Shown: positions 1 through 64,000 of the stretch, in pieces
Layout: every line of letters begins with the position of its first letter
Position numbering within the stretch: the first letter of the stretch is position 1
Assembly (NCBI GenBank): GCA_963798845.1
Contig: CAWCUS010000002.1
Location: 256,001-320,000, forward strand
DNA length: 64,000 nucleotides
Direction: 5' to 3'
Source: an uncultured Gemmatimonadales bacterium
GTDB lineage: Bacteria; Gemmatimonadota; Gemmatimonadetes; Longimicrobiales; RSA9
Translations under genes and position numbers: made by a program
The notes under the pieces: generated by a model
Databases searched by the model: none
Seen by the model: only the letters and a program-made list of their open reading frames with translations
What the model was told of the DNA's origin: nothing

Positions 1-5
1 CGTGG

Positions 6-491
6 GTGACTTCGGCGCTCCTGGAAGCCGTGAGGGCCCAGTACGCGCTCGACTGGTACGGGATCCACGGCCTCCACCACTGGGAGCGCGTGCGGGACAA
101 CGGCGCCCGCCTGGCACCGTGCACCGGCGCCGACCCCGTCGTCGTGGAGTTCTTCGCCGCGCTCCACGACAGCCGACGTCTGAACGATGCCCGCGATCTC
201 CACCACGGCCCGCGCGCAGCCGCGTGGATCCGCACTCTCGACCCCTCCCTGCTCCCGCTCACTCCCGGCCAGATCGAGCTGCTCGCCGAAGCGTGTCGGA
301 CCCACACCCGCGGCGTCGCCACGGACGATGCTACCCTTGGCACCTGCTGGGACGCCGACCGCCTGGATCTCTTCCGCGTGGGACGCCGCCCGGACCCTCG
401 CCAGCTCGTCACCGATGCCGCCCGCGACCTCAACATCCTGGAGTGGGCCATCTCGAGGTCCGTCGGACAGCGGCGCCGCCACGCCCCGTAG
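6..491 (+). CDS. HD-domain metal-dependent phosphohydrolase (may be 5'-truncated by the window edge)
   Basis: HG..HW.RV, LHDSRR, HHG and CWDADRLDL motifs typical of small HD proteins. Confidence 0.8.
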   Translation: MTSALLEAVRAQYALDWYGIHGLHHWERVRDNGARLAPCTGADPVVVEFFAALHDSRRLNDARDLHHGPRAAAWIRTLDPSLLPLTPGQIELLAEACRTHTRGVATDDATLGTCWDADRLDLFRVGRRPDPRQLVTDAARDLNILEWAISRSVGQRRRHAP

Positions 492-573
492 GTCGAGCCA
501 GGGTCGGCCACCGCACCGAGGGGCCCTGCACCCCCCGAGCGCTGCGCACGACGAGCGCTCGCGCGCTCACACC

Positions 574-1764
574 TCAATCTGCGTCCGGGCTGCCTTCAAA
601 CAGGCCTTCCAGCGGCTCCTCGCGGGGGCCGCTGGCGTCCATGACCGCGAACGTCTTCTCGCCCGCGCCGTAGAGTGCCACGCCCGCGTAGCGGCCGGTA
701 CGGTCCAGGATGAAGAAGCGGACGTCGAAGGCCGGGCGCCCGCGGTGGTTCAGGAGGCGCGGCTCGACCGTGTTCTCGGCGATGCGACGAAGGGCGGCCA
801 TGCCCGCGTCCTTCGGCGCCAGCCCGCGTCGCATGTTCTCGACGATCAGGTAGCTCGACAGGTTGTACAGGTTCGCCTCGCCTCGCCCCGTGGAGCCCGC
901 GGCGCCCACGGCGTCGTCGACGTACAGCCCTGCGCCCAGGATCGATGAGTCGCCCACCCGCCCCGGGATCTTCCACGCAAGACCGCTGGTCGTCGTCACG
1001 CCCGCCACGTGCCCGGCCGGCGTGAGCGCGTCCAGATTCGTGGTGCCCCAGAAGGAGTGCTCGGGGATCAGCCCGTCCCGCACCATCGCCAGACCCGCAC
1101 GATACCAGGCCTCCGCTCGCGCCCGGGAGCGCGGACGGTCCGCGCCGGCGGCGTGACCGACGCGCTCGGACGGGTCGAGCCAGTGCTCGGGGTCCACCCG
1201 CCGCCGCCACTCCAGCCAGAGCGCCCTCGAACGGTCGGTGTTCAGGTCGTCCAGCACCTCGAAGCCCACGTCACGGGCGAATTCCCGGGCGCCCGCGCCG
1301 GCGATCAGGTGGTGGTCGGTCAGAGCGGCCACCTTCTGTGCGACGGCCGCCGCCGTCGCTACCCCCTCCAGCGCCGCCACGCCGCCCGCCCAGCGACGCT
1401 CGCCGTGCATGCAGCACGCGTCCAGCTGCACCACGCCGTTCGCGTTCGGCAGCCCGCCGTACCCGATCCCCGTCTCCTCGGGGTCCAGCTCCGGGATACG
1501 AACGCCCGCCACCAGCGCGTCCAGCACGTCCTCCCCCCCTTCGATCCCCCGGTACGCCCGCTCGATCGCGCTCTCCGGACCGCCGTTGCGGAACCGGATG
1601 CTGCTCACGTCCGCCACCAGCAGCGGGTCCCGCGTGCGGCGCACCAGGACCGCGGGAGCGGCGGCCCCTGAAGCCCGGGCGGTGCCCGGACGGGGGAGCC
1701 CCGCAGGGAGGGCAACGAACGCCGCTGCTGCGGCGCCGGTCTTCACGAACGCGCGACGATCCAT
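574..1764 (-). CDS. N(4)-(beta-N-acetylglucosaminyl)-L-asparaginase / isoaspartyl peptidase (Ntn hydrolase), Tat-exported
   Basis: MDRRAFVK Tat motif; GYGGLPN..G.VQLDA, GTT autoproteolysis site, TTSGLAWKIPGRVGDS, TGRGE; AGGAG SD upstream. Confidence 0.9.
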   Translation of the reverse strand: MDRRAFVKTGAAAAAFVALPAGLPRPGTARASGAAAPAVLVRRTRDPLLVADVSSIRFRNGGPESAIERAYRGIEGGEDVLDALVAGVRIPELDPEETGIGYGGLPNANGVVQLDACCMHGERRWAGGVAALEGVATAAAVAQKVAALTDHHLIAGAGAREFARDVGFEVLDDLNTDRSRALWLEWRRRVDPEHWLDPSERVGHAAGADRPRSRARAEAWYRAGLAMVRDGLIPEHSFWGTTNLDALTPAGHVAGVTTTSGLAWKIPGRVGDSSILGAGLYVDDAVGAAGSTGRGEANLYNLSSYLIVENMRRGLAPKDAGMAALRRIAENTVEPRLLNHRGRPAFDVRFFILDRTGRYAGVALYGAGEKTFAVMDASGPREEPLEGLFEGSPDAD

Positions 1765-1811
1765 GCCGGGAGCTCCTCCGGTTCGGGGGGGAAGGGGGTG
1801 GCCGGATGCAG

Positions 1812-1849
1812 GAACCCCCGGGCTCGGTCGAAACCGTTCCCGGGGGTTC
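1812..1849 (-). terminator. Strong GC hairpin closing the candidate RNA (terminator or attenuator-like)
   Basis: GAACCCCCGGG (1812-1822) / CCCGGGGGTTC (1839-1849) with inner CGGT-TTCG-ACCG on the minus strand; U-tract is weak. Confidence 0.55.
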
Positions 1850-2097
1850 GCGCCACTGGCGGCGTCGAGGACTTTCGGTTCGGTGGCCTGACCCTTCGGT
1901 CCGCCCCGCCTCGCTCACCTCACCCCTCACCGCGCGACCCGCGGCTCGGGTGCTCCCTGGCCTGAGAGCTACAGCTGCGGCCAGTAACCTCGCAGCCGGC
2001 TCGCCGATAGCCGAATCTCCGACGAGCTGCCTCCGAAAAGCGTCCCTTCCGGAAGCGACGGCGTTGATTCCTAGGTCGCGGTACCATCGCCGTCTGT
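1812..2097 (-). ncRNA. Candidate structured ncRNA or long cis-regulatory leader, family not recognised
   Basis: At least 7 back-to-back helices, several with G-U pairs that work only on the minus strand; lies between a consensus promoter and a UUCG-capped hairpin; no credible ORF. Confidence 0.55.
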
Positions 2098-2103
2098 GAC
2101 CTA

Positions 2104-2132
2104 ACGATACCACTCGCGGGTGCCCCGGTCAA
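2104..2132 (-). promoter_or_regulatory. sigma70-type promoter with extended -10
   Basis: Minus strand TTGACC (2132-2127), 17-bp spacer ending TGG, TATCGT (2109-2104). Confidence 0.65.
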
Positions 2133-2207
2133 GCATTTCGACGTGGTACGTAAGTCACTGTAATGAAACAAGTTGCGTAGGGTGGTCAGGAGGATGCAGA
2201 AACCCCG

Positions 2208-2328
2208 TAATCCACAATTCTGGCATCTTGCTACGGCGCACGGAGATCGGGTTTTGTAACAGGTCCTATTCACAGTCTAGGCCCGCCTTTCCCACACGGA
2301 ATCCACAGCCGGGCGCCGCTTATCCACA
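2208..2328 (+). promoter_or_regulatory. Cluster of co-oriented DnaA-box-like 9-mers
   Basis: TAATCCACA 2208, CTATTCACA 2266, TTTCCCACA 2288, GAATCCACA 2299, perfect TTATCCACA 2320; the last four are spaced 22/11/21 bp. Confidence 0.6.
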
Positions 2329-2465
2329 CCGACGGGCACCCATGCGTTCGCCGCGGGAGCCATGGCGCCCGGGCGTCCCGGGCGCGCCCGGCGCGGGAGC
2401 GGAACGACCGGGAGGAGAGCGGCTCGCCGTTGCATGATCCCGGATGTGGGCGCCAGCTTGTGCGC

Positions 2466-3458
2466 ATGAGCATGGTCTCGGTGCACGCGGGCGTGGACGC
2501 CGACTTCGCGCAGGACGTCCTGGGCGAGCTGTATGCCTACCGTCGCAAGCGCCTGGGGGTTGCGTGGGCGCTGTGGGCGGTTCTCGGGTGGCTCGGGGCG
2601 CACCGTTTCTACCTGGAGCGGCCGGCCACGGGGCTGGCCATGGTGGTGACCGGCGGCGGGGTGCTCCTGTGGTGGATCTCGGACGCGTGGCGGCTGCGCA
2701 GGATGGTGGAGGCGTACAACGCCGAACAGGCGCGCCGGGAGCGGGAGGGCCTTCCGCCGCTCGAGCTGGGGTTCATGCCGCCCCTGTCCGACGACGTCCT
2801 TTCACGTCCGCCCGCATGGACGGAGAAGTGGCGGGCGAGGACGACAGGGAAGCGGGTGGTTCGGCTGACCGGGGACGTGCTAGTGCTCATTGCCGCGGGC
2901 TCTGCGCTCGGCGCAATGGCGGGAAGTGTGGAGGGCGGTGCGGAGGCGGCGTTCGCGGTGGGCGCGCTCATCCTGGTGACCATGATGGGCGGGCACGTGG
3001 GGCGTTTGAACGAGATCCCGTTGGCGGGTTCACTGGTGCGCTGGAGCCACCGGCTCCGCCTGTTCTACTACTACAACCGGCCCGGCTCCCCGCCGGCGCT
3101 TCTCCTGCGGCCGGTGACGGGGCTGCTCATGGCGCCGTTCCGCCGGAAGGAGAGGGCGGAAGCGGCGCTCTACCTAGAAGTTGGGGCGGTGTTCACCGCC
3201 ATCTTCCTCACGTTCGACCTTCTCCAGGACGTGGGCGGCCCTCTCATCCAGAGCGGCCTCGGTGCGCTTTCCCCGTTTCGCCTCATCGGCCTGTGGGTCC
3301 AGGAAGCGTTCATGACGTTTCTCGTGACCTACGCCTTCGCGGCTCCGATCGGGGCCGTCCTCACCCTGTACCTGCTGACGTCACGGACCAATCGACTTCC
3401 TCGGGTTCTCGGCGGCGTGGCCCTGTTCTTCATCGCCAAAGGTGCCGGTCTGATCTGA
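2466..3458 (+). CDS. TM2/NINE-domain membrane protein
   Basis: RKRLGVAWALWAVLGWLGAHRFYL TM2 motif plus several TM helices; start uncertain (2430, 2466 or 2472). Confidence 0.75.
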   Translation: MSMVSVHAGVDADFAQDVLGELYAYRRKRLGVAWALWAVLGWLGAHRFYLERPATGLAMVVTGGGVLLWWISDAWRLRRMVEAYNAEQARREREGLPPLELGFMPPLSDDVLSRPPAWTEKWRARTTGKRVVRLTGDVLVLIAAGSALGAMAGSVEGGAEAAFAVGALILVTMMGGHVGRLNEIPLAGSLVRWSHRLRLFYYYNRPGSPPALLLRPVTGLLMAPFRRKERAEAALYLEVGAVFTAIFLTFDLLQDVGGPLIQSGLGALSPFRLIGLWVQEAFMTFLVTYAFAAPIGAVLTLYLLTSRTNRLPRVLGGVALFFIAKGAGLI

Positions 3459-3582
3459 AACGGGGCCGGCAGCCCGCCGGGCCGTCCCTGGTGGCGGACG
3501 GGTCTCCTTCTTCGGGCCGGGCGGCGCGACATGTGCAACGCTCCTATCTGTCGTAAAGACAACGGAATAGGAGGAGCGCCAC

Positions 3583-4452
3583 ATGGCACATGCAGGCAGC
3601 ATCACGGCGGCGGACAGCGGGACCTGGAAACTGGGCGGGGACCTGCCGGTTCATCGGCTCGGGTTCGGCGCGATGCGGATCGTGGGCGAGGGGGTGTGGG
3701 GGCCGCCGGCGGACCGGGAGGAGGCGCTGCGGGTGCTGCGGCGTGTGCCGGAGCTCGACATCAACTTCATCGACACGGCGGATTCCTACGGCCCGTTCCT
3801 GAGCGAGGAGCTCATTGCCGAAGCCCTGCATCCGTACCCGGAGGGGATGGTGATCGCCACGAAGGCGGGGCTGGAGCGGCCAGGTCCGGGCAAGTGGGAG
3901 CCGGACGGACGGCCCGAGCACCTTCGAAAGCGGTGCGAGGGGAGCCTGCGTCGTCTGAAGGTGGAGCGGCTCGACCTGTTCCAGCTTCACCGGATCGACC
4001 CGAAGGTGCCGGCCGCGGACCAGTTCGGGACGCTGAAGGAGCTGCAGGACGAGGGGAAGATCCGCCATGCGGGGCTGTCGGAGGCGGACGTGGAGGATAT
4101 CGAGCACGCGCGCCGGTACGTGGACATCGTCTCGGTGCAGAACCGATACAACCTGGAGGACCGGGAGTGGGAGGACGTGCTGGAGTATTGCGAGGAGGAG
4201 AAGATCGCGTTCATCCCCTGGTTCCCGCTCAGGGCCGGGCCGCTATCGGAGGGCGACGGTGTACTGGGCCAGTTCACCCGGCGCTTCGGAGCCACGCCGG
4301 CGCAGATCGCGCTGGCCTGGCTGCTCCAGCGGTCGAGCGTCATGCTCCCGATCCCGGGCACCGGCAGGGTGGCGCACCTGGAGGAGAACGCGGCGGCTGC
4401 GGGGCTGCACCTTCCCGATGATGCCATGGAGCGGTTGATGGAGGGGGGTTGA
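3583..4452 (+). CDS. Aldo/keto reductase
   Basis: [52 protein letters not shown]. Confidence 0.93.
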
Positions 4453-4687
4453 CGACGATCCACGCCATCCCCGTCGGTCGCGGATCCGGGCGGTTCGGGC
4501 GCCCCGGGTGGTGCTGGCCGATGCCCGGCGCGTCGTGTAGACTGTCAGCCGTGGAGAGGCTTCCCGATCGACCCCCTTGCAGCACGGGACCTCGTCGCTC
4601 CACGGCATCCGCTGGCACGCACGTCCTCGCCGGCTCGACGCACACGACACGGGAACAGCCTTGAACCGGAATAGCGCGCCTCATTCC

Positions 4688-6757
4688 ATGTCGTCCAGCG
4701 CGGACAACCCGCTGCTCGAGGAGTGGACGGGCCCGTACGGCGGCGTGCCGCCGTTCGACCGCGTGCATGTCTCGCACTTCCGGCCCGCGCTGGAAGCGGG
4801 CATGGCGGAGATGGAGGCCGAGATCGAGGAGATCGCCGGCACCGGGACTGCGCCGACCTTCGAGAACACGATCGCGGCGCTGGAAGCGACGGGCCGCCTG
4901 CTGGACCGGGTGGACGCGATCTACGGGGTGTGGAGCTCCAGCGTCAGCACGCCCGAGTTCCAGGCGGTGCAGCGCGAGATGGCTCCCTGGCTGGCAGCGT
5001 TCGCCGACCGGATCACGCAGAACGAGGCGCTCTTCCGCCGGATCGAGGCCGTGTATACGGGCCCCGAGCTGGACGCGCTGGCGCCGGAGCAGCGGCGGCT
5101 GGCGTGGCGGCTGTACACGAACTTCGTTCGGGCGGGCGCCAGGCTTGACGCGGACGCGAAGGCGAGACTTTCGGAGGTGAACCAGAGGCTGGCCGGGCTC
5201 TTCACGATGTTCAACCAGCACGTCCTGGGTGACGAGACCTCTCACTACCTCGTGCTCGAGGAGGAGGCGGACCTGGCCGGTCTGCCCGACTCGGTCCGCG
5301 AAGCCGCGGCGGCGGCCGCAGAGGAGAAGAGCTTGCGCGGGCGCTGGGTGGTGAGCAATACGCGCTCGTCCGTGGAGCCGTTCCTGACGTACGCCGACCG
5401 GCGCGACGTGCGGGAGCGGGCCTGGCGCATGTGGGTGGAGCGCGGCGACAGCGGCGGAGAGAGGGACACGAAGAAGATCGTCGCCGAGATCCTCGCGCTG
5501 CGCGCGGAGCGGGCGTCGCTGCTGGGCTACGCGTCGCACGCGCACTGGCGGGTCGAGGACGCCATGGCGAAGACGCCCGACCGTGCGCTGTCGCTCATGA
5601 AGACGGTCTGGCGCCCGGCGGTCGAGCGCGTGGCCGAGGAGGTGGCGGACATGCAGGCGTTGGCCCGGAAGTCCGGCGCGGACCAGGAGATCCGACCGTG
5701 GGACTATCGGTACTGGGCCGAGAAGGTGCGCCTGGCCCGATTCGACGTGGACCAGACCGAGGTGAAGCAGTACCTGCAGGTCGAGAAGCTGCGGGAGGGG
5801 ATGTTCTGGGTGGCCGGCCGGCTCTTCGGGTTCGAGTTCGAAGAGCTCGACGAGGTCCCCGTCTACCATCCGGACGTGCGCGTCTGGCGCGTGAGCGACG
5901 ACGCCACGGGTCGCCTGATCGGGCTGTGGTACTTCGACCCGTACGCGCGGGCGGGAAAGCGGTCGGGCGCGTGGATGGCGGCGCTGCGCCGCCAGGAGCG
6001 CTTCCAGGGCGATGTGCCCACCATCGTCTCGAACACCGCGAACTTCGTGAAGGGGCGCTCGAGCGAGCCCGTGCTCATCTCGTGGGACGACGCCAGCACC
6101 CTGTTCCACGAGTTCGGTCACGCCCTGCATGGCCTGGCTTCGGACGTGACCTATCCGACGCTCTCCGGCACGTCCGTCCCGCGCGACTACGTGGAGTTCC
6201 CCTCCCAGCTGCTCGAGCACTGGCTGTCCACGCCCGAGGTGCTGCAGCGGTTCGCGCTGCACTGGAGGACGGGCGAGCCGATCCCCGCCGACCTCGCGAA
6301 CCGGCTCGAGCGCTCGGCCACCTTCAACCAGGGCTTCGCTACCGTCGAGTTCCTCGCCAGCGCGCTCGTGGACATGGAGATCCACCTCGCCGAAGGGCCG
6401 ATCGACCCCGTCGCCTTCGAGCGCGAAACCCTCGCGGAGCTCGGGATGCCGCCCGAAATCGTCATGCGACACCGCATCCCACACTTCCAGCACGCGTTCG
6501 GCAGCGACGCCTACTCCGCCGGCTACTACAGCTACCTGTGGGCCGACGTCCTCACGGCGGATGCGTTCGAGGCGTTCACCGAGGCTACGGGGCCGTACGA
6601 CGCCGGGGTAGCCGGACGGCTGCTGGAGCACGTCTTCTCGCGCGGTGACACGCTGGACCCGGACGCCGGCTATGTCGCCTTCCGAGGCCGCGGGCCGCAA
6701 ACCGACGCCCTCATGCGCAAACGCGGGTTCCCCGTGCCAGAGGGCGCCGAGCTCTGA
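4688..6757 (+). CDS. dcp: M3 family metallopeptidase (peptidyl-dipeptidase Dcp / oligopeptidase A)
   Basis: NPLL..W..PYGGVPPFD, GKRSGAWM, FHEFGHALH zinc motif, DYVEFPSQ, YSAGYYSYLW. Confidence 0.92.
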   Translation: MSSSADNPLLEEWTGPYGGVPPFDRVHVSHFRPALEAGMAEMEAEIEEIAGTGTAPTFENTIAALEATGRLLDRVDAIYGVWSSSVSTPEFQAVQREMAPWLAAFADRITQNEALFRRIEAVYTGPELDALAPEQRRLAWRLYTNFVRAGARLDADAKARLSEVNQRLAGLFTMFNQHVLGDETSHYLVLEEEADLAGLPDSVREAAAAAAEEKSLRGRWVVSNTRSSVEPFLTYADRRDVRERAWRMWVERGDSGGERDTKKIVAEILALRAERASLLGYASHAHWRVEDAMAKTPDRALSLMKTVWRPAVERVAEEVADMQALARKSGADQEIRPWDYRYWAEKVRLARFDVDQTEVKQYLQVEKLREGMFWVAGRLFGFEFEELDEVPVYHPDVRVWRVSDDATGRLIGLWYFDPYARAGKRSGAWMAALRRQERFQGDVPTIVSNTANFVKGRSSEPVLISWDDASTLFHEFGHALHGLASDVTYPTLSGTSVPRDYVEFPSQLLEHWLSTPEVLQRFALHWRTGEPIPADLANRLERSATFNQGFATVEFLASALVDMEIHLAEGPIDPVAFERETLAELGMPPEIVMRHRIPHFQHAFGSDAYSAGYYSYLWADVLTADAFEAFTEATGPYDAGVAGRLLEHVFSRGDTLDPDAGYVAFRGRGPQTDALMRKRGFPVPEGAEL

Positions 6758-7740
6758 GCTACGACCCCGCGGACTGCCCTGCGTGCGGCGAGGCGTCTGC
6801 CGATGCCGTCGCCGACGCGGCAGCAACTCGAGCGGAGCTGGAAAGGCTCTGGCGCTTCCACCTCCGGCGTCTGAGGACCGGCGTGCCGCTCGAGCAGCTG
6901 AAGGATCGAGTGGTCTTCTCGCAGGCCCCGCCGCTGCGCGTGGCGCGCTGCCGCGCCTGCGGGACCGTCTACCGCGACCCGCGGGAGCGAACTCGCTCGG
7001 TGACGGAGCGCTACGCCCGGGAGGAGGAGCCGGCCGCCGCCCTGGATCGGCTCATGGCGCTGCACCGACCGGCGGAGCGGCGGCGCGTGCGCCGCCTCAC
7101 TGCGATCGCGGGGCACGCCGGCCGGGGACTGGAAGTGGGCCCGTACGCCGGCGCGTTTCTGGCCGAGGCCGCGGAGGCCGGGTGGCGCTTCGAGGGCGTG
7201 GACGTGAACGGCGACGTCGTCGACCATGCAGCCCGGCACGGCCTCCCGGTGCGCTCCGGCACGCTGGAAGGCACGGACCCGTCCGAGCGCTGGGACGCCG
7301 TGGCGCTCTGGAACTGCCTTGACCAGCTTCCTGATCCCCGGGCCGCCGTGCGCGACGCCGCGCAGCGCCTCCGGTCCGGCGGCGTGCTGGCGCTGCGGGT
7401 CCCGAACGGCGCGTTCTACGCCCGGCTCCGCGGCCGCCTCGGCGACGGCCCTCGCCGCTCGATAGGACGGGGCCTCGCCCTGCGCGCGCTGGCGTGGAAC
7501 AACCTCCTCGGCTTTCCCTATCTCCAGGCGTTCACTGTGGGCGGGCTGCGCGGCCTGCTGGCCGGAGCGGGGCTCGACGTGGTCCGCGTCCGGGGCGACG
7601 TCCTCGTGCCCCTGTCCGAGCGGTGGACCCGGCGCTGGGCCGCGTGGGAGGAGCGGGCGACAAAGGGGGTGCTTCGGACCCTGCCCGCCGCGGCGTCGCC
7701 GTGGCTGGAGGCGTACGCGCGTCGGCCGGCAGGGCGGTAG
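6754..7740 (+). CDS. Class I SAM-dependent methyltransferase with N-terminal CxxC...CxxC (proposed CTG start; first canonical start is 6883)
   Basis: LEVGPYAGAFL motif I, LDQLPDP..L..GGVL; in-frame upstream DCPACG pairs with RCRACG. Confidence 0.75.
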   Translation: MSYDPADCPACGEASADAVADAAATRAELERLWRFHLRRLRTGVPLEQLKDRVVFSQAPPLRVARCRACGTVYRDPRERTRSVTERYAREEEPAAALDRLMALHRPAERRRVRRLTAIAGHAGRGLEVGPYAGAFLAEAAEAGWRFEGVDVNGDVVDHAARHGLPVRSGTLEGTDPSERWDAVALWNCLDQLPDPRAAVRDAAQRLRSGGVLALRVPNGAFYARLRGRLGDGPRRSIGRGLALRALAWNNLLGFPYLQAFTVGGLRGLLAGAGLDVVRVRGDVLVPLSERWTRRWAAWEERATKGVLRTLPAAASPWLEAYARRPAGR

Positions 7741-8074
7741 CGGGAGCGGCGCCGGGCTGCCCCGGGCACCTCTCCACGGTTAGCGCGCGGGGTCGTTTCC
7801 GGCTAGATTCAGGCCTGGTGAACGGGCGCGCTGCGCCCGGCCCGATCCTCTCCTCGAGCGTGCCCGTGAGCGCCGATCGGCATCAACGCCTGCACGATGA
7901 CGCTTCGCGATTTCCGCCCCGGAAATCGCGCCCGGGCATCTACGCGCCTCCCAACCACTGAGCGCCAGGGGCTCGCCGCCCCACGGATCCAATCACCGCG
8001 CCGATGCGCCGCGGGCGGCCCGCCCGCGTGTGGCGCCGGCGTGTCCCGGCAATGCAGCGAACGGAGCGAATCAC

Positions 8075-9397
8075 ATGCCCGAAATCAAGGTCGCGGCGGA
8101 TCGCGTCTTCCCGATCCTCGAGAACAACATCCTGGTGGACGGATTCCACCTGGTGATCGATCTGGAGAAGTCCCATGGCGCGGTGATCGTCGACGCGCTC
8201 GAGGCGAAGGAGTACCTGGACTGCTATGGCTATTTCGCCACCCTCCCCATCGGCCACAACCATCCGAAGATGGAGGACGAGGGCTTCCGCAAGACGCTCA
8301 TGACGGCCGCCCTGTCGAACCCCGCCAACAGCGACATCTACTCCCGCCAGTACGCGGCGTTCGTGGAGATCTTCCGGGAGATCGCCGTCCCCGACGAGTT
8401 CCGCTACCTCTTCTTCGTCGCGGGCGGCGCCCTGGCGGTCGAGAACGCCATGAAGGCAGCATTCGACTGGAAGGTGCGGAAGAACATGGCTGCCGGGATC
8501 GAGGGCGGCGGGGACAAGATCCTCCACTTCACAGGCGCGTTCCACGGCCGCAGCGGCTACACGCTGAGCGTGACCAACACGGACCCGAACAAGACGTTGT
8601 ACTTCCCGAAGTTCCAGTGGCCGCGCATCGACGCGCCATTCATCGAGTCGGGGCTGGACGAGGCGGCCATGGAAGGGCGGGAAGATCGCTCCATGAAGGC
8701 CATCGAGGACGCCTTCGACGCCGACCCACACGGGATCGCGGCGATCCTCGTCGAGCCGATCCAGGGTGAGGGCGGCGACCGTCACTTCCGACCTGAATTC
8801 TTCCGCAAGCTCCGTGACCTGGCCGACCGCCGCGAGGCGCTCCTCATCTTCGACGAGGTGCAGACGGGGCTGGGCGCCACGGGCAGCATGTGGGCGTACC
8901 AGCAGATGGGCGTCACCCCGGACATCATCGCGTTCGGCAAGAAGACGCAGGTGTGCGGGATCATGAGCACGCGCCGCATCGACGACGTGGCGGACAACGT
9001 CTTCCACGTGTCCAGCCGCATCAACTCCACCTGGGGCGGGAACCTGGTGGACATGGTCCGCGCCGCCCGCTACCTCCAGATCATCGAGGAGGACCGGCTG
9101 GTGGAGAACGCCGCGCGCGTGGGGATGCACCTGCTCGAGGAGCTGAAGGAGCTGGAGCGGGAATACGCCGCCGTCACCAACGTCCGCGGTCGTGGCCTCT
9201 TCATCGCCTTCGACATGCCCGACGGCGAGAGCCGCAAGGCGCTGCGCATGGCGTGCTGGGAGCGCGGCCTGGCGGTGCTCCCCTCCGGACCCCGCTCCAT
9301 CCGCTTCCGCCCGCCGCTCGTCTTCTCCGACCAGGACGTGGCCATGGCGGTGTCGACGCTGCGTGAGGTGCTGACCACGGAGGCCGTGCCGGCCTGA
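8075..9397 (+). CDS. lat: L-lysine 6-transaminase (class III aminotransferase)
   Basis: ILVDGF..V.DLEKSHG, GGALAVENAMKAAFDWK, AFHGRSGY, EPIQGEGGD, DEVQTG, FGKK.QVCG, SRINSTWGG. Confidence 0.92.
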   Translation: MPEIKVAADRVFPILENNILVDGFHLVIDLEKSHGAVIVDALEAKEYLDCYGYFATLPIGHNHPKMEDEGFRKTLMTAALSNPANSDIYSRQYAAFVEIFREIAVPDEFRYLFFVAGGALAVENAMKAAFDWKVRKNMAAGIEGGGDKILHFTGAFHGRSGYTLSVTNTDPNKTLYFPKFQWPRIDAPFIESGLDEAAMEGREDRSMKAIEDAFDADPHGIAAILVEPIQGEGGDRHFRPEFFRKLRDLADRREALLIFDEVQTGLGATGSMWAYQQMGVTPDIIAFGKKTQVCGIMSTRRIDDVADNVFHVSSRINSTWGGNLVDMVRAARYLQIIEEDRLVENAARVGMHLLEELKELEREYAAVTNVRGRGLFIAFDMPDGESRKALRMACWERGLAVLPSGPRSIRFRPPLVFSDQDVAMAVSTLREVLTTEAVPA

Positions 9398-9600
9398 CCT
9401 TGGCCCCCGGCCCCCGGACCGTGTTTCCATTTTCAGTTCTGGCCCGGTCCGACATGCCGGCCTTTCTGCAGCGGACAGCGGCGCGGCCACAGCCAGGTCG
9501 CTGCCCGCTGCGGAGAGCGGCCGGTCGCGTGTCGGTGTTGCGAATACTGAATATGGAAACGTGGTCCGGGGGGCCTTGAACCCATCGTTATCTTGCTGCC

Positions 9601-10269
9601 ATGAACACCACCTTCGGCCCGATCGACCTCGCCCTCGTCATCACCGCCGCCGCACTTTTCGGCGGCATCGCCGGGTACGCCGTTCGCTGGGTTCAGGAAC
9701 GGAGACGAGGCTCGCGGGCAGGCCGGGCGGCGACGTCATCGCGGCCGGACCCGCTGCGCCGCGTGAGCGTGGCGGACACGTGGCTGCCCGGCCGGGGGTT
9801 CGCCACGGCGGAAGCGGCGTCCGGGGCCGGAGAATCCGGAGAAAGCTGGTCGGGGCGGGCGTCGGCGACGTTCCCGCCCCCGGGAACAGACAACCCGCTG
9901 GTGCTGGTGGTGGACGATCGGCTGGAGCTGCGGGCCGTGCACGGCGCCTATCTGCAGAAGCACGGCTACGAGGTCCTGACTGCCGCGGACGGAGAGACGG
10001 CGCTCGAGCTGGTTCAGGCGCATCACCCGGCCGTGGTCGTGCTCGACCACTCGCTGCCTCGCCGTACCGGTATCGAGGTGGCGCGTCTGCTGCGAGCCGA
10101 TCCGTTGACGGCCGACATCCCGATCATCCTGATCAGCGCCCACAGCTATGGCGCCATCGGCAAAGCGGCCCGGGATGCCGGCGTCGCCGCCTTTCTGCCG
10201 AAGCCCGTGGACCCGAGCCGCGTGCTCCGCGAGGTGGACCGCCTGGTGGGGGTCCGGCCGCAGCACTGA
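9601..10269 (+). CDS. Response-regulator receiver protein with N-terminal membrane anchor
   Basis: Hydrophobic N-terminal helix; VLVVDD, VVLD (phosphoacceptor), ISA, LPKP. Confidence 0.8.
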   Translation: MNTTFGPIDLALVITAAALFGGIAGYAVRWVQERRRGSRAGRAATSSRPDPLRRVSVADTWLPGRGFATAEAASGAGESGESWSGRASATFPPPGTDNPLVLVVDDRLELRAVHGAYLQKHGYEVLTAADGETALELVQAHHPAVVVLDHSLPRRTGIEVARLLRADPLTADIPIILISAHSYGAIGKAARDAGVAAFLPKPVDPSRVLREVDRLVGVRPQH

Positions 10270-10320
10270 CCGCAGCGCAGACGGCGCTCGGCGGTCGGCC
10301 GGCAGCACCCGGAGGGGCGA

Positions 10321-10358
10321 CAGCGGGGACCCGCGCTTCGGTGCGCGGGTCCCCGCTG
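10321..10358. terminator. Hairpin between convergent genes (probable bidirectional terminator)
   Basis: Perfect 16-bp stem CAGCGGGGACCCGCGC / GCGCGGGTCCCCGCTG with loop TTCGGT. Confidence 0.7.
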
Positions 10359-10386
10359 CTTGCCACCTTCTGGGCCCGGGGGCCTG

Positions 10387-12486
10387 CTACGGTGCCACGG
10401 GCGTCGTCCCGGGGCGCCCGATCCACTCGCCGAGCCACCCGTAGATGGCGTTCCACCACACGATGGCGTTGGCTGGCTTGAGCACGAAGTGGCTCTCATC
10501 CGGGAAGTAGAGCAGCCGTGCCGGGATGCCGCGGCGCCGGAGCGCGGTGAACGTGCTGAGCCCCTGCTCCAGCGGGACGCGGTAGTCGTGACCGCCGTGC
10601 ACCACGAGCATCGGCGTTTGCCACCGGTCCACGAAGAGCGACGGGTTCCACTGGCGGTAGAGCTCCGGGCTCTCCCACGGGGTGCCGCCGAACTCCCACT
10701 CCGGGAACCAGAGCTCCTCGGTGGAGAAGTACATGCTGCGGATGTCGAACAGGCCATCGTGGTTGACGATCGCCTTGAACCGGTTGGTGTGTCCCTCGAA
10801 CCAGTTCATCATGTAGCCGCCGTAGGACGCGCCGGCGGCGGCCATGCGCGTGCTGTCCAGGTATTCGTAGCGCTGGAGCGCCGCGTCCAGCCCGTTCATC
10901 AGGTCCGTGAACGGCCGGCCGCCCCAGTCCCGGCTGATCTGGTCGGTGAATTCCTGGCCGTAGCCGGTGCTCCCCCGGGGATTCACACCCACCACCACGT
11001 AGCCCGGAGCGGCGAACATGTTGTAGTTCCAGCGGTAGTGGAAGTTGTCCTCCCACGCGCCCTGCGGCCCGCCGTGGACCAGGAAGACCACCGGGTACTT
11101 CTTCGACGGGTCGAACGACGGGGGCTTCAGCACGAATCCCTGCACCGAATCCCCGTCCGCGCCCTGGAACCAGAACGGCTCCGCCGGCTGGAGGGACAGC
11201 TGCGCCAGCAGCGCCTCGTTCGGGTTCGCCAGGCGACGCACCGTCTTCCCGCTGCCATCCACCAGCTCCAGCACCGTGGGCAGCTCCGCCTTCTGTCGGG
11301 CGACGACGATCCGGCCGCCTTCGCCCACCAGGGCGAAGCTGCCGTCCATGGCCCCGTCCGTCACCGGCTCGACCTTCCCCGCGTTCCTGCCGGTGACAGG
11401 CACCCGGTACACGCGTATGTCCATCCGGTCCTGCGCGTTGAACCAGAGCGTGCGGGAGTCCGGAGCCCACTCGAAGGAGCTGACGGAGTGGTCGAAGTCG
11501 GCGGCGAGGGGACGGATCTCGCCAGTGCGGCGGTCGTAGAGCGTGAGCTCCGCGCGGTCCGCTTCGAAGCCGGGGCGGGACTGCGCCAGGTACGCGATCC
11601 AGCGACCGTCCGGCGAGTAGACGGGCGAGTTGTCGTTGCCGTCGCTCTCCGTGATCAGCTTTGGCTCACCGCCCGCGGTCGGGACGACCCAGACGTCGTT
11701 GCCGGTTCCGACGGACGTGGGCACGTCCGTGTTGCGGACGAACGCCAGCTCCTTGCCGTCCGGGCTCAACGAAAAGTCCTGGAAGCCCGGCAGTCCGAGC
11801 GGAGGCGTGTCGTACGACCCAGGCGTGATGTCGCGCGCTTCGCCGGTGCCCGGATCCGCGACGAACACGTGGCTCCGCATCTGGTCTTCCCACGTGTCCC
11901 AGTGCCGGATCATCAGCTCGTCGTAGATCTGCGCGGTGGAGCCGGCCGCCTCCAGGCGACGCGCCCTCGCCGCCGCCGAGTCGCCTTCCGGCCACACGTC
12001 CACCGGGAACGCCAGGCGCGACCCGTCGGCCGACCACACCGGGCCGCCCGACACGCCGTTCTCCACGTGCGTCAGCTGCCGCGCCTCGCCGCCGCCGGCG
12101 GGCATGAGCCAGATCTGCGCCCCATCGTCGCCACGCGCCGAGACGAACGCGAGGCTGCGACCGTCCGGCGACCACGCGGGCGACGAGCTGGATGCCGCCG
12201 CGCTCGTCAGTCGCCGCGGCGGCCCCCCGGCCACGGGCACCAGCCAGATGTCCGTGTGCCCCCGGTTCCCGTCGATGTCGTACGCGGTCACCGTGTACAG
12301 CACGTTCCGGCCGTCGGGGCTGACCACGGGCGCGCCGACGCGCTGCATGTGCCAGAGGTCCTCGGGGGTGATGGGTCGCTGCGCCGCTGCCGGGGACGCG
12401 GGCGCAGCCATCAGCGCCAGCGCCGCAAGCGCCACCAGGGCCGGCGTGCGTGGGAGGGTGGGAGCGGCAAGCCTCACTCTATGCAT
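10387..12486 (-). CDS. S9 family prolyl oligopeptidase / dipeptidyl aminopeptidase, secreted
   Basis: Signal peptide; WSPDG-type propeller repeats; HGGPQG, GASYGG nucleophile, DYRV, PDESH. Confidence 0.93.
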   Translation of the reverse strand: MHRVRLAAPTLPRTPALVALAALALMAAPASPAAAQRPITPEDLWHMQRVGAPVVSPDGRNVLYTVTAYDIDGNRGHTDIWLVPVAGGPPRRLTSAAASSSSPAWSPDGRSLAFVSARGDDGAQIWLMPAGGGEARQLTHVENGVSGGPVWSADGSRLAFPVDVWPEGDSAAARARRLEAAGSTAQIYDELMIRHWDTWEDQMRSHVFVADPGTGEARDITPGSYDTPPLGLPGFQDFSLSPDGKELAFVRNTDVPTSVGTGNDVWVVPTAGGEPKLITESDGNDNSPVYSPDGRWIAYLAQSRPGFEADRAELTLYDRRTGEIRPLAADFDHSVSSFEWAPDSRTLWFNAQDRMDIRVYRVPVTGRNAGKVEPVTDGAMDGSFALVGEGGRIVVARQKAELPTVLELVDGSGKTVRRLANPNEALLAQLSLQPAEPFWFQGADGDSVQGFVLKPPSFDPSKKYPVVFLVHGGPQGAWEDNFHYRWNYNMFAAPGYVVVGVNPRGSTGYGQEFTDQISRDWGGRPFTDLMNGLDAALQRYEYLDSTRMAAAGASYGGYMMNWFEGHTNRFKAIVNHDGLFDIRSMYFSTEELWFPEWEFGGTPWESPELYRQWNPSLFVDRWQTPMLVVHGGHDYRVPLEQGLSTFTALRRRGIPARLLYFPDESHFVLKPANAIVWWNAIYGWLGEWIGRPGTTPVAP

Positions 12487-12719
12487 GGGTCCTCACTTCG
12501 TCATGTGGTCGGCGCGGTCTTCCGCCGGGCAGCCGCCGGAGGCCGTGACTGAAGCACCAGGCGGCGGTCCCCGGAGGCCGCGCCGGAAGTGCTTCGTGGT
12601 GTAGCGAGCGACGACAGGTCGCGCAAGGCGAGCGACGCACCCCGGGGCGCCGGCCGCAGCCGGGACGCCGGCCGCTCGGGGTGGCGGGCTCGGGACCCCG
12701 GGCCCGGCGCCGCCGCAGG

Positions 12720-13409
12720 TCAGCCGCCCGACGCGGCCGCGGACGTAGCGGCGCTGGTGGCGGCGACCACGGCCGCCTGAACCGCCTGGATGGTGGCCCG
12801 TGTGGCGTCCGCCGCCACATTGTCCTCCAGCAGCGTCTTCAGCCGGGCGTTCCTCCCCTTGAGCGCTTTTCGGCCGAGCAGGGGGGCCAGCAGGCCGGCG
12901 CTGTGGGCGATGCCGACCAGCGTGGCCGTGCGGGTGTCCACCGGCCCGTCGCCGAAGACGGCCTCCCGCACCCGCTCGAGCAGGCGGCGCTCCGGCGCGG
13001 GGTCGAGCTCCGGATAGACGGTACGCCGGAACAACAGCAGGAGCCGCTTCTCCTCGACCCGGAGAATCCCCTTGTGGACCAGGCCCCGTGCGGTCTCCCG
13101 GAGCCGCTCCCGCCGCGAGAATCGGCCGATCCACGTCACGGCGCTGGCCCGCCGCTTCGCGTCGCGGACGAGGCGGAGCGCCGCGTCCAGCACGGGGTTC
13201 CCGACCGGCGATGCGCCCGTGGAAGACTCGAGCAGGGGCCCGCCCCTCCGGCGCGCCACGAGGCGCACCCGCTCCTCCAGCAGCAGCTCGGCGAGGATCG
13301 CCCCGCCTACGGCATAGGCGTACATGCTGGTCGCCGGTGTTCCGGCCTTGTCTTTGAGCGCGAGAAGGAGAGCCTCCTCGTGCAGCCGCAGATCGTGCGT
13401 GGTGGCCAT
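12720..13409 (-). CDS. GOLPH3/GPP34 family protein
   Basis: LHEEALLLAL, GAILAELLL..RV, LV.KGIL...EKR.LLLF....YP. Confidence 0.85.
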   Translation of the reverse strand: MATTHDLRLHEEALLLALKDKAGTPATSMYAYAVGGAILAELLLEERVRLVARRRGGPLLESSTGASPVGNPVLDAALRLVRDAKRRASAVTWIGRFSRRERLRETARGLVHKGILRVEEKRLLLLFRRTVYPELDPAPERRLLERVREAVFGDGPVDTRTATLVGIAHSAGLLAPLLGRKALKGRNARLKTLLEDNVAADATRATIQAVQAAVVAATSAATSAAASGG

Positions 13410-13508
13410 GGCGCCCCCGGGTACCGTGGGATGAAAGCGTCCCGTCGAACATGGCCGGGATCATCTCCCCACACCAGGCGCGGAACCCCGGTGCGGGGCC
13501 GGGCGGTA

Positions 13509-13537
13509 TTGACCGCTGTCACGCGCGCGGATACACT
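13509..13537 (+). promoter_or_regulatory. sigma70-type promoter
   Basis: TTGACC (13509-13514), 17 bp, TACACT (13532-13537). Confidence 0.6.
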
Positions 13538-13548
13538 GCTGCCGGCCC

Positions 13549-13695
13549 GTGGTGCGCCCTCAGCGCCCGCGGGCGTCGGTTTGTGGGGAGGGGGAGGGCG
13601 CCACCGGCGCCTGCCCGGAGACGTTGACTCCCCAGTCGGGCGCCGACGCCTGTGCGGGGGCGGTGCCACAGAGTTTCGGCGGCGTCTGCCGCCGA
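13549..13695 (+). ncRNA. Candidate long-hairpin small RNA or structured 5' leader
   Basis: Nested stems CCCGC/GCGGG, GGGCGTCGGT/GCCGACGCCT, TGGGGAG/CTCCCCA, GGGCGCC/GGCGCCT, then hairpin TCGGCGGC-GTCT-GCCGCCGA. Confidence 0.35.
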
Positions 13696-13742
13696 TGCGT
13701 GCCGGCCGCCGTGCCGGTGAGTTTCGAGGAGATGGCAAGACT

Positions 13743-13961
13743 ATGAAGAAGGTCTGGATGGTCGCGCTCACGCTGTCGCTGGCCGCCTGCGGTGGGAACG
13801 GGGGCGACGCATCCATGGAGGAGCAGGCGCCCGCCGAGGAGACCGCCCCGGCCGTGCAGTCGGCTCCGGAGATGCAGGCACCGGCGGACAGTGCCATGCT
13901 GGACACCATGACCACGAAGGGGCCGGCTGCCACGTCGCCCGACTCCGCACCGCAGCAGTAG
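13743..13961 (+). CDS. Small low-complexity lipoprotein (72 aa)
   Basis: MKK + hydrophobic stretch + LAAC lipobox; GAGGAG upstream; hairpin downstream. Confidence 0.8.
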   Translation: MKKVWMVALTLSLAACGGNGGDASMEEQAPAEETAPAVQSAPEMQAPADSAMLDTMTTKGPAATSPDSAPQQ

Positions 13962-13974
13962 CTCCCGCCGTCCG

Positions 13975-14002
13975 GATGGGCGGGGCAGCGCGCCCGCCCA
14001 TC
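13975..14002. terminator. Hairpin after the lipoprotein gene
   Basis: GATGGGCGGG / CCCGCCCATC 10-bp stem. Confidence 0.5.
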
Positions 14003-14037
14003 GTCCTCCCCCTCCCCCCTCCCCCCTCGCCCAACAC

Positions 14038-14169
14038 CCGACGCCGGGTCAACCGCCGCCGAACGCCGGGTCAACCTCCGCCGACGCCGGGTCAACCTGC
14101 GCCGACGCCGGGTCAACCTCCCCCGACGCCGGGTCAACCTCCCCCGACGCCGGGTCAACCTCCGCCGAC
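14038..14169. repeat. Tandem repeat, ~21-bp unit x6
   Basis: ACGCCGGGTCAACC at 14041, 14063, 14084, 14105, 14126, 14147. Confidence 0.95.
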
Positions 14170-15450
14170 CGCGTCCAGGACGTAGCCCGGCCAGACGGGT
14201 GGCGGCGCCTCCGCGGCACGGGCGGCGCCCGGCCCGCTCGCCGCCCGCCCCGCCCCGGCGTGGCGTGCGTTGATGGCGGCAGCCGCCCGGTTGTACTCCC
14301 CCATGAGCGTGGCGGGCCGGCACACGGTGGCCACCACCGCGGCGCGGCCCAGCTCCCGCTCCACGGTGGATGCCATGAACCAGCCGAGCGTATAGAATGG
14401 CCCCTGAGGGAAGCCCTCGCGGTTGATGAAGCCGAAGCCGGCGCGGTTCATGGCGTCGCCCGTGAGGGTGCCGTTGTGGATCGCCATGAAGAAGTCGCCC
14501 AGCGCCGCCATGTCCGTGGCCACGCTGTCCTGGCGGATGTCCCACGCCCGCCGCAGCCCGGGATCGGAGCCCCGCTGCGGGTCGGCGTCCGGCGACCCGG
14601 CGGCGGCGAGCACGGCCAGCCCTTCGGAGAAGCCGCCGCTCCAGCTGTAGAGCGCCATGAAGCGCTCGTCGTCCGTCTCCGGCGGCGCCGGACAACCGGC
14701 GGCGGTGCCCACGTGGTGCAGCTCATGGGCGAGGATGTTTTCCAGAGACTCCGGTGTCTGGCCGGGGTCCATGTACATGAAGATGGCCGGGTTCTCCGAC
14801 CCCAGCTCGAAGATGAAGCTGTTCGTCGCCGCCCGCAGAAGCGGGTATACGGTGCCGCGCAGCCGGGTGCCTTCCGGCAGGTAGGCCAGCGCCCGGCGCC
14901 CCGCCCGCTCCACGTCCACCCGCTTCCACACCTCCAGCGCACTCCGCAGCGCCGCCCGGTTGGCCAGCAGCGCGCTGTCGGTGGCGAAGAAGATGCGGTG
15001 CTTCTCGTCGGTGAACCCGCGCTGGAGCCCCAGCTGCTCGTCCAGGTCGCGCTCACGCGCCATCATGCGCGTGTACCCTTCGCTCGCGAACAGGCGCTCC
15101 CATGCCGACGCCGGGATCGCTTCGCCGCTGGCCCGCAGGTCCAGGATCGCCAGCACGGCCTCCGCCTCGTCCGGCTGGATCCTCAGATCCACGGCGCCGG
15201 CCGGGGGCACCACCACCGCCGCCGGGAATGGCTCGGCGACGGCGAGCGTCGCCAGCTCCGTCGGCCCGGCGAGGCCCGCCGGCCCGGCGGGCTCGGCGGC
15301 TTGCCCGGCCGCGGCGGCCGGAGCGGCCGCGCCGAACGCGAGCGCCGCTGACACCGCGAGGGCGGCGGCGGAGTTCAGGAGGACGGGGAGGGTGTGGCAC
15401 CCCCCGGTGGCGGTCCAGCGATGCGCTACTGTCACGACATCCTCTCCCAT
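14155..15450 (-). CDS. Putative secreted Zn-dependent protease (DUF5700-like); start uncertain
   Basis: Ala-rich signal-like region; AHELHH motif, downstream SEGLA, YTLGWFMA. Confidence 0.7.
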   Translation of the reverse strand: MGEDVVTVAHRWTATGGCHTLPVLLNSAAALAVSAALAFGAAAPAAAAGQAAEPAGPAGLAGPTELATLAVAEPFPAAVVVPPAGAVDLRIQPDEAEAVLAILDLRASGEAIPASAWERLFASEGYTRMMARERDLDEQLGLQRGFTDEKHRIFFATDSALLANRAALRSALEVWKRVDVERAGRRALAYLPEGTRLRGTVYPLLRAATNSFIFELGSENPAIFMYMDPGQTPESLENILAHELHHVGTAAGCPAPPETDDERFMALYSWSGGFSEGLAVLAAAGSPDADPQRGSDPGLRRAWDIRQDSVATDMAALGDFFMAIHNGTLTGDAMNRAGFGFINREGFPQGPFYTLGWFMASTVERELGRAAVVATVCRPATLMGEYNRAAAAINARHAGAGRAASGPGAARAAEAPPPVWPGYVLDAVGGG

Positions 15451-15585
15451 GGATCGAGTGCGCCGGAGGGGCACTTCTTCGGACACGCGCCACGCCGCGA
15501 TGGTTGTGCGCGGCGCCCCGTCATCCGAAGATCCGGCGGGCCGCCCCGTCCCGCGGCGGCCGTCCACCGCTCACCGGGGGCAGTC

Positions 15586-16896
15586 ATGCGACGACGCGAT
15601 TTCCTGATCCACGGGTCCCTCTCCACCGGCGCGCTGGCGGCGTTCGCTGCCGGCCCCGGCGCAGCGTGGGCGGAGGCGGCGCACGCGGGGGACGGGGCGG
15701 GCGGACCGGCTGCCGGCCAGGGCCCCCGCCTCGGCCTCCGTCCCGCGGAGCCCCCTGCCCCCATCAGCGAAGCGGAGCGGGCGGAGCGGCGGGCGAAGGC
15801 CCAGCGCCTCATGGCGGAGCGGGGGATCGCCGGGATGTTCATCGAGCCCGGCGCGTCCCTGACCTACTTCGCCGACCTGGCGTGGGGGCGGAGCGAGCGG
15901 GTGTACGGGCTGCTGCTCCCCGTGGCCGGCGACGCGGTGGTCATCTCGCCGGCGTTCGAGGCCGAGCGCGCGGCGCTGGGCGTGAAGGACCGCTTCGACA
16001 TCCGGGCGTGGCAGGAGGACGAGAGCCCCTACTCGCTGATACTGGACACGCTCCGGGGCGCGGGGCAGCGGAGCGGCCGGATCGCGGTGGACCCGGCGGC
16101 GAGGGTGTTCGTGCGCGACGGGATCGCGGGCGTCACGGGCGGAAGCTTCGACGTCGTCAGCGCGGCCCCCGTCGTCGAGCTCACCCGCGGGGTGAAGAGC
16201 GCGCACGAGATCGAGATCATGCGCTTCGCCAACCAGCAGACGCTCCAGGCCTTCGAGGCCGCGTTCGCCACGCTCCGGCCGGGCCTCACGCAGGAGGAGC
16301 TGGCGCGCACCGTGTCCGGCGCCATGGCCGAGCTTGGCTGGCGCGGCGGCGCGCTGGTGCTCTTCGGCGAGTCCTCCGCCTACCCCCACGGCGCGCCCAG
16401 CCCGGCGCCGCTGAAGGAGGGCGACGTGGTCCTCGTGGATGGCGGACTCCAGGTCCACGGCTACAGCTCCGACATCACCCGCACCGTGTCACTTGGACAG
16501 CCCTCGGCCGAAGCGCAGCACGTGTTCGACGTGGTGCTCGAAGCGCAGGAGGCAGCCCGCGCCGCCGCCCGGCCCGGCGTCGCCGCGGGCAGCGTGGACG
16601 CGGCCGCCCGCGCCGTCATCGACCGCGCCGGCTTCGGCCCCGGCTACCGCCTCTTCAGCCACCGCCTCGGCCACGGCATCGGCCTGGAAGGCCACGAGTG
16701 GCCGTACCTGGTGAAGGGGAGCGACGTGGTGCTCCGCACCGGCATGACGTTCAGCGACGAGCCCGGGATCTACCAGTACGGGAAGTTCGGCATCCGCTGC
16801 GAGGACATCATGGTGATCACGGACGGGGGGGCGGAGCTGCTGACGGGGCCGGCGACCGGGCTCGGCCTGGCGGCCTCGCAGAGGGGCTCGGCCTGA
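15586..16896 (+). CDS. Xaa-Pro peptidase (M24B), Tat-exported
   Basis: MRRRDFL Tat motif; GY.SDITRT, HRLGHGIGLEGHE, FSDEPGIY, GIRCED. Confidence 0.92.
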   Translation: MRRRDFLIHGSLSTGALAAFAAGPGAAWAEAAHAGDGAGGPAAGQGPRLGLRPAEPPAPISEAERAERRAKAQRLMAERGIAGMFIEPGASLTYFADLAWGRSERVYGLLLPVAGDAVVISPAFEAERAALGVKDRFDIRAWQEDESPYSLILDTLRGAGQRSGRIAVDPAARVFVRDGIAGVTGGSFDVVSAAPVVELTRGVKSAHEIEIMRFANQQTLQAFEAAFATLRPGLTQEELARTVSGAMAELGWRGGALVLFGESSAYPHGAPSPAPLKEGDVVLVDGGLQVHGYSSDITRTVSLGQPSAEAQHVFDVVLEAQEAARAAARPGVAAGSVDAAARAVIDRAGFGPGYRLFSHRLGHGIGLEGHEWPYLVKGSDVVLRTGMTFSDEPGIYQYGKFGIRCEDIMVITDGGAELLTGPATGLGLAASQRGSA

Positions 16897-17375
16897 CGGC
16901 CTCGCAGAGGGGCTCGGCCTGGCGGCCTCGCAGAGGGGCTCGGCCTGATGGCCTCGCAGAGGGGCTCGGCCTGGCGGCCTCGCAGAGGGGCTCGGCCTGG
17001 CGGCCTCGCAGAGGGGCTCGGCCTGGCGGCCTCGCAGAGGGGCTCGGCCTGGCGGCCTCGCAGAGGGGCTCGGCCCGACGGCCTCGCAGAGGGGCTCGGC
17101 CTGACGGCCTCGCAGAGGGGCTCGGCCTGACGGCCTCGCAGAGGGGCTCGGCCTGATGGCCTCGCAGAGGGGCTCGGCCTGACGGCCTCGCAGAGGGGCT
17201 CGGCCTGACGGCCTCGCAGAGGGGCTCGGCCTGGCGGCCTCGCAGAGGGGCTCGGCCTGACGGCCTCGCAGAGGGGCTCGGCCTGACGGCCTCGCAGAGG
17301 GGCTCGGCCTGATGGCCTCGCAGAGGGGCTCGGCCTGACGGCCTCGCAGAGGGGCTCGGCCTGATGGCCTCGCAG
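16858..17375. repeat. Tandem repeat, 26-bp unit x ~20
   Basis: GGCCTCGCAGAGGGGCTCGGCC plus a variable 4-mer (TGAC/TGGC/TGAT/CGAC); GGCCTCGCAG recurs every 26 bp from 16872 to 17366. Confidence 0.97.
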
Positions 17376-17389
17376 CGGGACTCGGGTTG

Positions 17390-17680
17390 GCGCTGGGGCT
17401 CGGGTATCTCCGTGACGTACTCCCCGGCCCTCGCCGCCGGCCCGCTCGACGGCCGCCTCCTCACGGGCGGCTGGGAGGCCATGGCGGTGCAGGTGTTCTA
17501 CCCGGACGACTACAATGGCGCCTACCGACCCGTACTACGCGGGCGAGGTGGCCTACGGCGACCGCGCCGAGCACTGCTGGAACGGGGACCCGACGCGGCC
17601 CAACGCGCTGTCCCGGCTGCGCTACATCCGAGATGTTCGCGCCGCGCATCATGGAGCGGATCCGGGCGAGCGGGCACTGA
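17390..17680 (+). pseudogene. Internally deleted, frameshifted remnant of an alpha/beta-hydrolase (esterase-like) gene
   Basis: Protein-like blocks in three frames: ISVTYSPALAAGPLDGRLL|TGGWEAMAVQVFYPDDYNGAY, TDPYYAGEVAYGDRAEHCWNGDPTRPNALSRLRY, EMFAPRIMERI. Confidence 0.6.
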
Positions 17681-19136
17681 GTCCGTGGCCCGTTTCCCGG
17701 AGCCCCGCGAGCAGCGCGTCCAGGTGCGCCTCGCGGGTGGCCGGGTTCATGAGCGTGACCCGCAGCACCCGCCGGCCGCCCAGGACGGTGGCCGTGATCC
17801 AGCCGCGCCCCGAGGCGTTGTACGCTTCCCGCAGCGCTTTCTGGTATTCGTCGACCCTCGCCGCGTCCCCCGCGGCCTCGGCTTCCCGGAGCTCGGGCGG
17901 GAGGTGGCGGAAGCAGAGGATGTTGGTCTGCGGGACGTGGGCGGGCTCGAAGTCGCCTGCCGCCGAGAGCTTCCGGTGCAGCAGCGCCGCGTTTTCCACC
18001 GTGCGCTCCTGGAGCCGCGCGAAGTGGTCGAGGCCGTGGTGCTGGAGCGCGACCCAGAGCTTCAGGGCGTCGAAGCGTTTGGAGCATTGAAGCGTGCGCT
18101 GCCCGATGTCTCGAGCCCGTGTCTCGCCGGGGCGGGGGTGGAACAGGTACGGCGCGCTCTGGCGGAAGGCCGCATCCAGGTGGCGACGGTCCCGGACCAG
18201 GATCGCGCTCGCGGAGATGGGCATGAACATCATCTTGTGCGGGTCCCAGGCGACGGAGTCCGCGCGCTCGATCCCCCGCAGCCGCCCGCGCAGCCGCTCA
18301 CTGGCCAGCAGCGACGCGCCGTGGGCGCCGTCCACGTGGAGCCAGACGCCCCGGTCCGCAGCCACGGCCGCCACGGCGTCGAGGTCATCGACCAGCCCCG
18401 TCGCCGTGCTCCCCGCGGTGGCGACGATCGCCATGGGGATGCGGCCATCGGCGCGGGCGGCGCCGACGGCTTTGGCGAGCGCGTCGGGGTCCAGCCGGAA
18501 GTCGCGCTCGGCCACGGCCTCCACCGCGCCGGCGCCCAGACCCATGACGCCGACCGCCCGCTCCACGGAGTAATGGGCGTGGTCGGCGACGAACACGACC
18601 GCGCGGTCCAGGCCTTCGCGGCCCGCGACGCCGCGCTCCCACGCTCCCGGGAACGCCGCTTCCCTCGCCGCCAGCAGACCCGTCAGGTTCGCCGCGCTGC
18701 CACCCGATACCAGCGTGCCGTCGCTCTCCGCCGGGAACGCCAGCAGCTCCCGCATCCAGGCGATCACCCGCTGCTCGACGAAGGTCCCGGTGGGCGACAT
18801 CTCCCACACGGCCGTGGACTGGTTCAGCAGGCTGGCCACGGCATCCGCGAGCACCGCCTCGGGAAGGGGGGGCGCCACCTGGTGGCCCATGTACATCGGG
18901 TGCGCCAGGTGGATCGCGTCGCCGACGACCCGGTCGAAGACGTCGTCCCACACCTCTTCGGCAGGCCGGCCCAGTCGAGGAAGCGGGTCCTCGAAGACCG
19001 CCTCCATCGCTGACGGGTCGCGCCGGGTGGAGACCGGCCGCTCGTCCGCCGTCTCCAGGTAGTCCGCCATCCGCTCCACCAGCCGATGCCCCTGCTCACG
19101 CAGCGCCCGCGCCCGCTCCCCGTTCTGCTCCTCCAC
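17649..19136 (-). CDS. PLP-dependent group II decarboxylase (DABA / aromatic amino acid / glutamate decarboxylase family)
   Basis: HPMYMGHQ, SGGSAANL, AHYSV, TAGSTATG..D, WLHVDGAHG, DPHK PLP lysine. Confidence 0.92.
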   Translation of the reverse strand: MEEQNGERARALREQGHRLVERMADYLETADERPVSTRRDPSAMEAVFEDPLPRLGRPAEEVWDDVFDRVVGDAIHLAHPMYMGHQVAPPLPEAVLADAVASLLNQSTAVWEMSPTGTFVEQRVIAWMRELLAFPAESDGTLVSGGSAANLTGLLAAREAAFPGAWERGVAGREGLDRAVVFVADHAHYSVERAVGVMGLGAGAVEAVAERDFRLDPDALAKAVGAARADGRIPMAIVATAGSTATGLVDDLDAVAAVAADRGVWLHVDGAHGASLLASERLRGRLRGIERADSVAWDPHKMMFMPISASAILVRDRRHLDAAFRQSAPYLFHPRPGETRARDIGQRTLQCSKRFDALKLWVALQHHGLDHFARLQERTVENAALLHRKLSAAGDFEPAHVPQTNILCFRHLPPELREAEAAGDAARVDEYQKALREAYNASGRGWITATVLGGRRVLRVTLMNPATREAHLDALLAGLRETGHGLSARSPGSAP

Positions 19137-19219
19137 CGGCTCCCTCCCGTCGCTCCCGTGTGCGTCTGGCGTGCGCGCCCACGGGACCCGGGGCCCGCGG
19201 CGCCGGGGGAACTTACCCG

Positions 19220-19259
19220 AAAAAGTGAAAGGCCGCCTCCCGGATCGGGAGGGCGGCCC
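19220..19259 (-). terminator. Intrinsic terminator
   Basis: GGCCGCC-TCCCG / CGGGA-G-GGCGGCC stem followed on the minus strand by TTTCACTTTTT. Confidence 0.7.
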
Positions 19260-19284
19260 TTCGTCCGGCGGTTCGGCCGACCCG

Positions 19285-19470
19285 TCAGCCGGCGAACTCG
19301 GATGGGTACCCGGGAAGCCGGTTCTGGATGTCGTCGCAGGTTCCCTCGTACCCCTCCGGGTGGTACTGTAGGCAGTCGGAGCACGGCTCCCATGCCTCCT
19401 CCTCCCGCAGGGCCTTCTCGGCCCGGCGCCGCCAGTGCTTTTCCCGCTCGGTCAGCGTCGTCAATCCCAT
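19285..19470 (-). CDS. Small hypothetical protein (61 aa) with CxxCxxxH...C motif
   Basis: AAAGGA SD before ATG; WEPCSDCLQYHPEGYEGTCDD; own terminator. Confidence 0.7.
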   Translation of the reverse strand: MGLTTLTEREKHWRRRAEKALREEEAWEPCSDCLQYHPEGYEGTCDDIQNRLPGYPSEFAG

Positions 19471-19604
19471 CGCGTTCCTTTCGCTCGTGTCAGGTCGCTC
19501 GCGTATTCCGTATGCCCCAGCCCACGCAAGGGTCCATCCACGCGCCGGGTCGGGCATCGGCGTTCATGCCACCGCGGCCCGAGCGCGACCGCCGCGGGTC
19601 GCAG

Positions 19605-20300
19605 TCAGTCGCGCACGTCGCGCAGCTTCTGGCGAAGCTCACGGGTGACGGTGTCGGCGGAGTAGTCGCCCAGGCTGCCGAGGAGGCGCTCGTAGTCCTC
19701 GACGGAGAGGGTGCTGAGCGCGCCCGCCGTGACGGCGTCCGACGGGATGACCCCACCCCTCTGCATGTCGGGCGTAAGCTCGTCGTGGCCGTGCACATTC
19801 TCGTCCCAGATCTCGCGGCCGGTGGCTGCGTCCAGGAGCACCACCTCCGCGTTGACGAACAGGTACGCCTGGCCGCCGCGAGTGTCGATGCCGTAGGAGC
19901 GCAGGTCCACCTCCAGGAGGAAATCCCCGTCGCTCCGCTTCTCCACCGGCCGGGCGCCCAGATAGACCGCGGCCCGCTGCAGCGTTCGGTCCGCCATTCG
20001 CGACGCAAGGTCCAGGTGCGTCGCCGCGCTGTCCAGGCGCGCCCGCGCCCGCCTCGACTCGACCTCCCTGGCGATCGCCGAGCCGGCCTTCACCAGCGTG
20101 CCCACCGCGTCGTCGCCCGCGCCCAGCGGGATCCCGCCCGTCAGCAGCGCGGGCGCCGGGGCCGGGAAGAAGGTGACCGCCAGCGACCGGCCTGCGAAAT
20201 CGTATTCGCCGAGGTGGTGGTGGCCTCCGCACGCGGCGAGGCCAGCGGTGGTCAGGAGGGCGGCGGCGGCCGCGGTGGTCCGGCGTCGGGCTCTTCTCAT
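19605..20300 (-). CDS. Hypothetical lipoprotein
   Basis: Arg-rich n-region, LAAC lipobox, globular-looking mature region. Confidence 0.7.
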   Translation of the reverse strand: MRRARRRTTAAAAALLTTAGLAACGGHHHLGEYDFAGRSLAVTFFPAPAPALLTGGIPLGAGDDAVGTLVKAGSAIAREVESRRARARLDSAATHLDLASRMADRTLQRAAVYLGARPVEKRSDGDFLLEVDLRSYGIDTRGGQAYLFVNAEVVLLDAATGREIWDENVHGHDELTPDMQRGGVIPSDAVTAGALSTLSVEDYERLLGSLGDYSADTVTRELRQKLRDVRD

Positions 20301-20555
20301 CTTTGAATCTCCGTGGCGGCGGCCCGGCTGGAGCCGCATTCGATTCGGCCGCCCATGGGCGGGCGTGACCTCACGGGTATGTACTGCCGGGGCGACGGGG
20401 CGGTTCCGTGGATCATCCTTCGACCCCCGGCCGTCGACGCCCGGCCCGCCACCCCACCTTCCGGGACTCCCCCACACCGGATGGGGCGTTTGCCCGATTG
20501 CGCGGGCGCAGGGCAGGGCCGACCCTGGACGGTGAACCTGCCATCGGAGGGGGCC

Positions 20556-21029
20556 ATGCCCGTTTTCACCCTGACCGTGAACGGCCAGCGTCGCACCGTG
20601 GACGTGCCCGGAGACACGCCGCTGCTCTGGGTGCTTCGCGACGACCTGGGGCTCAAGGGAACCAAGTACTCGTGCGGCGTGGCCGTGTGCGGCGCGTGCA
20701 CGGTCAGCCTGGACGGGATGGCGACGCGCGCCTGCGTGACGCCCATCAGCGTGGCGGCGAACCGGGAGGTCCGCACGATCGAGGGGGCGGCGGGCGACCC
20801 GGTGCTGGAGGCGCTTCAGCGGGCGTGGGTGGAGGAGGAGGTGCCGCAGTGCGGCTATTGCACCCCCGGGATGCTGATGCAGGCGGCGTCGCTCCTGGCA
20901 AGGACGCCCGACCCGACGGACGAAGAGATCGACCGCTGGATGGCCGGCAATCTCTGCCGCTGCGGGACTTATCTGCGGGTGCGAAAGGCGATCCACCGGG
21001 TCGGACAGGAGGTGACCCATGCGCGCTGA
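20556..21029 (+). CDS. (2Fe-2S) subunit of an isoquinoline 1-oxidoreductase / aldehyde oxidase-type molybdoenzyme
   Basis: [39 protein letters not shown]. Confidence 0.92.
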
Positions 21030-23124
21030 TCCCGTGACGCGAAGAGACTTCCTGCTGACGGCAGGGAAGGGCGGCGCCGCGCTGGTCATCGCCGTCCACC
21101 TCCCGTTGACCGGCGACGCCGTCGACGGCGTGCGGGCGGACCCCACCTCCAGCGCGCCGCAGCCGCTGAGCCCCGCGGCGTGGGTGAGGATCGACCCCGA
21201 CGGCACGGTCTCGGTGGTGGTGGACGAGACGGAGATGGGGCAGGGGGTCATGACCACGCTCCCCATGATCGTGGCGGAGGAGATGGACGCCGACTGGAGC
21301 AAGGTGCGTCCACTGCCGATCCCGGAGAACCCTGCGGGCTGGGTGCGCGGGATATCGACGGGCGGGAGCACGAGCACCCGCACGGCGTGGGAGCCGCTGC
21401 GGAAGGCAGGCGCGGCGGGGCGTGAGATGCTGCGCAGGGCGGCCGCCGCAGAGTGGGGGGTGCCGCCGTCGCAGGTGCGGACGGAGAACGGCCAGGCCGT
21501 GAACGTGAAGGATGGGCGCCGGCTCGACTACGGTGCGCTGGTGGAGCACGCCCGCGGCCTGCCCGTGCCCCAGGACCCGCCGCTCAAGGACCCTCGCGAC
21601 TTCACGATCGTGGGCCGGGGGAAGCCCCGCCTCGACGTCCCGGGCAAGGTGGACGGGAGCGCCGTGTTCGGGATGGATACGGCGCTGCCGGACATGCTGG
21701 TGGCGGTGGTCGCGCGGCCGCCCGCGTTCGGCGCCACGCTACGCGGCCACGACGACGCCGCGGCGCGGCGCGTCCCGGGCGTGGTGGACGTGTTGGAAGT
21801 GCCGCAGGGCGTGGCCGTGGTCGCCCGTACCACGTGGGCGGCTCTGAAGGGACGGTCCGCGCTGTCGCTCGACTGGGACACGTCTCCGGCCCGGGGCCTG
21901 TCCAGCGAATCGCTGTTCGCCGAGCTCGAAGCCCTCGCCGCCTCGCCGGGCACGACGGTCCGCCAGGACGGAGACGCGGACGGCGCGCTCGCCGCCGCCG
22001 CCCGCATCGTGGAGGCCGACTACCGGCTCCCGTTCATCGACCACGCCCCCATGGAGCCGATGAACGCCGCCGCCCACGTGCGCGACGGCCGGGTGGAAGT
22101 GTGGGTGCCCACGCAGGTGGCGACGGCGTCGCAGCAGGCGGCGGCACGCGTCGCCGGCGTTCCGGTGGCGAACGTGGCCATGCATGTGCCGCTGGTCGGC
22201 GGCGCCTTCGGCCGACGTCTCCAGACCGATGACGTGGAGCTGGCCGTGGAAGTGGCCATGCGCGTGGACGGCCCGGTTCAGGTCGTGTGGACGCGCGAGG
22301 ACTCGATCCGGAACGGTGCCTACCGACCGCTGACGTACCACCGGCTGCGGGCGGGCCTCGATGTCAGGGGCGACCCGGTGGCGTGGACGCACCGCGTGCT
22401 CGGAGCGGGGCCCGAGGGGCTGGTGGTGCCCGGCGTGGAGTCGCCGCCGTACCGGTTCCCGGCCTCGAGGGCGGACTACCACGTGAAGGAAACGCCCGTG
22501 CCCACGGGCGCTTGGCGCTCGGTCACCTACACGCATTTCGGCTTCGTGATCGAGAGCTTCATGGACGAGCTGGCGCACGCGGCCGGGCGGGACCCGTACC
22601 GATTCCGACGGGAGCTCATGACCGAGCCGAAGCTGCGCGACGCGCTGGACCTCGCCGCCAGCAAGGCGGGATGGGGCAGTACGGCAAAAGGACGGGGCCT
22701 CGGCATCGCCGCCGTGTCCTCCTTCCGCTCGCACGTAGCCGAAGTGGCGGAGGTCTCCGTGGAGGACGGACACGTCCGGGTCCACCGTGTGGTGTGCGCG
22801 GTCCACTGCGGCCAGGTGGTGAATCCGCGGCCGCTGCACGAGCAGGTGGAGGGCGCCATCGCCCTGGCTCTCGGCTTCACCCTGAAGCACGAGATCACGC
22901 TGCGGGACGGCGCCGTCGAGCAGGGGAACTTCACCGATTATCCGATCCTCCGGATGGACGAGATGCCCGAGGTGGAGGTGCACGTGGTTCCCAGCACGGA
23001 CCCGCCCACCGGGATCGGGGAGCCGCCCGTGCCGCCACTCGCCGCGGCCGTGGCGAACGCGATATTCGCGGCTACCGGGAAGCGCGTGCGCCGGCTCCCG
23101 ATCCGGATGGAGGAGGTGGTCTAG
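21019..23124 (+). CDS. Molybdopterin-binding subunit (isoquinoline 1-oxidoreductase beta-like), Tat-exported
   Basis: TRRDFL Tat motif; EMGQGV.T, TGGS.S, HAPMEP, GGAFGRR, GAWRSV, GIGEP. Confidence 0.92.
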
Positions 23125-23174
23125 CGTTGCAGGACGGGCGGGGCGGACCCTGCGACCGACTCCGCCCTGGCGGG

Positions 23175-26153
23175 CTACCGGCCGTTCACCATCGGCTTTC
23201 TCACGACGCCCCGGTGCTCGTGCCCGACCATGATGATCTCGACCTCGTCGTCGAAGCGGAGGTGGCGGACGCACCCCTCCGCGCCCGCCTGCTCCTGCTC
23301 CGCAAGCCACTTCCAGTCCACGAACCCTTCGCCCCGCAGCTCGTTGACCGTGAAGTAACCGACGTTGCACGAGGCCAGGTTCTGGAAGAAGTGCGTGCCC
23401 TGCGAGGGTGTGATCCGCACGTCGGGGAGGCCCGCCTCGACGATGGCGACCGCGCCGGAGATGTCGTCCCAGTTCACGGGGATGCCGAGCTCGGGGTGGC
23501 TTGAGCCCCAGCGGCCCACGCCGAGGAGGACGTAGGGACGGCCCTTCGCGACGAGCCGTGCGTTCAGCCGCCCGACCGCGCGGGCTGTCTCGCGGCTCGC
23601 GCCGCGATCGAAGCACGACGGGTCGATGACGAGGAGATCCTGGACGTTCTCGAGGCGTCCGTTCCCCAGCACCCACGGGCTCTCGCAGATGAGGCCGCCG
23701 CGGTCGAGGTCGCCGATCTCCAGGTCGTCGAGCTCGCGGCTGGGGGCGAGGGGCCGGAGCTGCAGGAATCCGAGCTCCTGCGGCTCGTCGGCGGAAGCGG
23801 AGAGATCGACAGCGAACTCGATCTCAACGGGCGAGCTGGTTCCGGCCGCGCCAATGTCGAGGAGCTCCCCCACGATCTCGGCGAGGGGAAAGACGCGGTT
23901 CTTGAGGATCGGCGCGAACGTGACCAGGCGGATGCCGTCGCGGGCGACGCCGTCGTACACCGCGTGATTCTCGGGCGAGTACGTCGAGCCGAGAGGTCCG
24001 AGCACGCCGTGTCGCTCCGCGTCCTCTACGCTGAGGCGCTGGAGCTGATCGCGTACCGCCACGCCGTGGCCGTCGGGGTTCAGCTCGAGCGCCCAGAACT
24101 CTCGCTGGGAGTTCTTGAGCATGTCCTCCACGCTCGAGAACTCGACGATGTGGCGCGGGTGCGCGGGGGAGAAGCGCAGGCACGGCTCCCCCTCCACCAC
24201 GGTGCGGCCGAACCCCAGCGCCACGGCGACGATGCCGTCCTCGGGGGCGAGCGGCGCGGTGGGGTAGAAGTTGTACGACCGGGCCACACCCGCGAAGTCG
24301 GGATAGAACCAGTTGTCGTGGCGCCGCCCCACCACCTTCTGGATCACCACGGCCATCTGCTCTTCTTCCAGCCGGTACGGGGTGGCTCGGAGGAAAGCCT
24401 TGGTTCGCTGCGAGAAGGTGGACGCGTAGACGCGCGTGATGGCGGCCACGAGGCGATCCACCCGAACCTCGAGGTCCGGGTGGTCGTTGGGCAGCATCAG
24501 CGTCTCGAAGATCCCGGCGAACGGCTGGTGCGGCGAGTCCTCGAGCAGGCTCGAGGAGCGCACGGCCAGCGGAGCCCGCATCATCTGCAGGAACTGCCGG
24601 AGCTGCCCGCGTACCCCGCCCGGGAATGCGGCCCGGTCGAAGCGGCGGAAGATCTCCTCGTCGCTGTCGCTGCGGAGCGACAGCTCGCGCAGGTCGTTGG
24701 CCTCGAGGAACTCCTCGAACACGTCCGTCCCCAGAACCACGGCCGGCGGGACGGAGATGCGGATACCCGGGAAGCGCTCGGCGATCCGGTAGCGGTCGAG
24801 GAGGCGGATGGCGAAGGCGAGGCCGCGCGCTTTCCCGCCGAGCGAGCCGCCGCCGATCCGGGCGATCCCCATGGTCGGGTCGAACGTGGCGGGGTCGAAG
24901 TCGGCCACCGTGCCGCGGTTCCGCTCGCGCCGGTATTCGTCGATGGAACGGACCAGGCTGAGGCGAACGTGCTCCAGCGAAGGAAAGTCGGTCACCTTGC
25001 GACGGCGCAGCTTTTCCGCCGGCTCGAACTCCGCCCTCGCCCGCAGCCAGCTCGAGAAATCGTTGCGGGCGCCGTGGAAGGCGATGCTCTCCGCCGGAAC
25101 CGTGCGCAGCCGCTCCACCAGCTCCTTCAGGTTCCTTGCGCGATCGATCGCCTCGCCCGTGGGCAGGCGGAAGACGAAGTCGCCGAAGAAGAACTCCTCC
25201 ATCAGGAGGTCGCGCAGGCGCGCGAGCATGTCGGGCGACCCCTTCTGGAGGAAGCTCGCCCCGATCTCCCGTGCCAGCCGCTGGTTCCCCGGGTGGCTCG
25301 ACTGGAGCGCGATGGGGACGTCGGGGCGCGCCTCGCGGATGCGCCCCGCCAGCGCGATGCCCGCGTTCTGGTCCAGCTGGCCCTGGCGCGGGAACTCGAT
25401 GTCCGTGATCACGCCCAGGATGTTCTCCTGGTAGCGCGTGAACATGGACCAGGCGTCCTCGAAGCGCGTGGCCAGCAGGATCTTGGGCCGGGCGCGCATC
25501 CGAAGCAGCTTCTGCGAAAGGTTCAGCCCTTCCGAGATGACGCCCTGGCTGTGCTTCATCACCTCGGTGAAGATCACCGGGAGGAACGAGGAGTAGTGCC
25601 GGACGTTGTCCTCCACCACCAGCAGCACGGGTACGCCGGCCCGGGAGTCGTGCTCCACGTTCAGCTTGTCCTCGATGTACTTCACGATGGCCAGGAGGAT
25701 GCGGACGTCGCCCTGCCAGAGGAAGCTGCGCTCGATCTCGGACATGTCGTGGCGGGTGCGGAACTCCTTCAGCTCGCGGTAATCGTAGGCGAGGAGGCAG
25801 ATGGGGAGCCGCACGCCGGCGTTGCGGGCGCGCCGGGCCAGCTCGACGGCGTTCATGTCGCCCACGTCGAGGGCGGTGAGGATGAGGTCGAAGCGGTTCG
25901 GCTCGCGGGCGAGCTGGAGCGCTTCCTCGCCCGTGGAGACGTGGGTGAGCCGCGGCGCCTGGCTCAGATTGACGTCGAGGAACTTCGTGAGCAGGAGCTC
26001 GTTCAGCTGGCCGTCCTCGGCCATGATGAACGACTCGTAGAGGCTGGAGACGATGAGCACGTTGCGGACCTGCTCCCGCATCAGCTCCTGGAACCCGCCC
26101 GCGCCACTGCCGTGCCATTCCGCGTGGTCGAACGGGGTCAGGTTCGAGTTCAT
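23175..26153 (-). CDS. PEP/pyruvate-binding (PEP synthase N-terminal ATP-grasp) protein with receiver-like domains, gdhA-associated
   Basis: GGGSLGGKARGLAF, PLAVRSSSLLEDS...FAG, GVARSYNFYP, GRWGSS, SQGTHFFQN; receiver-like N-terminal half. Confidence 0.85.
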   Translation of the reverse strand: MNSNLTPFDHAEWHGSGAGGFQELMREQVRNVLIVSSLYESFIMAEDGQLNELLLTKFLDVNLSQAPRLTHVSTGEEALQLAREPNRFDLILTALDVGDMNAVELARRARNAGVRLPICLLAYDYRELKEFRTRHDMSEIERSFLWQGDVRILLAIVKYIEDKLNVEHDSRAGVPVLLVVEDNVRHYSSFLPVIFTEVMKHSQGVISEGLNLSQKLLRMRARPKILLATRFEDAWSMFTRYQENILGVITDIEFPRQGQLDQNAGIALAGRIREARPDVPIALQSSHPGNQRLAREIGASFLQKGSPDMLARLRDLLMEEFFFGDFVFRLPTGEAIDRARNLKELVERLRTVPAESIAFHGARNDFSSWLRARAEFEPAEKLRRRKVTDFPSLEHVRLSLVRSIDEYRRERNRGTVADFDPATFDPTMGIARIGGGSLGGKARGLAFAIRLLDRYRIAERFPGIRISVPPAVVLGTDVFEEFLEANDLRELSLRSDSDEEIFRRFDRAAFPGGVRGQLRQFLQMMRAPLAVRSSSLLEDSPHQPFAGIFETLMLPNDHPDLEVRVDRLVAAITRVYASTFSQRTKAFLRATPYRLEEEQMAVVIQKVVGRRHDNWFYPDFAGVARSYNFYPTAPLAPEDGIVAVALGFGRTVVEGEPCLRFSPAHPRHIVEFSSVEDMLKNSQREFWALELNPDGHGVAVRDQLQRLSVEDAERHGVLGPLGSTYSPENHAVYDGVARDGIRLVTFAPILKNRVFPLAEIVGELLDIGAAGTSSPVEIEFAVDLSASADEPQELGFLQLRPLAPSRELDDLEIGDLDRGGLICESPWVLGNGRLENVQDLLVIDPSCFDRGASRETARAVGRLNARLVAKGRPYVLLGVGRWGSSHPELGIPVNWDDISGAVAIVEAGLPDVRITPSQGTHFFQNLASCNVGYFTVNELRGEGFVDWKWLAEQEQAGAEGCVRHLRFDDEVEIIMVGHEHRGVVRKPMVNGR

Positions 26154-26262
26154 GCGCCTCCTGTGATGTCTCGGACGACGGTCGCGAAGGCGACCTCGCC
26201 CGGGGCGACGGGCGACGCGAGGCCCGCGCGCGCGGGCCCCGCACCGTCATCCGGGGGAAGGA

Positions 26263-27636
<1,374 letters not shown>

Positions 27637-28080
27637 TCAGGCCGCGGCGGACGCCGTCGCGGTCATCCCTGGTTGTGGTGTGTAGGAACTGCGGGGATGC
27701 TGCGGGGTGAGCCAACCCGTGGGGGCGCGGAGAGCCCACCGGTTGAGGCCGTCCGGGTGGACGGCGTCGGCTGTCGTCGCCGACCTGATGGCCACCGCGC
27801 GACGGCGGTGGGGTGCTGCTCGTCGCATCAACGCGTTTCGAGTCCAGCGGGTTGCCCCTCGCGGGCGGCAGGACGCGCGCCCGCGAGTGGGTCACAACGT
27901 GGAGGGGGAGGTGTTTGTTGGCAAGGGTGACCGGGCGGCGTACTCCGGCAACGACCCGGGCCCCGCCGTCACCGTGATCTGCGCGGACACGAGGGCGGTG
28001 GCAATCCTGCGGCGGCGCGGGGCACCCTGTACCTTGTCAACGCAGCAGCGCGATCGGAGCCAGGATGCTGGAGTGAGCGC

Positions 28081-29634
28081 ATGAACCGGGACCGCATGGT
28101 GGCGCGCCTGGACGAGGGCGAGCCGTGGGACTTCATCGTGGTGGGCGGCGGCGCGACGGGCCTCGGGGTGGCCATTGACGCCGCGTCTCGCGGATACCGC
28201 ACGCTCCTCCTGGAGCAGAGCGATTTCGCCAAGGGGACGTCGAGCCGCAGCACCAAGCTGGTGCACGGGGGCGTGCGTTACCTCCAGCAGGGAAACGTCG
28301 CCCTGGTGATCGAGGCGCTCAAGGAGCGCGGGCTGCTCCTGGCCAATGCGCCCCACCTGGTTCGGAACCTGTCGTTCGTGGTCCCGAATTACGAGTGGTG
28401 GGAAGGCCCATTCTACGGCATCGGCCTGAAGATGTACGACCTCCTGGCCGGGAAGCAGGGCTTCGGCCGCTCCCGCCGCCTCTCCCGCGAGCGCACGCTC
28501 CAGCTCCTGCCCACCCTGGAGCGCGAGGGGCTGAACGGGGGCGTCATCTACTACGACGGCCAGTTCGACGACGCCCGCCTCGCCATCAACATGGCCCAGA
28601 CCGCCGCCGAGCAGGGCGCGGCGCTGGTCAACTACATGCGCGTCACGGCGCTCATCCACGAGGCCGGCGAGGTGGCGGGCGTCCGGGCGCGCGACGAGGA
28701 GACAGGTGAGGAGCGCGAGCTCCGCGCCGGCGTCGTGGTGAGCGCGGCCGGAGCGTGGACGGACGAGGTCCGCCGCATGGACGACCCCGGGGCGCACCAC
28801 ATGATCCGCCCCAGCCAGGGAATCCACCTCGTCCTGCCGCGCGACTTCCTCCCCGGCGAGAGCGCCATCATGGTGCCGAAGACCGACGACGGTCGCGTCC
28901 TCTTCGCCATCCCGTGGCTCGACCGCGTGATCGTCGGGACCACCGACACGCCCGTGCCCGGGCCGTCGCTCGACCCGGTGCCAATGGAGGAGGAGATCGC
29001 CTTCCTCCTCGAGCACGCCGGCCGCTACCTCGACCGCGATCCCGAACGCGCGGACATCCTCAGCATCTTCGCAGGGCTGCGCCCGCTCGTCGGGAGCGAC
29101 GACCACGACAGCACCGCCTCCCTCTCCCGCGACCACACCCTCCTCATCTCGGACTCCGGCCTCGTCACCATAGCCGGCGGGAAGTGGACCACCTACCGGC
29201 GCATGGCCGAGGACACCGTCGACCAGGCCGCCACCCTCGCCGGCCTCGACGACCGCCCATGCGTCACCCGCGGACTCCGCATCCACGGATATCACGCCCA
29301 CGCCGAACGCTTCGCGGAGCTCGAGCACTATGGCTCCGACGCGCCCGCGCTCCGGGAGCTCATCGACGAGAAGCCCGCCTGGCAACAGATCATCCACCCG
29401 GCCTTCGACACCCGCGCCGGCCAGGTGGTCTGGGCCGCGCGCCACGAGATGGCGCGCACCGTCGAGGACGTCCTCTCGCGTCGCACGCGGGCACTCCTCC
29501 TCGACGCGCGCGCCGCCATCGAGGCCGCCCCCGGGGTGGCGGACCTCCTGGCCGAGGAGCTCCGTCGTGACACCGCATGGGCGGACCAGCAGGTCCGCGC
29601 CTTCAACGCCCTCGCCGCCACCTACCTCCCGTAG
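28081..29634 (+). CDS. glpD: FAD-dependent glycerol-3-phosphate dehydrogenase
   Basis: VGGGATGLG, GTSSRSTKLVHGGVRYL, DGQFDDARL, GTTDT, GGKWTTYR. Confidence 0.93.
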   Translation: MNRDRMVARLDEGEPWDFIVVGGGATGLGVAIDAASRGYRTLLLEQSDFAKGTSSRSTKLVHGGVRYLQQGNVALVIEALKERGLLLANAPHLVRNLSFVVPNYEWWEGPFYGIGLKMYDLLAGKQGFGRSRRLSRERTLQLLPTLEREGLNGGVIYYDGQFDDARLAINMAQTAAEQGAALVNYMRVTALIHEAGEVAGVRARDEETGEERELRAGVVVSAAGAWTDEVRRMDDPGAHHMIRPSQGIHLVLPRDFLPGESAIMVPKTDDGRVLFAIPWLDRVIVGTTDTPVPGPSLDPVPMEEEIAFLLEHAGRYLDRDPERADILSIFAGLRPLVGSDDHDSTASLSRDHTLLISDSGLVTIAGGKWTTYRRMAEDTVDQAATLAGLDDRPCVTRGLRIHGYHAHAERFAELEHYGSDAPALRELIDEKPAWQQIIHPAFDTRAGQVVWAARHEMARTVEDVLSRRTRALLLDARAAIEAAPGVADLLAEELRRDTAWADQQVRAFNALAATYLP

Positions 29635-29995
29635 AGGCGCCGTCACTGCTTCGGGTGTCGCCTCGCGATGCCCGGGTCCACGTGGCGCGGCACCTCTGCC
29701 TTTCGGAGGATTGACGGTCGTTTGACGCACCGTCGCTATCATTCCACGTGTCCGGGGCGGAACGGCACCGGACGCTGCAGCATCAACCCACCGGGGGATC
29801 CCGCCTCGCCCCGGCCGGCCTGTTCTCGGAGCACTTCCTGTTCCAGGTCGGCCGGGCGCGTTCCCACGGGCCAGGCCTCCGCGCTTTCCGCTCGACCGCA
29901 ACGGAAGCAGTCCCCGCGCTGCCCGCGTCAGAAAGTTCTCCGCGAAGGTCGCGAACCGTTATGTTGCTGCCCCGACGTTCATCGCACTTTCCCGC

Positions 29996-31669
29996 ATGGC
30001 CGACCATTTCATGGATCTCTTCTCCGACGCCGGGTCGGACGCCGGCCCCTCCCGTGCGCCAGCCGGATCCGGAATGCCGTCGGCGGCGCAGCGCGACCCG
30101 CTCACAGTGCTCCGGCAGGTGTTCGGCTTCGACTCGTTTCGTCCGGGGCAGGCGGAGGTGATCGCCGCGGTGCTCCGGGGGCGTGACTGCATCGCGGTCA
30201 TGCCGACCGGGGCCGGGAAGTCGCTGACGTTCCAGATTCCGGCGAGGCTCCTGCCGGGGACGGTGCTGGTGGTGTCGCCGCTGATCAGCCTGATGAAGGA
30301 CCAGGTCGATGCGCTGGGGGAGTGGGGCTTCCGGGCGACGGCGGTGAACTCGTCGCTGGATTGGGAGGAGCGGCTGCGTCGCCTGGACGGGATCCGGCGG
30401 GGGGATTACGAGCTGGTGTACCTGGCACCGGAGGCGCTGGACGGAGCGTTGCGGGAGGCGCTCGGAACGTGGCCGGTGTCGCTGCTCGTGGTGGACGAGG
30501 CGCACTGCATCTCCCAGTGGGGACACGATTTCCGGCCCAGCTACCGGCGCCTGAGCGGCCTCAGGCAGGAGCTCGGCGTTCCGGTGCTGGCGCTCACGGC
30601 CACGGCCACGCGCCGGGTCGCACGGGACATCCTGCGGCAGCTGGGGATGCAGAAGCCGGCCGGGTACAAGGGGTCGTTTTTCCGTCGCAACCTCCGGATC
30701 CACGTGCGGAAGAAGGGGCAGGGGGGCAACACGCGGCGGGAGATCCTGGCCCTGGTGCGGGAGCGGCTGGGGGAGAGCGGAATCGTGTACTGCCTGTCGC
30801 GGAAGGGGGTGGAGCAGACGGCCGGGTACCTGGCCGCCCACGGGATTCGCGCCTTGCCGTACCACGCGGGCATGCGCGACGAGGAACGGGCGGCGAACCA
30901 GGAAGCGTTCCAGAAGGACAATGCAGACGTGATCGTCGCGACGATCGCGTTCGGCATGGGGATCGACAAGTCGAACGTGCGCTTCGTGATCCACCGGGAC
31001 ATGCCGAAGGACGTGGAGAGCTGGTACCAGGAGATCGGCCGCGCCGGTCGCGACGGCCTTCGCTCCGACTGCTTCCTCTTCTATTCCTGGGCGGACGTGA
31101 AGATGCACGAGCGGTTCCTCGGCGACATCGAGGACGCCGCGCTTCGCGACCAGAAGCACCGCGCCACCGTCGACCTCTTCCAGCTGGTGGAGCGCGCGGA
31201 ATGTCGGCACCGGGCCATCGTGGCCCATTTCGACGAGGGCATCGACGACTGCGGTGACGCCTGCGACACCTGCCTGGGCGTCGCCGTCGAGGACCTGGCC
31301 GCCGACGCCATGCTCCGCCACGGGATCCGCCGCTCGCCTCGCCGCTCGGCGCGCTCCGTACGGGGTGCCGCGGGCCGGTCTCCCGCGCTGCCGCACGCGT
31401 CGGAACAGCCGGCCCCGTGGGATGAAGCCCCGCCCCCCGAGTTCGACCCTGCCGGCGACACGCTCTTCGGGAGACTCCGGGCGCTGCGCAAGCGGCTGGC
31501 GGACGAGCGCGGCGTCCCCGCCTACATCGTCTTCAACGACCGGGTCCTGCGAGCGATGGCGGACCAGCGACCGTCCACCGCGGCCGAGCTGCTGCGGATC
31601 TCCGGCGTCGGGCCGAAGAAGCTCGAGCGCTACGGGGAGGTGTTCCTGGAGGCGATCCGCGAAGGGTGA
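29996..31669 (+). CDS. recQ: RecQ-family DNA helicase with Zn-binding and HRDC domains
   Basis: [48 protein letters not shown]...[18 protein letters not shown]. Confidence 0.92.
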
Positions 31670-31799
31670 GCCCCGGAGGGAGGGCGCAAGTGCAGGAACG
31701 CCGCGACGACTCTCCCTTGTTCCGTCATTCCCCCGTACCCATCTTCGATCCCCGAAGCCCCCGCCCGCGCGGTTCCCACCCCCAGACGGAGAGCCGAAG

Positions 31800-33236
31800 A
31801 TGTCGCTGCCCCTGCCCCTGCCCGAGGCGCCGCACTCCCTGTGGCGCGAGACGTACGGCCCGTACTCGCCCGGCGCGCCGCTGGGGGAGGATCTGAGCGT
31901 CGACGTCGCCATCATCGGCGGCGGGTTCACGGGGCTGACCACGGCGTACGAGCTGCGGCGAGCGGACCCCGGGCTGTCGGTCGCGGTCCTGGAGGCGAGG
32001 GAGATCGGGTTCGGCTCGAGCGGCCGCAACGGCTCGTTCGCCATGACCGTGGTGGGGCTCGGGTTCTCGACCACGGCGTTGATCAAGGGGAAGGAGTTCC
32101 TCCGGCGGGCGCACCGCTACATGATGCGGGCGGTGGACACGCTGGACGATCTGATCCAGCGGGAGGGGCTGGACTGCGAACGGACGCGACCGGGCTTCCT
32201 GCGCGTGGCCACCACCCACAGCTATCTGAAGAAGCTGCGTGGGGAAGTCGATCTGATGAACTCCCTCGGCTTCGACGATATCTTCTTCCTGGACGAGCGG
32301 GAGACGCGGGAGCGGGTGAACTCGCCGATCCACCTGGGGGCGCTCTGGGAGCCGCGCCTTCTCCTGATCCACCCGCTGAAGCTGGTGCGAGCCGAGAAGG
32401 AGCTCGCGCAGCGGGTGGGTGCCCGGGTGTTCGAGAACACGCCGGTCACCCGCGTCCGTCGCGGGAAGCGCTTCACGCTCGAGGTGCCCGGTGCGACCGT
32501 GACGGCGGAGAAGGTGGTGTTCGCCACGAATGCGTACGCGCACCTGCTGGCGCCGACGCGCCGCAAGCAGGTCCCTGCGTTCACGCACATGCAGTGCACG
32601 GAGCCGCTGACTCCGCAGCAGCTCGAGCCGATAGGGTGGGCGGGCCGTGAAGGCGTGGAGGACGCCCGCAACCTGATCCACTTCTTCCGGCTGACCACGG
32701 ACAATCGGATCGCCATCGGCGCGGGCCCCGTGGGCTTCACGTGGGCCAACGACCTCCACGGCGACGTGAGCCCGACGGCCTGGCGGGACCAGCAGGAGCA
32801 CCTGCGCCTCACTTTCCCCCACCTGCGCGACATCCGGTTCACGCACCAGTGGGGCGGCCCGTTCTCGGTGACGCTCGACCTCAATCCGGCCATCGGCTAT
32901 CTGGGCGACGAGCGGGCCGCCTACAGCGTCGGCTGCATCGGGCATGGCGTCGCCATGACGCACCTGAACGCGCAGGCGCTTCGCGACCTGGTGCTGGGGG
33001 AGAGGACCGACCTCACGGAGAGCCCCTTCGTCAACCGGCGCGTGCTGCCGTGGCCGCCCGAACCGTTGCGGAGCGTGCTCGGCCACGCGCTGCGCGGGTA
33101 TCTCCGGCTCGAGGACTGGTTGAAGGAAGGAGACCTGCGCCGTTTCAGGCGGCAGGTTCCTGCGACGGAGGCACCCGCCGCACCCACGGCTGCCGCGCCG
33201 CCGCCGCCCGCCTCACGGGGTAGCGGTCGATCGTGA
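31800..33236 (+). CDS. FAD-dependent oxidoreductase (PuuB / D-amino acid oxidase-like)
   Basis: [34 protein letters not shown]. Confidence 0.88.
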
Positions 33237-33304
33237 TCCGCCGAGCCTGGTCGGGCGGGCTGTAGCCGGCCCCGGTCACGGACGGCGGCGGTCGCGCCGG
33301 GTTC

Positions 33305-34900
33305 CTAGCGCCGCGCGGCGGGCTCCGCCGGCTCCGCCACATCCGCGCACGCGAGCGGCGCCGGCTCGCCGTCGGGGCCGACCACGGCGCGGAGGGCGCG
33401 GGCGGTCTCGGGGTGGATTCCGGACACGTCCACGTCGAGGCCGGCGCTACGGAGCGCGCTGAGGCTGTCGTTGAGCACGAGGGCGGCAGTGACGTCCACT
33501 CGTCCGAGGCGCTCCATGTGCAGCCGGACCCGGTGCGCGTCCGGGTGGTCGGCCACGAGGTCGCCGATGGACGACTTCAGGACCTCGGCCGACCCGAACC
33601 ACAACACCCCGTGCGGCCGGAGGTTGAGGGTGCCATCGTCTTCCGCCCACGCATCCAGCCCCAGGTGCAGCTCCCGCCACAGGTGCACGGCGCCGGCCAT
33701 GAGGATCCCGAGGATCACCGCCTGCTCGATGTGGGGGGCGAGCAGGAGCGTGAGCGCGAACGTGGTGGTCGCCACGGCGAACTGCGGGCGCGAGATCCGC
33801 CACAGACAGGCCATCGGCTGGACCCGGATCAGCCCCGCGACCGCGACGATGACGAGCGCGCCGAGCACGGCGATCGGCAGCGGCGCGAGTATGGACGCGA
33901 AGGGAAGGAACGCGAGCACGGTCAGCCCCGTGATGGCGCCGCTCCAGCGAGTCTTCGCTCCGCCCAGGTGGGCGAGTCCGCTGCGCGAGAAGGAGCCGCC
34001 CACGGGGAAGCCGCCGCTCACGGCGGAGGCCAGGTTCGCCACGCCCTGGCTTATGAACTCGCGGTCGGGATCCCACCGCTGCCGCTCGAGGGCGGCGTAG
34101 GTCCGGGCGATGGACGCCGCCTCCGAGAATCCGGCCAGCGCGATCACGACCCCCGGAAGGAGCAGCCATGGGGTGAAGGTCCACGGCAGCGACAGCCCGA
34201 TGGGCGGCAGCCCTTCAGGGACCGCGCCGACCGTCGGGCCATCATAGAAGCCGCGCGCGCTCAGCCATATGCCCGCCGCCGTGACCACCACGATCGCCGG
34301 GACCAGCGGGTGGATCTTTCTCGCCAGGACCACGACGACGATCGTCGCCGCCGCCAGCGCGAGCGCATGCAGGTTCCACTCCGACATGCGGACCACGGCC
34401 ACCAGCGCAGCGCCGATGCCGGCATCCGCGGGCGCGACGCCGAGCACGGCCGGGAGCTGGGAGATGAGGATCAGGATCGCCGCGCCGACGGTGAACCCGC
34501 GCAGCACGGGCTCGGACATGAGGAAGACGATCCGTCCGGCGCGCAGCGCCCCGAAGCCGATCCGGATGACGCCCACCGCGAGGGCGAGAAGCGCGCCCAG
34601 GCGGACGTACTCGGGTGTGCCTGGCACCGCCAGCGGCGCGAGCGCGCCGGCCGTGAGGATGGCGGTGACCGCGGATGGGCCGGTCTGGAGCCAGGGCGAG
34701 GACGCGAAGAAGGCCGCCGCGAGCGGTGGCAGGGCGGCGGCGTACAGCCCGATGTGGGCGGGCATCCCCGCGACCTGAGCGTAGGCGAGGGCCTGGGGGA
34801 TGAGGATGAAGGCCATGCTCACCCCGGCAACGGCGTCGCCGGCGGGTATGTTCAGCCGCCGACGCTCGCCGCCCCGCTCACTCCGTCCCGGGCGCGCCAT
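33305..34900 (-). CDS. SulP family anion transporter with STAS domain
   Basis: GD.VAG.S....LIPQALAYA..AG.P...GLY, P.GGSFSRS, C-terminal STAS-like domain. Confidence 0.92.
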   Translation of the reverse strand: MARPGRSERGGERRRLNIPAGDAVAGVSMAFILIPQALAYAQVAGMPAHIGLYAAALPPLAAAFFASSPWLQTGPSAVTAILTAGALAPLAVPGTPEYVRLGALLALAVGVIRIGFGALRAGRIVFLMSEPVLRGFTVGAAILILISQLPAVLGVAPADAGIGAALVAVVRMSEWNLHALALAAATIVVVVLARKIHPLVPAIVVVTAAGIWLSARGFYDGPTVGAVPEGLPPIGLSLPWTFTPWLLLPGVVIALAGFSEAASIARTYAALERQRWDPDREFISQGVANLASAVSGGFPVGGSFSRSGLAHLGGAKTRWSGAITGLTVLAFLPFASILAPLPIAVLGALVIVAVAGLIRVQPMACLWRISRPQFAVATTTFALTLLLAPHIEQAVILGILMAGAVHLWRELHLGLDAWAEDDGTLNLRPHGVLWFGSAEVLKSSIGDLVADHPDAHRVRLHMERLGRVDVTAALVLNDSLSALRSAGLDVDVSGIHPETARALRAVVGPDGEPAPLACADVAEPAEPAARR

Positions 34901-35354
34901 TCTGGGAACCGCCGCCCCGGATCAACTCGAGCCGGATGTACTTCTCCACGGCCACGATGTCCCGCGGCTGCATCTCCCGCAGTCCCCAGTGCGGCATGCC
35001 CAGCGTGTTGCCCACGAATACCTGCTTGTCCAGCGCCGCCGGGTCGTTCGCGAAGCGCCAGTTGGCCTGCTGGAATGACGGCGGGTGGAGAGTGTCGCCG
35101 TCGATCACGCGCCCGCCGTCGCCCCGGCCCTCGGGCCCGTGGCACTCGGCGCACGCCCACTTGAAGATGTCGCGTCCGCGGGCGATCGCATCGCTCTCGC
35201 TCGCCCACTTCACCGTGTCGAACATGACGGCGCTGTAGACGCGCGTGGCCGTGTCCACCTGCGCCTGTTGGGACCGTGCCGGCGGTGCCTGTTCACCGCA
35301 GGCCGCAAGGGTGAGCACGGCCGCGGTGGCGGCAAGGGGTGCGATCCGGCGCAT
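34878..35354 (-). CDS. Lipoprotein c-type cytochrome (monoheme)
   Basis: LAAC lipobox; CAECH heme motif; GMPHW axial Met; AGGAGG SD. Confidence 0.88.
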   Translation of the reverse strand: MRRIAPLAATAAVLTLAACGEQAPPARSQQAQVDTATRVYSAVMFDTVKWASESDAIARGRDIFKWACAECHGPEGRGDGGRVIDGDTLHPPSFQQANWRFANDPAALDKQVFVGNTLGMPHWGLREMQPRDIVAVEKYIRLELIRGGGSQNGAPGTE

Positions 35355-35501
35355 GGCGATTTCCTCCTGGACTGCGTGATCGGGCGCCTCTCCGACCCCC
35401 CCTGGATGGGAGGCGCCAGGTACGAACGAAATCATTTCATTCCCGCGAAAGCGGCCACCGGCGTGTGCCGGTGGCCGCCCCTTCGCGGTCCTGCCGACTC
35501 C

Positions 35502-36872
35502 TCAGGCCTTCACCGTCTCCCGCGAGCGCGTCTGCTCCGTCGCCGGCGCGCCCAGAAGGGGCGCCAGGACATCCCGCAGCGTCGGGCTGCCGATGACCTG
35601 GAGCTCGTAGCGGATCCGCGTGTACGGGACCGGGATCTCAACCAGCCGGGCCAGGTCGATGGGTGTCCCGATCGCCACGGCCTCGACGCCGTTCTCCACC
35701 GCCTTCCGGATCGTCGCTTCCAGGTCCTTCACCTGCTGATCGCCATAGCCCATGGCCGGGAGCAGCGTCCCGATCCCGGGGTATCGTTCATACGTGGTCA
35801 CGATCTCGCCCACCGCGAACGGCCGGGCATCCACGAGCTCGGCGGCGCCCGCCTTCTGCGCGCCGATGACCGCGGCACCGTATGTCATTCCACCGTGCGT
35901 GAGCGTGGGCCCGTCCTCGATGCAGAGGACCCGGCGGCCGCGCAGCACGTCCGGCCTGTCGACGAAGAGCGGGGAAGCGCCCTCGAGGAGCAGCGCACCC
36001 GGATTCACCTTGCGGACGTTGCGCTCCACCTGGAGCACGTCCTCCATGGCTGCGGTATCAACCTTGTTCACCAGCACCGCGTCCGCCAGACGCACGTTGA
36101 TCTCGCCCGGGTAATAGCCGAGCTCGTGCCCGGCGCGGTGCGGGTCCACGAGCGTGATGAAGACGTCGGGCTTGTAGAACGGCAGGTCGTTGTTGCCGCC
36201 GTCCCACAGGATCACATCCGCTTCCTTCTCAGCCTCTCGCAGGATCGCTTCGTAGTCGACGCCAGCGAAGACCACGCTCCCGGCGGCCATGTGCGGCTCG
36301 TACTCCTCGCGCTCCTCGATCGTGACCTGGTGACGGACCAGGTCCTCCTCGGTGGCGAAGCGCTGCACGCGCTGCTTCACCAGGTCGCCGTACGGCATCG
36401 GGTGCCGGATCACCGCCACCTTCTTCCCGGCTTCGCGGAGCAGCCGGACCACGGCGCGGCTCGTCTGGCTCTTCCCAACGCCCGTGCGGGAGGCGCACAC
36501 GGCCACGACCGGTCTGGTCGATTTCACCATGGTGGGCTCGGCGCCGAGCATGGAGAACTCCGAGCCGGCCGCGTTCACGCGGGCGGCGAGACCCATGACA
36601 TACGGATAGGAGACATCGGAGTACGCCATGATGCAACGCTCGACCCGGAGCTCGGCGATGAGCGCTTCCAGCCGGCGCTCGGGGTAGATCGGGATGCCAT
36701 CCGGGTAGAGCTCGCCCGCAAGCTCGGGCGGGTACCGTCGTTCGTCGATGTGCGGGATCTGCTCGGCCGTGAACCCCACGACCTCGGTGTCCGGATCGTT
36801 CCGGTACACCACGTTGAAGTTGTGGAAGTCGCGCCCGGCGGCTCCCAGGATCAGTGTCCGTTTCCGGCCCAT
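35502..36872 (-). CDS. arcE: Arginine synthetase ArcE-like protein (often annotated cyclic 2,3-diphosphoglycerate synthase / GTPase)
   Basis: ILGAAGRDFHNFN, RTGVGKSQ, RHPMPYG, IEEREEYEPH, WDGGNND, EDGPTLTHG, LPAMGY. Confidence 0.8.
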   Translation of the reverse strand: MGRKRTLILGAAGRDFHNFNVVYRNDPDTEVVGFTAEQIPHIDERRYPPELAGELYPDGIPIYPERRLEALIAELRVERCIMAYSDVSYPYVMGLAARVNAAGSEFSMLGAEPTMVKSTRPVVAVCASRTGVGKSQTSRAVVRLLREAGKKVAVIRHPMPYGDLVKQRVQRFATEEDLVRHQVTIEEREEYEPHMAAGSVVFAGVDYEAILREAEKEADVILWDGGNNDLPFYKPDVFITLVDPHRAGHELGYYPGEINVRLADAVLVNKVDTAAMEDVLQVERNVRKVNPGALLLEGASPLFVDRPDVLRGRRVLCIEDGPTLTHGGMTYGAAVIGAQKAGAAELVDARPFAVGEIVTTYERYPGIGTLLPAMGYGDQQVKDLEATIRKAVENGVEAVAIGTPIDLARLVEIPVPYTRIRYELQVIGSPTLRDVLAPLLGAPATEQTRSRETVKA

Positions 36873-37040
36873 ATGAGGTACCCTCGCTTGGTTCGGGTTT
36901 GGCCGTGCTCTCAGGCTAAGGTGCCGCGCGCAAGAGAGGCAATCGGGAGGATTCACCGCCCGGCGGCGGGGAAATCCCTTACCCTTGCGGAGCGCCCACG
37001 TCGACTGGCCCGGGACCGGATGCGCGAGCATATTGCCGGC

Positions 37041-37970
37041 ATGAGCCGTACCCTCGAGTCACCGATCCGTTCGTTCGCCGAGCTGAAGGCTCGCGCCGCC
37101 GAAGTACCGCCCGTGCCGGTGGCCGTGGTGGCCGCCGAGAGCCCGTCGGCGCTGGCTGCCGTCGCGGCCGCGGCGGCGGCCGGAATCGCGCTGCCGGTGC
37201 TTGTTGGCGATGGCGCCCGGATCCGGGACGTCGTTGCGGCAGAGCGGATCCGCGGTCTCGACGGTGCCCGGTGGGTGGAAGCGGCGTCGCCCGAGTCCGC
37301 TGCGTCGATCGCGATCGAGCTCGCCCGGGCGGGCGAGGTGGGGATGCTGCTGAAAGGCGCGCTGCGGACGGACCAGCTGCTGCGCGCGACGCTGGACCGG
37401 GAGAACGGGCTCCGCACCGGCCGCCTTCTCTCGGACGTCCTGCTTTACGAGGACACGCTCTCGGGCTCGGTCCGCCTGGTGGGCGTGACGGACGGCGGGA
37501 TCAACCCGGCGCCGGACGCCGACGCGCTGCGCCGGATCGTGGCCAACGCCGTGGCCGTCTTCCGGGCGCTGGGCGTGGCCAGGCCGCGTGTGGCGCTGCT
37601 CAGCGCCACGGAGATGGTGACCGACGCGGTCCCGTCCACGGTCGTGGCCCGCCAGGTGGCCGACTGGGCGTCGAGGGAGCTGCCGGACGCCGACGTGGAC
37701 GGTCCGCTCGCCCTCGACAACGCCCTCATCCCTTCGGCCGCCCGCGCCAAGGGGATCACCGGTCCCGTGGCCGGCTGCGCGGACATCATGGTCACCCCCG
37801 GGATCGACGCCGGCAACATCCTGGGCAAGGGGGTCAAGTACCTCGGCGGGTCCATCACGGCGCACGTGGTCGTGGGGGCGAGAGTTCCGATCCTGATCCC
37901 GTCGCGGGTGGAGAGCGCCGAAGACAAGCTGCACTCCATCGCCTTCGGGGCGCTGGTGGGCGCGCCGTGA
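37041..37970 (+). CDS. ptb: Phosphate butyryl/acyltransferase
   Basis: LLKG.L.T..LL...LD...GLRTGR.LS, TDGGIN.AP, DGPLALDNA, P.IDAGNILGK, SR.ES..DK. Confidence 0.88.
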   Translation: MSRTLESPIRSFAELKARAAEVPPVPVAVVAAESPSALAAVAAAAAAGIALPVLVGDGARIRDVVAAERIRGLDGARWVEAASPESAASIAIELARAGEVGMLLKGALRTDQLLRATLDRENGLRTGRLLSDVLLYEDTLSGSVRLVGVTDGGINPAPDADALRRIVANAVAVFRALGVARPRVALLSATEMVTDAVPSTVVARQVADWASRELPDADVDGPLALDNALIPSAARAKGITGPVAGCADIMVTPGIDAGNILGKGVKYLGGSITAHVVVGARVPILIPSRVESAEDKLHSIAFGALVGAP

Positions 37971-39043
37971 GCCGGCGCCCGCTGATCCTCGCGCTGAACC
38001 CGGGCTCCACAAGCACGAAGTTGGGCCTCTTCGCCGACGGAGCCGCGATCCTCGAGCACACCGCCACGCATGGCGACGGCGCGCTCGCCCGTTTCGGCGG
38101 CCGTCCGATCCTGGAGCAGCTCGAATTCCGCCTGGAGGCGGTGCGCGACGCCCTGTCCGACCATGGCGCCTCGCCGCGCGACCTGGATGCGGTGGTCGGA
38201 CGGGGCGGGTTGCTGCGCCCGCTGGCCAGCGGCACGTACCGCGTCACGGATGCCATGCTCGAGGAGCTGCGCCGGGCGGAGAGGGGAGAGCACGCGTCGA
38301 ATCTGGGCGCCCTCCTGGCCCGGCGGCTCGCGGATGAGGCCGGCTGTCCGGCGTTCATCGTGGATCCGGTGAGCGTGGACGAGTGGGACGACGTCGCCCG
38401 CATCTCCGGTCTGGCGGGGCTGGACCGGGTGTGCCTGTCCCACGCCCTCAACACGAAAGCGGTGGCGAAGCGGCACGCCGCCGAGATCGAGCGCCCGTAC
38501 GACGAGCTCCGGCTCGTGGTCGCCCACCTGGGGAGCGGCGTGAGCGTCTCCGCGCACCGCGGCGGGCGTATGGTGGACGTCAACAACCCTCGCGAGGAGG
38601 GGCCGTTCTCCACGGAGCGGGCCGGCACGATCCCGGTCATGCGGCTGGTGGAGCGGGTGCTGGCCGACGGGTGGACGCCGGACGAGGCGGACCGGCGCCT
38701 GTTCCGGGAGGGGGGGCTGGTCTCCTACCTGGGCACCCGCGACCTGCGGGACGTGGAAGCGCGCATCGCCGCGGGCGACGACCGGGCCCGCCTCGTGTTC
38801 CGCGCCATGGTGTACCAGGTGGCGAAGGAGATCGGCGCCATGGGGGCCGTCCTCCATGGCCGCGTGGATGCCATACTGGTCACGGGCGGGATGGCCCGGA
38901 GTCAGGCGCTGACCGGCGCGCTCTCCGAGGCCGTGTCGTGGATCGCCTCCGTGTTCGTGTACCCGGGCGAGGACGAGCTGAGGGCGCTGGCCGAAGGGGC
39001 CGCCCGCGCGCTCGCCGGCACGGAGGCGGCGCGCGAGTACTAG
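37967..39043 (+). CDS. buk: Butyrate (branched-chain/acyl) kinase
   Basis: LNPGSTSTK, GRGGLL.P..SGTY, HASNLGA, HALN.KA, HLGSG.SV, GPFS.ERAG, YPGEDE; GTGA overlap with ptb. Confidence 0.93.
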   Translation: MSRRPLILALNPGSTSTKLGLFADGAAILEHTATHGDGALARFGGRPILEQLEFRLEAVRDALSDHGASPRDLDAVVGRGGLLRPLASGTYRVTDAMLEELRRAERGEHASNLGALLARRLADEAGCPAFIVDPVSVDEWDDVARISGLAGLDRVCLSHALNTKAVAKRHAAEIERPYDELRLVVAHLGSGVSVSAHRGGRMVDVNNPREEGPFSTERAGTIPVMRLVERVLADGWTPDEADRRLFREGGLVSYLGTRDLRDVEARIAAGDDRARLVFRAMVYQVAKEIGAMGAVLHGRVDAILVTGGMARSQALTGALSEAVSWIASVFVYPGEDELRALAEGAARALAGTEAAREY

Positions 39044-39053
39044 CGGTCGGGCG

Positions 39054-39791
39054 TCAGAAGCTGAACGCCGCCGCGCCCACCATCCACTCGGCGCCCGTGT
39101 CGAAGGCTACATCGTTGGCTTCCGCCGTCTTCGGCGGGACCGTCAGACGGATCGCCTCCTGCCAGTGATCGCGGGCGATGAACAGGTAGTTGGAGAGTGC
39201 CCCCAGCATCACGGTGCTGGACAGCTTGTCGTTCCCCAGCTCCCGGGCCAGCGCCAGCGCAGGGAAGGTGAGCAGCGTGATCCCGCGCGCTTCCGTTCTC
39301 GCTTCGAGGTCGCGAGGGTAGCCGGCGGTCTTGAGCGACTCGATGCTCGGCGCGATCCGCTGGTCGTTCACGAGCACGATGCCGCCCGGCTCCACCAGCG
39401 ACAGGTGCCGCGCGGCCTCGAGGCGCTCGAACGCCACGAGGAAATCGGCCTCGCCTTCCGGGATGGAGGAGGAGAGGGCCGCGTCGCCGAAGCGCACGGC
39501 GGTGAGAACCGTGCCGCCCCGCTGCGACATTCCGTGCACTTCCGAGGTCAAGACCTGGTGCCCTGCCAACGCCGCGGCCGTGGCCAGCACCCGTGTGGCG
39601 AGGACGGAGCCCTGACCGCCGACTCCCGCAAGCACGATGTTCGTCACATCGCCGTGAGCGACAGGGCGGACGCTTCCGCCGCGGTCGGACGCCTGCTCGA
39701 CCGGGCCTGCCGCTCCCGCGGTCAGCTCTTCCAGGTCCGTGGCCGCGCCCTGCAGGTCCTCGGACACCGACACCCTCGTGCTATCGGTCAC
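39054..39791 (-). CDS. iorB: Indolepyruvate/arylpyruvate:ferredoxin oxidoreductase beta subunit
   Basis: NIVLAGVGGQG, SEVHGMSQRGG.V...VRFG, FE.LEA.R. Confidence 0.9.
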   Translation of the reverse strand: MTDSTRVSVSEDLQGAATDLEELTAGAAGPVEQASDRGGSVRPVAHGDVTNIVLAGVGGQGSVLATRVLATAAALAGHQVLTSEVHGMSQRGGTVLTAVRFGDAALSSSIPEGEADFLVAFERLEAARHLSLVEPGGIVLVNDQRIAPSIESLKTAGYPRDLEARTEARGITLLTFPALALARELGNDKLSSTVMLGALSNYLFIARDHWQEAIRLTVPPKTAEANDVAFDTGAEWMVGAAAFSF

Positions 39792-42700
39792 GGGTCGCCC
39801 CCTTCCTCATGTGGTTGCTGGCCAGCTCCGCCGCGCGGCGGCCCGTGGCCACCGCCTGCGTCACAGTGCCGTGGCCGAACGCCGCATCGCCGCACGCGAA
39901 CACGCCCTGCCGCGACGTGGCCCCGGCGAAGTTGACGTCGATCCGACCGTTCGCCCGGATGCCGCTCCCGTCCAGGAACGCCAGGTCCGTCTGCTCTCCC
40001 ACGGCCAGGATCACCGCGTCACACTGCTCGATCTCCTCGCTCTCCGCCACGGGTACCGGGCGCCGGCGCCCGCTCCCGTCCGGCTCCCCCTGCGCCATGG
40101 CGATGGTCTCGAGCGCGGTCATCCGCCCGCCCTCTGCCACCACCCGGATCGGCGCCCGCTGGAACCGGAACGTCACCCCCTCCTCCCGCGCCTCCTCGAC
40201 TTCGTCGGGGATGGCGGGCATCTCGCGTTCCGTACGCCGGTAGACCACGTCCACCGTGGCGCCCAGCCGGCGGGCCGCGCGGGCGCAGTCGATGGCCGTG
40301 TTCCCGCCGCCCACCACCGTGACGCGGCGACCCAGCTCCACGGTCTCGCCGGCGTTGAAGCGGCGGAGGAACTCGAGCCCGCCCAGCACGGACCCGGGCG
40401 CGTCGACGGCGCCCTCGAGCGTGATGGCGCGAGCGGCGTGCTGGCCCACGGCCACGATCACCGCGTCGTGCTCGTCCGCCAGCTCCGCCAGCGTCGTGTC
40501 CCGGCCGATTCGGGCGCCCGTGCGGAACTCCACGCCAATCGCCGTGAACCGGGCCAGCTCGGCGTCCAGCACCTCGCGCGGGAGGCGGAACGGAGGGATG
40601 CCGCTCCGGAGCATGCCGCCGGGCGCAGCGTCGGCCTCGAAGACCGTGACGCGCCACCCCTTGCGACGGAGCTGCCACGCCGCGGCAAGTCCGGCGGGGC
40701 CCGACCCGATCACCGCCACCGAGCGACCGAGCTCCTCGCCCGGGGAGAGCGTGTCTGCCGGGTAGTTCTCGATCGCCCAGTCGCCCAGAAACTGCTCCAC
40801 CGCCCGCACCGATATCTTGTTCGGGCCGGCCGGGAACCGCTCCACCAGCGAGCGGTGGCGACCCGCGTACGTGGCCGCCTGCGGGAACCCGAGGGCGTTC
40901 ACGTCGTGGTCGCAGGGGTGGGGACAGACACGGGCCGAGACCGCAGGCAGCGGATTCGAGCGCAGCACGACCTCGAGCGCGTCGGCGAGCCGCCCCTGGT
41001 CCACCAGCTCCAGCATGAGCGAGACGTCGATCCCCGCGTTGCAGTCGGCGCACACCTGCTGACAGAGCGTGCAGCCGTTGCAGAGGAGGTCGTTCACCGC
41101 GAGACGACCGTCGCTCTCCTCGATGGCCGGGCAACCCAGCCGGGTGCACGCAAAGCAGTCCGTGCATCGGTCGGCCTCGAGGAAGATCGGGTCGCCGAAC
41201 GAGACCTTCTCCTTGAGCACGCACGGCTTCTCGGCCACCACCACCGCCGGGGCGTCCGTCCCGGACGCCTGATCCAGAGTGCGCCATGCGCCCAGGAGGT
41301 CGTACGGGTCCACCGTGCGGACGTCCTCCACGCCAACGGCCCGGGCGATCGCGGCGATGTCGATGCGCGGCGCGTCGCCCTGGCCGAGCGTGTGCCCGGT
41401 GCCCGGGTGATCCTGGTGCCCGGTCATGGCGGTGGTCCGGTTGTCCAGCACCACCACCGTCCCCTTGCCCCGGTTGTAGACCACGTCCATCAGCCCCGTG
41501 ACGCCGGAGTGATAGAACGTGGAGTCCCCGATCACGCTCACCACCCGCTTCGCATCCGCCGGCGCCAGCACCTTCGCCATGCCGTGCGCCATGCCGATGG
41601 AAGCGCCCATGTTCATGCACGCATCCATGGCATCCAGCGGCGCGAGCGCGCCGAGCGTGTAGCAGCCGATGTCCCCGCTCACGATCGCATCCATGCGCCC
41701 CAGGGCGTGGAACACGCCGCGGTGCGAGCACCCCGGACAGAGCGCCGGCGGCCGTGACGGCAGCGCCGCGGGTACGTCCGCACCCGCCCCGGCGCCGTCC
41801 GCCTCCTCACGGGGAGTGACGCCCGGCCCGGCGACCGCGCGACGAAGCAGCCCCACGCTCAGCTCGCCATACCGTGGCCACGCACGCGCCTCCACCGCCA
41901 CGCCGCGCGCCCGGATCTGCTCCTCGAGGAACGGCTCCAGCTCTTCCGCAACGAACAGCCGCTTCCCCGCGTGCTCCTCAGCGAACTGCCGGATCGCAGC
42001 CTCCGGGAGTGGATACGTCATCCCGAGGCGGAGCACCGGCGCCGCCGGGAAGGCCTCCCGGACGTAGAGGTAGGGGACACCGGCGGTGATGAAGGCGACG
42101 TCGCCTTCGCCCGGCTCCGCTTCCGCCCACCGCTCGGCTTCCGCGGCGAGCGCCGGCATCCGCTCCTCCTCGATCCAGCGGTGGCGGATCCGGCCATGGG
42201 CGGGGAGCACCACGTTCTTCTGACGATCCTTGTGATACGCCCGAAGTCCCACGGGCTCCCGCTTCCCGGCTTCCACCGGCCCCGTGCCGTGGCTCAGGCG
42301 CGTCGTGGTCCGGAGCAGCACCGGCGTGTCGTACCGCTCGGACAGCGCGAAAGCCGCGGCCGTGTAGCGCCGCGCGTCCGCCGGCGTCGACGGCTCCAGA
42401 AGCGGGATGCGGGCGTGGCGGGCGAACAGGCGGTTGTCCTGCTCGTTCTGAGACGAGTGCATGCCGGGGTCGTCGGCGCTCACGACCACCAGCCCGCCGT
42501 TCACCCCCATGTATGCGGACGAGAAGAGCGGGTCGGCCGCCACGTTCACGCCGACGTGCTTCATCGTGGCCAGCGCCCGAGCGCCGCCCAGTGACGCGCC
42601 CACAGCCACTTCCAGCGCCACTTTCTCGTTCGGCGACCACTCGCAGTCGACGCCGCCGAGGTGCGAAAGCGCTTCCAGGATCTCCGTGCTCGGCGTGCCC

Positions 42701-42864
42701 GGGTAGCCGGCGCCCACCCGCACCCCGGCTTCCCACGCCCCCCGCGCGATCGCCTGGTTCCCCGACAACGGCAGCCGCCGGCCCCCGGACCCGCTACCGG
42801 AAGCGACGCCCACCCACGCGCGCTCCTGCCTCTCTGGCCGCGCTGCGGCCCTTCTATCCGTCAT
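39781..42864 (-). CDS. iorA: Indolepyruvate/arylpyruvate oxidoreductase alpha subunit fused to a GltD-like FAD/NAD(P) oxidoreductase
   Basis: GN.AIARGA, GYPGTPSTE, MKHVG.NVA.D, DDPG.HSSQNEQD, CPGCSH, GDIGCY, GDSTF.HSG, TAMTG.Q, two [4Fe-4S] motifs; then NPLP...RVCPHPC, IGSGPAG, GGGNTAID. Confidence 0.9.
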   Translation of the reverse strand: MTDRRAAARPERQERAWVGVASGSGSGGRRLPLSGNQAIARGAWEAGVRVGAGYPGTPSTEILEALSHLGGVDCEWSPNEKVALEVAVGASLGGARALATMKHVGVNVAADPLFSSAYMGVNGGLVVVSADDPGMHSSQNEQDNRLFARHARIPLLEPSTPADARRYTAAAFALSERYDTPVLLRTTTRLSHGTGPVEAGKREPVGLRAYHKDRQKNVVLPAHGRIRHRWIEEERMPALAAEAERWAEAEPGEGDVAFITAGVPYLYVREAFPAAPVLRLGMTYPLPEAAIRQFAEEHAGKRLFVAEELEPFLEEQIRARGVAVEARAWPRYGELSVGLLRRAVAGPGVTPREEADGAGAGADVPAALPSRPPALCPGCSHRGVFHALGRMDAIVSGDIGCYTLGALAPLDAMDACMNMGASIGMAHGMAKVLAPADAKRVVSVIGDSTFYHSGVTGLMDVVYNRGKGTVVVLDNRTTAMTGHQDHPGTGHTLGQGDAPRIDIAAIARAVGVEDVRTVDPYDLLGAWRTLDQASGTDAPAVVVAEKPCVLKEKVSFGDPIFLEADRCTDCFACTRLGCPAIEESDGRLAVNDLLCNGCTLCQQVCADCNAGIDVSLMLELVDQGRLADALEVVLRSNPLPAVSARVCPHPCDHDVNALGFPQAATYAGRHRSLVERFPAGPNKISVRAVEQFLGDWAIENYPADTLSPGEELGRSVAVIGSGPAGLAAAWQLRRKGWRVTVFEADAAPGGMLRSGIPPFRLPREVLDAELARFTAIGVEFRTGARIGRDTTLAELADEHDAVIVAVGQHAARAITLEGAVDAPGSVLGGLEFLRRFNAGETVELGRRVTVVGGGNTAIDCARAARRLGATVDVVYRRTEREMPAIPDEVEEAREEGVTFRFQRAPIRVVAEGGRMTALETIAMAQGEPDGSGRRRPVPVAESEEIEQCDAVILAVGEQTDLAFLDGSGIRANGRIDVNFAGATSRQGVFACGDAAFGHGTVTQAVATGRRAAELASNHMRKGATRDR

Positions 42865-43049
42865 CCGGCTCGCTCCGGAGTTGCTGACCGGGTGCTCCCG
42901 TCACACACTCGAAAAGCTACCCCGGATGCTCAACCGTACAATCGGGGATTCACTGATTTCCCCGGGCTCCTTATCGGGAGTTTCCCCCCTCGGCACGTAG
43001 GGGTTTCGCCCGCGGACGCGCGATCGCACACCCGCGCCCGAGGACGTCG

Positions 43050-43520
43050 CTATGTCCTCGCGACGTCCCCGCCAGCACCGCGCCGCCGCACCAGAAACCG
43101 GAGCTCGCCCGCCTGGACAACCTCGCGGCCCGCCCTCAGCTCCGCCGACAGAGTCACCACACCCCGGTCTCCCTGCCGCGAAACCCGCTTCGACGACACC
43201 TCGAGCGCCACGTGCACCTCCGACCCGGGCACCAGCGGGGCCACGAAGTCCCAGGTCAGCCCCAGGAACGCGATCAGCGTCCCCCGCGTCAGCCCGCGCC
43301 GGTTCAGCAGACCGGTCGCCACGGCAAGACCCAGCGCACCGTGGGCAATCCGTCGGCCGAACACCGACTGCGCCGCGTACGACTCGTCCAGGTGCAGCGG
43401 GTTCACGTCCCCGGACACAGCCGCGAACGCCTCCACGTCCGCCTGCGTCACGACCCGGCTCCCGGTCAGGTAGCCGCGGCCCACCTCGAAGTCGTCGAAC
43501 GTCAGGGATTCCTCGGGCAT
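43050..43520 (-). CDS. MaoC-like (R)-specific enoyl-CoA hydratase/dehydratase
   Basis: FDDFEVG, FAAVSGD.NPLH.D..YA, IAHG; GGAG SD. Confidence 0.88.
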   Translation of the reverse strand: MPEESLTFDDFEVGRGYLTGSRVVTQADVEAFAAVSGDVNPLHLDESYAAQSVFGRRIAHGALGLAVATGLLNRRGLTRGTLIAFLGLTWDFVAPLVPGSEVHVALEVSSKRVSRQGDRGVVTLSAELRAGREVVQAGELRFLVRRRGAGGDVART

Positions 43521-43655
43521 CGTCGGCTCCTGGTCACGCGAAGGCGCTCGGTCCCCGGTGCTCCTCCGCGTGTCCGCGTGAAGACCCTTGACACCCGGGC
43601 CCCGTTGGCGACGTATTACAGCAACACTACGATCGTTAACCATTCGTGACAAGAG

Positions 43656-44513
43656 ATGCCCGCTCGACGTCCCCAGGACCTGGTGTTCACGCTCTTCGGC
43701 GATTTCCTGCTGCACCGGCCATCGCCGGTGTGGGTGGGCAGCCTGATCGCGCTGCTGGAGCCGCTGGGGCTGAGCGAAACGAACGTGCGGACGGTGCTGT
43801 CGCGGATGGCGGGGAAGGGTTGGCTGAGAGCGGAGCGGGCGGGTCGCCGCAGCTATTACGCGCTGACGGGGCGTGGCCGGCGGCTTCTGGAGGAGGGGGA
43901 GACGCGGATCTACCGGCCGCGGGATGCGGGGGGTTGGGACGGGGAGTGGACGCTGCTGGCGTATTCGATTCCGGAGGAGCAGCGGGGTCAGCGGGACCGT
44001 CTGCGGGTTCGCCTGGAGTGGCTCGGGTTCGGTTCGCTGGGGAACGGGCTGTGGGTGACTCCGCACGACGTCGCCGACCCGGTGCGTGAGATGGCGGATG
44101 AGCTGGAGGTGAGGGAGTACGTGGAGGTGTTCCGCGGCCGGCACCTGGGCTTGGGCGACGCCCGCGAGCTGGTGGGTCGCTGCTGGGATCTGGCGGGGCT
44201 GAACGCGCGTTACGAGGCGTTCATCGAGCGTCATCTGGACGGGTGCGTGGCGCTGAAGGAGGAGGGCCATGCGTCCATCGAGCCGCGGGACGCGTACGTA
44301 CGGCGGTTCCGGCTGGTGCACCAGTACCGGGACTTCCCGCTCCAGGACCCGTTCCTCCCCAGGGAATTGCAGCCTGAGCACTGGGCGGGGGAGTGCGCGC
44401 TGAGCCTGTTCAACCATTACCACGAGCTGCTGGCGGCGCCGGCGGACCGTTTCGTGGAGCCGCTCTTCGAAGCTGGAAGTTCACGAAGGCGGCCGGCCGT
44501 TGTGGTCAGGTGA
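43656..44513 (+). CDS. paaX: PaaX family transcriptional regulator
   Basis: LVFTLFGD, VR..LSRM...GWL, Y.LT..G, WDGEW, R.RLR..L.WLGFG, WDL..L...Y, DPFLP.EL.P..W. Confidence 0.9.
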   Translation: MPARRPQDLVFTLFGDFLLHRPSPVWVGSLIALLEPLGLSETNVRTVLSRMAGKGWLRAERAGRRSYYALTGRGRRLLEEGETRIYRPRDAGGWDGEWTLLAYSIPEEQRGQRDRLRVRLEWLGFGSLGNGLWVTPHDVADPVREMADELEVREYVEVFRGRHLGLGDARELVGRCWDLAGLNARYEAFIERHLDGCVALKEEGHASIEPRDAYVRRFRLVHQYRDFPLQDPFLPRELQPEHWAGECALSLFNHYHELLAAPADRFVEPLFEAGSSRRRPAVVVR

Positions 44514-44532
44514 GGCGACCGTCCGTGGTGGT

Positions 44533-44611
44533 ATCACACGAAGAGCGCGAAGCCACGGAGTCTCTCTCGTGATCTTCGTCTTCCTTCGTGGCCTTCCTGT
44601 CTTCGTGCGAT
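44533..44611. repeat. Imperfect palindrome built of CACGAAG / CTTCGTG units
   Basis: ATCACACGAAGA ... TCTTCGTGCGAT ends (11/12 complementary), with internal GCGAAG, CACGGAG, CTCGTG, CTTCGTC and CTTCGTG copies. Confidence 0.6.
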
Positions 44612-44623
44612 AAGGAGCCGAGC

Positions 44624-45733
44624 ATGCCGAAGTTCGAGCCGCGTCCCGCCGAGTCCTACGACTTCCGGGAGATCCTGTACGAGAAGGGCGACTGGGTGGC
44701 GCGTGTCACGCTGAACCGTCCCCACAACTACAACGCCTACTCGACGGAAGCGCTGCGCGAGCTGATCACTGCGTTCCACGACGCGGCGTTCGACGACAGG
44801 GTGGGCGTGGTGGTCTACACGGGCGCGGGGACGAAGGCGTTCTGCACGGGCGGAGACGTGAAGGAGTACGAGGTGGAGTACACGCAGCGCCCGCGTGACT
44901 ACTGGAAGTACATGCGGCTGTTCCGTGAGTATATCGAAAGCATCGTTCAGCTGGGCAAGCCCACCATCGCGCGACTGAACGGCATGGCTGTGGGCGGGGG
45001 CAACGAGAGCCAGATGGCGTGCGACCTCGCCGTGATGGCCGAGCACGCGTACATCGGCCAGGTAGGAACACGAGTGGGGAGCGTGGCGGCCGGCGGGGCG
45101 ACGCAGTGGCTCCCCCTGCTGGTCGGGGACCGGCGCGCCCGCGAGATCCTCATGTTCAACGGCCGGATCCCGCCGCGGCAGTGCCTGGACTGGGGTCTCG
45201 TGAACCGGGTGGTGCCGAGCGTGGTCAGGGACGGGGCGTTCATCGAAGGCGCGTCGTCGGAACAGATCGCAAAAGCGCAGAACGCGGAGGACGGCTACGC
45301 GATCTCGCTGGAGAAGCTGGACGAAACGGTAGCGGAGATGGCGGAGGTGCTGCTCCAGCAGTTCCCGGAATGCACCCGCTACACCAAGCAGCAGGTGAAC
45401 TTCTGGAAGGAGCTCGCGTGGAGCCAGACGGTCGGCCACGCGGGAGACTGGCTGGCGCTTCACTACTCGTCGCTCGAGCCGTGGGAAGGGATGCGGGCGT
45501 TCGTGCAGAAGCGGAAGCCCCGCTACATGGAGTTGCGGGAGCGCGCGGCGAACGGTGGCTCCAGCGAATTCCTGTGGGGCGCGCCGGGGGGCGACTGTCC
45601 CGCGTGCGGCGCGGAAGGTATTCCGACCGGCTTCAATTTCTGCGGCGCGTGCGGAGCCGAGCTGGGGACGGACGGGGCCGGCGCGGGGGCCCTCGAACCG
45701 CGGGACGCTGCGAGAGCCCCGGCGGGAGGGTGA
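44624..45733 (+). CDS. oah: 6-oxocyclohex-1-ene-1-carbonyl-CoA hydrolase (Oah/BamA/BzdY-like) with C-terminal zinc ribbon
   Basis: Crotonase fold with Oah-like motifs YNAYST, KAFCTGG..KEY...Y, Y.KYMRLF, GGAT..LP, FPECT..TK, WLAL; tail CPAC..CGAC; AAGGAG SD. Confidence 0.8.
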   Translation: MPKFEPRPAESYDFREILYEKGDWVARVTLNRPHNYNAYSTEALRELITAFHDAAFDDRVGVVVYTGAGTKAFCTGGDVKEYEVEYTQRPRDYWKYMRLFREYIESIVQLGKPTIARLNGMAVGGGNESQMACDLAVMAEHAYIGQVGTRVGSVAAGGATQWLPLLVGDRRAREILMFNGRIPPRQCLDWGLVNRVVPSVVRDGAFIEGASSEQIAKAQNAEDGYAISLEKLDETVAEMAEVLLQQFPECTRYTKQQVNFWKELAWSQTVGHAGDWLALHYSSLEPWEGMRAFVQKRKPRYMELRERAANGGSSEFLWGAPGGDCPACGAEGIPTGFNFCGACGAELGTDGAGAGALEPRDAARAPAGG

Positions 45734-45734
45734 A

Positions 45735-46502
45735 GTGGCATACCGGCACCTTCGCGTCGACACCGGCGCCGCTGTCGCCCGTGTGGTCCTGAATCGTCCT
45801 CCGCTGAACGTCCTGACCATCGAGATGCTGGACGAGCTGGTCGAGGCGATCGCGGCCGCCTCGGCGGATCCGGCGACGCGGGTGGTGGTGCTCACGGGGG
45901 AGGGCAGAGCCTTCTGCGCCGGGGTGGACGTGGCGGACCACACAGTCGAGCGCGTGGGAACAATGATCGAGTCGTTCTCCCGCGCCATCGGCGCGCTCCT
46001 GTCGATGGATCTTCCGGTGGTGGCGGCGCTGAACGGCGCCGCGCTGGGCGGCGGCCTCGAGCTCGCGCTGGCCTGCGACGTGGTCCTGGCGCGGGCGGGG
46101 TCCAAGCTGGGCCAGCCGGAAATCCGCCTCGGCGTCTTTCCCCCGGCCGCGGCGGCGCTGCTCCCCCGGCGCGTGGGAGTGCAGCGGGCGCTGGACCTGG
46201 TGCTCACGGGCCGCACGGTGACGGCAGAAGAGGCGGCCCCGATGGGGCTGGTCACGGCCGTGCTCCCGGCCGACGACTTCGGCGCGGCCGTGAACGACTA
46301 CGTGGCGCAGGTGGCCGGTCTCAGCCGGCCGGTCCTGGCGCTGGCGAAGCGAGCCGTGATCCAGGGGCTGGACCGGCCGCTGTCGGCGGCGTTGGTGGGG
46401 GCGGACACGCTGTACCTCAACGAGCTGATGGCTCTGCGCGATCCCCACGAGGGACTGGCGGCGTTCGCGGAGAAGCGCGCGCCGGTCTGGAGCGACGAGT
46501 AG
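45735..46502 (+). CDS. dch: Cyclohexa-1,5-diene-1-carbonyl-CoA hydratase (Dch/BzdW-like crotonase)
   Basis: RPPLNVL, FCAGVDVADH, GGGLEL, GQPEIRLGVFPP, LYL.ELM...D..EGL.AF; operon context. Confidence 0.82.
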   Translation: MAYRHLRVDTGAAVARVVLNRPPLNVLTIEMLDELVEAIAAASADPATRVVVLTGEGRAFCAGVDVADHTVERVGTMIESFSRAIGALLSMDLPVVAALNGAALGGGLELALACDVVLARAGSKLGQPEIRLGVFPPAAAALLPRRVGVQRALDLVLTGRTVTAEEAAPMGLVTAVLPADDFGAAVNDYVAQVAGLSRPVLALAKRAVIQGLDRPLSAALVGADTLYLNELMALRDPHEGLAAFAEKRAPVWSDE

Positions 46503-46503
46503 C

Positions 46504-47697
46504 ATGGCGACACCGAAGCGCGAGATCCCGGCCCCGGAGCGGCTGCTGGACATCGACCTCTCGACCCCGCTCGACGAGGTGCTGGCCCGCTGCCGCGAGG
46601 TGGTGGAGGACGCGGAGTACCCGACCGTGCGGAAGTGGCGGGAGGGTGGTGGCAAGGTGCTCGGCCACTTCCAGGTCTACTTCCCCGAGGAGCTGGCGCA
46701 CGCGGCGGGCATGCTCCCGGTGAAGATCCGGGGCGGGCAGGTGGACCGGCGGGAAGCCGACTCCCGCTTCGGCTCCGCCATCTGCTCCATCCCCCGGACC
46801 ACGCTCGAGCTCGCCATGAACGGCACGCTGGTGCCGGACCTGTTCGTCACCCACCCGATCTGCGACGTGGCCCGCAACCTGGCGGGGATCTGGGAGCGCA
46901 ACGTGACCACGCCGGCGCAGATCCTCTACTTCCCGCAGAACCCCAACTCCCGCTTCTCCGCCGACTTCCTCACCGCGGAGTACCGGCGTCTGCTGGGCGA
47001 GATCGAGGCCGTCGTGGGCCGGACGGTGGCGGAGGACGAGATCCGCGATTCGGTGGCCCTTTTCAACGAGAACCGTCGCCTGCTGCGTGAGCTCTACGCC
47101 ATCAAGCGGGAGGAGCCGTGGCGCCTGCCGGTGGACGAGGCGTACGTGCTGGTGGCGCTGGCCGGGCTCATCCCCCGGGAGGAGCACAACCACGTGCTGC
47201 GCACGATCATCCCGCGCATCCGGGAGCGCGAGGCGAGAAAGCAGGACCGGATGCGTGTGGTGTTCGAGGGTGGGTTCTGCGAGCAGCCGCCTCTCGACCT
47301 GCTCCGGTCCATCGCCCAGTTCGTGTACGTGGTGGATGACGACCTCCTCATCGGCCTGCGCTGGATCACCGAGGACGTGGATCTGGCGGGCGATCCGGTG
47401 GGCAGGCTGGCGGAAGCGTACCTGGAGCGGTCGTCGTACAGCCCCGTGCAGCACGACCTGCGCAAGCCGAAGGAGCAGATGCTGCTGCAGCGGATCCTCG
47501 CCGCACGCGCCGAGGCGGCCATCGTGGCCGCGGCCAAGATGTGCGAGCCGGGTCTGGACGAGCAGGTGGCGTACTCCCAGGCGCTGGACCGCGAGAAGAT
47601 CCCGTACTTCGTCACCGAGTTCGAGGAGAACATGACGGCCTACGACCATCTGCAGATCCAGCTCGAGACCTTCGTCGAGAACCTGCTCTTCGAGTGA
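46504..47697 (+). CDS. bcrC: Class I benzoyl-CoA reductase subunit C (gamma)
   Basis: [61 protein letters not shown]; resembles Thauera BcrC as recalled. Confidence 0.85.
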
Positions 47698-47705
47698 GGG
47701 GGCGC

Positions 47706-49037
47706 ATGAATCCGGTGACTGCGGACACGATCCACGGGCGGGCCTTCCGCCAGGGCAGGGAGCTCTTCGACGACTGGTACGGCCAGTTGACCCGCGCTCA
47801 CGAGACGGGCGAGCAGGCGGCGTACGTGTTCGTGATGGGCAGCCTGATGGAGATCCTGCGCACGTTCGGGCTTCACGGGGTCTTCCCGGAGATCAACTCG
47901 CTCCAGACTGCGGTGAAGAAGGTCTCGGACGGGTACCTGAGCCAGGCGGAGGACGAGGGCTTCTCGCCGGACGTGTGCGGCTACGTGAAAGCGGACTACG
48001 CCCTCCAGCGTCGCAACGGCGAGCACCCGCGCGGCATGATCCCGCCGCCGGCCATATCGGTGCTCACCAACGCGTGCAACACGTATCTCAAGTGGGGCGA
48101 GATCTGGGAGCGCATGTACGACGCTCCGGTCTTCACGGTGGACATCCCGCAGTCCCGCTCCGTTTCCGACAGCGCGGCGGGTGTCGGGTTCGCGGCCGAC
48201 CTGGAGTACGTGCGGCGGCAGCTGGACGAGCTGATCGAGGTGCTCGAGGGTCTCACGGGCAGGCGCTTCGACATCGACCGCTTCCGCGAGGTGCTGGGTC
48301 ACGTCAACGACATGGGGCGGCACTACCGGCGCGTGCTGGAGCTGAACGCCCGGGCGCCGGCCGCGTTCGACGCGGTGCTGGAGGGCACCATGTACCTGGG
48401 GGTGGCCAATGCGCTCCGCGGCACGAAGGAGGGCGCGGACTACTTCCGCGACCTGGCCGAGGAGCTGGAGCTGCGCATGGCCGAGGGCCGCGGGGCCCTG
48501 GGCGAGACGCCCGAGCGGCACCGCCTGATCTTCGTGGGCGTGCCCTGCTATCCGATCTTCTCGCGCTTTCACGCCATGTTCAGCGGGTGGGGCGGGGCGT
48601 TCGTGAGCTCCACCTACCTGTGGTTCGCCTCCGGCGGCCTCGACCTGGATTTCGAGTACGACCTGTCGCGCCCGCTGGAGAGCCTGGCCGAAGGCGTGCT
48701 GCGCGGCGTCCGCCGCGCCACGGACGCCATGCTGTTCCAGGACCGGCTGCTCATCGAGGCCGTGGACCGCTACCACGCGGACGGGGTGGTCTACCACCCC
48801 GTGAAGAGCTGTCGCACCGTCTCCACCAGCCTGGCCGACAGCCGCCGGGTGGTGCTCCGGGAGCGCGATGTTCTCGCTCTCTACATCGAGAGCGACATGA
48901 TGGACAAGCGGGTGGTCTCGGAAGCCCAGCTGAAGAACCGCATCGACGCCTTCTTCGAGGGGCTGGAGAGTCGGAGGCTGCGGATGAACGGCGCGGCCGC
49001 CGGCAGCGGCGCCGCCGCCAGCGAGGAGGTCGCATGA
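47706..49037 (+). CDS. bcrB: Class I benzoyl-CoA reductase subunit B (beta)
   Basis: [36 protein letters not shown]...DY, KSCR, IESD..D.R..S...KNR. Confidence 0.85.
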
Positions 49038-49903
49038 GCTACGCGGGCGGAGTGGACGTCGGCTCGACCCAGACCAAGGCCGTGGTGGTGGACGGGGACC
49101 GCCGCATCGTGGGCCGCAGCCTCATCGACACGGGGGCCAACGTGGTGGAGGCGGCGGAGAACGCGTTCGCGCTGGCGCTGGCGGAGGCCGGTCTCGAGCG
49201 CGACGACGTGGACTTCGTCATCGGGACCGGCTACGGCCGCTACAAGGTGGAGTTCGGCGACACCCAGGTGACGGAGATCGTGTGCCACGCCCGCGGGGCG
49301 GCGGAGATGTTCCCGGGCACGCGCACGGTGCTGGACATGGGGGGCCAGGACACGAAGGCGATCCGGGTGCAGCGCGGTGGCGAGGTCCTGGACTTCTGCA
49401 TGAACGACAAATGCTCGGCGGGCACCGGCCGCTTCCTCCAGTCGGCGGCCGCGGCGCTGGAGCTGGACCTGGCGGAGCTCGGGCCCACGGCGCTGCGGGG
49501 GCGTCGGCCGGTGCCCATCAGCACCACGTGCACCGTGTTCGCGGAGTCGGAGGTGCTGTCGTGGCTGGCGAGGGGTCGCAAGCTAGAGGACATCCTGCTG
49601 GGCGTGCACCAGTCCATCGCCAAGCGCTCGTTCGGCCTTCTCAAGCGGGTGGGCGTGGAGGAGGAGGTGACCTTCACGGGCGGGGTGACGAAGAACCCGG
49701 CCATGGTGCACGTGCTGAACGAGCTGCTCGGCACCGAGATGAACGTGGGCGCCGAGTCCCACTTCATCGGCGCTCTGGGCGCGGCCCTGTTCGCGCTCGA
49801 GCGGGCGGAGGGCGGGGTCATCCCCGCGGGCGATCTCACCGGCGCGGCCGCGGACGGCGATGCGGCCCGGAGCTGCGCCACGGGACGGGAGGTGGTCGCA
49901 TGA
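49034..49903 (+). CDS. bcrA: Benzoyl-CoA reductase ATP-binding activator subunit (short BcrA / BzdQ-like)
   Basis: ASKHA motifs [57 protein letters not shown] overlaps at both ends. Confidence 0.8.
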
Positions 49904-50721
49904 GCTGCACGGCGGGGGTGGACGTCGGCTCGACGTACACGAAGGCCGCGATCCTCGACGACGCCGGCCAGTTGCTGGGCCGGAGCATGGCGCCGACCGG
50001 CTTCCGCCTGGAGGCGGCGGCGCGGGCGGCGCTGGACGCCGCGCTGGCCGAGGCGGGTGTCGACGCGGCGGACGTGGTCTACACCGCCACCACCGGCTAC
50101 GGCCGCAACCAGGTGGCGTTCCGCGACGTCCAGGCCACGGACCTGACGGCGCAGTCGTGGGGGACTCGCTGGTTCTTCCCGTCTACCCGAACGGTGCTGG
50201 ACATCGGCGGGCAGACCATGAAGGCCATGCGCGTGGACGACGCGGGCAAGGTCCGCTCGTTCCGCCTGAACGACAAGTGTGCCGCGGGCACGGGCGCGTT
50301 CCTGGAGAAGACGGCGCGCTACCTCGGCTACGGCCTCGAGGAGATCGGGATGCTCGTCCAGGGCGCGGAGGCGTCGGTGCCCATCAGCGGCGTGTGCGCG
50401 GTGTTCGCCGAGTCGGAGGTGATCAACCACGTGAGCAACGGGAGCCAGCCCGGCGAGATCATGCTGGGCGCCATGGAGTCGCTCATCGAGAAGAGCGTGC
50501 GGCTCATGAAGCGCGTGCAGATGGAGCCGGAGTTCACGCTGGTGGGCGGGATCATGCGCTTCCCCACCATGGTGCAGGTCATGCGCGAGCACCTGGCGGA
50601 GGGCGTCAACGTGCCGCCCGAGCCGCTGGTCCAGTACACCGGCGCCATTGGTGCCGCGATCCTCGCACGGCGCAGGCTGGAGAAGCTCGAGGCCGAGGAC
50701 GCCGAGGCCGCGGCCGCGTGA
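49900..50721 (+). CDS. bcrD: Benzoyl-CoA reductase ATP-binding activator subunit (BcrD / BzdP-like)
   Basis: [52 protein letters not shown]. Confidence 0.8.
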
Positions 50722-50984
50722 GCGCGCCGGTGCCCGCACTCGACATCGGGCCGGCCGCCAGCGAGCGCGTCCGGGAGCGCGACGGGGCCCTGGCGCTGGA
50801 TGGCTGGACGCGACGCTTCATCGGCGCCCCGCCCCGTCTTGGGGAGATGGCGGCGCTCTACCGCTCGGTGGGCCAGGAGGTGCTGCTCGAGCCCCTGGAG
50901 GACGATGACCTGGCGCACGAGTGCGCCGGGTGCACGCTCGCCCTCTCCCTCTTTCGCGTCGTCTACACGAGGATCCCCCGATGA
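50718..50984 (+). CDS. Small hypothetical CxxC protein (88 aa), not called as a separate ORF in the track
   Basis: GTGA overlap with bcrD stop and ATGA overlap with had start; GWTRRF...PRL.E...LY...GQEVLLEP...CAGC...VYTR. Confidence 0.75.
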   Translation: MSAPVPALDIGPAASERVRERDGALALDGWTRRFIGAPPRLGEMAALYRSVGQEVLLEPLEDDDLAHECAGCTLALSLFRVVYTRIPR

Positions 50985-52003
50985 AGGCCGCTCTCTTCCA
51001 TGGCGCCAACCGCCCGCTCACCATCGAGGACATCCCCGTGCCGGAGCCGGGCCGCGGCGAGGTGCTGGTGAAGGTGGCGGGGTGCGGTGTGTGCCACACG
51101 GACCTCCACTACATCGACCACGGCACGCCCACCTTCAAGAACCCGCCGATGGTCCTCGGCCACGAGATCGCGGGCACACTGGCCAGCCCCGACCCGACCG
51201 GGCGGCTGCTTGAGGGCGAGCACGTGCTCCTCCCGGCCGTGCTGTCGTGCGGCCACTGCGACGCGTGCCGCGGGGGGCGGGAGAACATCTGCCAGAACGG
51301 GATCATGCTGGGCAACAACATCGATGGCGGGTACGCCGAGTACGTCGCCGTCCCCGCAAAGGACGTGTTCCGGCTCCCCGACGAGATCCCGCTCGTGGAG
51401 GGCTCCATCATCGCCGACGCCCTCACCACCCCCTTCCACGCGGTGATGAACCGCGGCCGCGTCCGCCCGGGCGACCGGGTGGTGGTGGTGGGGTGTGGCG
51501 GGGTCGGACTGAACGTCGTGCAGATGGCCGCCGTGGTGGGCGCTCGGGTGGTGGGCGTGGACGTGTCGCCCGAGAAACTGGCGTGGGCCGAGCGCCTGGG
51601 CGCGGAAGCCACGTTGAACCCGACCGGGGTGGAGCGCCCGGACAGGGCGCTTCGCGCCCTCACCGACGGCGGCGCCGACGTGGCGTTCGAGGCCGTCGGC
51701 CGCCCCGACACGCAGGCGCTGGCCGTGGACGCGGTGAAGACCGGCGGGCGCGTGGTCTTCGTGGGCTACAGCCCGAAGGCCATGGAGCTCAACGCCGGCC
51801 GGGTCATGTTCCGGGAGCTCGAGGTCGTGGGATCGCTCGGCTGTCGCCCGGTCGACTACCCGCGCGTCATCGACCTCGTCCGCCAGGGCCGCGTCGAAGT
51901 GACGGCGCTGGTGACCCGCCGCTTCACGCTCGACGAGATCGGCGACGCGTTCGACTTCCTGCGCAGCGGGGCATCGATCCGGAGCGTGGTGACCCCCACC
52001 TGA
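50981..52003 (+). CDS. had: 6-hydroxycyclohex-1-ene-1-carbonyl-CoA dehydrogenase (Zn-dependent ADH)
   Basis: VAGCGVCHTDL, LGHEI.G, CGHCDAC......C, ADA.TTP, G.GGVG; operon context. Confidence 0.85.
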   Translation: MKAALFHGANRPLTIEDIPVPEPGRGEVLVKVAGCGVCHTDLHYIDHGTPTFKNPPMVLGHEIAGTLASPDPTGRLLEGEHVLLPAVLSCGHCDACRGGRENICQNGIMLGNNIDGGYAEYVAVPAKDVFRLPDEIPLVEGSIIADALTTPFHAVMNRGRVRPGDRVVVVGCGGVGLNVVQMAAVVGARVVGVDVSPEKLAWAERLGAEATLNPTGVERPDRALRALTDGGADVAFEAVGRPDTQALAVDAVKTGGRVVFVGYSPKAMELNAGRVMFRELEVVGSLGCRPVDYPRVIDLVRQGRVEVTALVTRRFTLDEIGDAFDFLRSGASIRSVVTPT

Positions 52004-52006
52004 CAC

Positions 52007-52294
52007 CTACGGCTTCGGCGCCCCTCCATCATCCGGCGGCGGGTTCTCCTGTCCGCCGTTCGGCGCCGGCGTGCGGCGCCCGTCGGCCGGCCGCGTGCCG
52101 GGGCCCACCGCTGCCCCCGAAGCCGGGGCGTCCACGGCACCCGCGGCCGGCGCGGTGGTGGTCTCGGCGGCCGGCGCGGCTGTGCCGAACGTGTTCGATC
52201 CGCCCCAGAGCAGCCATGCCCCGATGCCGACCGCCACGACCACCAGCGCGATCACCACCCAGCGCCAGACGTGGCGGCGCGGCCGCCGCTCCAT
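52007..52294 (-). CDS. Small single-pass membrane protein (possible 1-bp frameshift at the 5' end)
   Basis: MERRPRRHVWRWVVIALVVVAVGIGAWLLW plus low-complexity tail; the SD-linked ATG at 52310 is out of frame. Confidence 0.6.
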   Translation of the reverse strand: MERRPRRHVWRWVVIALVVVAVGIGAWLLWGGSNTFGTAAPAAETTTAPAAGAVDAPASGAAVGPGTRPADGRRTPAPNGGQENPPPDDGGAPKP

Positions 52295-52311
52295 TCTCGA
52301 TCTCAGCCATG

Positions 52312-53214
52312 TCAGTCCTCCTCTCTGGCCCGGGTGCGCCGGCGGGCAGCCGGCCCATAGAAGCGCTGGAGCGTGGTGCTCTGCCAGTCGGGGACCGTGC
52401 GCGGCTCCTCCTCCTGTCGACCAGCGTTGTCCAGGTCGTCCATCCCCGCGCGGGCGAAGATCCCGTCCACGTCGGTCTGGGCGCGTCGGCTCACGGGAAG
52501 CCCGCCGTACTGGGGGTACTCTGCCATGTCCCCGGCGAGGAGTCCGCCCACGACGACGCGCTTCTTTCGGCGCGCGAGCCGGACGCGGTCGACGGGGAGC
52601 AGGATGTGCCGGTCCACGGGCTCGAGGTCGAGCTTGTCCTCGTCCAGCGCCACGTCCAGAAAGCGAGCGCGCATCTCCGATGGGTCCATCAGGAGCCCGG
52701 TCACCCGGCCGACGTCGTTCCCGTCCGCTGTGACCACGGTCCAGCCACGCGGATCCTCGCCGGCCACGCGGTAGTCCTTCTCCAGGTCCGCCATGCGGCG
52801 CAGGTCGAGGTTGCCGTCCTGGCGGTCCTCGGGGGCGACCAGGTCGTGGTGAGCCCGGGCCGAGGTCCCGCCGTACACCGCGTCCAGGCGGCGCTCGAAG
52901 TCGGCGTCGAGCGCTTCGGGCTCCAGCGCGTACTCGGGCACCTCCTCGAGCCGCTCCCGCGTGAACCGGTCCACCCACACCGTCTTCTCCTCCACGTCGG
53001 CATGGGCGTGCTCCAGAGGCACGAGGACGTGCTTCTTCAGCAGCCCGAGGTCCACGTCGAGGTAGCGGAGGGCGCCGCTCCCGTCGAGGAGCATGTCGTC
53101 CACCTTCCCGACCTTCTCGTCGTCCTCACCCGTCCGTACGCGCCAGCCGCGCACGTCCCACGCTCCGTCCGGGAACGCGTAGTCGGACATGCGCGAGATC
53201 GGTCTCAGTGCCAT
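52312..53214 (-). CDS. Tandem PRC-barrel domain protein
   Basis: Two copies of D.RGW.V...D...VG.V..LL.D....RYLDV; GGAGG SD. Confidence 0.85.
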   Translation of the reverse strand: MALRPISRMSDYAFPDGAWDVRGWRVRTGEDDEKVGKVDDMLLDGSGALRYLDVDLGLLKKHVLVPLEHAHADVEEKTVWVDRFTRERLEEVPEYALEPEALDADFERRLDAVYGGTSARAHHDLVAPEDRQDGNLDLRRMADLEKDYRVAGEDPRGWTVVTADGNDVGRVTGLLMDPSEMRARFLDVALDEDKLDLEPVDRHILLPVDRVRLARRKKRVVVGGLLAGDMAEYPQYGGLPVSRRAQTDVDGIFARAGMDDLDNAGRQEEEPRTVPDWQSTTLQRFYGPAARRRTRAREED

Positions 53215-53350
53215 GTTTCCTCCTGGTCTGGTTCCCCTGCCCGGAGGAAGGGGCAAGGCGGGTGCCACGCCGTCGGACGAGGTTGCCGGGGCGGCGGTCG
53301 CGGTGGCATCATGGAACCGCGCGGCCCCGGATCCCCCCAGGAGCGAGGCG

Positions 53351-54352
53351 ATGATGCCCAGGACCGAGTTCATAAGCGCTGGCTTCCACGTCCCCGAGCG
53401 GGTGCTGAAGAACGACGATCTCACTCGTTGGTGGGACACGTCGGATGAGTGGATCCGGGAGCGGACCGGGATCGAGGAGCGGCACTGGGTGGAGCCGGGG
53501 CAGGAAGCGGGGTCCGACCTGGCGCTGCGGGCCACGCAGCGGGCCCTCGAGGCCGCATCCATGGACGCCTCCGAGCTCGACGCGATCGTTTACGCGACCC
53601 TGTCGCCGGACTTCTTCTTCCCGGGCGGCGGCGTATTCCTCCAGCGCAAGCTCGGTATCCGCGGCATCCCCGCCATCGACATCCGCAACCAGTGCACGGG
53701 GTTCCTGTACGGCCTCTCCGTAGCCGACGCGTGGATCCGAACGGGGCAGTACCGCCGCATCCTGCTGGTGGGCGCCGAGGTTCACTCCTCGGGGATGGAC
53801 TTCGGCCCCGAGGGGCGCGACCTGAGCGTGCTCTTCGGCGACGGCGCGGGCGCTGTCATCCTCGGGCCCAGCGACGACCCGGACCGGGGCATTCTGTCGA
53901 CGCACCTGTGGGCGGACGGCCGCTACGCGGAGAAGCTCTGGTGCGAGGCGGAGGCCTCGGCGCGCTTCCCGCGCATCTCGCACGACGACCTCGACGCCGG
54001 GAAGCATTACGCGCGGATGGAGGGGCGAGAGGTGTTCAAGCACGCGGTGGTGCGCATGCCGGAGTCGGTGCGCGCGGCGCTCGAGGCGAACGACCTCAAC
54101 GTGGAGGACATCGACCTCCTCATCGCCCACCAGGCGAACCTCCGCATCACCGAGATGGTGGGGAGGGGGCTCGGCCTGCCCCCCGAGAAGATCTACAACA
54201 ACATCCAGCGATACGGGAACACCACGGCCGCCACCATCCCCATCTGCATCGCGGAAGCGGTCGAGAAGGGGCTGCTCCGCCGCGGCGATCTGCTGATGCT
54301 CACGGCGTTCGGGAGCGGCTTCACATGGGGCAGCGCGGCCGTGCGCTGGTAG
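53351..54352 (+). CDS. fabH: 3-oxoacyl-ACP synthase III
   Basis: DTSDEWIRERTGI, QCTGF, LFGDGAGA, HQAN, YGNT, AFGSGFTWG (Cys-His-Asn triad). Confidence 0.92.
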   Translation: MMPRTEFISAGFHVPERVLKNDDLTRWWDTSDEWIRERTGIEERHWVEPGQEAGSDLALRATQRALEAASMDASELDAIVYATLSPDFFFPGGGVFLQRKLGIRGIPAIDIRNQCTGFLYGLSVADAWIRTGQYRRILLVGAEVHSSGMDFGPEGRDLSVLFGDGAGAVILGPSDDPDRGILSTHLWADGRYAEKLWCEAEASARFPRISHDDLDAGKHYARMEGREVFKHAVVRMPESVRAALEANDLNVEDIDLLIAHQANLRITEMVGRGLGLPPEKIYNNIQRYGNTTAATIPICIAEAVEKGLLRRGDLLMLTAFGSGFTWGSAAVRW

Positions 54353-54358
54353 CGGAGG

Positions 54359-55363
54359 TCAGGGGCGCCGGGGCCTCAGCCAGATCCCGACCACGCCGCA
54401 CTCCGCCCCCGCGCCGCGGTAGCGGCTCGGGATCTGGCCCACGTGAAGGTATACCTCGACACCCTCGATGTCCTTTGGACTGAACACGTCGAGCGCGCGG
54501 ATGTCCCAGGGCGTTCCGTCCACGAAAAGCCGCACGTCGCACGAGTTCGCCCGGTCCGCGTAGATGCCGCATTCGCCGCGCTCGCAGTAGTAGCGAAGCC
54601 CCGGGACCGCGCGCATGAGGTCCATCATGTTCGATGGCCGGTTCCGCTCGATGTCCTCACGCCCGACGAAATACCCGCTCCCCTTCTCCTTCCGGTCGTA
54701 GAACGCGGCCATGCCCGGCGTGGTGAAGCGGCGGGCCACGGTCACCGACAGTGGCTGGAGCACCAGCGGCTCGGGATCGACCTTGACGCTGATGAGCTGG
54801 TTCTCCGTGGCACGGACGAAAAACTCTCGCGACAGGGCGCCGAACGCCAGGTGGCTCACCACCAGCGTCCGCACCCCGACCTCCACGTCGTGGAGCATGA
54901 AGCTCCCGTCCTTCTGGCTGATGTCCCACCCGTCCGCCCCTCGGACCCGCACCAGCGCCCCCTCCACCGGCCGGTTCGTGGACGCGTCCGTTACGTAGCC
55001 GGGGACGATCGGGACGACCGGCCGATCCAGCGGCAGCTCCACGCGCAGCGTCGTGCCCGCGTACGGTCCGAGCCTCCATGGCGCGCTCGCCACCTCGCCC
55101 CGGTGGGCCCGGACGAGAATTTGCCCGGCGGGCAGGTGGCCGCAGCGGCGGAACGCCCCGTCGTCGTCCGTGTCGAGGTGGAACACCTGGAAGGTGGAGT
55201 CGCGGGCAGCCCAGTACACGGCCACCACGGCGCCCGCCGCGGGTTCGCCGTCGACCGTGACCCTCCCGGCGAGCGTCGGGTCCGCACACTGCGCCCTGAC
55301 CGCAGCGACCCCTCCGCACCAGAGGGCGGCCGCGAGAACGGGGAGGGAGATCATGGTTCGCAT
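54359..55363 (-). CDS. Secreted protein with carboxypeptidase-regulatory-like domains and a TonB-plug-like C-terminal domain
   Basis: Signal peptide; G.VTD....PV.GA.V repeats; FYDRK..G.G....EDI, FVDG, IEGVEVY, CGV..IW. Confidence 0.75.
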   Translation of the reverse strand: MRTMISLPVLAAALWCGGVAAVRAQCADPTLAGRVTVDGEPAAGAVVAVYWAARDSTFQVFHLDTDDDGAFRRCGHLPAGQILVRAHRGEVASAPWRLGPYAGTTLRVELPLDRPVVPIVPGYVTDASTNRPVEGALVRVRGADGWDISQKDGSFMLHDVEVGVRTLVVSHLAFGALSREFFVRATENQLISVKVDPEPLVLQPLSVTVARRFTTPGMAAFYDRKEKGSGYFVGREDIERNRPSNMMDLMRAVPGLRYYCERGECGIYADRANSCDVRLFVDGTPWDIRALDVFSPKDIEGVEVYLHVGQIPSRYRGAGAECGVVGIWLRPRRP

Positions 55364-55460
55364 GGCGGGTCGGCCCCGGTGGCTTCTTCCTCGGTCTCGT
55401 CAGGGCCATCCGCACGCTAAGGCATGCCGCGCTCCCGGGTCAAGGCGCTGCCGCGCCGCG

Positions 55461-56360
55461 TCAGTGCGCGCGGATCACGCGATAGCGCGCACGCACGAAA
55501 TTGTCAATGCCGTATGCGGCGAGACCGGCCGCGACCAATCCTAGGAGCCACGGGACCCCCGCCATGACGTCGAGCACGCCGTTCAGGCCCCTTGCCTCGG
55601 ACGGATTGGCCTGGATCCCGGCGACGACGAAGAACCCGCCGATGATCCCGAGCACCACGCCCCTCGCCGCCAGCCCGAACCGGCTCACACGCACCACCCA
55701 CGGACGAGCTCGGGCCGAAAGCGCGCCCAGGGCGAGCTGGTCGTCCAGGTCCGTTTCCCAGCTGTTCCACAGCTGCTGGAGCCCGTACAGGATCACAGCC
55801 ACGCCGACGCCGACGAGGATCCACCGCCCGCCGGGCGCCGAGAGGAGCGTGGCCGACCAGTGCTGCGCGCCCCCTCCACCGCCGGTGCTCGCCCCGCTGC
55901 CCGCGCCCCCGACGCCGGCCCGGGTCATCCGCACGCCGGAGCCGGCGCCTCCGCCGCTTGCGCCGGCGAACACGAGGCGGCCTGCCTCGAAGCACAGACC
56001 CGCGTAGATGAGCCCCGTGATGCCGTAGAAGATGCGTTTCCCCGCGCCGTCGTTCTCGGGGTTGGCGATCAGGCGGTAGCCCTGCCAGACCACGTAGCCG
56101 AGCAGCCCGAGCGCGATCAGTGCGAGGACCACCATGCCCCAGTTGGAGCCGTCCAGCCACGCGAGCGCGCCTTTCGACCCCGTTGCGTTCCCGCCACCGT
56201 GCAGGGCGACGGCGACGGCCAGGACGCCCACCAGGACGTACACGGCGCCCTTCGCGGCGTAGCCGAGCCGAGCCAGCCGCTCGACCCACGGTGCAGCGGC
56301 CTCCCTGGCTTCCCTCGCCTCCGTCCCAGCTCGCTTCGCCGGCTTCCGTCCCTCGTTCAT
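55461..56360 (-). CDS. DUF1206 family membrane protein
   Basis: LARLGYAAKG.VY..VG, R.GLAARG.V..IIG, EA.GL.G.L. Confidence 0.85.
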   Translation of the reverse strand: MNEGRKPAKRAGTEAREAREAAAPWVERLARLGYAAKGAVYVLVGVLAVAVALHGGGNATGSKGALAWLDGSNWGMVVLALIALGLLGYVVWQGYRLIANPENDGAGKRIFYGITGLIYAGLCFEAGRLVFAGASGGGAGSGVRMTRAGVGGAGSGASTGGGGGAQHWSATLLSAPGGRWILVGVGVAVILYGLQQLWNSWETDLDDQLALGALSARARPWVVRVSRFGLAARGVVLGIIGGFFVVAGIQANPSEARGLNGVLDVMAGVPWLLGLVAAGLAAYGIDNFVRARYRVIRAH

Positions 56361-56484
56361 ATCGAGCCTCCCCTGCGACGTGCTCCGCCGGCGCTCCGCG
56401 GGCCGGCGCGTATTGCGTTCAGGGGCAGGAACCGTTCCGCCGGGCACGCCTGTTGCCCTCGGGAGAGGTGGAGAGGAGGGTCGC

Positions 56485-57153
56485 ATGGACGAGGAGCTGC
56501 TCGAGTTCGAGAACACGATCGAGGACGACGCCGGCCACAGTCACGTGGCCACCGTTCTGGGCCGGGAGCGGGAGGACGGGTTGTGGATCGGGTGGCTCCG
56601 GTTCCGGGCGCTGGATCCGCAGGCCGGCGCGACCGTGCTGGAGACCGGGCGGGAGACGACACAGCCGAACCGGAAGGACCTGCGCTACTGGGCCTCCGGC
56701 CTCACCTACTTCTACCTCCAGGGCGCGCTGGCACGCGCCCGCCGCCGCGCCGCCGTCCGTGTGCCGGCAGCGGACGCTGGGGTGAACGACGGTGTCGCGG
56801 GGCGCCGACCCCGCACGGCACCTTCAGGTCGGAGTGCCGGCCCCGAGGGAGGACGACGCCTCGACGTGGTGGGGGCGGACGACCACGTCGCCGGCGACGT
56901 GATGGGCGTGCGCGCGCCGCGGACGGGCACCGTCCGCGAGCTGCCCGACATGGGGATGGTGATCTACGAAGGCGTGCGCGGCGACGCCCACGCATTCTCC
57001 GTCCACTTCGCCACGCCCAACCAGGGCGCCACGCTGGCGAACTGGCTGTTCAGCCGGCTCCACCGGGCCGGCGCCGCCGTGCGCGTGGACGGCCGCGCCG
57101 TTCCGCTGACCAATGACGGGCTGTGCGACGCGCTCGTGGGACCGGTGCCGTAG
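56485..57153 (+). CDS. Hypothetical protein
   Basis: GAGGAGG SD; W.GWL.F...T.RETTQPN...L.YWA.GL...YL.GAL.RA looks like a conserved globular domain. Confidence 0.7.
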   Translation: MDEELLEFENTIEDDAGHSHVATVLGREREDGLWIGWLRFRALDPQAGATVLETGRETTQPNRKDLRYWASGLTYFYLQGALARARRRAAVRVPAADAGVNDGVAGRRPRTAPSGRSAGPEGGRRLDVVGADDHVAGDVMGVRAPRTGTVRELPDMGMVIYEGVRGDAHAFSVHFATPNQGATLANWLFSRLHRAGAAVRVDGRAVPLTNDGLCDALVGPVP

Positions 57154-57154
57154 C

Positions 57155-57583
57155 TCAGGAGACCCGGTCGGAATCATGCGGGATTCCGGGCTCCGGGAAA
57201 TCGAGTGGAGTAGGGGGGCGCATCGAGAGGTCCACGGCCAGCCATACGAGCCGGGAGAGGGGATAGAAGCCGATCGGTCCGAGGATCATGAGCGGCGCGC
57301 CGATCCAGGCGAGCCAGCGCCACGGCACGTCCGGCCAGGTCAGGAGCACGCTCGCGGCGAGAAACCCGACCAGCAGGAGCTCGACCGCTATGAAGTTCAG
57401 AACGTAGCCGCCGAGGAAGAAATCGCTCTCGCCTCGATCGAGCTTGAGCTGACAGCGGGGGCACGCATCCCGCGGCTCGACCCAGCCGTCGAAGAGGCCT
57501 TCGGACGCGCACAGGGGGCAGCGGCGTCGGAGGGCCCGCCCGAGCATCACTCGGATCGGGGGATGGGGATACTGGTCGAGCAT
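57155..57583 (-). CDS. DUF983 family membrane protein
   Basis: RALRRRCP.C..G.LF, CPRC, two TM helices, SR..W.A.D. Confidence 0.8.
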   Translation of the reverse strand: MLDQYPHPPIRVMLGRALRRRCPLCASEGLFDGWVEPRDACPRCQLKLDRGESDFFLGGYVLNFIAVELLLVGFLAASVLLTWPDVPWRWLAWIGAPLMILGPIGFYPLSRLVWLAVDLSMRPPTPLDFPEPGIPHDSDRVS

Positions 57584-57637
57584 GGCAGGAAGATGGCGGC
57601 CGCCGACCGAGCATGGAACCGGAGAAAGGTCGGACCG

Positions 57638-58132
57638 ATGGGGAACGGGATGGTGACGGCGGCGGGACTGGGGGCGGTGACGGGGCTGCGCACCATGATG
57701 GGCGTGGCGTGGACGGCACGGCAGCTGTCCGCGGCCCCCGACAGCCGCTGGCGTCGGCCCGGCCGCCGCCAGCGGCGGAGTCGACTGGAGCGCTGGCTCG
57801 CGAATGATTCCGCGGCGCGCGTGTTGGGCGGGATGGCCGCGGCGGAGCTGGTCGTCGACAAACTGCCGGGGATCCCCGACCGGGTATCCGCCGGAGCGAT
57901 CTTCGGTCGGCTCACTATCGCGGGCATGCTCGGCGCGCTGGCGGCGGGTCCGGATGCGCGCGTCCCGGGCGCGGCCGTCGGCGCAGCCTCCGCGCTGGTC
58001 GCGGCGTGGGGCGGCTGGCTCGTGCGCGCGCGCCTGGCCCCCTCCGCCGCCCCGGACGCGTTGATCGCCCTCCTGGAGGATGCGGTGGCAGTCAGCGGGG
58101 CGCGCGCGGCGAGCGCGCGCCTCGCCCGGTGA
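57638..58132 (+). CDS. DUF4126-like membrane protein
   Basis: LG.VTGLR.M, EL.VDKLP.IP.R, D...AL.EDA.A. Confidence 0.7.
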   Translation: MGNGMVTAAGLGAVTGLRTMMGVAWTARQLSAAPDSRWRRPGRRQRRSRLERWLANDSAARVLGGMAAAELVVDKLPGIPDRVSAGAIFGRLTIAGMLGALAAGPDARVPGAAVGAASALVAAWGGWLVRARLAPSAAPDALIALLEDAVAVSGARAASARLAR

Positions 58133-59039
58133 CCGCCGCGATCCCGGCGCGGATGCCCGGCGCAGCGAGTCCCACCGTGACTCCGAGGATGGCGCCCGCC
58201 AGCGCGTCCACGCCATAGTGGAACCCGCCGTATACGGTGGCGAAGGCGAGCGTGGCCGTGAGGATGGCGGTCCAGGGCGTGATCCGCGGTGCCTCCCGGT
58301 GGAGCGCCACGGTCACCGCGGCGGCGAGGCCGACATGGCTCGAAGGGAACGCGGTGCCCACGCTCGAGCCGACTTCGAGGACGCGGTGCGTGAAACCGAA
58401 CAGGAGCCCGCGATCCAGCGGCCCGTGGGGGATGGGGAACAGGTAGCGCGGTCCCAGAACGGGGAAAGCCGTGAAAAGCGCCGAGTCCACGACGAACATC
58501 AGGGCGATGGTGAAGGCCACGCGGCGGAAGCCCTGGCGGCGGCCGGACACGAAGAGGACGAGCGGCGGGAGTCCTACGAGCGCGTAGTACGACAGGTAGG
58601 CCGCGTGCAGCGGCTCTGAGAGCGAGATCCACGGCCACGCCGCCGACAGCCACTGGCTCGGCTGACCCCCGAACAGCACGGCGTCCCAGTGCTGGACCAC
58701 CGCGTCGTAGACCAGGGGGCCGTGAAGCACGCCCGCCATGAGGGGCGCCTCCCAGTAGAACGCCGGCGCGATCAGGAGGGGCGACCAGTCAGCGACAACC
58801 CGAGCCACCGGAACGCCCGCGAGCACGGCCCGGCCGGGGAACGGACGGTCGAAGAGGAGGTGCGCCAGGAGGAGGTGCGCCGCCACCAGGCCGAGCCGCA
58901 ATGCGTGGCCGGGGCCGGGCAGCGCCAGCACCGCGGCGGTGACGAGGAGCCAGGTCCCCACGAGGCGACGCGCCGGTCGCGCGGTCGACTCCCGCTCCGG
59001 CGCGAAGACAGCGGGAGCGCGCGGTGGCTCCCGCCTCAA
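58092..59039 (-). CDS. PAP2-family membrane phosphatase; start uncertain
   Basis: FPVLGPRY, AFPSSHV, TVYGGFHYGVD.LAG. Confidence 0.85.
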   Translation of the reverse strand: MRREPPRAPAVFAPERESTARPARRLVGTWLLVTAAVLALPGPGHALRLGLVAAHLLLAHLLFDRPFPGRAVLAGVPVARVVADWSPLLIAPAFYWEAPLMAGVLHGPLVYDAVVQHWDAVLFGGQPSQWLSAAWPWISLSEPLHAAYLSYYALVGLPPLVLFVSGRRQGFRRVAFTIALMFVVDSALFTAFPVLGPRYLFPIPHGPLDRGLLFGFTHRVLEVGSSVGTAFPSSHVGLAAAVTVALHREAPRITPWTAILTATLAFATVYGGFHYGVDALAGAILGVTVGLAAPGIRAGIAAVTGRGARSPRAPR

Positions 59040-59058
59040 CGTCCCCTCCGACCCCCTG

Positions 59059-61197
59059 TTATCGACGAACGTCCTCGTTTGCGTCGCTTTCCCGGCGAAC
59101 GAGCTTGCCCGTGATCAGCTCCTCGACGATGCGATCGGCGTCGTACACGTCGTCGAGGGCTTCCGTGATCGCGCGCACGTCCACCATGATGTTCCGCCCC
59201 CGTTGCGGGAGGTAGATGAAGTCCCGGGACAGCCCCTCGATGTTGCGGTCGAAGTTCAGCCCCACCATCTCCACCGACGGCGTGATGGCCGGTGACCCCG
59301 AGTTGCCGCCGTACGTGTCGGCTGTCGAAATGAAATCGAGCGGCGTGTTCAGGTCCAGGCCGGCGGGCGGCGGGAGCCAGCGATCCGGCAGGTTCCAGTC
59401 GGAGTCGCGCCCGTATGACCACAGGTGGTCGTACATCCCGTAAAACGTGGTGTAGACCGGCGCCACAGTGCCGTTGTACTCGTACGGCAGCACCACGCCG
59501 TCGGTGATACGGGGGGAAGAGGTCGCGTCGGGCGGCACACTCGTCCCGTAAACCCCGAAGCGCGCCCGACCCAGCTCCGCGGCCAGCTCGTCCTCCCGAT
59601 CCGAAAGCCGACGCCACGCGTCCTGGTAGGCGTCGAAGCGCGGCAGGATCGCCTGGGCCAGCTGGACCGCGGGATCCTGAGATGGCTTCCCCGACTCCAG
59701 CAGCGCCGCCGTCATCCCCCTGTCCGAGAGCTGGCTCCCCTCCAGCAGCGTGGTCGCCGCCTCCTCCGGGTTCATCTCTCCGAGCGCCTGCGTGGCCAGG
59801 GGATCGTCCGCGCCGAGATAGCGCTCGAAGTCGGCCAGTCGCAGCGACAGCAGTGCGTGCTCCAGCTGCTCCGGCAGGTCCTCGACCTCCACCGCGCGCC
59901 GCTTCAGCACGGCTGCCTGCTCCGCGTCACCGGCCGCCTGCGCCTTCAGCATCTGGGCCGCGAAGAGCGCGCGCAACAGCGTAGCCGAAGAGGAGCGCGG
60001 ACTCCCGAAGAGCCGGAACGCGCCGTACGGAGCTGACAGGTCCCGCTTCTCCGCCTGCAGCGATGCGATCCGCTCGACCACGTCGCCGTATTGCCGGCTC
60101 AGCTCGGGATCCGCCGCGATAGAGTCGAGGAAGCGCTCCTCCGCGATCCGCTTCCGCGTCATGATCTCGGGCGTGCGGAGCGCGCCTAGCCGCCCCGCGT
60201 ATGCCTTCTGGGAGTTGCTCAGCCCGAACATCACGTTGCGCAGGTCCATGGCCTCCCCCGCCGCAGGATCGGCGTCGTAGAACGCGTGCATCGCCTCCAG
60301 CCGGTCGTCCAGCGCCCTCACGGTGTACGGGGTGACCACGTCGCGGCTGAACGCCAGCTGCGCCATCGTCAGGAGCCGGCTCGTGGGGCCGGGATTCCCC
60401 ACGACGAACACCACGCTCCCTTCCTGCACCCCCTCCAGGCTCCACCCCAGGTGCTGCTCGCTCTGGAACGGCTTCCCTTCATCGTCGTAGACGCGCAGGA
60501 AGGCGAAGTCGAGGGCGTAGCGCGGATACGTGAAGTTGTCCGCGTCGCCGCCGAAAAAGCCCATCTGGAGCTCCACGGCCGCCACCAGCCGCACGTCCGT
60601 GAACCGGTGGAAGACGTAAGCGGAGTAGCGGCCGCCATGGTACAGGGCACGCACCTCCACGTGCACGTCCCCGTGCTCCTGCTGCAGACGCCGCTGCACG
60701 CGGGCGACGGCCGAGTCCCTGGCCGCCGCCTTCGCCTCCGTCCCCGCCGCCGCGTCCACCGCGGACAGCACCTCCTCGCTCACGTCCTCCACGCCGATGA
60801 GCCGGTCCGCGTAGTACCCCGGAATGCGACGCTCCTCGTCCAGCGTCGGGGCGTAGAAGCCGTTGTCCAGCAGCGATTCCCCCTCCCGCTGCACAGACTG
60901 CAGTCGGCCGCGGACGCAGTGGTGGTTCGTCGCGACCAGGCCGTTGGGAGACACGAATGAGGCCGAGCAACCGGGGATGCGGAGCACGCTCATCCGCACC
61001 CGGTCGAACCACGCCTGGTCCGCCTGGAAGCCGTAGGTCCGGGTGAAGTACTCCGTCGGCGGGTACTCGTACGTCCACATCTTCCCGAAATCGTACGGTC
61101 CTGGGATCGTGTCGATGTCCGCCGTCTGGGCAGCTGCCGGGGCGACGAAGCAGAGCAGGGCCGGGACCAGCCATCGGCCGGTGGCGCGCGAGAACAT
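59059..61197 (-). CDS. S46 family dipeptidyl peptidase
   Basis: GKMW, GCSASFVS..GL..TNHHC, FGGD.DNF.YPRY.LD, GNPG.T.R, PDAT...R, GGNSGSP. Confidence 0.93.
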   Translation of the reverse strand: MFSRATGRWLVPALLCFVAPAAAQTADIDTIPGPYDFGKMWTYEYPPTEYFTRTYGFQADQAWFDRVRMSVLRIPGCSASFVSPNGLVATNHHCVRGRLQSVQREGESLLDNGFYAPTLDEERRIPGYYADRLIGVEDVSEEVLSAVDAAAGTEAKAAARDSAVARVQRRLQQEHGDVHVEVRALYHGGRYSAYVFHRFTDVRLVAAVELQMGFFGGDADNFTYPRYALDFAFLRVYDDEGKPFQSEQHLGWSLEGVQEGSVVFVVGNPGPTSRLLTMAQLAFSRDVVTPYTVRALDDRLEAMHAFYDADPAAGEAMDLRNVMFGLSNSQKAYAGRLGALRTPEIMTRKRIAEERFLDSIAADPELSRQYGDVVERIASLQAEKRDLSAPYGAFRLFGSPRSSSATLLRALFAAQMLKAQAAGDAEQAAVLKRRAVEVEDLPEQLEHALLSLRLADFERYLGADDPLATQALGEMNPEEAATTLLEGSQLSDRGMTAALLESGKPSQDPAVQLAQAILPRFDAYQDAWRRLSDREDELAAELGRARFGVYGTSVPPDATSSPRITDGVVLPYEYNGTVAPVYTTFYGMYDHLWSYGRDSDWNLPDRWLPPPAGLDLNTPLDFISTADTYGGNSGSPAITPSVEMVGLNFDRNIEGLSRDFIYLPQRGRNIMVDVRAITEALDDVYDADRIVEELITGKLVRRESDANEDVRR

Positions 61198-61415
61198 GGC
61201 GTATTTCCGTTGTGTTCGTGACGGGGATGCGAGGGTTCGCAGGTTAGGTTGCCGACCCGGTTGCGCGCGCGCAAGGAGAGTCCGGCCAGGGCGAGGGGTG
61301 CGGGCTCATCCGCTTTCCCGAGGACGTGGACGCCGGCAGGACGCCGCAGCGGCGTCCCGGCAGCCCTCCACCGCACGGTTGCGCCGACGCCGACCGCCGC
61401 CGAAACTCCACCTTC

Positions 61416-63290
61416 ATGCGCCTTGCCCCCCTCGACTGGCTCATTGTCGCTCTCTACTTCGCCGCCGCGCTGGCCATCGGGTTGTGGGCGGCGCGGCGGG
61501 CCGGGCGGGACACGGGCGAGTTCTTCCTTTCCGGCCGCAGCATGCCGTGGTGGCTGCTGGGCACCTCCATGGTCGCCACCACCTTCTCCACGGACACGCC
61601 CAACCTGGTCACCGATATCGTGCGCCAGGACGGCGTCTCGGGGAACTGGGTGTGGTGGGCGTTCCTGGTCACCGGAATGCTCACGGTGTTCGTGTACGCC
61701 AAGCTGTGGCGGCGTGCCGGCGTGATGACGGACCTGGAGTTCTACGAGATCCGCTACGGAGGCGCCCCCGCAGCGTTCCTGCGCGGCTTCCGTGCGCTCT
61801 ATCTGGGCGTGTTCTTCAACGTCATGATCATGGCCACCGTGTCGCTCGCGGCCGTGAAGATCGGGCGCGTCCTGCTGGGCGTCTCTCCTCTCGTGACGCT
61901 GGTCGTCGCGGGAGGCGTGACCGTGCTGTTCAGCGCGCTGGGCGGGCTGACGGGCGTGCTGCTCACGGACTTCCTCCTCTTCCTCACGGCCATGGCCGGG
62001 TCGGTGGCTGCGGCGGTCGTCGCCGTGGGACTGCCGCAGGTGGGTGGGCTGCACGGGCTGTTCTCGAACCCGGCCGTGTCCACGCGGCTCGCCATCCTTC
62101 CCGACTTCCACGACCCGGCCGCGTTCGTCCCGCTCTTCGTCATCCCGCTGGCCGTGCAGTGGTGGAGCGTCTGGTACCCCGGCGCGGAGCCCGGCGGCGG
62201 CGGCTACATCGCGCAGCGGATGCTGTCGGCCCGCGACGAGACCGACGCCACCGCGGCCACGCTCTTCTTCAACGTGGCCCACTATGCCCTGCGGCCGTGG
62301 CCGTGGATCCTGGTCGGGCTCGCCTCGCTCGTGGTGTTCCCCACGCTGGACTCCATCCAGCAGGCGTTCCCGGCCATCGAGCCCGGGATCCTGGGCCATG
62401 ACCTGGGCTACCCGGCCATGCTCACTTTCCTCCCGGCCGGGCTGCTGGGGCTGGTGGTGGCGTCGCTGGCAGCGGCGTACATGTCCACCATGTCCACGCA
62501 CCTGAACTGGGGCTCCAGCTACGTGGTCAACGACTTCTGGCGCCGCTTCCTCGACCCGGACGCCAGCGAGGGGCGCCTGGTCACGGTGGGGCGGGCGACG
62601 ACGGTCGTCCTGATGGTCCTCGCGGCCGCGCTCACCCTCTGGCTCCAGAACGCGTACCGGGCGTTCCAGATCCTGCTCCAGGTCGGCGCCGGGACGGGGC
62701 TCCTCTTCATACTCCGCTGGTTCTGGTGGCGGATCAACGCGTACAGCGAGATCACCGCGATGGTGGTCAGCTTCGCCGTAGCGCTCTGGTTCGAGATCCT
62801 CCAGCCACGGCTCATCCCCGGGCTGGTCGTGGCGCCATCGCTGAAGCTGGTGGCGGGCGTCCTCATCACCACGGCCGCCTGGGTGCTCGTGACCTTCGCC
62901 ACCGCCCCCACCGACGACGCAACCCTCCGCCGCTTCTACCGTCTGGCCCGGCCCGGCGGCCCCGGCTGGCGACGCGTGGCCGAGCGGTCGGCCGCAGCGG
63001 GCGAGGCGATGCCCGATCCGGCCGGCGACTGGACGGTGCCACGCGGCATCCTGGCCATGGTGGCCGGGTGCCTGACCGTTTACGCCGCGCTCTTCGCCGT
63101 CGGCTACTGGATCTACGGCCGCTTCGCCATCGCAGGAGGGCTCACCGTCGTCGCGGTGACGGGCGCGATCGTGCTGGCGCGCATCTGGGGGTCGGTGGCC
63201 GGACGCGCTGGCGGTCCTGGTGGAGGGGGCGCCTCGCCGCCAGGTGACGCAGCGACGGCGCCCGGCTCCGACGGGAGCGGCGGCCCGTGA
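61416..63290 (+). CDS. Sodium:solute symporter family protein
   Basis: FFLSGR.MPWW..G.SMVATTF..DTP, QRML.A.DE, AAYMST..T.LNWG. Confidence 0.92.
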   Translation: MRLAPLDWLIVALYFAAALAIGLWAARRAGRDTGEFFLSGRSMPWWLLGTSMVATTFSTDTPNLVTDIVRQDGVSGNWVWWAFLVTGMLTVFVYAKLWRRAGVMTDLEFYEIRYGGAPAAFLRGFRALYLGVFFNVMIMATVSLAAVKIGRVLLGVSPLVTLVVAGGVTVLFSALGGLTGVLLTDFLLFLTAMAGSVAAAVVAVGLPQVGGLHGLFSNPAVSTRLAILPDFHDPAAFVPLFVIPLAVQWWSVWYPGAEPGGGGYIAQRMLSARDETDATAATLFFNVAHYALRPWPWILVGLASLVVFPTLDSIQQAFPAIEPGILGHDLGYPAMLTFLPAGLLGLVVASLAAAYMSTMSTHLNWGSSYVVNDFWRRFLDPDASEGRLVTVGRATTVVLMVLAAALTLWLQNAYRAFQILLQVGAGTGLLFILRWFWWRINAYSEITAMVVSFAVALWFEILQPRLIPGLVVAPSLKLVAGVLITTAAWVLVTFATAPTDDATLRRFYRLARPGGPGWRRVAERSAAAGEAMPDPAGDWTVPRGILAMVAGCLTVYAALFAVGYWIYGRFAIAGGLTVVAVTGAIVLARIWGSVAGRAGGPGGGGASPPGDAATAPGSDGSGGP

Positions 63291-64000
63291 ACCCTGTCGC
63301 GGTGGTGCTCGCCGCGGGCCGGGGCACGCGCATGCGGAGAGCGGCCGACGTCCCGCTCACGCCGGAGCAGACGGCGGCCGCCGACCGGGGCCTGAAGACC
63401 CTGGTGCCGATCCGCGGCCGACCGTTCCTCGCGTATGTCCTCGACGAGCTCGCCGCCGCGGGCTTCGAGGAGGCGTGCCTCGTGGTCGGGCCGGGCGAAC
63501 GGACCGTGGACGGCGGGCCCGGCCCTGCACGCGGTGAGGGTGACCCCGTGCGCGCAGCCGCGGTAGCGCTGGACGCGCCGCTCCGCCTCCGCTTCGCGGT
63601 ACAGGCTGAGCCCAGGGGCGGCGCGGACGCGGTGCTCGCCTCGGAGCCCGTGGTGGGCGAGTCGCCCTTCGTCGTCATCAACGCGGACAACCTCTACCCC
63701 GCCGGCGTGCTCCGGGCGCTCCGCGAGCTGGCCGGGCCCGGGCTCGCGGCATTCGACCGGGAAGTGCTGATCCGGGAGTCCAACATCCCGCCGGAGCGGG
63801 TGGCGGCGTTTGCGCTGATCGAGGAGCGGGACGGCCTGCTCGTGCGCATCATCGAGAAGCCGCCCGCCGATGTGGCAGCCCGGATGACGGGTGCGGCCGT
63901 GAGCATGACGGCGTGGCGCTTCGACCCGGACATTTTCGCCGCCTGCCGCAACGTCGAGCCGTCGCCACGCGGGGAGCTGGAGCTGCCGGATGCGGTTGCG
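63287..64000 (+). CDS. Sugar-phosphate nucleotidyltransferase (partial, runs off the window)
   Basis: GTGA overlap; VLAAGRGTRM, K.LVPI.GRPFL.Y, Q.EP.G.ADAV, NADN, EKP, SPRGELELPDA. Confidence 0.88.
   Translation, partial: MNPVAVVLAAGRGTRMRRAADVPLTPEQTAAADRGLKTLVPIRGRPFLAYVLDELAAAGFEEACLVVGPGERTVDGGPGPARGEGDPVRAAAVALDAPLRLRFAVQAEPRGGADAVLASEPVVGESPFVVINADNLYPAGVLRALRELAGPGLAAFDREVLIRESNIPPERVAAFALIEERDGLLVRIIEKPPADVAARMTGAAVSMTAWRFDPDIFAACRNVEPSPRGELELPDAVA

Follow-up and report, generated by a model that had tools for sequence, protein, structure and literature searches.

On the minus strand of the window, by which we mean the whole stretch of 64,000 nucleotides analysed here from an uncultured Gemmatimonadales bacterium, positions 2097 to 1804 hold a self-contained gene for a heavily folded RNA of ~290 nt from an uncatalogued family, a reading that is confirmed as far as sequence analysis goes. 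Covariance model R1 matches the gene (1804..2097) with 285 bits across its positions 1-294 (model position p equals window 2097-p). The RNA is predicted to start at A2097/C2096, 7-8 nt past the -10 hexamer, and to end near 1804, beyond a terminal hairpin and tail; in 43 homologs the conserved block begins at a conserved CA and stops past GCAUC. Transcription would be driven by a sigma70-type promoter (2104..2132, minus strand) composed of a -35 element TTGACC (2132-2127), a 17-nt spacer and an extended -10 element TGgTATCGT (2112-2104), in which the TG lies at 2112-2111 and the hexamer TATCGT at 2109-2104. This is the minus-strand promoter named in the original prediction, and it proved to be the single sigma70-like site in a scan of window 1500-2700, where shuffles average 0.1 sites. 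The pattern TTGnnn-17/18-nAnnnT is kept in 42/43 homologs at a constant distance to the RNA start, with TTGAC followed by C, G or T in 32 and the 17-nt spacer in 35 of them. At the other end lies a GC-rich hairpin (1812..1849, minus strand) of 11 bp, an internal loop, 4 bp and a UUCG cap, in which 97-99% of cells are paired and 12/15 pairs covary (helices 16-17); it is followed by the tail UUCCUGCAUCC, which reaches 1804. Hairpin plus tail are maintained across the aligned homologs and presumably form a terminator lacking a U-run; as a T-run is missing, a consensus terminator scan came back empty. Taken together, we infer that the RNA gene is its own transcription unit and is transcribed.

Selection on the structure of this RNA as such is strong. 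On the minus strand, 1812-2100 folds with a minimum free energy of -163.6 kcal/mol (z = -5.96) and 0/200 shuffles are as stable, while the plus strand reaches z = -2.27 with 3/200 shuffles as good, so the fold is strand-specific. In line with this, all helices named in the original prediction (2057-63/2088-94, 2029-40/2046-56, 1999-2007/2019-27, 1974-79/1991-96, 1952-57/1964-69, 1921-34/1940-52, 1890-1901 and the UUCG-capped GC hairpin) reappear in the minimum-energy and the alignment-supported structures. Homologs with compensatory changes were found as well. Across 43 distinct homologs and 102 pairs, changes on both sides occur in 86/102 pairs compared to 58.1 in shuffles, and 89.9% of cells are paired versus 75.5% when shuffled; not one of 500 shuffles attains the first or the second figure, and pairing in slid controls is only 36-44%.

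The fold consists of eight helices set in a hairpin series, three long-range pairings (PK1, PK2, PK3) and unpaired 5' and 3' ends (all coordinates on the minus strand). Hairpin P1 (2057..2094) comprises P1a (2094-2088/2063-2057) and P1b (2086-2080/2071-2065), in which 13/13 pairs changed on both sides and 81-88% of cells are paired (helices 1-2); its loop GCGACC (2079-2074) provides the 5' strand of PK1, a kissing pairing. P2 (2029..2056) has 12 bp and a near-invariant GACG loop, 12/12 of its pairs covary with 92.6% of cells paired (helix 4), and it is closed by G-C in 36 sequences, by C-G in 4 and by A-U in 1. Covariation in P3 (1999..2027) extends to 8/8 pairs, with 91.8% of its cells paired (helix 5), and the loop (A/G)UUCGG at 2016-2011 contributes the 5' strand to PK2. 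Conservation within the family peaks in the 11-nt loop AGGUUACUGGC of P4 (1972..1998; 98.3% of cells paired, 5/8 pairs covary, helix 7), whose bases 1986-1980 make up the 5' strand of PK3. P5 (1952..1969) covaries in 6/6 pairs with 83.5% of cells paired (helix 9) and carries a variable loop, GGCCA in 24/43 sequences. P6 (1924..1950) is built from P6a (1950-1948/1926-1924) and P6b (1945-1941/1933-1929), 8/8 of its pairs covary (helices 10-11), and the GAG/UGA internal loop between the two reads as tandem G-A in the alignment; the 3' strand of PK1 is supplied by its loop GGUCGC (1939-1934). A purine-rich linker, J6/7 (1923-1914), then leads to the P7a/P7b/P8 domain (together 1866..1923, helices 12-15). 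Here P8b (1901-1898/1893-1890), with its GAAG cap, is 92.7% paired and covaries in 4/4 pairs, and the model-based alignment puts P7a at 1913-1909/1870-1866; P7 and P8a are 62-67% paired in that alignment, and their register is therefore uncertain.

All three long-range pairings covary. PK1, between the P1 and P6 loops, is 96.8% paired, and two of its pairs switch from G-C (31 sequences) to A-U (11) and from C-G (26) to U-A (16), with zero unpaired cells at these positions. PK2, between the P3 loop and the single strand CCGAAC (1883-1878), is 91.7% paired with 4/6 pairs changed on both sides. PK3 joins the P4 loop to GCCAGUG (1854..1860), with 93% of cells paired (helix 8) and one pair that is A-U in 32 sequences and G-C in 6; it is also present in 10/10 full-length homologs compared from families f2, f4 and f5, where the loop reads RCUGG or GCCGG and its partner CCAGC or CCGGC. 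The P4 loop finds its partner farther 3' than originally thought. The pseudoknot suggested between CUGGCC and GGCCAG in the neighbouring P4 and P5 loops found no support, since it is paired in 77.4% of cells against 76.8% in shuffles, with 105/500 shuffles as high among the 43 homologs, and since GGCCA is present in the loop of only 24/43 sequences. Invariant nucleotides cluster in loops and junctions, namely in the loops of P4 (GAGGU) and P2 (GACG) and at the tandem G-A of P6. Those single strands that are conserved over 6-7 nt (GUUCGG, CCGAAC, ACUGGC, GCCAGUG, GCGRYC, GRYCGC) pair with each other; GAGGU and linker J6/7 stay free of any assigned pairing, and the linker is conserved in composition, not in sequence.

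By Rfam 15, this is not a known RNA. The 4227 models gave 0 matches in window 1-6000 at E<=10, and when 8 homolog loci were searched at E<=1 the RNA itself was not matched. (One of these loci, L161, has an unrelated sub-threshold malK-III hit away from the RNA.) Signatures of tmRNA, RNase P and SRP had been reported missing, and their own models place these RNAs elsewhere in the genome above cut-offs, RNase P on contig C6, tmRNA on C4 and SRP on C1. Nor is there a 6S RNA match (RF00013) anywhere in the genome, albeit with an insensitive model that detects 6S in 4-5/14 control genomes, and the rod-like 6S fold with paired ends and a large central bubble is absent from the consensus fold. A sponge of the CsrB/RsmZ type would carry many GGA motifs in loops; alignments A4 and A5 show a conserved GGA solely in the P2 loop region, and even this reads CGA in three homologs (L005, L095, L109) with a compensating change of the closing pair. 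The literature searched holds no description of the RNA family or of structured RNAs linked to DnaA boxes, and the main text of one 2026 genome-language-model preprint, the portion of it considered here, makes no mention of Gemmatimon- or Longimicrob-. With the Rfam, homolog and folding-energy checks all favourable, the original claim of an unrecognised, stand-alone structured RNA of ~290 nt with its own promoter is supported, and the family represents a new and well-supported fold in a phylum of soils and sediments that has received little study.

Two copies, 72% identical, reside in this 4.26-Mb genome. Among same-family genomes the RNA is present in 58/73, with 1-6 copies each, some of these in tandem arrays, and in 32/37 genera; three other Gemmatimonadota families have more distant, single copies. 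Among the genomes searched, the RNA family is restricted to Gemmatimonadota. Pattern hits in genome contigs from outside this phylum were unconfirmed by nhmmer, except for two weak, motif-only matches (L071, L106), and three viral-contig loci picked up with the P4-loop pattern were rejected as homologs. The sequencing runs that match window 1600-2450 are three DNA metagenomes from one study, two of them with 0.21 and 0.07 of the sampled words, and no RNA run is among them.

Upstream of the promoter, consensus scoring identified five DnaA-box-like 9-mers on the plus strand (2208..2328), all resembling TTATCCACA: box 1, TAATCCACA (2208-2216); box 2, CTATTCACA (2266-2274); box 3, TTTCCCACA (2288-2296); box 4, GAATCCACA (2299-2307); and box 5, TTATCCACA itself (2320-2328). 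Boxes 2-5 are spaced by 22, 11 and 21 nt. They are degenerate, with 7-9/9 matches to a consensus taken from outside this data set. Every main-clade copy of the RNA has 4-5 such sites, helically phased and ~180-260 nt upstream, and their position and phase are conserved in the 31 upstream regions compared. These regions contain 2.45 strict boxes per 300 nt versus 0.17 when shuffled (maximum 0.39 in 200 shuffles) and 0.068 genome-wide, and successive box-like pentamers are spaced by 21-22 nt in 48/78 and by 10-12 nt in 17/78 cases, at fixed distances from a TGTTACA motif. The latter (2255..2261, minus strand) precedes the RNA start by ~164 nt, with the closest box 12 nt away; it is found at -159 to -165 in 26/31 copies, while the 5 without the exact 7-mer read CGTTACA where the alignment shows them. 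Just four clusters in the genome have at least 3 boxes per 150 nt, namely the two RNA loci (5 and 4), the gap between dnaN and dnaA (4) and a further site (3). The top three thus comprise the RNA loci and the dnaN-dnaA origin region, and the window array is the densest in the whole 4.26-Mb genome. Between boxes and promoter, a direct repeat of the RNA 3' tail, GGATGCAGAAACCCC (2192..2206, plus strand), has its counterpart GGATGCAGGAACCCC at 1804-1818, so that two 15-nt repeats 388 nt apart bracket promoter and RNA; other copies show a weaker GGTTTC..CAT motif at the same position. For the spacer from -160 to -75, RNAalifold returned no consensus structure in 31 copies, and on the basis of these 0 pairs the upstream region is not a second structured RNA.

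To our minds, this arrangement suggests that DnaA binds the array. Clustered and conserved boxes near a promoter, as known from DnaA-regulated promoters, are confined to the main clade of family f1. The array is absent upstream of a divergent clade in the same family (L011, L013, L014, L015, L150), most of the f2, f4 and f5 homologs lack it too, and because of this DnaA control cannot belong to the core function of the RNA. Since the array at the window locus has the RNA on one side and a divergent TM2-domain gene on the other, it could serve that gene instead. An origin of replication is not apparent here: the cumulative skew of contig C2 is monotonic through the window with no GC-skew turning point, and dnaA maps to another contig (C6:472984-474411), with its box cluster in the dnaN-dnaA gap.

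What the RNA does may be approached through its neighbours. Its 3' end lies ~40 nt before the start of a same-strand glycosylasparaginase gene (574-1764), and the weak hairpin tail may permit read-through, which would fit a leader or riboswitch acting on this gene in cis, the fallback of the original prediction. Yet a related same-strand downstream gene does not recur across homologs: the 68 flanking ORFs from 37 loci fall into unrelated Pfam families, the downstream gene is convergent at several loci (e.g. L126, L127, L131, L135) and glycosylasparaginase is kept solely in a same-genus genome (G001). With flanking genes that vary among loci and are often convergent, a cis role is highly improbable and the RNA appears to act in trans. 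The many unrelated contexts, the tandem duplicates and the 15-nt direct repeats bracketing promoter and RNA would also fit an RNA of a mobile element, for instance a bridge or other guide RNA, part of a retron or intron, or a small, non-autonomous self-copying element. We consider this very unlikely because none of the 68 flanking ORFs encodes a transposase, integrase or Rep protein or one of the partners expected of group II introns, retron msr and omega or bridge RNAs (reverse transcriptase, TnpB/IscB, IS110), the two copies in the host genome are merely 72% identical and the viral-contig hits match only the ~20-nt motif used as seed. Alternatively, the DNA rather than the RNA may be the key element. 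Both datA and DARS in E. coli and DnaA-box clusters in B. subtilis titrate or recharge DnaA, and arrays phased helically as in origins, ranking with the origin region itself and supplied in many boxes by 1-6 loci per genome, could do the same, with adjacent transcription merely modulating DnaA binding. Strong selection on the RNA structure itself, homologs that persist without arrays and a window locus away from both the skew turning point and dnaA leave this option with little credence.

Other scenarios centre on the RNA itself. A functional stand-in for 6S RNA that, like mycobacterial Ms1, binds, stores or inhibits RNA polymerase is suggested by a size near that of Ms1 and by the distribution of 6S, which RF00013 misses in the host genome and in all sampled genomes of f2 (0/16), f4 (0/71), f5 (0/31) and f1 (0/1) but finds in 4/13 f10, 3/3 f11 and 3/3 f12 genomes, where the new RNA was not found. 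That pattern is weaker than it looks: f4 has no detectable 6S in 71/71 genomes and the new RNA matches at full length in just 1/71, so the two distributions, with both RNAs lacking from nearly all f4 genomes, are not complementary, and RF00013 is an insensitive model (see above). Moreover, there is neither a rod with a central bubble nor pairing of the 5' and 3' ends, and core model R2 (134 positions) has no match at six 6S loci, which makes a 6S-like role quite unlikely. Similarly low is the likelihood we give to a ribozyme or an RNA with a conserved catalytic pocket. While invariant nucleotides in GAGGU (P4 loop), GACG (P2) and the tandem G-A of P6 on a compact, pseudoknot-locked fold would suit such a pocket, the RNA has no similarity to Rfam ribozyme families, shows neither a cleavage-site signature nor a processing context, and is patchily distributed in redundant copies. 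As for a base-pairing regulator, sRNA families such as Qrr, PrrF and OmrA/B are encoded in tandem, and a stand-alone unit with promoter and terminator, present in several and sometimes tandem copies that would give dosage, resembles them; the purine-rich J6/7 and the loop GAGGU, both outside any assigned pairing, might be the exposed seed that anneals to mRNAs. Against this, a seed carrier needs far less structure than the 17 helices and the three long-range pairings with covariation that these 290 nt contain, the conserved single strands of 6-7 nt pair mutually and the linker is not conserved in sequence. So a seed-based sRNA seems unlikely, too.

The explanation that in our opinion accounts best for the data, and that we hold to be somewhat more probable than not, is a stand-alone ncRNA with a locked fold that acts in trans by shape and whose transcription is set by DnaA. 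A housekeeping-type promoter would drive the gene, a GC-rich hairpin would end the transcript, and three long-range Watson-Crick contacts would lock its eight helices into a compact shape. Given that all long conserved single strands are consumed inside the fold, the RNA would work through this shape, as protein scaffold or decoy or as binder of a small ligand, not as antisense. The module preceding each main-clade copy is rigid, in the order phased DnaA-box array, TGTTACA, spacer of fixed length (~160 nt) and promoter, and it is from this rigidity that DnaA bound to the array may be thought to set transcription of the RNA, whose level would then report on replication-initiation status. Such logic would be akin to that of the DnaA-box-controlled checkpoint gene sda in Bacillus, except that the effector is an RNA.

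Comparison with known systems puts this proposal into context. Large structured bacterial ncRNAs that are orphans include raiA motif RNA (PMC10861870), OLE, ROOL, GOLLD and HEARO. Like them, the new RNA has a stand-alone gene, a length of hundreds of nucleotides, many covarying helices and pseudoknots, conserved nucleotides in loops and junctions and a restriction to a lineage. It differs in that it matches no Rfam 15 family in sequence or structure, is confined to Gemmatimonadota among the genomes searched, in multiple copies with tandem arrays, and is preceded by a phased DnaA-box array, which the literature searched does not describe for those classes. With 6S (RF00013) and the Ms1 RNA of Actinobacteria it shares a stand-alone, abundant-type gene with a strong promoter of its own (transcription of the new RNA being predicted), and with Ms1 also the approximate size; canonical 6S is undetectable, by an insensitive model, in genomes that carry the new RNA. 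Unlike 6S and Ms1, it has no rod with bubble, no RF00013 match, unpaired ends and three pseudoknots. In the clustered, phased, box-like sites that are adjacent to a promoter and away from the origin, the module is reminiscent of sda and the DnaA-box clusters of B. subtilis and of datA and DARS in E. coli, but the adjacent gene product is a large structured RNA instead of a protein, and the module recurs 1-6 times per genome at a fixed distance of ~164 nt to the RNA start. Finally, the Caulobacter ncRNA CcnA is reported to modulate two cell-cycle regulators, CtrA and GcrA (PMC8959179). Both RNAs may be tied to the cell-cycle or replication machinery, the new RNA through its putative DnaA link; unlike CcnA, it is not known to have mRNA targets of that kind.

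Large RNAs with multiple pseudoknots are rare in bacteria, and those that are understood serve central tasks such as catalysis, protein targeting or the guidance of genome elements. The structural detail available for the new family, with three covarying tertiary pairings, is sufficient to guide probing and cryo-EM. That the strongest non-origin DnaA-box clusters of the genome are reserved for its two RNA genes provides a testable link, through putative DnaA binding, between the replication initiator and an RNA. One may speculate further, albeit with considerable doubt, that there is a wider and undescribed class of large folded bacterial RNAs behind phased DnaA-box arrays, which would form the RNA output arm of the DnaA regulon. 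If true, such RNAs would tie some other cell process to the status of replication initiation, or they would act back on DnaA.

The intergenic gap at 1765-2429, which separates a glycosylasparaginase-like gene (574-1764, minus strand; Pfam Asparaginase_2) from a divergent gene for a TM2-domain membrane protein (2430-3458, plus strand), very probably holds a real and new structured RNA gene. In agreement with the original prediction, a promoter scan found TTGACC-17-TATCGT with TG upstream (2132-2104, minus strand) to be the one sigma70-like site in 1500-2700 (shuffle mean 0.1 sites), and the helices it had listed are those of the minimum-free-energy fold of the minus strand. This fold (1812-2100) reaches -163.6 kcal/mol (z = -5.96), a value as low as which was returned by 0/200 shuffles, while the plus strand folds with z = -2.27. 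The RNA also lies outside known families, as Rfam 15 gave zero matches to the region at E<=10, and RNase P RNA, tmRNA and SRP RNA were rejected as its identity, each being located elsewhere in the genome. It most resembles other large orphan RNAs of bacteria with elaborate structure, a loose group to which Rfam 15 indicates no homology.

Homologs with compensatory changes were recovered from related genomes and form a multi-copy family. Using BLAST-type searches, we located another copy within this genome (C3:93149-93439, 72% identity). Of 41 related genomes, 15 gave matches, and several of these carry two to five copies, tandem pairs among them. A pattern from the best-conserved loop, scanned over 185,579 species genomes, returned 100 loci. 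When these were checked with a profile of 11 homologs, full-length or long partial matches came only from records titled Longimicrobiales, Gemmatimonadetes, Gemmatimonadota, Gemmatimonadales or Gemmatimonadaceae. Outside the phylum, L071 and L106 gave weak partial profile matches covering the ~20-nt motif alone, and the other pattern loci, for which the profile gave no confirmation, are chance matches to the 17-base pattern. With a full-length covariance model (R1; 294 positions, 84 pairs), 58 of the 73 genomes in family f1, to which the window belongs, were found to carry the RNA, at 1-6 matches each; they span 32 of 37 genera. We also searched 151 evenly sampled genomes of the phylum with R1 and a 134-position core model (R2). 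Full-length matches were counted in 9/16 (R1) or 8/16 (R2) genomes of family f2, in 8/31 (R1) or 9/31 (R2) of f5 and in 1/71 of f4; R1 additionally matched the terminal hairpin alone twice in f4 and once in f3, and neither model found the full-length RNA in the 29 sampled genomes of f6-f12. The alignments include rows from unpublished genomes, namely G016 (L009), G017 (L014, L150) and G020 (L015).

The alternative that the RNA is a leader or riboswitch of the glycosylasparaginase gene is excluded, because no flanking Pfam family recurs beyond orthologous loci (68 ORFs, 37 loci) and the downstream gene is convergent on the RNA in several of them. That it is a stand-alone gene, the other option of the original prediction, is upheld by a gene anatomy in which the promoter (TTGnnn-17/18-nAnnnT) recurs in 42 of 43 copies at a fixed distance to the RNA start, the terminal hairpin with its UUCUUGCAUC-like tail is likewise retained, and there is no conserved partner gene. 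The same neighbour survey argues against an RNA belonging to a mobile element, since none of the 68 flanking ORFs encodes a transposase, integrase, reverse transcriptase or Rep protein. In two relatives, short tandem repeats rich in G lie immediately 3' of the RNA, at L008:1754-1790 (GGGCTG units) and L005:1396-1491 (GGGCSA/CCTGGC units). A 15-nt direct repeat, 1804-1818 (GGATGCAGGAACCCC) and 2192-2206 (GGATGCAGAAACCCC), 388 nt apart, brackets promoter and RNA; because two copies in the unpublished G020 stand 401 nt apart, a tandem spacing seen in that genome alone, the repeat may have been left behind by a tandem unit of ~400 nt in an ancestor. Other copies carry a weaker GGTTTC..CAT motif at the equivalent upstream place.

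RNAalifold predicted 75 pairs from 11 sequences, with compensatory changes in 37. For 43 distinct full-length homologs aligned to the model, we scored the 102 pairs and 17 helices of a structure curated by hand, and although fitting to a model that holds the nested helices favours these, 89.9% of cells are paired (shuffled mean 75.5%), 86 pairs are changed on both sides (58.1) and the covariation score is 0.426 (0.180), each value being reached by 0/500 shuffles; sliding partner columns by 1-3 lowers pairing to 36-44%. The model lacks the three long-range pairings, whose support therefore does not depend on the alignment fit; they lock the RNA into a compact, pseudoknotted fold. PK1, which joins the P1 loop (GCGRYC) to the P6 loop (GRYCGC), is paired in 96.8% of cells and includes one pair that is G-C in 31 and A-U in 11 sequences, followed by another that is C-G in 26 and U-A in 16, both with zero unpaired cells. 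In PK2 the P3 loop (GUUCGG) contacts CCGAAC within the P7 domain; 91.7% of its cells are paired, and both partners have changed at four of the six pairs. PK3 connects the P4 loop (NACUGGC) to GCCAGUG, which immediately precedes the terminal hairpin, and has 93% of its cells paired; its A-U pair (32 sequences) becomes G-C in six f1 sequences, three of them from the unpublished G017 and G020, a variant that G002, G015, G024 and f2, f4 and f5 homologs carry as well. By reading of the alignment, distant homologs differ in their kissing-loop sequences and retain the architecture. The originally proposed pseudoknot between L4 and L5 (CUGGCC with GGCCAG) did not hold up, pairing no better than shuffles, and the register of P7 and P8a is unsure because only 62-67% of their cells are paired. 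The family's 5' end is variable, since the 5' domain of f2 homologs is unlike P1 of the window RNA; in L188, L190, L191 and L193 of that family a promoter (CCCTTGACAC...TAYCAT) stands ~100 nt before P2.

Conservation reaches well past the promoter in a 300-nt upstream alignment of 31 copies, those of the 43 whose flank reaches at least 250 nt and is free of N, a set that leaves out the divergent clade L011, L013-L016. From its far end towards the RNA, the module consists of a single forward 9-mer (TTnTCCACA), three or four 9-mers in reverse orientation (TGTGGAnAA or TGTGAATT), the motif TGTTACA, a spacer in which weaker motifs occur and, directly against the -35 hexamer, a CGAAA-like stretch. 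The 9-mers match the DnaA-box consensus, TTATCCACA; in the window they lie at 2208, 2266, 2288, 2299 and 2320. Strict boxes number 2.45 per 300 nt in the 31 regions versus 0.17 in shuffles (maximum 0.39 in 200) and 0.068 genome-wide. When clusters are defined as at least three boxes (at least 7/9 matches to the consensus, CACA kept) in 150 nt, the whole genome has only four: upstream of the window RNA (C2:258208-258320, five boxes), upstream of its second copy (C3:93525-93673, four), in the dnaN-dnaA gap (C6:472791-472928, four) and at another site (C6:482509-482608, three). The layout is rigid: in 26 of 31 copies the distance from TGTTACA to the RNA start is 159-165 nt, and, counted from this motif, box-like pentamers occur at -12 and -33, then at -44/-45 or -54 to -57, then at -65/-66 or -75 to -77. 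Neighbouring pentamers are 21-22 nt apart in 48 of 78 instances and 10-12 nt apart in 17, placing the sites on the same face of the helix. This phased array marks the main clade and is absent from the divergent f1 clade and most f2, f4 and f5 homologs.

Some 8-10 GTGGA/TCCAC box cores, TTTTCCACG and TGTGGAAAA among them, lie in the dnaN-dnaA gap (C6:472700-472984), which is likely the chromosomal origin; 9.5 kb away, a lower-GC intergenic stretch (C6:482509-482616) has three good boxes (TTGTCCACA twice, TTATCCACA once). The window locus is ruled out as an origin by the monotonic cumulative GC skew of C2 and the location of dnaA on C6. Many copies also carry, at about -80 to -50 from the RNA start, GTAAC/GTTAC half-sites ~19 nt apart around TTG...CAA, possibly a second regulator's operator; their GTTAC core recurs within TGTTACA at -164, and the element is degenerate in the window (~2140-2185, minus strand; GCAAC...CTTAC). 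Several f5 homologs among L180-L186 are devoid of both TTGACC promoter and box array and have at the -35 place, ~35 nt before the RNA start, a TTCAGGGAATTCCC-like near-palindrome (TTCAAGGATTCCCTGAA in L182), which could be a site for a different regulator or sigma factor. The TM2-domain gene is kept beside the RNA only in a same-genus genome; as the array sits between the two at the window locus, it could share the array's control.

How might such an RNA work? Because the fold consumes every long conserved single strand, we infer that it would act in trans via its shape, binding a protein or small ligand, rivals to this being an antisense sRNA and a ribozyme. DnaA bound at the array would set its transcription; a locus that titrates DnaA is the competing reading of the same boxes. 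A 6S/Ms1-like polymerase binder has weak support: RF00013 is detectable in f10 (4/13), f11 (3/3) and f12 (3/3), where the RNA was not found, with one weak match in f3, and detected in 0/120 sampled genomes of the RNA-carrying f1, f2, f4 and f5, the window's own included, so that 6S there is either very divergent or replaced. Against this stand a fold that differs from 6S and family f4, in which 6S goes undetected and the new RNA is full-length in only one of 71 genomes. To our minds, the explanation preferred here is, taken overall, somewhat more likely than not, and its specific form, a DnaA-controlled decoy or scaffold RNA recognised by shape, is a tentative proposal that we would sooner doubt than assert.

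In the literature searched we found no account of this RNA or of structured-RNA genes with DnaA-box arrays; the supplements of two 2026 language-model preprints might list such clusters. The finding is real and not an ordinary one: it adds a new, well-supported RNA fold and, as a candidate, an unexpected and testable tie between an RNA gene and the replication initiator.

Follow-up and report, generated by a model that had tools for sequence, protein, structure and literature searches.

The window analyzed here is a 64,000-nucleotide stretch of a contig from an uncultured Gemmatimonadales bacterium, and the locus spans its positions 37041 to 52003. Using Pfam, NCBIfam, and start mapping, we found ptb-buk converging on iorB-iorA::gltD, followed by maoC, which is divergent from paaX-oah-dch-gamma-beta-alpha-delta-orf88-had; maoC and iorA are separated by a 185-bp gap. 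The genes and positions named in a preliminary description of this DNA were borne out, as was the coupling it reported: there are five 4-nt start/stop overlaps, GTGA at ptb/buk and delta/orf88 and ATGA at beta/alpha, alpha/delta, and orf88/had. Peptidase and amino acid catabolism genes are abundant in the window.

The ptb gene (37041..37970, plus strand) encodes a phosphate acyl(butyryl)transferase (PF01515, 127.6 bits) whose top NCBIfam models are phosphate butyryl- and acetyltransferases, none reaching its cut-off, and buk (37967..39043, plus) encodes a butyrate-type acyl kinase (TIGR02707, 455.7 bits; cut-off 289.1). The iorB gene (39054..39791, minus) encodes the beta subunit of an indolepyruvate-type 2-oxoacid oxidoreductase (PF01558, 133 bits; IorB equivalog models at most 199.6 bits, under the 237 cut-off). 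Its partner, iorA::gltD (39781..42864, minus; 1027 aa), fuses IorA (TIGR03336, 646.6 bits over residues 33 to 606; cut-off 650.9) to a GltD/NfnB-like, NAD(P)-binding Fe-S flavoprotein (PRK12771, 362 bits over residues 606 to 1021), with the Pfam domains POR_N, TPP_enzyme_C, Fer4_20, and Pyr_redox_2. The product of maoC (43050..43520, minus) resembles (R)-specific enoyl-CoA hydratases (PF01575, 80 bits), and the NCBIfam model that it matches best represents the C-terminal hydratase portion of PaaZ.

On the plus strand, paaX (43656..44513) encodes a PaaX-family repressor with all three PaaX Pfam domains (TIGR02277, 255.2; cut-off 264.55) and is the sole copy, with a single PF07848 match genome-wide. 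The oah-like crotonase (44588..45733), putatively ring-opening, best matches TIGR03200 dearomat_oah (202 bits; cut-off 464), with BadI and MenB next, and carries a C-terminal four-Cys zinc ribbon (CPACG...CGACG). The dch-like dienoyl-CoA hydratase (45735..46502) scores 174.7 bits with TIGR03189 (cut-off 292.5), approximately equal to generic enoyl-CoA hydratase models. The had-like gene (50981..52003) encodes a putative Zn-dependent 6-hydroxycyclohex-1-ene-1-carbonyl-CoA dehydrogenase with ADH_N and ADH_zinc_N domains (top hit TIGR03201, 254.9 bits; cut-off 338.65). Oah, Dch, and Had are thus the top NCBIfam matches of the three genes flanking the reductase, and because every score with the equivalog models for Bcr, Dch, Had, and Oah falls under its cut-off, we infer the identity of the substrates.

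Based on sequence comparison, we assign the four-subunit enzyme to the class I benzoyl-CoA reductases, MBR type, represented by the 3-methylbenzoyl-CoA reductase MbdONQP (PDB 9g87/9gai). It consists of gamma (MbdN/BcrC-like, HGD-D; 46504..47697, plus), the catalytic subunit beta (MbdO/BcrB-like, HGD-D; 47706..49037, plus), and two BcrAD_BadFG ATPases, alpha (MbdQ-like; 49034..49903, plus) and delta (MbdP-like; 49900..50721, plus). MbdO, MbdN, MbdQ, and MbdP were the top match for all four subunits (461 bits to 9g87_A, 522 to 9g87_B, 377 to 9gai_D, and 281 to 9gai_C), while 2-hydroxyisocaproyl-CoA dehydratase with its activator scored 118 to 226 bits and BzdON 67 to 91 in the same comparison. 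For gamma, MbdN reached 522 bits versus 121 for HadC and 91 for BzdN; for beta, MbdO reached 461 versus 118 for HadB and 67 for BzdO. For gamma and beta, no NCBIfam models do better than the Thauera-type ones, yet these score only 274 (TIGR02263) versus a cut-off of 421 and 208 versus 487, respectively. The genome has only two HGD-D genes. Alpha carries a GVDVGST motif and Cys127/Cys166, which are conserved in delta. The preliminary description had called bcrA short, and at 289 aa it is; the length is not abnormal, as the solved MbdQ chain has 269 aa. According to passages of PMC11971306, the class I types are BCR, MBR, and BZD, and Cys91, Cys124, and Cys369 of beta align to the BzdO sites given there as Cys95/128/380.

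The frame left as an "orf" in the preliminary description, orf88 (50718..50984, plus; 88 aa), is a previously unannotated fifth gene of the reductase operon. It matches no Pfam or NCBIfam family, and its AF2 model (pLDDT 87.7) has no fold match in the PDB. The family nevertheless comprises 1039 clusters at 50% identity, with invariant residues W30, C69, C72, T84, and R85. In 57 of 67 loci it is located after delta; 44 of 48 reductase genomes have it, versus 1 of 253 others, and it would be an accessory protein confined to the MBR-type reductase. Its slot is the one in which fdx follows bcrD in Thauera aromatica.

In 16 of 80 related loci, from two phyla, a paaX gene lies 5′ of the operon, and upstream of it we read a palindrome of the form ATATGTCAC-(about 24 nt)-GTGACATAT, often with a central TACGATCGTA, in 15 of these 16 (11 Gemmatimonadota and 4 of 5 Chloroflexota loci); none was seen in L049. 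The copy in the window (43613..43655), an operator-like sequence within the divergent promoter region and immediately 5′ of paaX, is degenerate. We predict that this conserved palindrome is the operator of paaX, which the PaaX-family repressor would bind and from which an aryl-CoA would presumably release it. In L016, L082, and L091, maoC occupies the same divergent place beside paaX.

The preliminary description noted that the window lacks a CoA ligase and a stand-alone ferredoxin. Both observations held: none of the genome's 13 AMP-binding matches lies in the window, and a scan for Cys motifs revealed no small ferredoxin ORF there. In the whole genome, which is 96% complete, we found no gene of the benzoate-CoA or phenylacetate-CoA ligase families. 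None of nine scanned AMP-binding ORFs, representing 10 of the 13 matches, reaches the benzoate-CoA ligase cut-off (best 214 versus 375); of the other three matches, two are domains of a single multi-domain ORF of 2707 aa and one is a fragment next to locus L013. A genome-wide search for the benzoate-CoA ligase family gave nothing at E≤1e-80, a search for PaaK (phenylacetate-CoA ligase) gave at best 38.9 versus 646 bits, and no family III CoA-transferase was found in the genome. At least eight other AMP-forming acyl-CoA ligases are present without a specificity call. Clusters free of ligase and ferredoxin genes are the rule for the MBR-type reductase in uncultured phyla.

Reductase orthologues occur in many other uncultured phyla, and among 301 sampled genomes of the phylum Gemmatimonadota, 48 have a beta orthologue. 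IorA (583 bits or more) was detected in 21 genomes, 13 of them beta-positive; in the window's class, 12 of its 13 IorA genomes also have beta, in line with the co-occurrence of ior and reductase that the preliminary description expected. The ligase family model TIGR02262 scores above cut-off in 0 of the 13 beta-positive IorA genomes versus 25 of the 35 that have beta but no IorA, and the contrast is seen again inside family f1, genus g50, and family f7, although these counts overstate independence because the compared genomes are related. The position of the genes shows a similar pattern. In at least 8 of the 12 beta-positive IorA genomes of the window's class, iorAB lies within 7 kb of the reductase, in seven genomes of family f4 it lies 5 to 7 kb downstream of beta, and in four Chloroflexota loci it adjoins the operon. 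In the syntenic relative L016, a benzoate-CoA ligase (591 bits; cut-off 375) adjoins maoC at the window's iorAB position. These data support a link between Ior and the reductase across the phylum and a distribution of Ior complementary to that of the ligase.

The pair ptb-buk travels with ior and not with the reductase. It occurs in only 2 of the 48 reductase-bearing genomes, neither gene is found in the 80 related loci, and buk is present in 9 of the 301 genomes, of which two are beta-positive. G167, of the same family, carries the ptb-buk/iorB-iorA::gltD block amid the same chromosomal neighbors (RecQ, DAO, cytochrome c) and has no beta orthologue, maoC, or paaX. In G075, gltD-buk-iorA-iorB-ptb-tetR-had-oah lie on a single strand. 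The preliminary description had included ptb-buk in the module; as part of a general module, the pair finds no support in these distributions. Since ior, ptb, and buk are absent from the fetched flanks of all 11 closest PaaX-type Gemmatimonadota loci, the adjacency in the window is a lineage-specific juxtaposition. The maoC and ptb genes of the window both match PRK08190, a family of maoC-ptb fusions.

On balance, we lean towards a reading in which two separately conserved modules have been joined and Ior replaces the ligase as the source of CoA thioesters for MBR-type ring reduction. The first, ptb-buk with iorB-iorA::gltD, would, judging by its domain architecture, convert aryl 2-oxoacids to aryl-CoA thioesters by oxidative decarboxylation and pass the electrons via the fused Fe-S flavoprotein to NAD(P)+, with Ptb-Buk as a side branch tied to Ior that would turn surplus acyl-CoA into acid and ATP. 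The second, maoC with paaX-oah-dch-gamma-beta-alpha-delta-orf88-had, would carry out anaerobic aroyl-CoA ring reduction: ATP hydrolysis by the alpha/delta ATPases would drive electrons of low potential into the Fe-S pair of beta and gamma, and this pair would reduce benzoyl-CoA (or one of its substituted analogues) to a dienoyl-CoA. Hydration by Dch, oxidation by Had, and ring opening by Oah would follow, an order suggested by homology to the Thauera/Aromatoleum pathway. Given the complementary distribution and the positional replacement, Ior most likely substitutes for the ligase in the window genome and in 12 other reductase-bearing genomes of the phylum with no gene of the benzoate-CoA ligase family. 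If this is true, the CoA-bound substrate for oxygen-free aromatic ring breaking comes from a 2-oxoacid oxidoreductase instead of a CoA ligase.

The preliminary interpretation was partly supported: the reductase type, the missing ligase, and the ior link stood, while the ptb-buk module and the claim that the locus is self-contained did not. From the oxoacids of Phe, Tyr, and Trp, Ior yields arylacetyl-CoAs instead of benzoyl-CoA, and these are not expected to be substrates of a Birch-type reductase. We identified no gene for converting arylacetyl-CoA to benzoyl-CoA, and no PadBCD-like type II DMSO-reductase-family enzyme was found in the genome (best TIGR03479, 253 versus 985). Arylglyoxylates as the Ior substrate would bypass this gap.

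Ior::GltD and Ptb-Buk could instead have come to lie here by chance, or under loose co-regulation, and form an independent, ATP-yielding module for amino-acid-derived 2-oxoacids (2-oxoacid to acyl-CoA to acyl phosphate to acid and ATP), with the reductase fed from benzoate via an unrecognized ligase. The reductase-free block of G167, the rarity of buk and its absence from related loci, and the PRK08190 match are consistent with this, as are the eight genomes of families f10 and f11 that have IorA without beta and the AMP-forming ligases lacking a specificity call. We nonetheless consider it unlikely, as it has to contend with the class-wide co-occurrence and proximity of iorAB and reductase, the ligase counts, and the ligase at the ior position of L016.

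Quite unlikely, in our view, is that Ior::GltD/IorB supplies the reductase with electrons while Ptb-Buk recovers ATP from the acyl-CoA product. IorA is in just 13 of the 48 reductase genomes and so cannot be a general donor, this role leaves unexplained why the ligase is absent in precisely those 13, and the fused GltD indicates an NAD(P)+ acceptor, whose potential is too positive for the reductase; elsewhere, the genome also encodes RnfC and three more oxidoreductase systems. There is precedent for a two-subunit 2-oxoacid oxidoreductase adjoining a class I reductase, as 2-oxoglutarate:ferredoxin or 2-oxoglutarate:NADP+ oxidoreductases are induced with these reductases in Thauera and Azoarcus. 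A passage of PMC8163825 cites Azoarcus evansii as regenerating ferredoxin with an NADP-dependent oxidoreductase. The clusters lacking a ferredoxin gene and an isocitrate/isopropylmalate dehydrogenase gene between operon and iorAB in L098 also favor electron supply, and the divergent GltD-KorA-KorB beside the same operon type in L051 and L054 fits it as well as substrate supply. That the enzyme is a 2-hydroxyacyl-CoA dehydratase, or some other BCR/HAD-family member with a non-aromatic or arylacetyl thioester as its substrate, is highly improbable: HadBC models do match (143 to 156 bits) alongside the sub-cut-off benzoyl-CoA pathway equivalogs, whereas the Mbd scores are 1.7 to 4 times as high as those for Had, there are two distinct ATPase genes as in reductases and not a single activator gene, and the flanking gene set with Oah, Dch, and Had as best matches is kept across phyla. 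The preliminary call of an aryl-CoA reductase was supported.

The preferred reading, with Ior as the thioester source, can be compared with several known systems. Thauera aromatica has bcrCBAD-fdx with had, dch, oah, and korAB, sharing with the locus the gamma-beta-alpha-delta order, the pathway enzymes, and a nearby 2-oxoacid oxidoreductase; the locus differs in an alpha lacking the long N-terminal extension of BcrA and in an oxidoreductase of Ior type, not Kor type. The NADH-dependent phenylglyoxylate dehydrogenase PadEFGHI and the 2-oxoglutarate:NADP+ oxidoreductase of A. evansii share the oxidoreductase core, ferredoxin-like clusters, and NAD(P)-binding flavoprotein and are likewise tied to anaerobic aromatic metabolism. 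In the locus, the flavoprotein is fused to the IOR-family alpha subunit; we found no characterized example of this fusion, though public databases hold more than 100 clusters of such homologues, about 1000 aa long. The ptb-buk modules of fermenters, which take acyl-CoA to ATP in, for example, clostridial butyrate and enterococcal branched-chain keto-acid clusters, likewise couple the phosphotransacylase gene translationally to a butyrate-type kinase gene beside a 2-oxoacid-oxidizing enzyme, but here the host is a Gemmatimonadota genome, in a phylum where buk is rare, and the partner is the Ior::GltD fusion.

MbdONQP of Azoarcus/Aromatoleum sp. CIB, by far the best sequence match, shares the four-subunit composition and the short alpha and delta ATPases, and the mbd neighborhood also includes hydratase, dehydrogenase, and ring hydrolase genes as well as the ferredoxin MbdM. 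Relative to it, the locus lacks a ligase and a ferredoxin gene, has a PaaX-family regulator and the order gamma-beta-alpha-delta, and carries the conserved orf88, putatively an additional gene. Passages of PMC4424350 describe, for the mbd cluster, a dedicated CoA ligase (MbdA), an ABC transporter, and the TetR repressor MbdR, whose inducer is 3-methylbenzoyl-CoA. Aromatoleum aromaticum EbN1 resembles our reading in its Ior route: passages of PMC9765128 propose that IorAB converts phenylpyruvate directly to phenylacetyl-CoA, bypassing the ligase. EbN1 differs in that it still has ligases and proceeds from phenylacetyl-CoA to benzoyl-CoA via phenylglyoxylate (IorAB, PadBCD, PadEFGHI, benzoyl-CoA reductase), whereas the locus genome has no recognized PadBCD-like enzyme and its iorB matches PadE at 33 bits (cut-off 300). 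The preliminary description had found the organization unfamiliar, and this holds in part: the enzyme itself is not new, being of the already solved MBR type, and an Ior route has been described for EbN1, while the absence of a benzoate-CoA or phenylacetate-CoA ligase family gene and its complementarity with Ior are novel aspects of the locus.

At the level of sequence, the locus comprises a reductase operon of the 3-methylbenzoyl-CoA reductase (MBR) type with three follow-up enzymes, a PaaX-family regulator, a neighboring NAD(P)-linked oxidoreductase (Ior), and Ptb-Buk. The G+C content of the window is about 70%, and we therefore picked reading frames by third-position G+C first and afterwards by Pfam and NCBIfam matches and start-codon context. 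On the forward strand, ptb (37041-37970) and buk (37967-39043) converge on the reverse-strand genes iorB (39054-39791) and iorA (39781-42864), the latter fused to a GltD-like Fe-S flavoprotein to encode 1,027 aa; maoC (43050-43520) is also on the reverse strand. The forward strand then carries paaX (43656-44513), an oah-like gene (44588-45733), a dch-like gene (45735-46502), the reductase genes gamma (46504-47697), beta (47706-49037), alpha (49034-49903), and delta (49900-50721), a small gene that we call orf88 (50718-50984), and a had-like gene (50981-52003). Five gene junctions of the locus are 4-nt overlaps. The gene content and arrangement that the preliminary description gave for 37041-52003 were confirmed by Pfam, NCBIfam, and start mapping. 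A scan of 36800-52400 with consensus patterns returned 0 promoters and two terminator-like sites against 4.1 expected. Public sequencing runs containing this genome were three DNA metagenome runs from one study, with shares of 0.06-0.23, and no RNA run.

In facultative anaerobes, the anoxic degradation of aromatics has class I benzoyl-CoA reductases as its key enzymes. Two PF06050 and two PF01869 domains in adjacent, overlapping genes give the operon the four-subunit class I make-up, with gamma and beta as the HGD-D pair and alpha and delta as the ATPases. In PDB sequence searches, the chains of 3-methylbenzoyl-CoA reductase, MbdONQP (PDB 9g87/9gai), were the top match of every subunit by a wide margin. 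The beta subunit scored 461 bits with MbdO, against 118 with HadB of 2-hydroxyisocaproyl-CoA dehydratase and 67 with BzdO of the Azoarcus-type reductase; gamma scored 522 bits with MbdN, against 121 with HadC and 91 with BzdN; and alpha and delta scored 377 bits with MbdQ and 281 bits with MbdP, against 226 and 159 for dehydratase activators. A literature search found no publication describing the 9g87/9gai structures. The Thauera-type equivalogs TIGR02259-02263 stayed under their cut-offs (274 vs. 421, 208 vs. 487, 203 vs. 578, and 143 vs. 313), as did the bzd models TIGR03190-03192 (87, 75, and 198 vs. 454, 449, and 380).

Residue comparisons agree with this placement. Cysteines C91, C124, and C369 of beta align with Cys95/128/380 of BzdO, described as the ligands of its catalytic [4Fe-4S] cluster (PMC11971306). 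The position of BzdO His131 is Tyr in the window's beta and Phe in MbdO. Both alpha and delta begin with GVDVGST, the ASKHA ATP-binding motif, and both contain Cys127 and Cys166, which, after the HgdC structure, we take to be ligands of the bridging [4Fe-4S] cluster between the ATPase subunits. Class I reductases are described as comprising the BCR, MBR, and BZD types (Fuchs et al. 2025, PMC11971306); the enzyme of the window is, by prediction, an MBR-type class I benzoyl-CoA reductase, which would use ATP to reduce benzoyl-CoA or analogues by two electrons to a dienoyl-CoA. A 2-hydroxyacyl-CoA dehydratase was considered and rejected, as Had models and PDB chains lie far under Mbd and there are two distinct ATPase genes. 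Because the Mbd scores greatly exceed the Had scores and the whole genome holds only two HGD-D genes, both in this operon, the grouping with dehydratases that was to count against an aryl-CoA reductase is not seen, and that assignment stands.

The three follow-up enzymes all score under equivalog cut-offs. TIGR03200 is the top match of the oah-like protein (202 vs. 464) and TIGR03201 that of the had-like protein (255 vs. 338.65), while the dch-like protein reaches 175 vs. 292.5 with TIGR03189, about level with generic enoyl-CoA hydratases. These proteins are predicted to act like the upper-pathway enzymes, from outside formal equivalog membership. The C-terminus of the oah-like protein (window 45596-45655) carries a four-Cys zinc-ribbon-like motif, CPACG...CGACG, which is foreign to the crotonase fold.

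A search with the window's beta, in which each species was represented by a single genome, retrieved 216 related loci, and the best 80 of these were examined further. Across the best 80 of the 216, beta is 52-73% identical to the window's, and the oah/dch-gamma-beta-alpha-delta-orf88-had core is kept. Their labels are Gemmatimonadota (the closest, ~70%), Chloroflexota, Acidobacteriota, Planctomycetota, Eisenbacteria, Marinimicrobia, and Elusimicrobiota, along with a few Proteobacteria and "Methanobacteriota" archaea. We also searched a sample of 301 genomes from the window's phylum with beta, the fused IorA, Buk, TIGR02262 (the benzoate-CoA ligase family), TIGR03336 (the IorA model), and an orf88 alignment; a beta orthologue (at least 58% identity) is present in 48 of them, referred to below as beta-positive. 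Class I reductase genes in metagenome-assembled genomes of many phyla have been published previously (Dong et al. 2019, PMC6472368). In a search for benzoyl-CoA reductase and Gemmatimonadota, which covered titles, no title was devoted to this type of locus. The enzyme is of a known type, and its host phylum is understudied.

Several observations from the survey stand apart from this operon type. Two loci in family f5, L124 (G016:C4:1208001-1228000) and L125 (G230:C9:155001-175000), hold a different BCR/HAD-like cluster, in which gamma and beta are 32-35% identical to the window's and are followed by a window-type oah (58-61%), then by a dch and two more HGD-D/ATPase sets. Among the 14 genomes holding only a beta paralogue (33-35% identical), 13 showed an in-frame TGA within the match. 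A selenoprotein was rejected as the explanation because the tblastn alignment for L125, the single example read, lacks an internal stop; the match therefore probably runs, at its end, through the TGA that terminates the gene itself. A gene of the tryptophanase/tyrosine phenol-lyase family lies 3' of the reductase operon in five Gemmatimonadota and three archaeal loci (L016, L017, L044, L091, L094, L081, L090, and L095), adjoined by a hemerythrin-domain gene in at least L016, L017, and L091. This genome's own orthologue of the lyase (74% identical) lies at C2:326637-328019, ~18.6 kb downstream of had and just beyond the window.

The window contains neither a ligase nor a separate ferredoxin gene, and we followed both absences through the genome, which is 96% complete. 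Thirteen AMP-binding matches were found; the nine ORFs scanned account for 10 of them, and of the other three, two are domains in a single multi-domain ORF of 2707 aa and one is a fragment next to locus L013. None of the nine scanned ORFs reaches the cut-off of the benzoate-CoA ligase family (best 214 vs. 375 bits), and they resemble fatty-acid, acetate, and MenE-type ligases. Across the whole genome, TIGR02262 gave no match at E ≤ 1e-80, PaaK gave at best 38.9 vs. 646 bits, and no family III CoA-transferase was found. The lack of an aryl-CoA ligase of the benzoate and phenylacetate families, initially read from the window, therefore extends to the genome by the TIGR02262 and PaaK searches. 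No ferredoxin gene adjoins the operon; the only small ferredoxin in a motif scan of the genome is a 7Fe FdxA-like ORF on another contig (C6:385286-385585), and no 2[4Fe-4S] ferredoxin was detected by that scan. Among the best 80 of the 216 loci, four have an AMP-binding gene near the operon (with the ligase of L016 as query) and at most one has a small two-cluster ferredoxin ORF, within an oxidoreductase gene region; a locus without ligase and ferredoxin is typical for this reductase type. Elsewhere, at C3:126980-147949, ORFs from the Cys-motif scan look like AprB, DsrO, and DsrL-type proteins and may belong to a gene cluster for dissimilatory sulfur metabolism.

The distribution of Ior offers a candidate for what stands in for the ligase. 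IorA scores 646.6 to 648.7 bits with TIGR03336, close to the cut-off of 650.9, with the fusion partner outside the model, and the best equivalog score of IorB is 199.6 vs. a cut-off of 237. Twenty-one of the 301 genomes hold an IorA that scores at least 583 bits, and G030 has a fragment at a contig end; 13 of the 21 are beta-positive, and within the window's class this is true of 12 out of 13, with G167 as the exception. The benzoate-CoA ligase family exceeds its cut-off in 110 of the 301 genomes (a count that includes G182, flagged as unpublished). It does so in none of the 13 beta-positive genomes with IorA, where G053 has a sub-cut-off match only, compared with 25 of the 35 beta-positive genomes without IorA. 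The contrast repeats in family f1 (this genome, G000, vs. G179 and G180), in genus g50 (G053 vs. G083, G138, G150, and G151), and in family f7 (G075 vs. G086, G258, G270, and G280). Kinship among these genomes means that the counts cannot be taken as independent; nevertheless, these several separate contrasts agree in direction. In L016, among the closest syntenic relatives, a gene of the benzoate-CoA ligase family (591 bits) adjoins maoC, divergent from paaX; it has no orthologue in the window's genome, where the best identity is 33%.

Gene neighborhoods add to the co-occurrence. In family f4, seven genomes have unfused IorAB at a distance of 5-7 kb downstream of beta, and unfused IorAB also follows the operon in four Chloroflexota loci; with the 13 beta-positive IorA genomes, these neighbors sustain the proposed linkage of Ior with the reductase. 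G075 carries gltD-buk-iorA-iorB-ptb-tetR-had-oah on one strand, running to the contig end. The fused IorA::GltD form comprises more than 100 database clusters of ~1000 aa, which are named solely "indolepyruvate ferredoxin oxidoreductase alpha subunit" or "FAD-dependent oxidoreductase," and the closest homologues of the window's protein are named Longimicrobiales. This genome has two further GltD-bearing oxidoreductase clusters, PorC-GltD::PorD-PorA-PorB (C1:626.7-631.2 kb) and GltD-KorA-KorB (C4:357.8-362.7 kb), so that linkage to NAD(P) looks like the rule for its oxidoreductases. At C2:66-78 kb, genes for RnfC and for an oxidoreductase of the KorAB type occur together with a giant PFOR-like ORF of 1853 aa; this set may be a ferredoxin:NAD+ system able to serve the reductase.

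The preliminary description had also counted ptb and buk as part of the reductase module, and this did not survive comparison. Buk scores 455.7 bits with TIGR02707, over its cut-off of 289.1, and Ptb has the Pfam PTA_PTB domain and scores 230.6 bits with TIGR02706, under its cut-off of 410.5. Only two of the nine genomes with Buk among the 301 are beta-positive (G000 and G075), and neither ptb nor buk occurs in the best 80 of the 216 related loci. In G167, which belongs to the same family as the window's genome, ptb-buk converge on iorB-iorA::gltD in a window-like neighborhood that shares RecQ, DAO, cytochrome c, and an ORF without assigned function, and it contains no maoC, paaX, or reductase genes. 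Thus, ptb and buk belong with Ior rather than with the reductase, and two modules, each conserved independently of the other, meet in the window. The overall interpretation keeps its aryl-CoA reductase, its lack of a recognized ligase, and the Ior-ligase complementarity, and loses the tie of ptb-buk to the reductase. Around the locus, the window is rich in genes of peptide and amino-acid catabolism (574-19451, 26263-27636, and 59059-61305), including peptidases M3, S9, M24, and S46, DUF5700, asparaginase, a class III aminotransferase, a PLP decarboxylase, and a Glu/Leu/Phe/Val dehydrogenase.

The fifth gene of the operon type, orf88, matches no Pfam or NCBIfam family. Of the 67 loci with enough sequence past delta, 57 carry it 3' of delta in the same orientation, and 44 of the 45 genomes that hold it among the 301 are among the 48 beta-positive ones; on these two grounds, orf88 is a specific component of this operon type. 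For the only copy without a beta orthologue, in G012 (C104:7860-8066), an IorA gene (C104:2141-3862) lies 4 kb away. Across 29 aligned copies, W30, C69, C72, T84, and R85 are invariant, and a profile search of 1.84 billion representatives retrieves 1039 clusters at E ≤ 0.001, almost all of 70-130 aa. The AlphaFold model, of confident quality (pLDDT 87.7), is a three-stranded alpha/beta unit with the CxxC directly before a helix. Foldseek returned no PDB match at E ≤ 0.001, the best Z in the wide VIA-align search was 4.0, and the Atlas neighbors (scores 0.83-0.87) are all named "hypothetical protein." The place after delta is, we presume, that of the ferredoxin gene in Thauera. Its near-perfect co-occurrence makes orf88 a candidate accessory or redox partner of the MBR-type reductase.

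The regulator may help to identify what enters the pathway. The paaX product, the only PaaX copy in the genome, has all three PaaX Pfam domains over their cut-offs and scores 255.2 vs. 264.55 with TIGR02277. No canonical aerobic paa genes were found in the genome, where a weak PaaA/PaaC-like pair is sub-cut-off and in an unrelated context. Among the best 80 of the 216 loci, paaX precedes the operon in 16 (11 Gemmatimonadota and 5 Chloroflexota), and upstream regions read by eye have a large palindrome before paaX in 15 of these 16, all except L049. It is of the type ATATGTCAC, ~24 nt, GTGACATAT, frequently with a central TACGATCGTA, and the copy in the window (~43613-43655) is degenerate. Two 6-9-nt inverted arms ~25 nt apart are, as we understand it, the operator layout of PaaX in E. 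coli and Pseudomonas, and the upstream palindrome is a predicted, conserved PaaX operator. A genome-wide regular-expression search for more copies gave nothing useful, as the strict pattern missed the window's own degenerate copy. Together, PaaX and this predicted operator give a handle, by reporter assays, on the true inducer and hence on the pathway substrate. A separate long imperfect inverted repeat (44532-44612) takes up the space between paaX and oah and extends over the start of oah, with 29-nt arms that are 76% complementary, outer arms TATCACACGAAG / CTTCGTGCGATA, and several occurrences of CACGAAG/CTTCGTG; the paaX-oah intergenic regions of relatives vary in length and sequence.

Based on the complementarity, Ior would most likely supply the CoA thioester in the ligase's stead, with Ptb-Buk making ATP from the surplus acyl-CoA. 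From phenyl-, hydroxyphenyl-, or indolepyruvate, the products of Ior are arylacetyl-CoAs, and the substrate of the reductase must have its carbonyl in conjugation with the ring. In Aromatoleum, PadBCD and PadEFGHI are described as bridging arylacetyl-CoA to benzoyl-CoA (PMC9765128). No type II DMSO-reductase-family (PadBCD-like) enzyme is among the four molybdopterin enzymes classified, out of eight matches and with no PadB reference used; these four are of the DmsA type, the PhsA type, formate dehydrogenase, and the Qrc/ActB type, and a DmsAB-type enzyme is encoded on C1. The Por cluster at C1:626.7-631.2 kb has the module set of PadEFGHI, yet it scores under the cut-offs (306/700, 198/700, and 159/300), and the window's IorB reaches 33 bits with PadE against a cut-off of 300. 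Ior may instead take arylglyoxylates directly to aroyl-CoA. The window also encodes a molybdenum hydroxylase at 20307-23124, upstream of the reductase operon by 21 kb; its two genes specify a [2Fe-2S] small subunit and a MoCo-binding large subunit, and there is no FAD subunit.

Ior could also serve as the reductase's electron supply. Two Gemmatimonadota loci, L051 (2745-6300) and L054 (1-2300), have GltD-KorA-KorB divergent from the same reductase operon type, resembling the NADP-linked 2-oxoglutarate oxidoreductase of Azoarcus, for which NADP-linked 2-oxoglutarate oxidation in ring reduction is a precedent (cited in PMC8163825); these loci and that precedent keep the electron-supply reading alive. 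The two roles of Ior could be joined in one scheme, although we regard the full combination as rather improbable. In ligase-less carriers, Ior would then yield both aroyl-CoA and two low-potential electrons, from arylglyoxylates or from arylpyruvates after additional conversion, so that one reaction would serve the reductase without a CoA ligase or free ferredoxin. In this scheme, electrons would enter the reductase, or a donor would dock to it, by way of the conserved orf88 with its CxxC; the fused GltD module would send the overflow to NAD(P)+, and ATP would be regained through Ptb-Buk.

The most useful testable leads are the Ior/ligase complementarity and orf88. The former suggests a ligase-free entry of amino-acid-derived oxoacids into the benzoyl-CoA pathway, which genome-based prediction of aromatic degraders in soils and sediments would need to count. 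To our knowledge, class I reductases have been studied almost solely in a few Proteobacteria, where they occur alongside a CoA ligase, a ferredoxin, and a 2-oxoglutarate oxidoreductase. The MBR type is common in Gemmatimonadota and many uncultured phyla, usually without a ligase or ferredoxin gene alongside, and what is new here is the organization: a PaaX-family regulator, Ior as the probable substitute for the ligase, no ferredoxin gene, and a conserved orf88.

Follow-up and report, generated by a model that had tools for sequence, protein, structure and literature searches.

A conserved IorA-NfnB-type gene fusion beside a bcr-like module in an uncultured Gemmatimonadales bacterium, a likely arylpyruvate:NADP+ oxidoreductase

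Unlike the gene fusion described here, the 2-oxoglutarate:NADP+ oxidoreductase of Azoarcus evansii, attributed to Ebenau-Jehle and colleagues in 2003, is said to be of the Kor type, to consist of separate subunits and to use 2-oxoglutarate as its substrate. The phenylglyoxylate:NAD+ oxidoreductase of Azoarcus/Aromatoleum, PadEFGHI, likewise differs in being a five-subunit Por-type enzyme, although it too combines an aryl-2-oxoacid OFOR with a flavin component that passes electrons to pyridine nucleotide, and forms the aryl-CoA of the benzoyl-CoA pathway. According to the available text of PMC10134865, one subunit of the enzyme from A. evansii groups with GltD/NfnB homologues. This enzyme is an OFOR that reduces NADP+ via a component of that family, and its host possesses a class I benzoyl-CoA reductase. 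BzdV, encoded with benzoyl-CoA reductase in the bzd cluster of Azoarcus sp. CIB, is called a putative NADPH:ferredoxin oxidoreductase in the available text of PMC5658619; compared by description only, it is a stand-alone protein without the OFOR part of the fusion. In the PRK12771 type, an NfnB-like flavoprotein is covalently joined to the PorD delta ferredoxin in porCDAB-type clusters, but the order is reversed (flavoprotein N-terminal, ferredoxin C-terminal), the product is a separate small subunit, and both NfnB cluster motifs are kept. Our literature search found neither a described IorA-NfnB fusion nor an assayed enzyme with such an architecture.

In the window, the 64,000-nucleotide stretch of an uncultured Gemmatimonadales bacterium analysed here, one gene (Table 1) translates without a stop and with both halves in one frame; its product is a complete IorA joined without a break to an NfnB/GltD-type FAD/NAD(P) module. 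Pfam domains were assigned to residues 42-205 (POR_N), 398-543 (TPP_enzyme_C), 598-653 (Fer4_20) and 715-1008 (Pyr_redox_2), and the IorA part comprises POR_N, a TPP-binding domain and a 2x[4Fe-4S] ferredoxin domain. The NCBIfam model IOR_alpha (TIGR03336) scored 646.6 bits, 4 bits below its equivalog cut-off of 650.9, with residues 33-606 covering model positions 5-591 of 595; the NfnB/GltD-like PRK12771 model NF009410 scored 362.2 bits over residues 606-1021, below its cut-off of 516. These matches and the uninterrupted translation bear out the 1027-residue fusion described by an earlier, sequence-only reading, and all of the motifs which it had listed (CTDCFACTRLGCP, CNGCTLCQQVCADC, SARVCPHPCD, IGSGPAG and GGGNTAID) were located.

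Table 1. Positions in the window of the fusion gene, its motifs and the neighbouring modules.
Feature	Coordinates	Strand	Remarks
ptb, phosphate acyl(butyryl)transferase-like	37062..37970	plus	TIGR02706 226.5 bits, below cut-off 410.5
buk, butyrate-kinase-type acyl kinase	37982..39043	plus	convergent with iorB; NF002834 474.4 bits (cut-off 222)
iorB	39054..39791	minus	Pfam POR 133 bits
fusion gene (P0001), IorA + NfnB/GltD-like flavoprotein module	39781..42864	minus	1027 aa
NAD(P) site, GGGNTAID (852-859) and Y875-R876-R877	40234..40311	minus	aligned to IVYRRTEREMPA of T. maritima NfnB
FAD dinucleotide-binding motif IGSGPAG (719-725)	40690..40710	minus	Pfam NAD_binding_8, Pyr_redox_2
E690, equivalent to NfnB E117, predicted fourth proximal-cluster ligand	40795..40797	minus	4ylf_B alignment; ligand as in the available text of PMC7596348; conserved in at least 90% of 67 sequences
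SARVCPHPCD (643-652)	40909..40938	minus	alignment to T. maritima NfnB
junction motif CNGCTLCQQVCADC (595-608; C595, C598, C601, C605, C608)	41041..41082	minus	invariant, 67/67
ferredoxin motif I, CTDCFACTRLGCP (567-579; C567, C570, C573, C578)	41128..41166	minus	4 Cys invariant, 67/67 sequences
IorA part (residues 1-605)	41050..42864	minus	TIGR03336 match
MaoC-type dehydratase gene	43050..43520	minus	Pfam MaoC; part of the bcr module, not the ior module
bcr module overall	43656..52003	plus	conserved as a unit
paaX	43656-44513	plus	
oah-like	44588-45733	plus	
dch-like	~45738-46502	plus	
bcrC-like	46504-47697	plus	
bcrB-like	~47745-49037	plus	
bcrA-like	~49010-49903	plus	
bcrD-like	~49894-50721	plus	
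had-like	50921-52003	plus	

The fusion is a real, conserved one. Among the 120 best-scoring 90%-identity database clusters, 101 have proteins of at least 900 residues with both halves and the same junction, and the fusion was found in 20 further genomes of the order; this recurrence rules out an assembly or frameshift artefact, and no stop or frameshift separates the domains. When the whole chain was modelled with AlphaFold2 from an alignment of 67 sequences, the mean pLDDT was 89.2 and the pTM 0.85. Foldseek matched the C-terminal half to chain A of Thermococcus sibiricus NfnABC (9n5u_A; E 7.9e-42, 43% identity, rmsd 2.4 over 418 columns); the fold is that of the NfnB-like chains (T. maritima 4ylf_B, P. 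furiosus 5jca_L and 9n5u_A), with TM scores by target of 0.76-0.78 for NfnI/NfnB and 0.77 for GltD. A sequence search ranked the relatives in the same order (9n5u_A, 1.3e-89; 4ylf_B, 6.4e-68; GltD 2vdc_G, 4.4e-52), and a sequence search of the PDB returned no solved IOR, the best match (2e-13) being confined to POR_N. Compared with IorAB of the Pyrococcus furiosus type (TIGR03336/TIGR03334), the fusion has the full IorA core, the TPP domain, the proximal-cluster cysteines, the 2x[4Fe-4S] domain and an iorB gene directly downstream, but carries 420 extra C-terminal residues that constitute the Fe-S/FAD/NADP module, so that its predicted acceptor is NADP+, not free ferredoxin.

The two parts are spliced at an Fe-S motif. 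At the junction, IorA ferredoxin motif II and the final part of NfnB motif A form the single string CNGCTLCQQVCADC; the pattern C..C..C...C..C was present there in 101 of 101 full-length homologues, and the only CxxCxxCxxxC in the window is this motif. Conservation was observed directly in the 67 fused homologues, where 15 cysteines are invariant: C608, C647 and C651 stand beside three groups of four; one of the groups (C376, C379, C401 and C548 of the IorA part) presumably binds the TPP-proximal cluster, as judged from general knowledge of OFORs. G720, G722, P723 and G725 of the FAD motif are also invariant, as are Y875 and R876 of the YRR motif, while R877 is kept in at least 90% of the sequences.

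According to the available text of PMC7596348, the proximal cluster of T. maritima NfnB is held by C51, C90, C96 and E117, whereas C100 is a ligand of the distal cluster. In the alignment to this protein (4ylf_B), C608 falls on C51, C647 on C90, E690 on E117 and Y875-R877 on YRR; C651 lies two residues before C96 and is only an approximate equivalent. The C/C/C/E set of FAD-proximal ligands (C608, C647, C651, E690) is conserved in the fusion, together with the FAD and NADP motifs and YRR, as in NfnB, NfnABC and Stn chains. Differences from NfnB are an insertion of about 20 residues after CPHPC and the replacement of C100, as well as of the opening stretch of motif A, by the IorA ferredoxin motif; with the splice at a cluster motif, IorA's last cluster would therefore occupy the place of NfnB's distal cluster. 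The fusion lacks an equivalent of C100, as that source describes it, whereas each of the three unfused paralogues encoded by this genome has one. It had been suggested that the SARVCPHPCD region is partly degenerate, with Ser where Cys is usual: a cysteine is indeed missing, but it is this one, the last of the motif, and not that at S643, which aligns to NfnB C86, a residue not among the ligands given in the available text of PMC7596348, at a position that varies within the family (A31/S25/T8/V3 of 67).

Because IorA is joined to an NADP-binding flavoprotein, electrons are probably handed to NADP+ rather than to free ferredoxin; the YRR motif, moreover, is associated with NADP(H) preference in the available text of PMC7596348. 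The explanation that we favour, and consider likely, is that the fusion and IorB form an arylpyruvate (2-oxoacid):NADP+ oxidoreductase of the indolepyruvate type, hard-wired to NADP+. As predicted, in cofactor occupancy, direction of flow, NADP+ specificity and substrate alike, an arylpyruvate or related 2-oxoacid would be oxidatively decarboxylated at TPP to an acyl-CoA; two electrons would exit singly via the TPP-proximal [4Fe-4S] cluster and both ferredoxin-domain clusters of IorA, pass to the one retained NfnB-type cluster (C608, C647, C651, E690) and then to FAD, and finally reach NADP+ as a hydride at the YRR motif. The proposal that one polypeptide could both form the aryl-CoA and move electrons between Fe-S centres and NAD(P)H is in keeping with the observed domain anatomy. 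In the solved relatives found (Nfn, NfnABC and Stn; 9n5u, 9bov, 8oh5, 5jca and 4ylf), the NfnB-type FAD always belongs to a complex that bifurcates electrons, and a less simple redox role is therefore possible: the FAD might divide or combine pairs of electrons, with the OFOR Fe-S chain on one side and another, high-potential partner on the other. We regard such bifurcation or confurcation as very unlikely: GltD, DPD and DsrL share the fold without bifurcating (in part from the available text of PMC7596348), and bifurcation is not expected since the conserved module, iorB and ptb-buk only, lacks a gene for a flavin/[2Fe-2S] partner, whether NfnA-like or of another kind.

The constant partners of the fusion are iorB and ptb-buk. 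The iorB gene follows immediately downstream in every locus with sequence there; in the window its reading frame overlaps the fusion stop codon and the conserved part begins near residue 48. NCBIfam IOR beta models matched IorB with up to 199.6 bits, all below their cut-offs, and Pad models matched weakly (PadE, 33.4 bits on IorB; cut-off 300). Synteny with ptb-buk was observed in 16 of 17 assessable loci (15 of 16 plus the window). The module could convert amino-acid-derived 2-oxoacids to acyl-CoA, acyl-phosphate and finally acid plus ATP, a route that would not require free ferredoxin. Since the flavin module could accept NADPH, the enzyme might instead run in the biosynthetic direction, using NADPH to carboxylate arylacetyl-CoA reductively and so provide arylpyruvate for the synthesis of aromatic amino acids. 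This is the least probable of the readings considered, in that, unless energy is coupled in, NADPH (about -320 mV) lacks the reducing power for a couple near -500 mV, ptb-buk and not CoA ligases accompany the fusion, and the surroundings are peptidase-rich and catabolic. Similar couplings occur elsewhere in the same genome: a gene for an NfnB-like protein fused to PorD (PRK12771, 540.5 bits, above cut-off) follows porC and precedes porA, and korA/korB-type genes have an NfnB-like gene immediately upstream; PRK12771-like genes occur in 61 of 73 genomes of the family.

The bcr module (maoC/paaX-oah-dch-bcrCBAD-had) is a unit separate from the ior module, and its Bcr subunits score below the NCBIfam cut-offs (274.3 against 421.15 and 207.2 against 486.55 bits). 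The maoC gene accompanies paaX-bcr in genomes with bcr only and is missing from loci with the fusion only. The sequence-only reading had seen in the fusion a possible built-in electron supply of the Bcr-type ring reductase. On that view, arylpyruvate oxidation, or NADPH via the flavin module as proposed for BzdV, would provide electrons of low potential to the reductase or its ferredoxin. Both here and in a second genome (G425), 3.6 kb separate the fusion from bcrC, and the two lie within 10 kb in two differently arranged genomes (G441, G699); neither the window nor the bcr module contains a 2x[4Fe-4S] ferredoxin gene. In a Planctomycetaceae MAG, the genes immediately after oah-had-bcrCBAD are porC, one for a fusion of an NfnB-like protein with PorD, porA and porB; BzdV is viewed as a putative NADPH:ferredoxin oxidoreductase, and an NADP-dependent oxidoreductase is said, in the available text of PMC8163825, to regenerate ferredoxin in A. 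evansii. Against this, another part of the genome encodes a 7Fe-type ferredoxin, the flanks examined at 20 bcr loci that have no fusion next to them contained no IorA, IorB, NfnB-like, Kor, Por or ferredoxin homologue, no stand-alone BzdV-like homologue was found in the Longimicrobiales-type bcr modules examined, and the predicted electron path within the protein, ending at NADP+ (about -320 mV), would draw off low-potential electrons and not deliver them.

Distribution also argues against such a supply. The fusion was present in 21 of 401 sampled genomes of the order. Within the family of 73 genomes, 20 have the fusion and 25 a BcrC match, but 13 of the 20 fusion carriers, including all seven genomes of one genus, have no BcrC match and 18 of the 25 BcrC carriers are without the fusion; the two co-occur in seven genomes, against an expectation of 6.85. 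With the fusion in about 100 clusters and iorB and ptb-buk as its partners, it is largely common and unlinked to bcr; supply of the ring reductase is unlikely, and finds no support as the role of the family. A link to bcr failed as a general rule but survived in part, as the two modules lie at most 10 kb apart in four of the 21 fusion genomes, in three arrangements.

The fusion beside ring-reductase genes is thus a local juxtaposition and not the rule, and the modules are non-adjacent in four of the eight genomes that have both. Proximity in four of 21 nonetheless exceeds what chance would produce in genomes of 4 Mb, and coupling to NADP+ does not by itself account for it; with three arrangements within 10 kb, a link at the level of the pathway is plausible, and in genomes with both modules there is some functional link, for which a shared pathway is the simpler account. 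The link might lie in the product only: the fusion would make an aryl-CoA that feeds or induces ring reduction, its flavin module discarding electrons to NADP+, for example phenylacetyl-CoA, the classical PaaX effector, from phenylpyruvate or, as in Pad, benzoyl-CoA from phenylglyoxylate. This account, which would explain the adjacency and is compatible with an NADP+ oxidoreductase, we hold to be possible but doubtful. The paaX gene sits between the ior and bcr modules, a Pad-like five-part OFOR adjoins bcr at one locus (L065), and conversion of phenylpyruvate to phenylacetyl-CoA by IorAB has been proposed or reported for anaerobic phenylalanine degraders (available text of PMC5109826 and PMC9765128). 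However, PaaX and MaoC accompany bcr in at least nine loci without a nearby ior gene, and PaaX is therefore not tied to the fusion; the window yielded no candidate enzymes for the step from phenylacetyl-CoA to benzoyl-CoA. For the arylpyruvate:NADP+ oxidoreductase that we favour, the adjacency seen here most likely reflects service of both modules in aromatic amino-acid or aromatic acid catabolism. The window also encodes many peptidases, a glutamate dehydrogenase and an aminotransferase.

Because the window has a G+C content of about 70%, genuine genes were told from spurious open reading frames by third-position G+C. The fusion ORF runs uninterrupted for 1027 codons, and every motif that a sequence-only reading had quoted from it is present where that reading had placed it. 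Pfam matched POR_N (residues 42-205), TPP_enzyme_C (398-543), Fer4_20 (598-653) and Pyr_redox_2 (715-1008; 114 bits). Among NCBIfam models, IOR_alpha (TIGR03336) covered residues 33-606 over model positions 5-591 of 595, scoring 646.6 bits against a cut-off of 650.9. For residues 606-1021 the best model was NF009410 (the NfnB/GltD-like PRK12771), at 362.2 bits against a cut-off of 516; the above-cut-off score and C-terminal dicluster domain of a PRK12771 member were not found here, just model positions 52-447 of 566 being matched.

A homologue search of a 5.8-billion-protein collection returned 7999 scored candidates. Among the best 120 of these 7999, 101 are full-length fused proteins with both halves (at least 900 aa, an IorA signature, GGGN[TS]A, and C..C..C...C..C at the junction), 49-79% identical to the query; those with a named source come from metagenome-assembled genomes (MAGs) of Longimicrobiales/Gemmatimonadota and Bipolaricaulota/Acetothermia. 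The fusion is also carried by 21 of 401 sampled genomes of the window's order, with contig ends truncating four of these copies. Recurrence of the architecture both in database homologues and in the 21 genomes excludes a frameshift artefact. A stop or frameshift between the domains was looked for and none was found; the domain junction (40871-41119) is also spanned, with 0 differences, by a 249-nt contig from a public DNA run, possibly from the source sample. The sequencing-run evidence comprises three DNA runs of one study, each covering the fusion in parts only; among the runs listed as containing it, none was of RNA. With its frame open and its architecture recurrent, the fusion stands as one real polypeptide, as had been claimed.

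A profile scan of genome contigs with an alignment of 67 fused sequences (generic patterns) gave 79 loci, mostly unfused IorA, with L012 as the sole fusion, apparently the contig already counted as G465:C63 (both are 118,357 long); two other loci that appeared long (L030 and L033) proved to be iorA-iorB followed by another 2-oxoacid:ferredoxin oxidoreductase (OFOR). A metagenome scan for the motif NPxPA[VI]xxRVCPHPC[DE] returned mainly unfused NfnB-like genes (32-45% identity), with one fusion (L113) among the 80 loci fetched, so the CPHPC motif is not fusion-specific; the scan yielded no fusion contexts from other phyla. One 1146-aa protein at 39% identity (P0117) carries an IorA with a degenerate ferredoxin region, followed by a complete NfnB-type N-domain, a flavoprotein and a terminal 2x[4Fe-4S] domain; IorA and NfnB parts seem to have been joined independently here.

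Conservation was assessed in the alignment of 67 fused homologues (48-76% identity), in which 15 cysteines are invariant. C376, C379, C401 and C548 (67/67) are presumably those of the TPP-proximal cluster, as in OFORs generally; C567, C570, C573 and C578 with C595, C598, C601 and C605 (67/67) make up the 2x[4Fe-4S] ferredoxin domain; and C608, C647 and C651 form a further invariant group (67/67). The first half of the protein has the features of an IorA, namely a TPP domain, the four presumed proximal-cluster cysteines and a C-terminal 2x[4Fe-4S] domain. The second half is nearest, in both sequence and fold, to NfnB-type proteins. Chain A of Thermococcus sibiricus NfnABC (9n5u_A) ranked first, with a sequence E-value of 1.3e-89 and a Foldseek E-value of 7.9e-42 (43% identity, rmsd 2.4 over 418 columns), followed by C. 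saccharolyticus Nfn-ABC, Sporomusa StnC, P. furiosus NfnI and T. maritima NfnB (4ylf_B), and then by glutamate synthase small subunits. Foldseek TM-scores by target of 0.78 (4ylf_B) and 0.76 (5jca_L) agree with an FAD plus NAD(P) Rossmann fold. AlphaFold2, run on the alignment, gave a mean pLDDT of 89.2 and a pTM of 0.85 for the whole chain, with low confidence at residues 1-26 and 347-371 only; a sequence search of the PDB found no solved indolepyruvate-type enzyme (IOR).

The available text on T. maritima NfnB lists C51, C90, C96 and E117 as ligands of the proximal cluster and C39, C42, C47 and C100 as those of the distal cluster, and has Y310-R311-R312 bind the 2'-phosphate of NADPH, the YRR motif denoting NADP(H) (PMC7596348). 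In a HMMER alignment to 4ylf_B, C608, C647 and E690 fall on C51, C90 and E117, C651 lies two residues ahead of C96, and Y875-R876-R877 align with the YRR motif. By this alignment the proximal ligands are in place, the three cysteines being invariant and E690 conserved in at least 90% of sequences. No equivalent of the distal ligand C100 was found in the fusion, where IorA ferredoxin motif II lies over the region of motif A; this cysteine is kept by each of the three unfused NfnB-like paralogues in the window's own genome (G000) (CHHPCEIGC, CDRPCEPAC and CPAPCESEC, versus CPHPCDHDV in the fusion). S643, noted earlier as a serine where cysteine is usual, is indeed present, but it does not fall on a listed cluster-ligand site: it aligns with NfnB C86, which is absent from the ligand list in that text (PMC7596348), and the position is variable among the 67 homologues. 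We read the junction as IorA and NfnB Fe-S motifs merged into one string, CNGCTLCQQVCADC, in which the FAD-proximal NfnB cluster would be kept and the distal one replaced by the last cluster of the IorA ferredoxin domain.

Together with IorB, the fusion is probably an arylpyruvate (2-oxoacid):NADP+ oxidoreductase, its substrate range, use of NADP over NAD and cofactor occupancy being predicted. Electrons would pass from TPP through three IorA clusters and one NfnB-type cluster to FAD and on to NADP+, and the acyl-CoA product, where that is its fate, would be passed to Ptb/Buk for substrate-level phosphorylation. Since the potential drops from approximately -500 mV to -320 mV, the reaction would be a committed catabolic step. 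No gene for an NfnA-type partner (FAD plus [2Fe-2S]), as in Nfn bifurcation, was found among the window neighbours or in the conserved module.

Free ferredoxin is the usual partner of OFORs; to our knowledge, reduction of NAD(P)+ has been characterized biochemically in just a few cases: phenylglyoxylate:NAD+ oxidoreductase (Pad) and the 2-oxoglutarate enzyme (KGOR) of Azoarcus, with AorABC in another enzyme family. The known counterparts, A. evansii KGOR and Pad, are multi-subunit enzymes. No Pad model appeared for the fusion among the best 25 of 109 families listed, and the PadE model gave 33.4 bits against a cut-off of 300, on IorB. The available text of PMC10134865 groups the alpha subunit of A. 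evansii KGOR with GltD/NfnB homologues, and that of PMC5658619 describes BzdV only as a putative NADPH:ferredoxin oxidoreductase. Nothing relevant on an IorA-GltD/NfnB fusion was found in the literature searched, which covered few subscription journals. The family would represent a compact build of NAD(P)+ coupling: IorA and an NfnB-type flavoprotein are joined exactly where they share an Fe-S motif, and one cluster is lost. Should assays bear this out, reconstructions of metabolism in Gemmatimonadota, Bipolaricaulota and further uncultured groups would have to credit the oxidation of 2-oxoacids, aromatic or other, with yielding NADPH and not reduced ferredoxin; the enzyme would also catalyse the formation of arylacetyl-CoA or aroyl-CoA with no need for ferredoxin.

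Coordinates of the fusion, its neighbours in the window and related genes elsewhere in the genome
Feature	Location	Strand	Remarks
Fusion	window 39781-42864	-	
iorB	window 39054-39791	-	adjacent; overlaps the fusion stop codon
ptb-like and butyrate-kinase-type (buk) genes	window 37062-39043	+	converge on iorB
509-aa ORF	window 35502-37031	-	just upstream of ptb
maoC	window 43050-43520	-	upstream of the fusion
paaX, oah-like, dch-like, bcrC, bcrB, bcrA, bcrD, had-like	window 43656-52003	+	upstream of the fusion, divergent
Peptidases, glutamate dehydrogenase, class-III aminotransferase	window 4577-6757, 8030-9397, 10387-12486, 14155-16896, 26263-27624, 59059-61197		
Xanthine-dehydrogenase-family subunits	window 20313-23124	+	~17 kb from the fusion
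porC, 581-aa PRK12771 protein, porA	G000 C1 ~627.6-631.2 kb (L009 5631-9152)		PRK12771 540.5 bits, above cut-off
617-aa NfnB-like gene, directly upstream of korA/korB-type genes	G000 C4 (L010 5840-10712)		two-subunit OFOR
dsrB, DsrL-like gene, CobB/DsrN-like amidase	G000 C3 (L011 4795-9388)		DsrL-like: PRK12771 575.6 bits
7Fe-type ferredoxin gene, ~77 aa	G000 C6 ~385.3 kb	-	

The Bcr subunits encoded upstream of the fusion match Thauera-type models best, at scores below the NCBIfam benzoyl-CoA reductase cut-offs. Over all six frames of the 64-kb window, the sole CxxCxxCxxxC motif sits inside the fusion, so the bcr module has no classical ferredoxin gene. When a PaaX-type operator common to the fusion and bcr upstream regions was sought by eye, TTCGTG-like words were seen repeated near paaX and oah, and nothing convincing was found upstream of the fusion. 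The 509-aa ORF beside ptb shows coding-type codon bias and has no Pfam or NCBIfam match.

The sequence-only reading had proposed the fusion as a possible built-in electron supply for the ring reductase. All 73 genomes of the window's family in the collection were searched for the fusion, found in 20, and for a BcrC homologue, found in 25. Both occur in seven genomes, against 6.85 expected if they were independent; 13 have the fusion only, 18 BcrC only and 35 neither (31 when the unpublished G409, G443, G485 and G491 are left out). Completeness is 93% or higher in seven of the 13 genomes with the fusion only, and in genus g3 the fusion is present in 7/7 genomes and a BcrC match in 0/7. Co-occurrence is not enriched, and no statistical claim is made past this point because related genomes are not independent.

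Up to 20 kb was fetched around each of the other 20 fusion loci. The constant neighbours are iorB, directly downstream of the fusion in all related loci with sequence there, and ptb-buk, present in 15 of 16 loci with enough flank (the exception being genome G699). Genes for bcr lie within the fetched flank at three of the 20: in G425, of the window's genus, they are arranged as in the window; in G441, bcrDABC-dch follows past ptb-buk; and in G699, bcrABC-dch-oah-had stands directly behind iorB. With the window included, bcr thereby adjoins the fusion in 4 of the 21 genomes that carry it. The two modules lie within 10 kb of each other in four of the eight genomes having both, in three arrangements, from which we infer a proximity greater than chance.

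For comparison, 20 bcr loci without an adjacent fusion were fetched. At least nine of them have the unit maoC / paaX-oah-dch-bcrCBAD-had; because both genes stay with bcr where no fusion adjoins it, MaoC and PaaX belong to the bcr module. A second module type reads had-oah-x-dch-bcrCBAD. Headed by a PaaX-type regulator, modules of the two types occur in 25 of 73 family genomes, and neither type was found to contain a ferredoxin, OFOR or CoA-ligase gene (window 43050-52003; loci L275, L283, L284 and L293-L311). Homologues of IorA, of IorB, or of the NfnB-like, Kor and Por genes or 7Fe ferredoxin of G000 were found in 0 of the 20 fetched flanks, and the flanking genes are unrelated in three annotated loci of this set. 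Consistent co-occurrence or linkage with bcr, as for a class I benzoyl-CoA reductase donor system of the KGOR/ferredoxin or BzdV type, was not found for the fusion. The window holds two independently conserved modules, side by side. Given the census, the adjacency in 4 of 21 genomes and the lack of such genes in the 20 other bcr flanks, neither the proposed electron supply nor a tie to the bcr neighbourhood is upheld; genuine and conserved as the fusion is, it has no fixed tie to ring reduction.

Pad-type enzymes convert phenylglyoxylate to benzoyl-CoA, and a shared pathway is the simplest explanation for the adjacency of fusion and bcr. On a Planctomycetaceae MAG contig (L065 2281-12786), oah-had-bcrCBAD is followed directly, in the same direction, by porC, a PRK12771 protein (an NfnB-like module fused to PorD; 516.5 bits), porA and porB, a Pad-like, five-part OFOR behind a ring-reductase operon. 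NfnB-coupled OFORs thus recur beside bcr. In the available text of two sources, anaerobic degraders of phenylalanine are proposed or reported to make phenylacetyl-CoA from phenylpyruvate by means of IorAB (PMC5109826; PMC9765128). Where the module adjoins bcr (the window's genus, G441 and G699), one could also picture a dual-output OFOR that does in a single polypeptide what the KGOR/BzdV donor systems do in Thauera and Azoarcus. The aryl-2-oxoacid would then yield an aryl-CoA that enters ring reduction, the Bcr-type reductase or its ferredoxin would receive low-potential electrons from the still-exposed ferredoxin clusters, and the NfnB-type flavin would serve as an NADP+ overflow valve or an NADPH entry point. 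We consider such a role improbable; these data offer no specific support for the fusion as the reductase's electron donor, and a shared pathway is preferred. The locus does not answer how class I ring reductases outside Proteobacteria obtain their electrons; the bcr modules of the window's family lack donor genes.

Besides the fusion, G000 (4.26 Mb) has three NfnB-like genes. The PRK12771 protein on C1 is an NfnB-like flavoprotein that ends in a PorD-type ferredoxin, so that in this Por/Vor-type OFOR the delta subunit and an NADP-type flavoprotein form one chain; the C4 genes are a split form of the fusion's coupling; and the C3 genes look like a dissimilatory sulfite reductase cluster in a Longimicrobiales-type genome. 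Each of the three OFOR systems found via NfnB-like genes in G000 is thus accompanied by an NfnB-type module of its own. Of the 73 family genomes, 61 have PRK12771-like genes, which score above the cut-off in 24; this is consistent with a lineage in which OFORs are coupled to pyridine nucleotides. Five contigs of relatives (G521:C239, G167:C24, G435:C39, G469:C71 and G451:C70) carry open frames of approximately 920-1120 aa that match PRK12771 over the N-terminal 500 residues; these other NfnB-like fusions, absent from G000, are reminiscent of NfnABC/Stn large chains (9n5u, 9bov). The notion that G000 has no free ferredoxin at all was rejected, as a 7Fe-type ferredoxin gene, the sole small ferredoxin-like gene found in the genome, is present on C6.

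The window is dense in peptidases (M3, S9, DUF5700, M24 and S46) and also encodes glutamate dehydrogenase and a class-III aminotransferase, a set of genes suggesting that this region is dedicated to the breakdown of peptides and amino acids. It also holds genes for xanthine-dehydrogenase-family [2Fe-2S] and molybdopterin-binding subunits.
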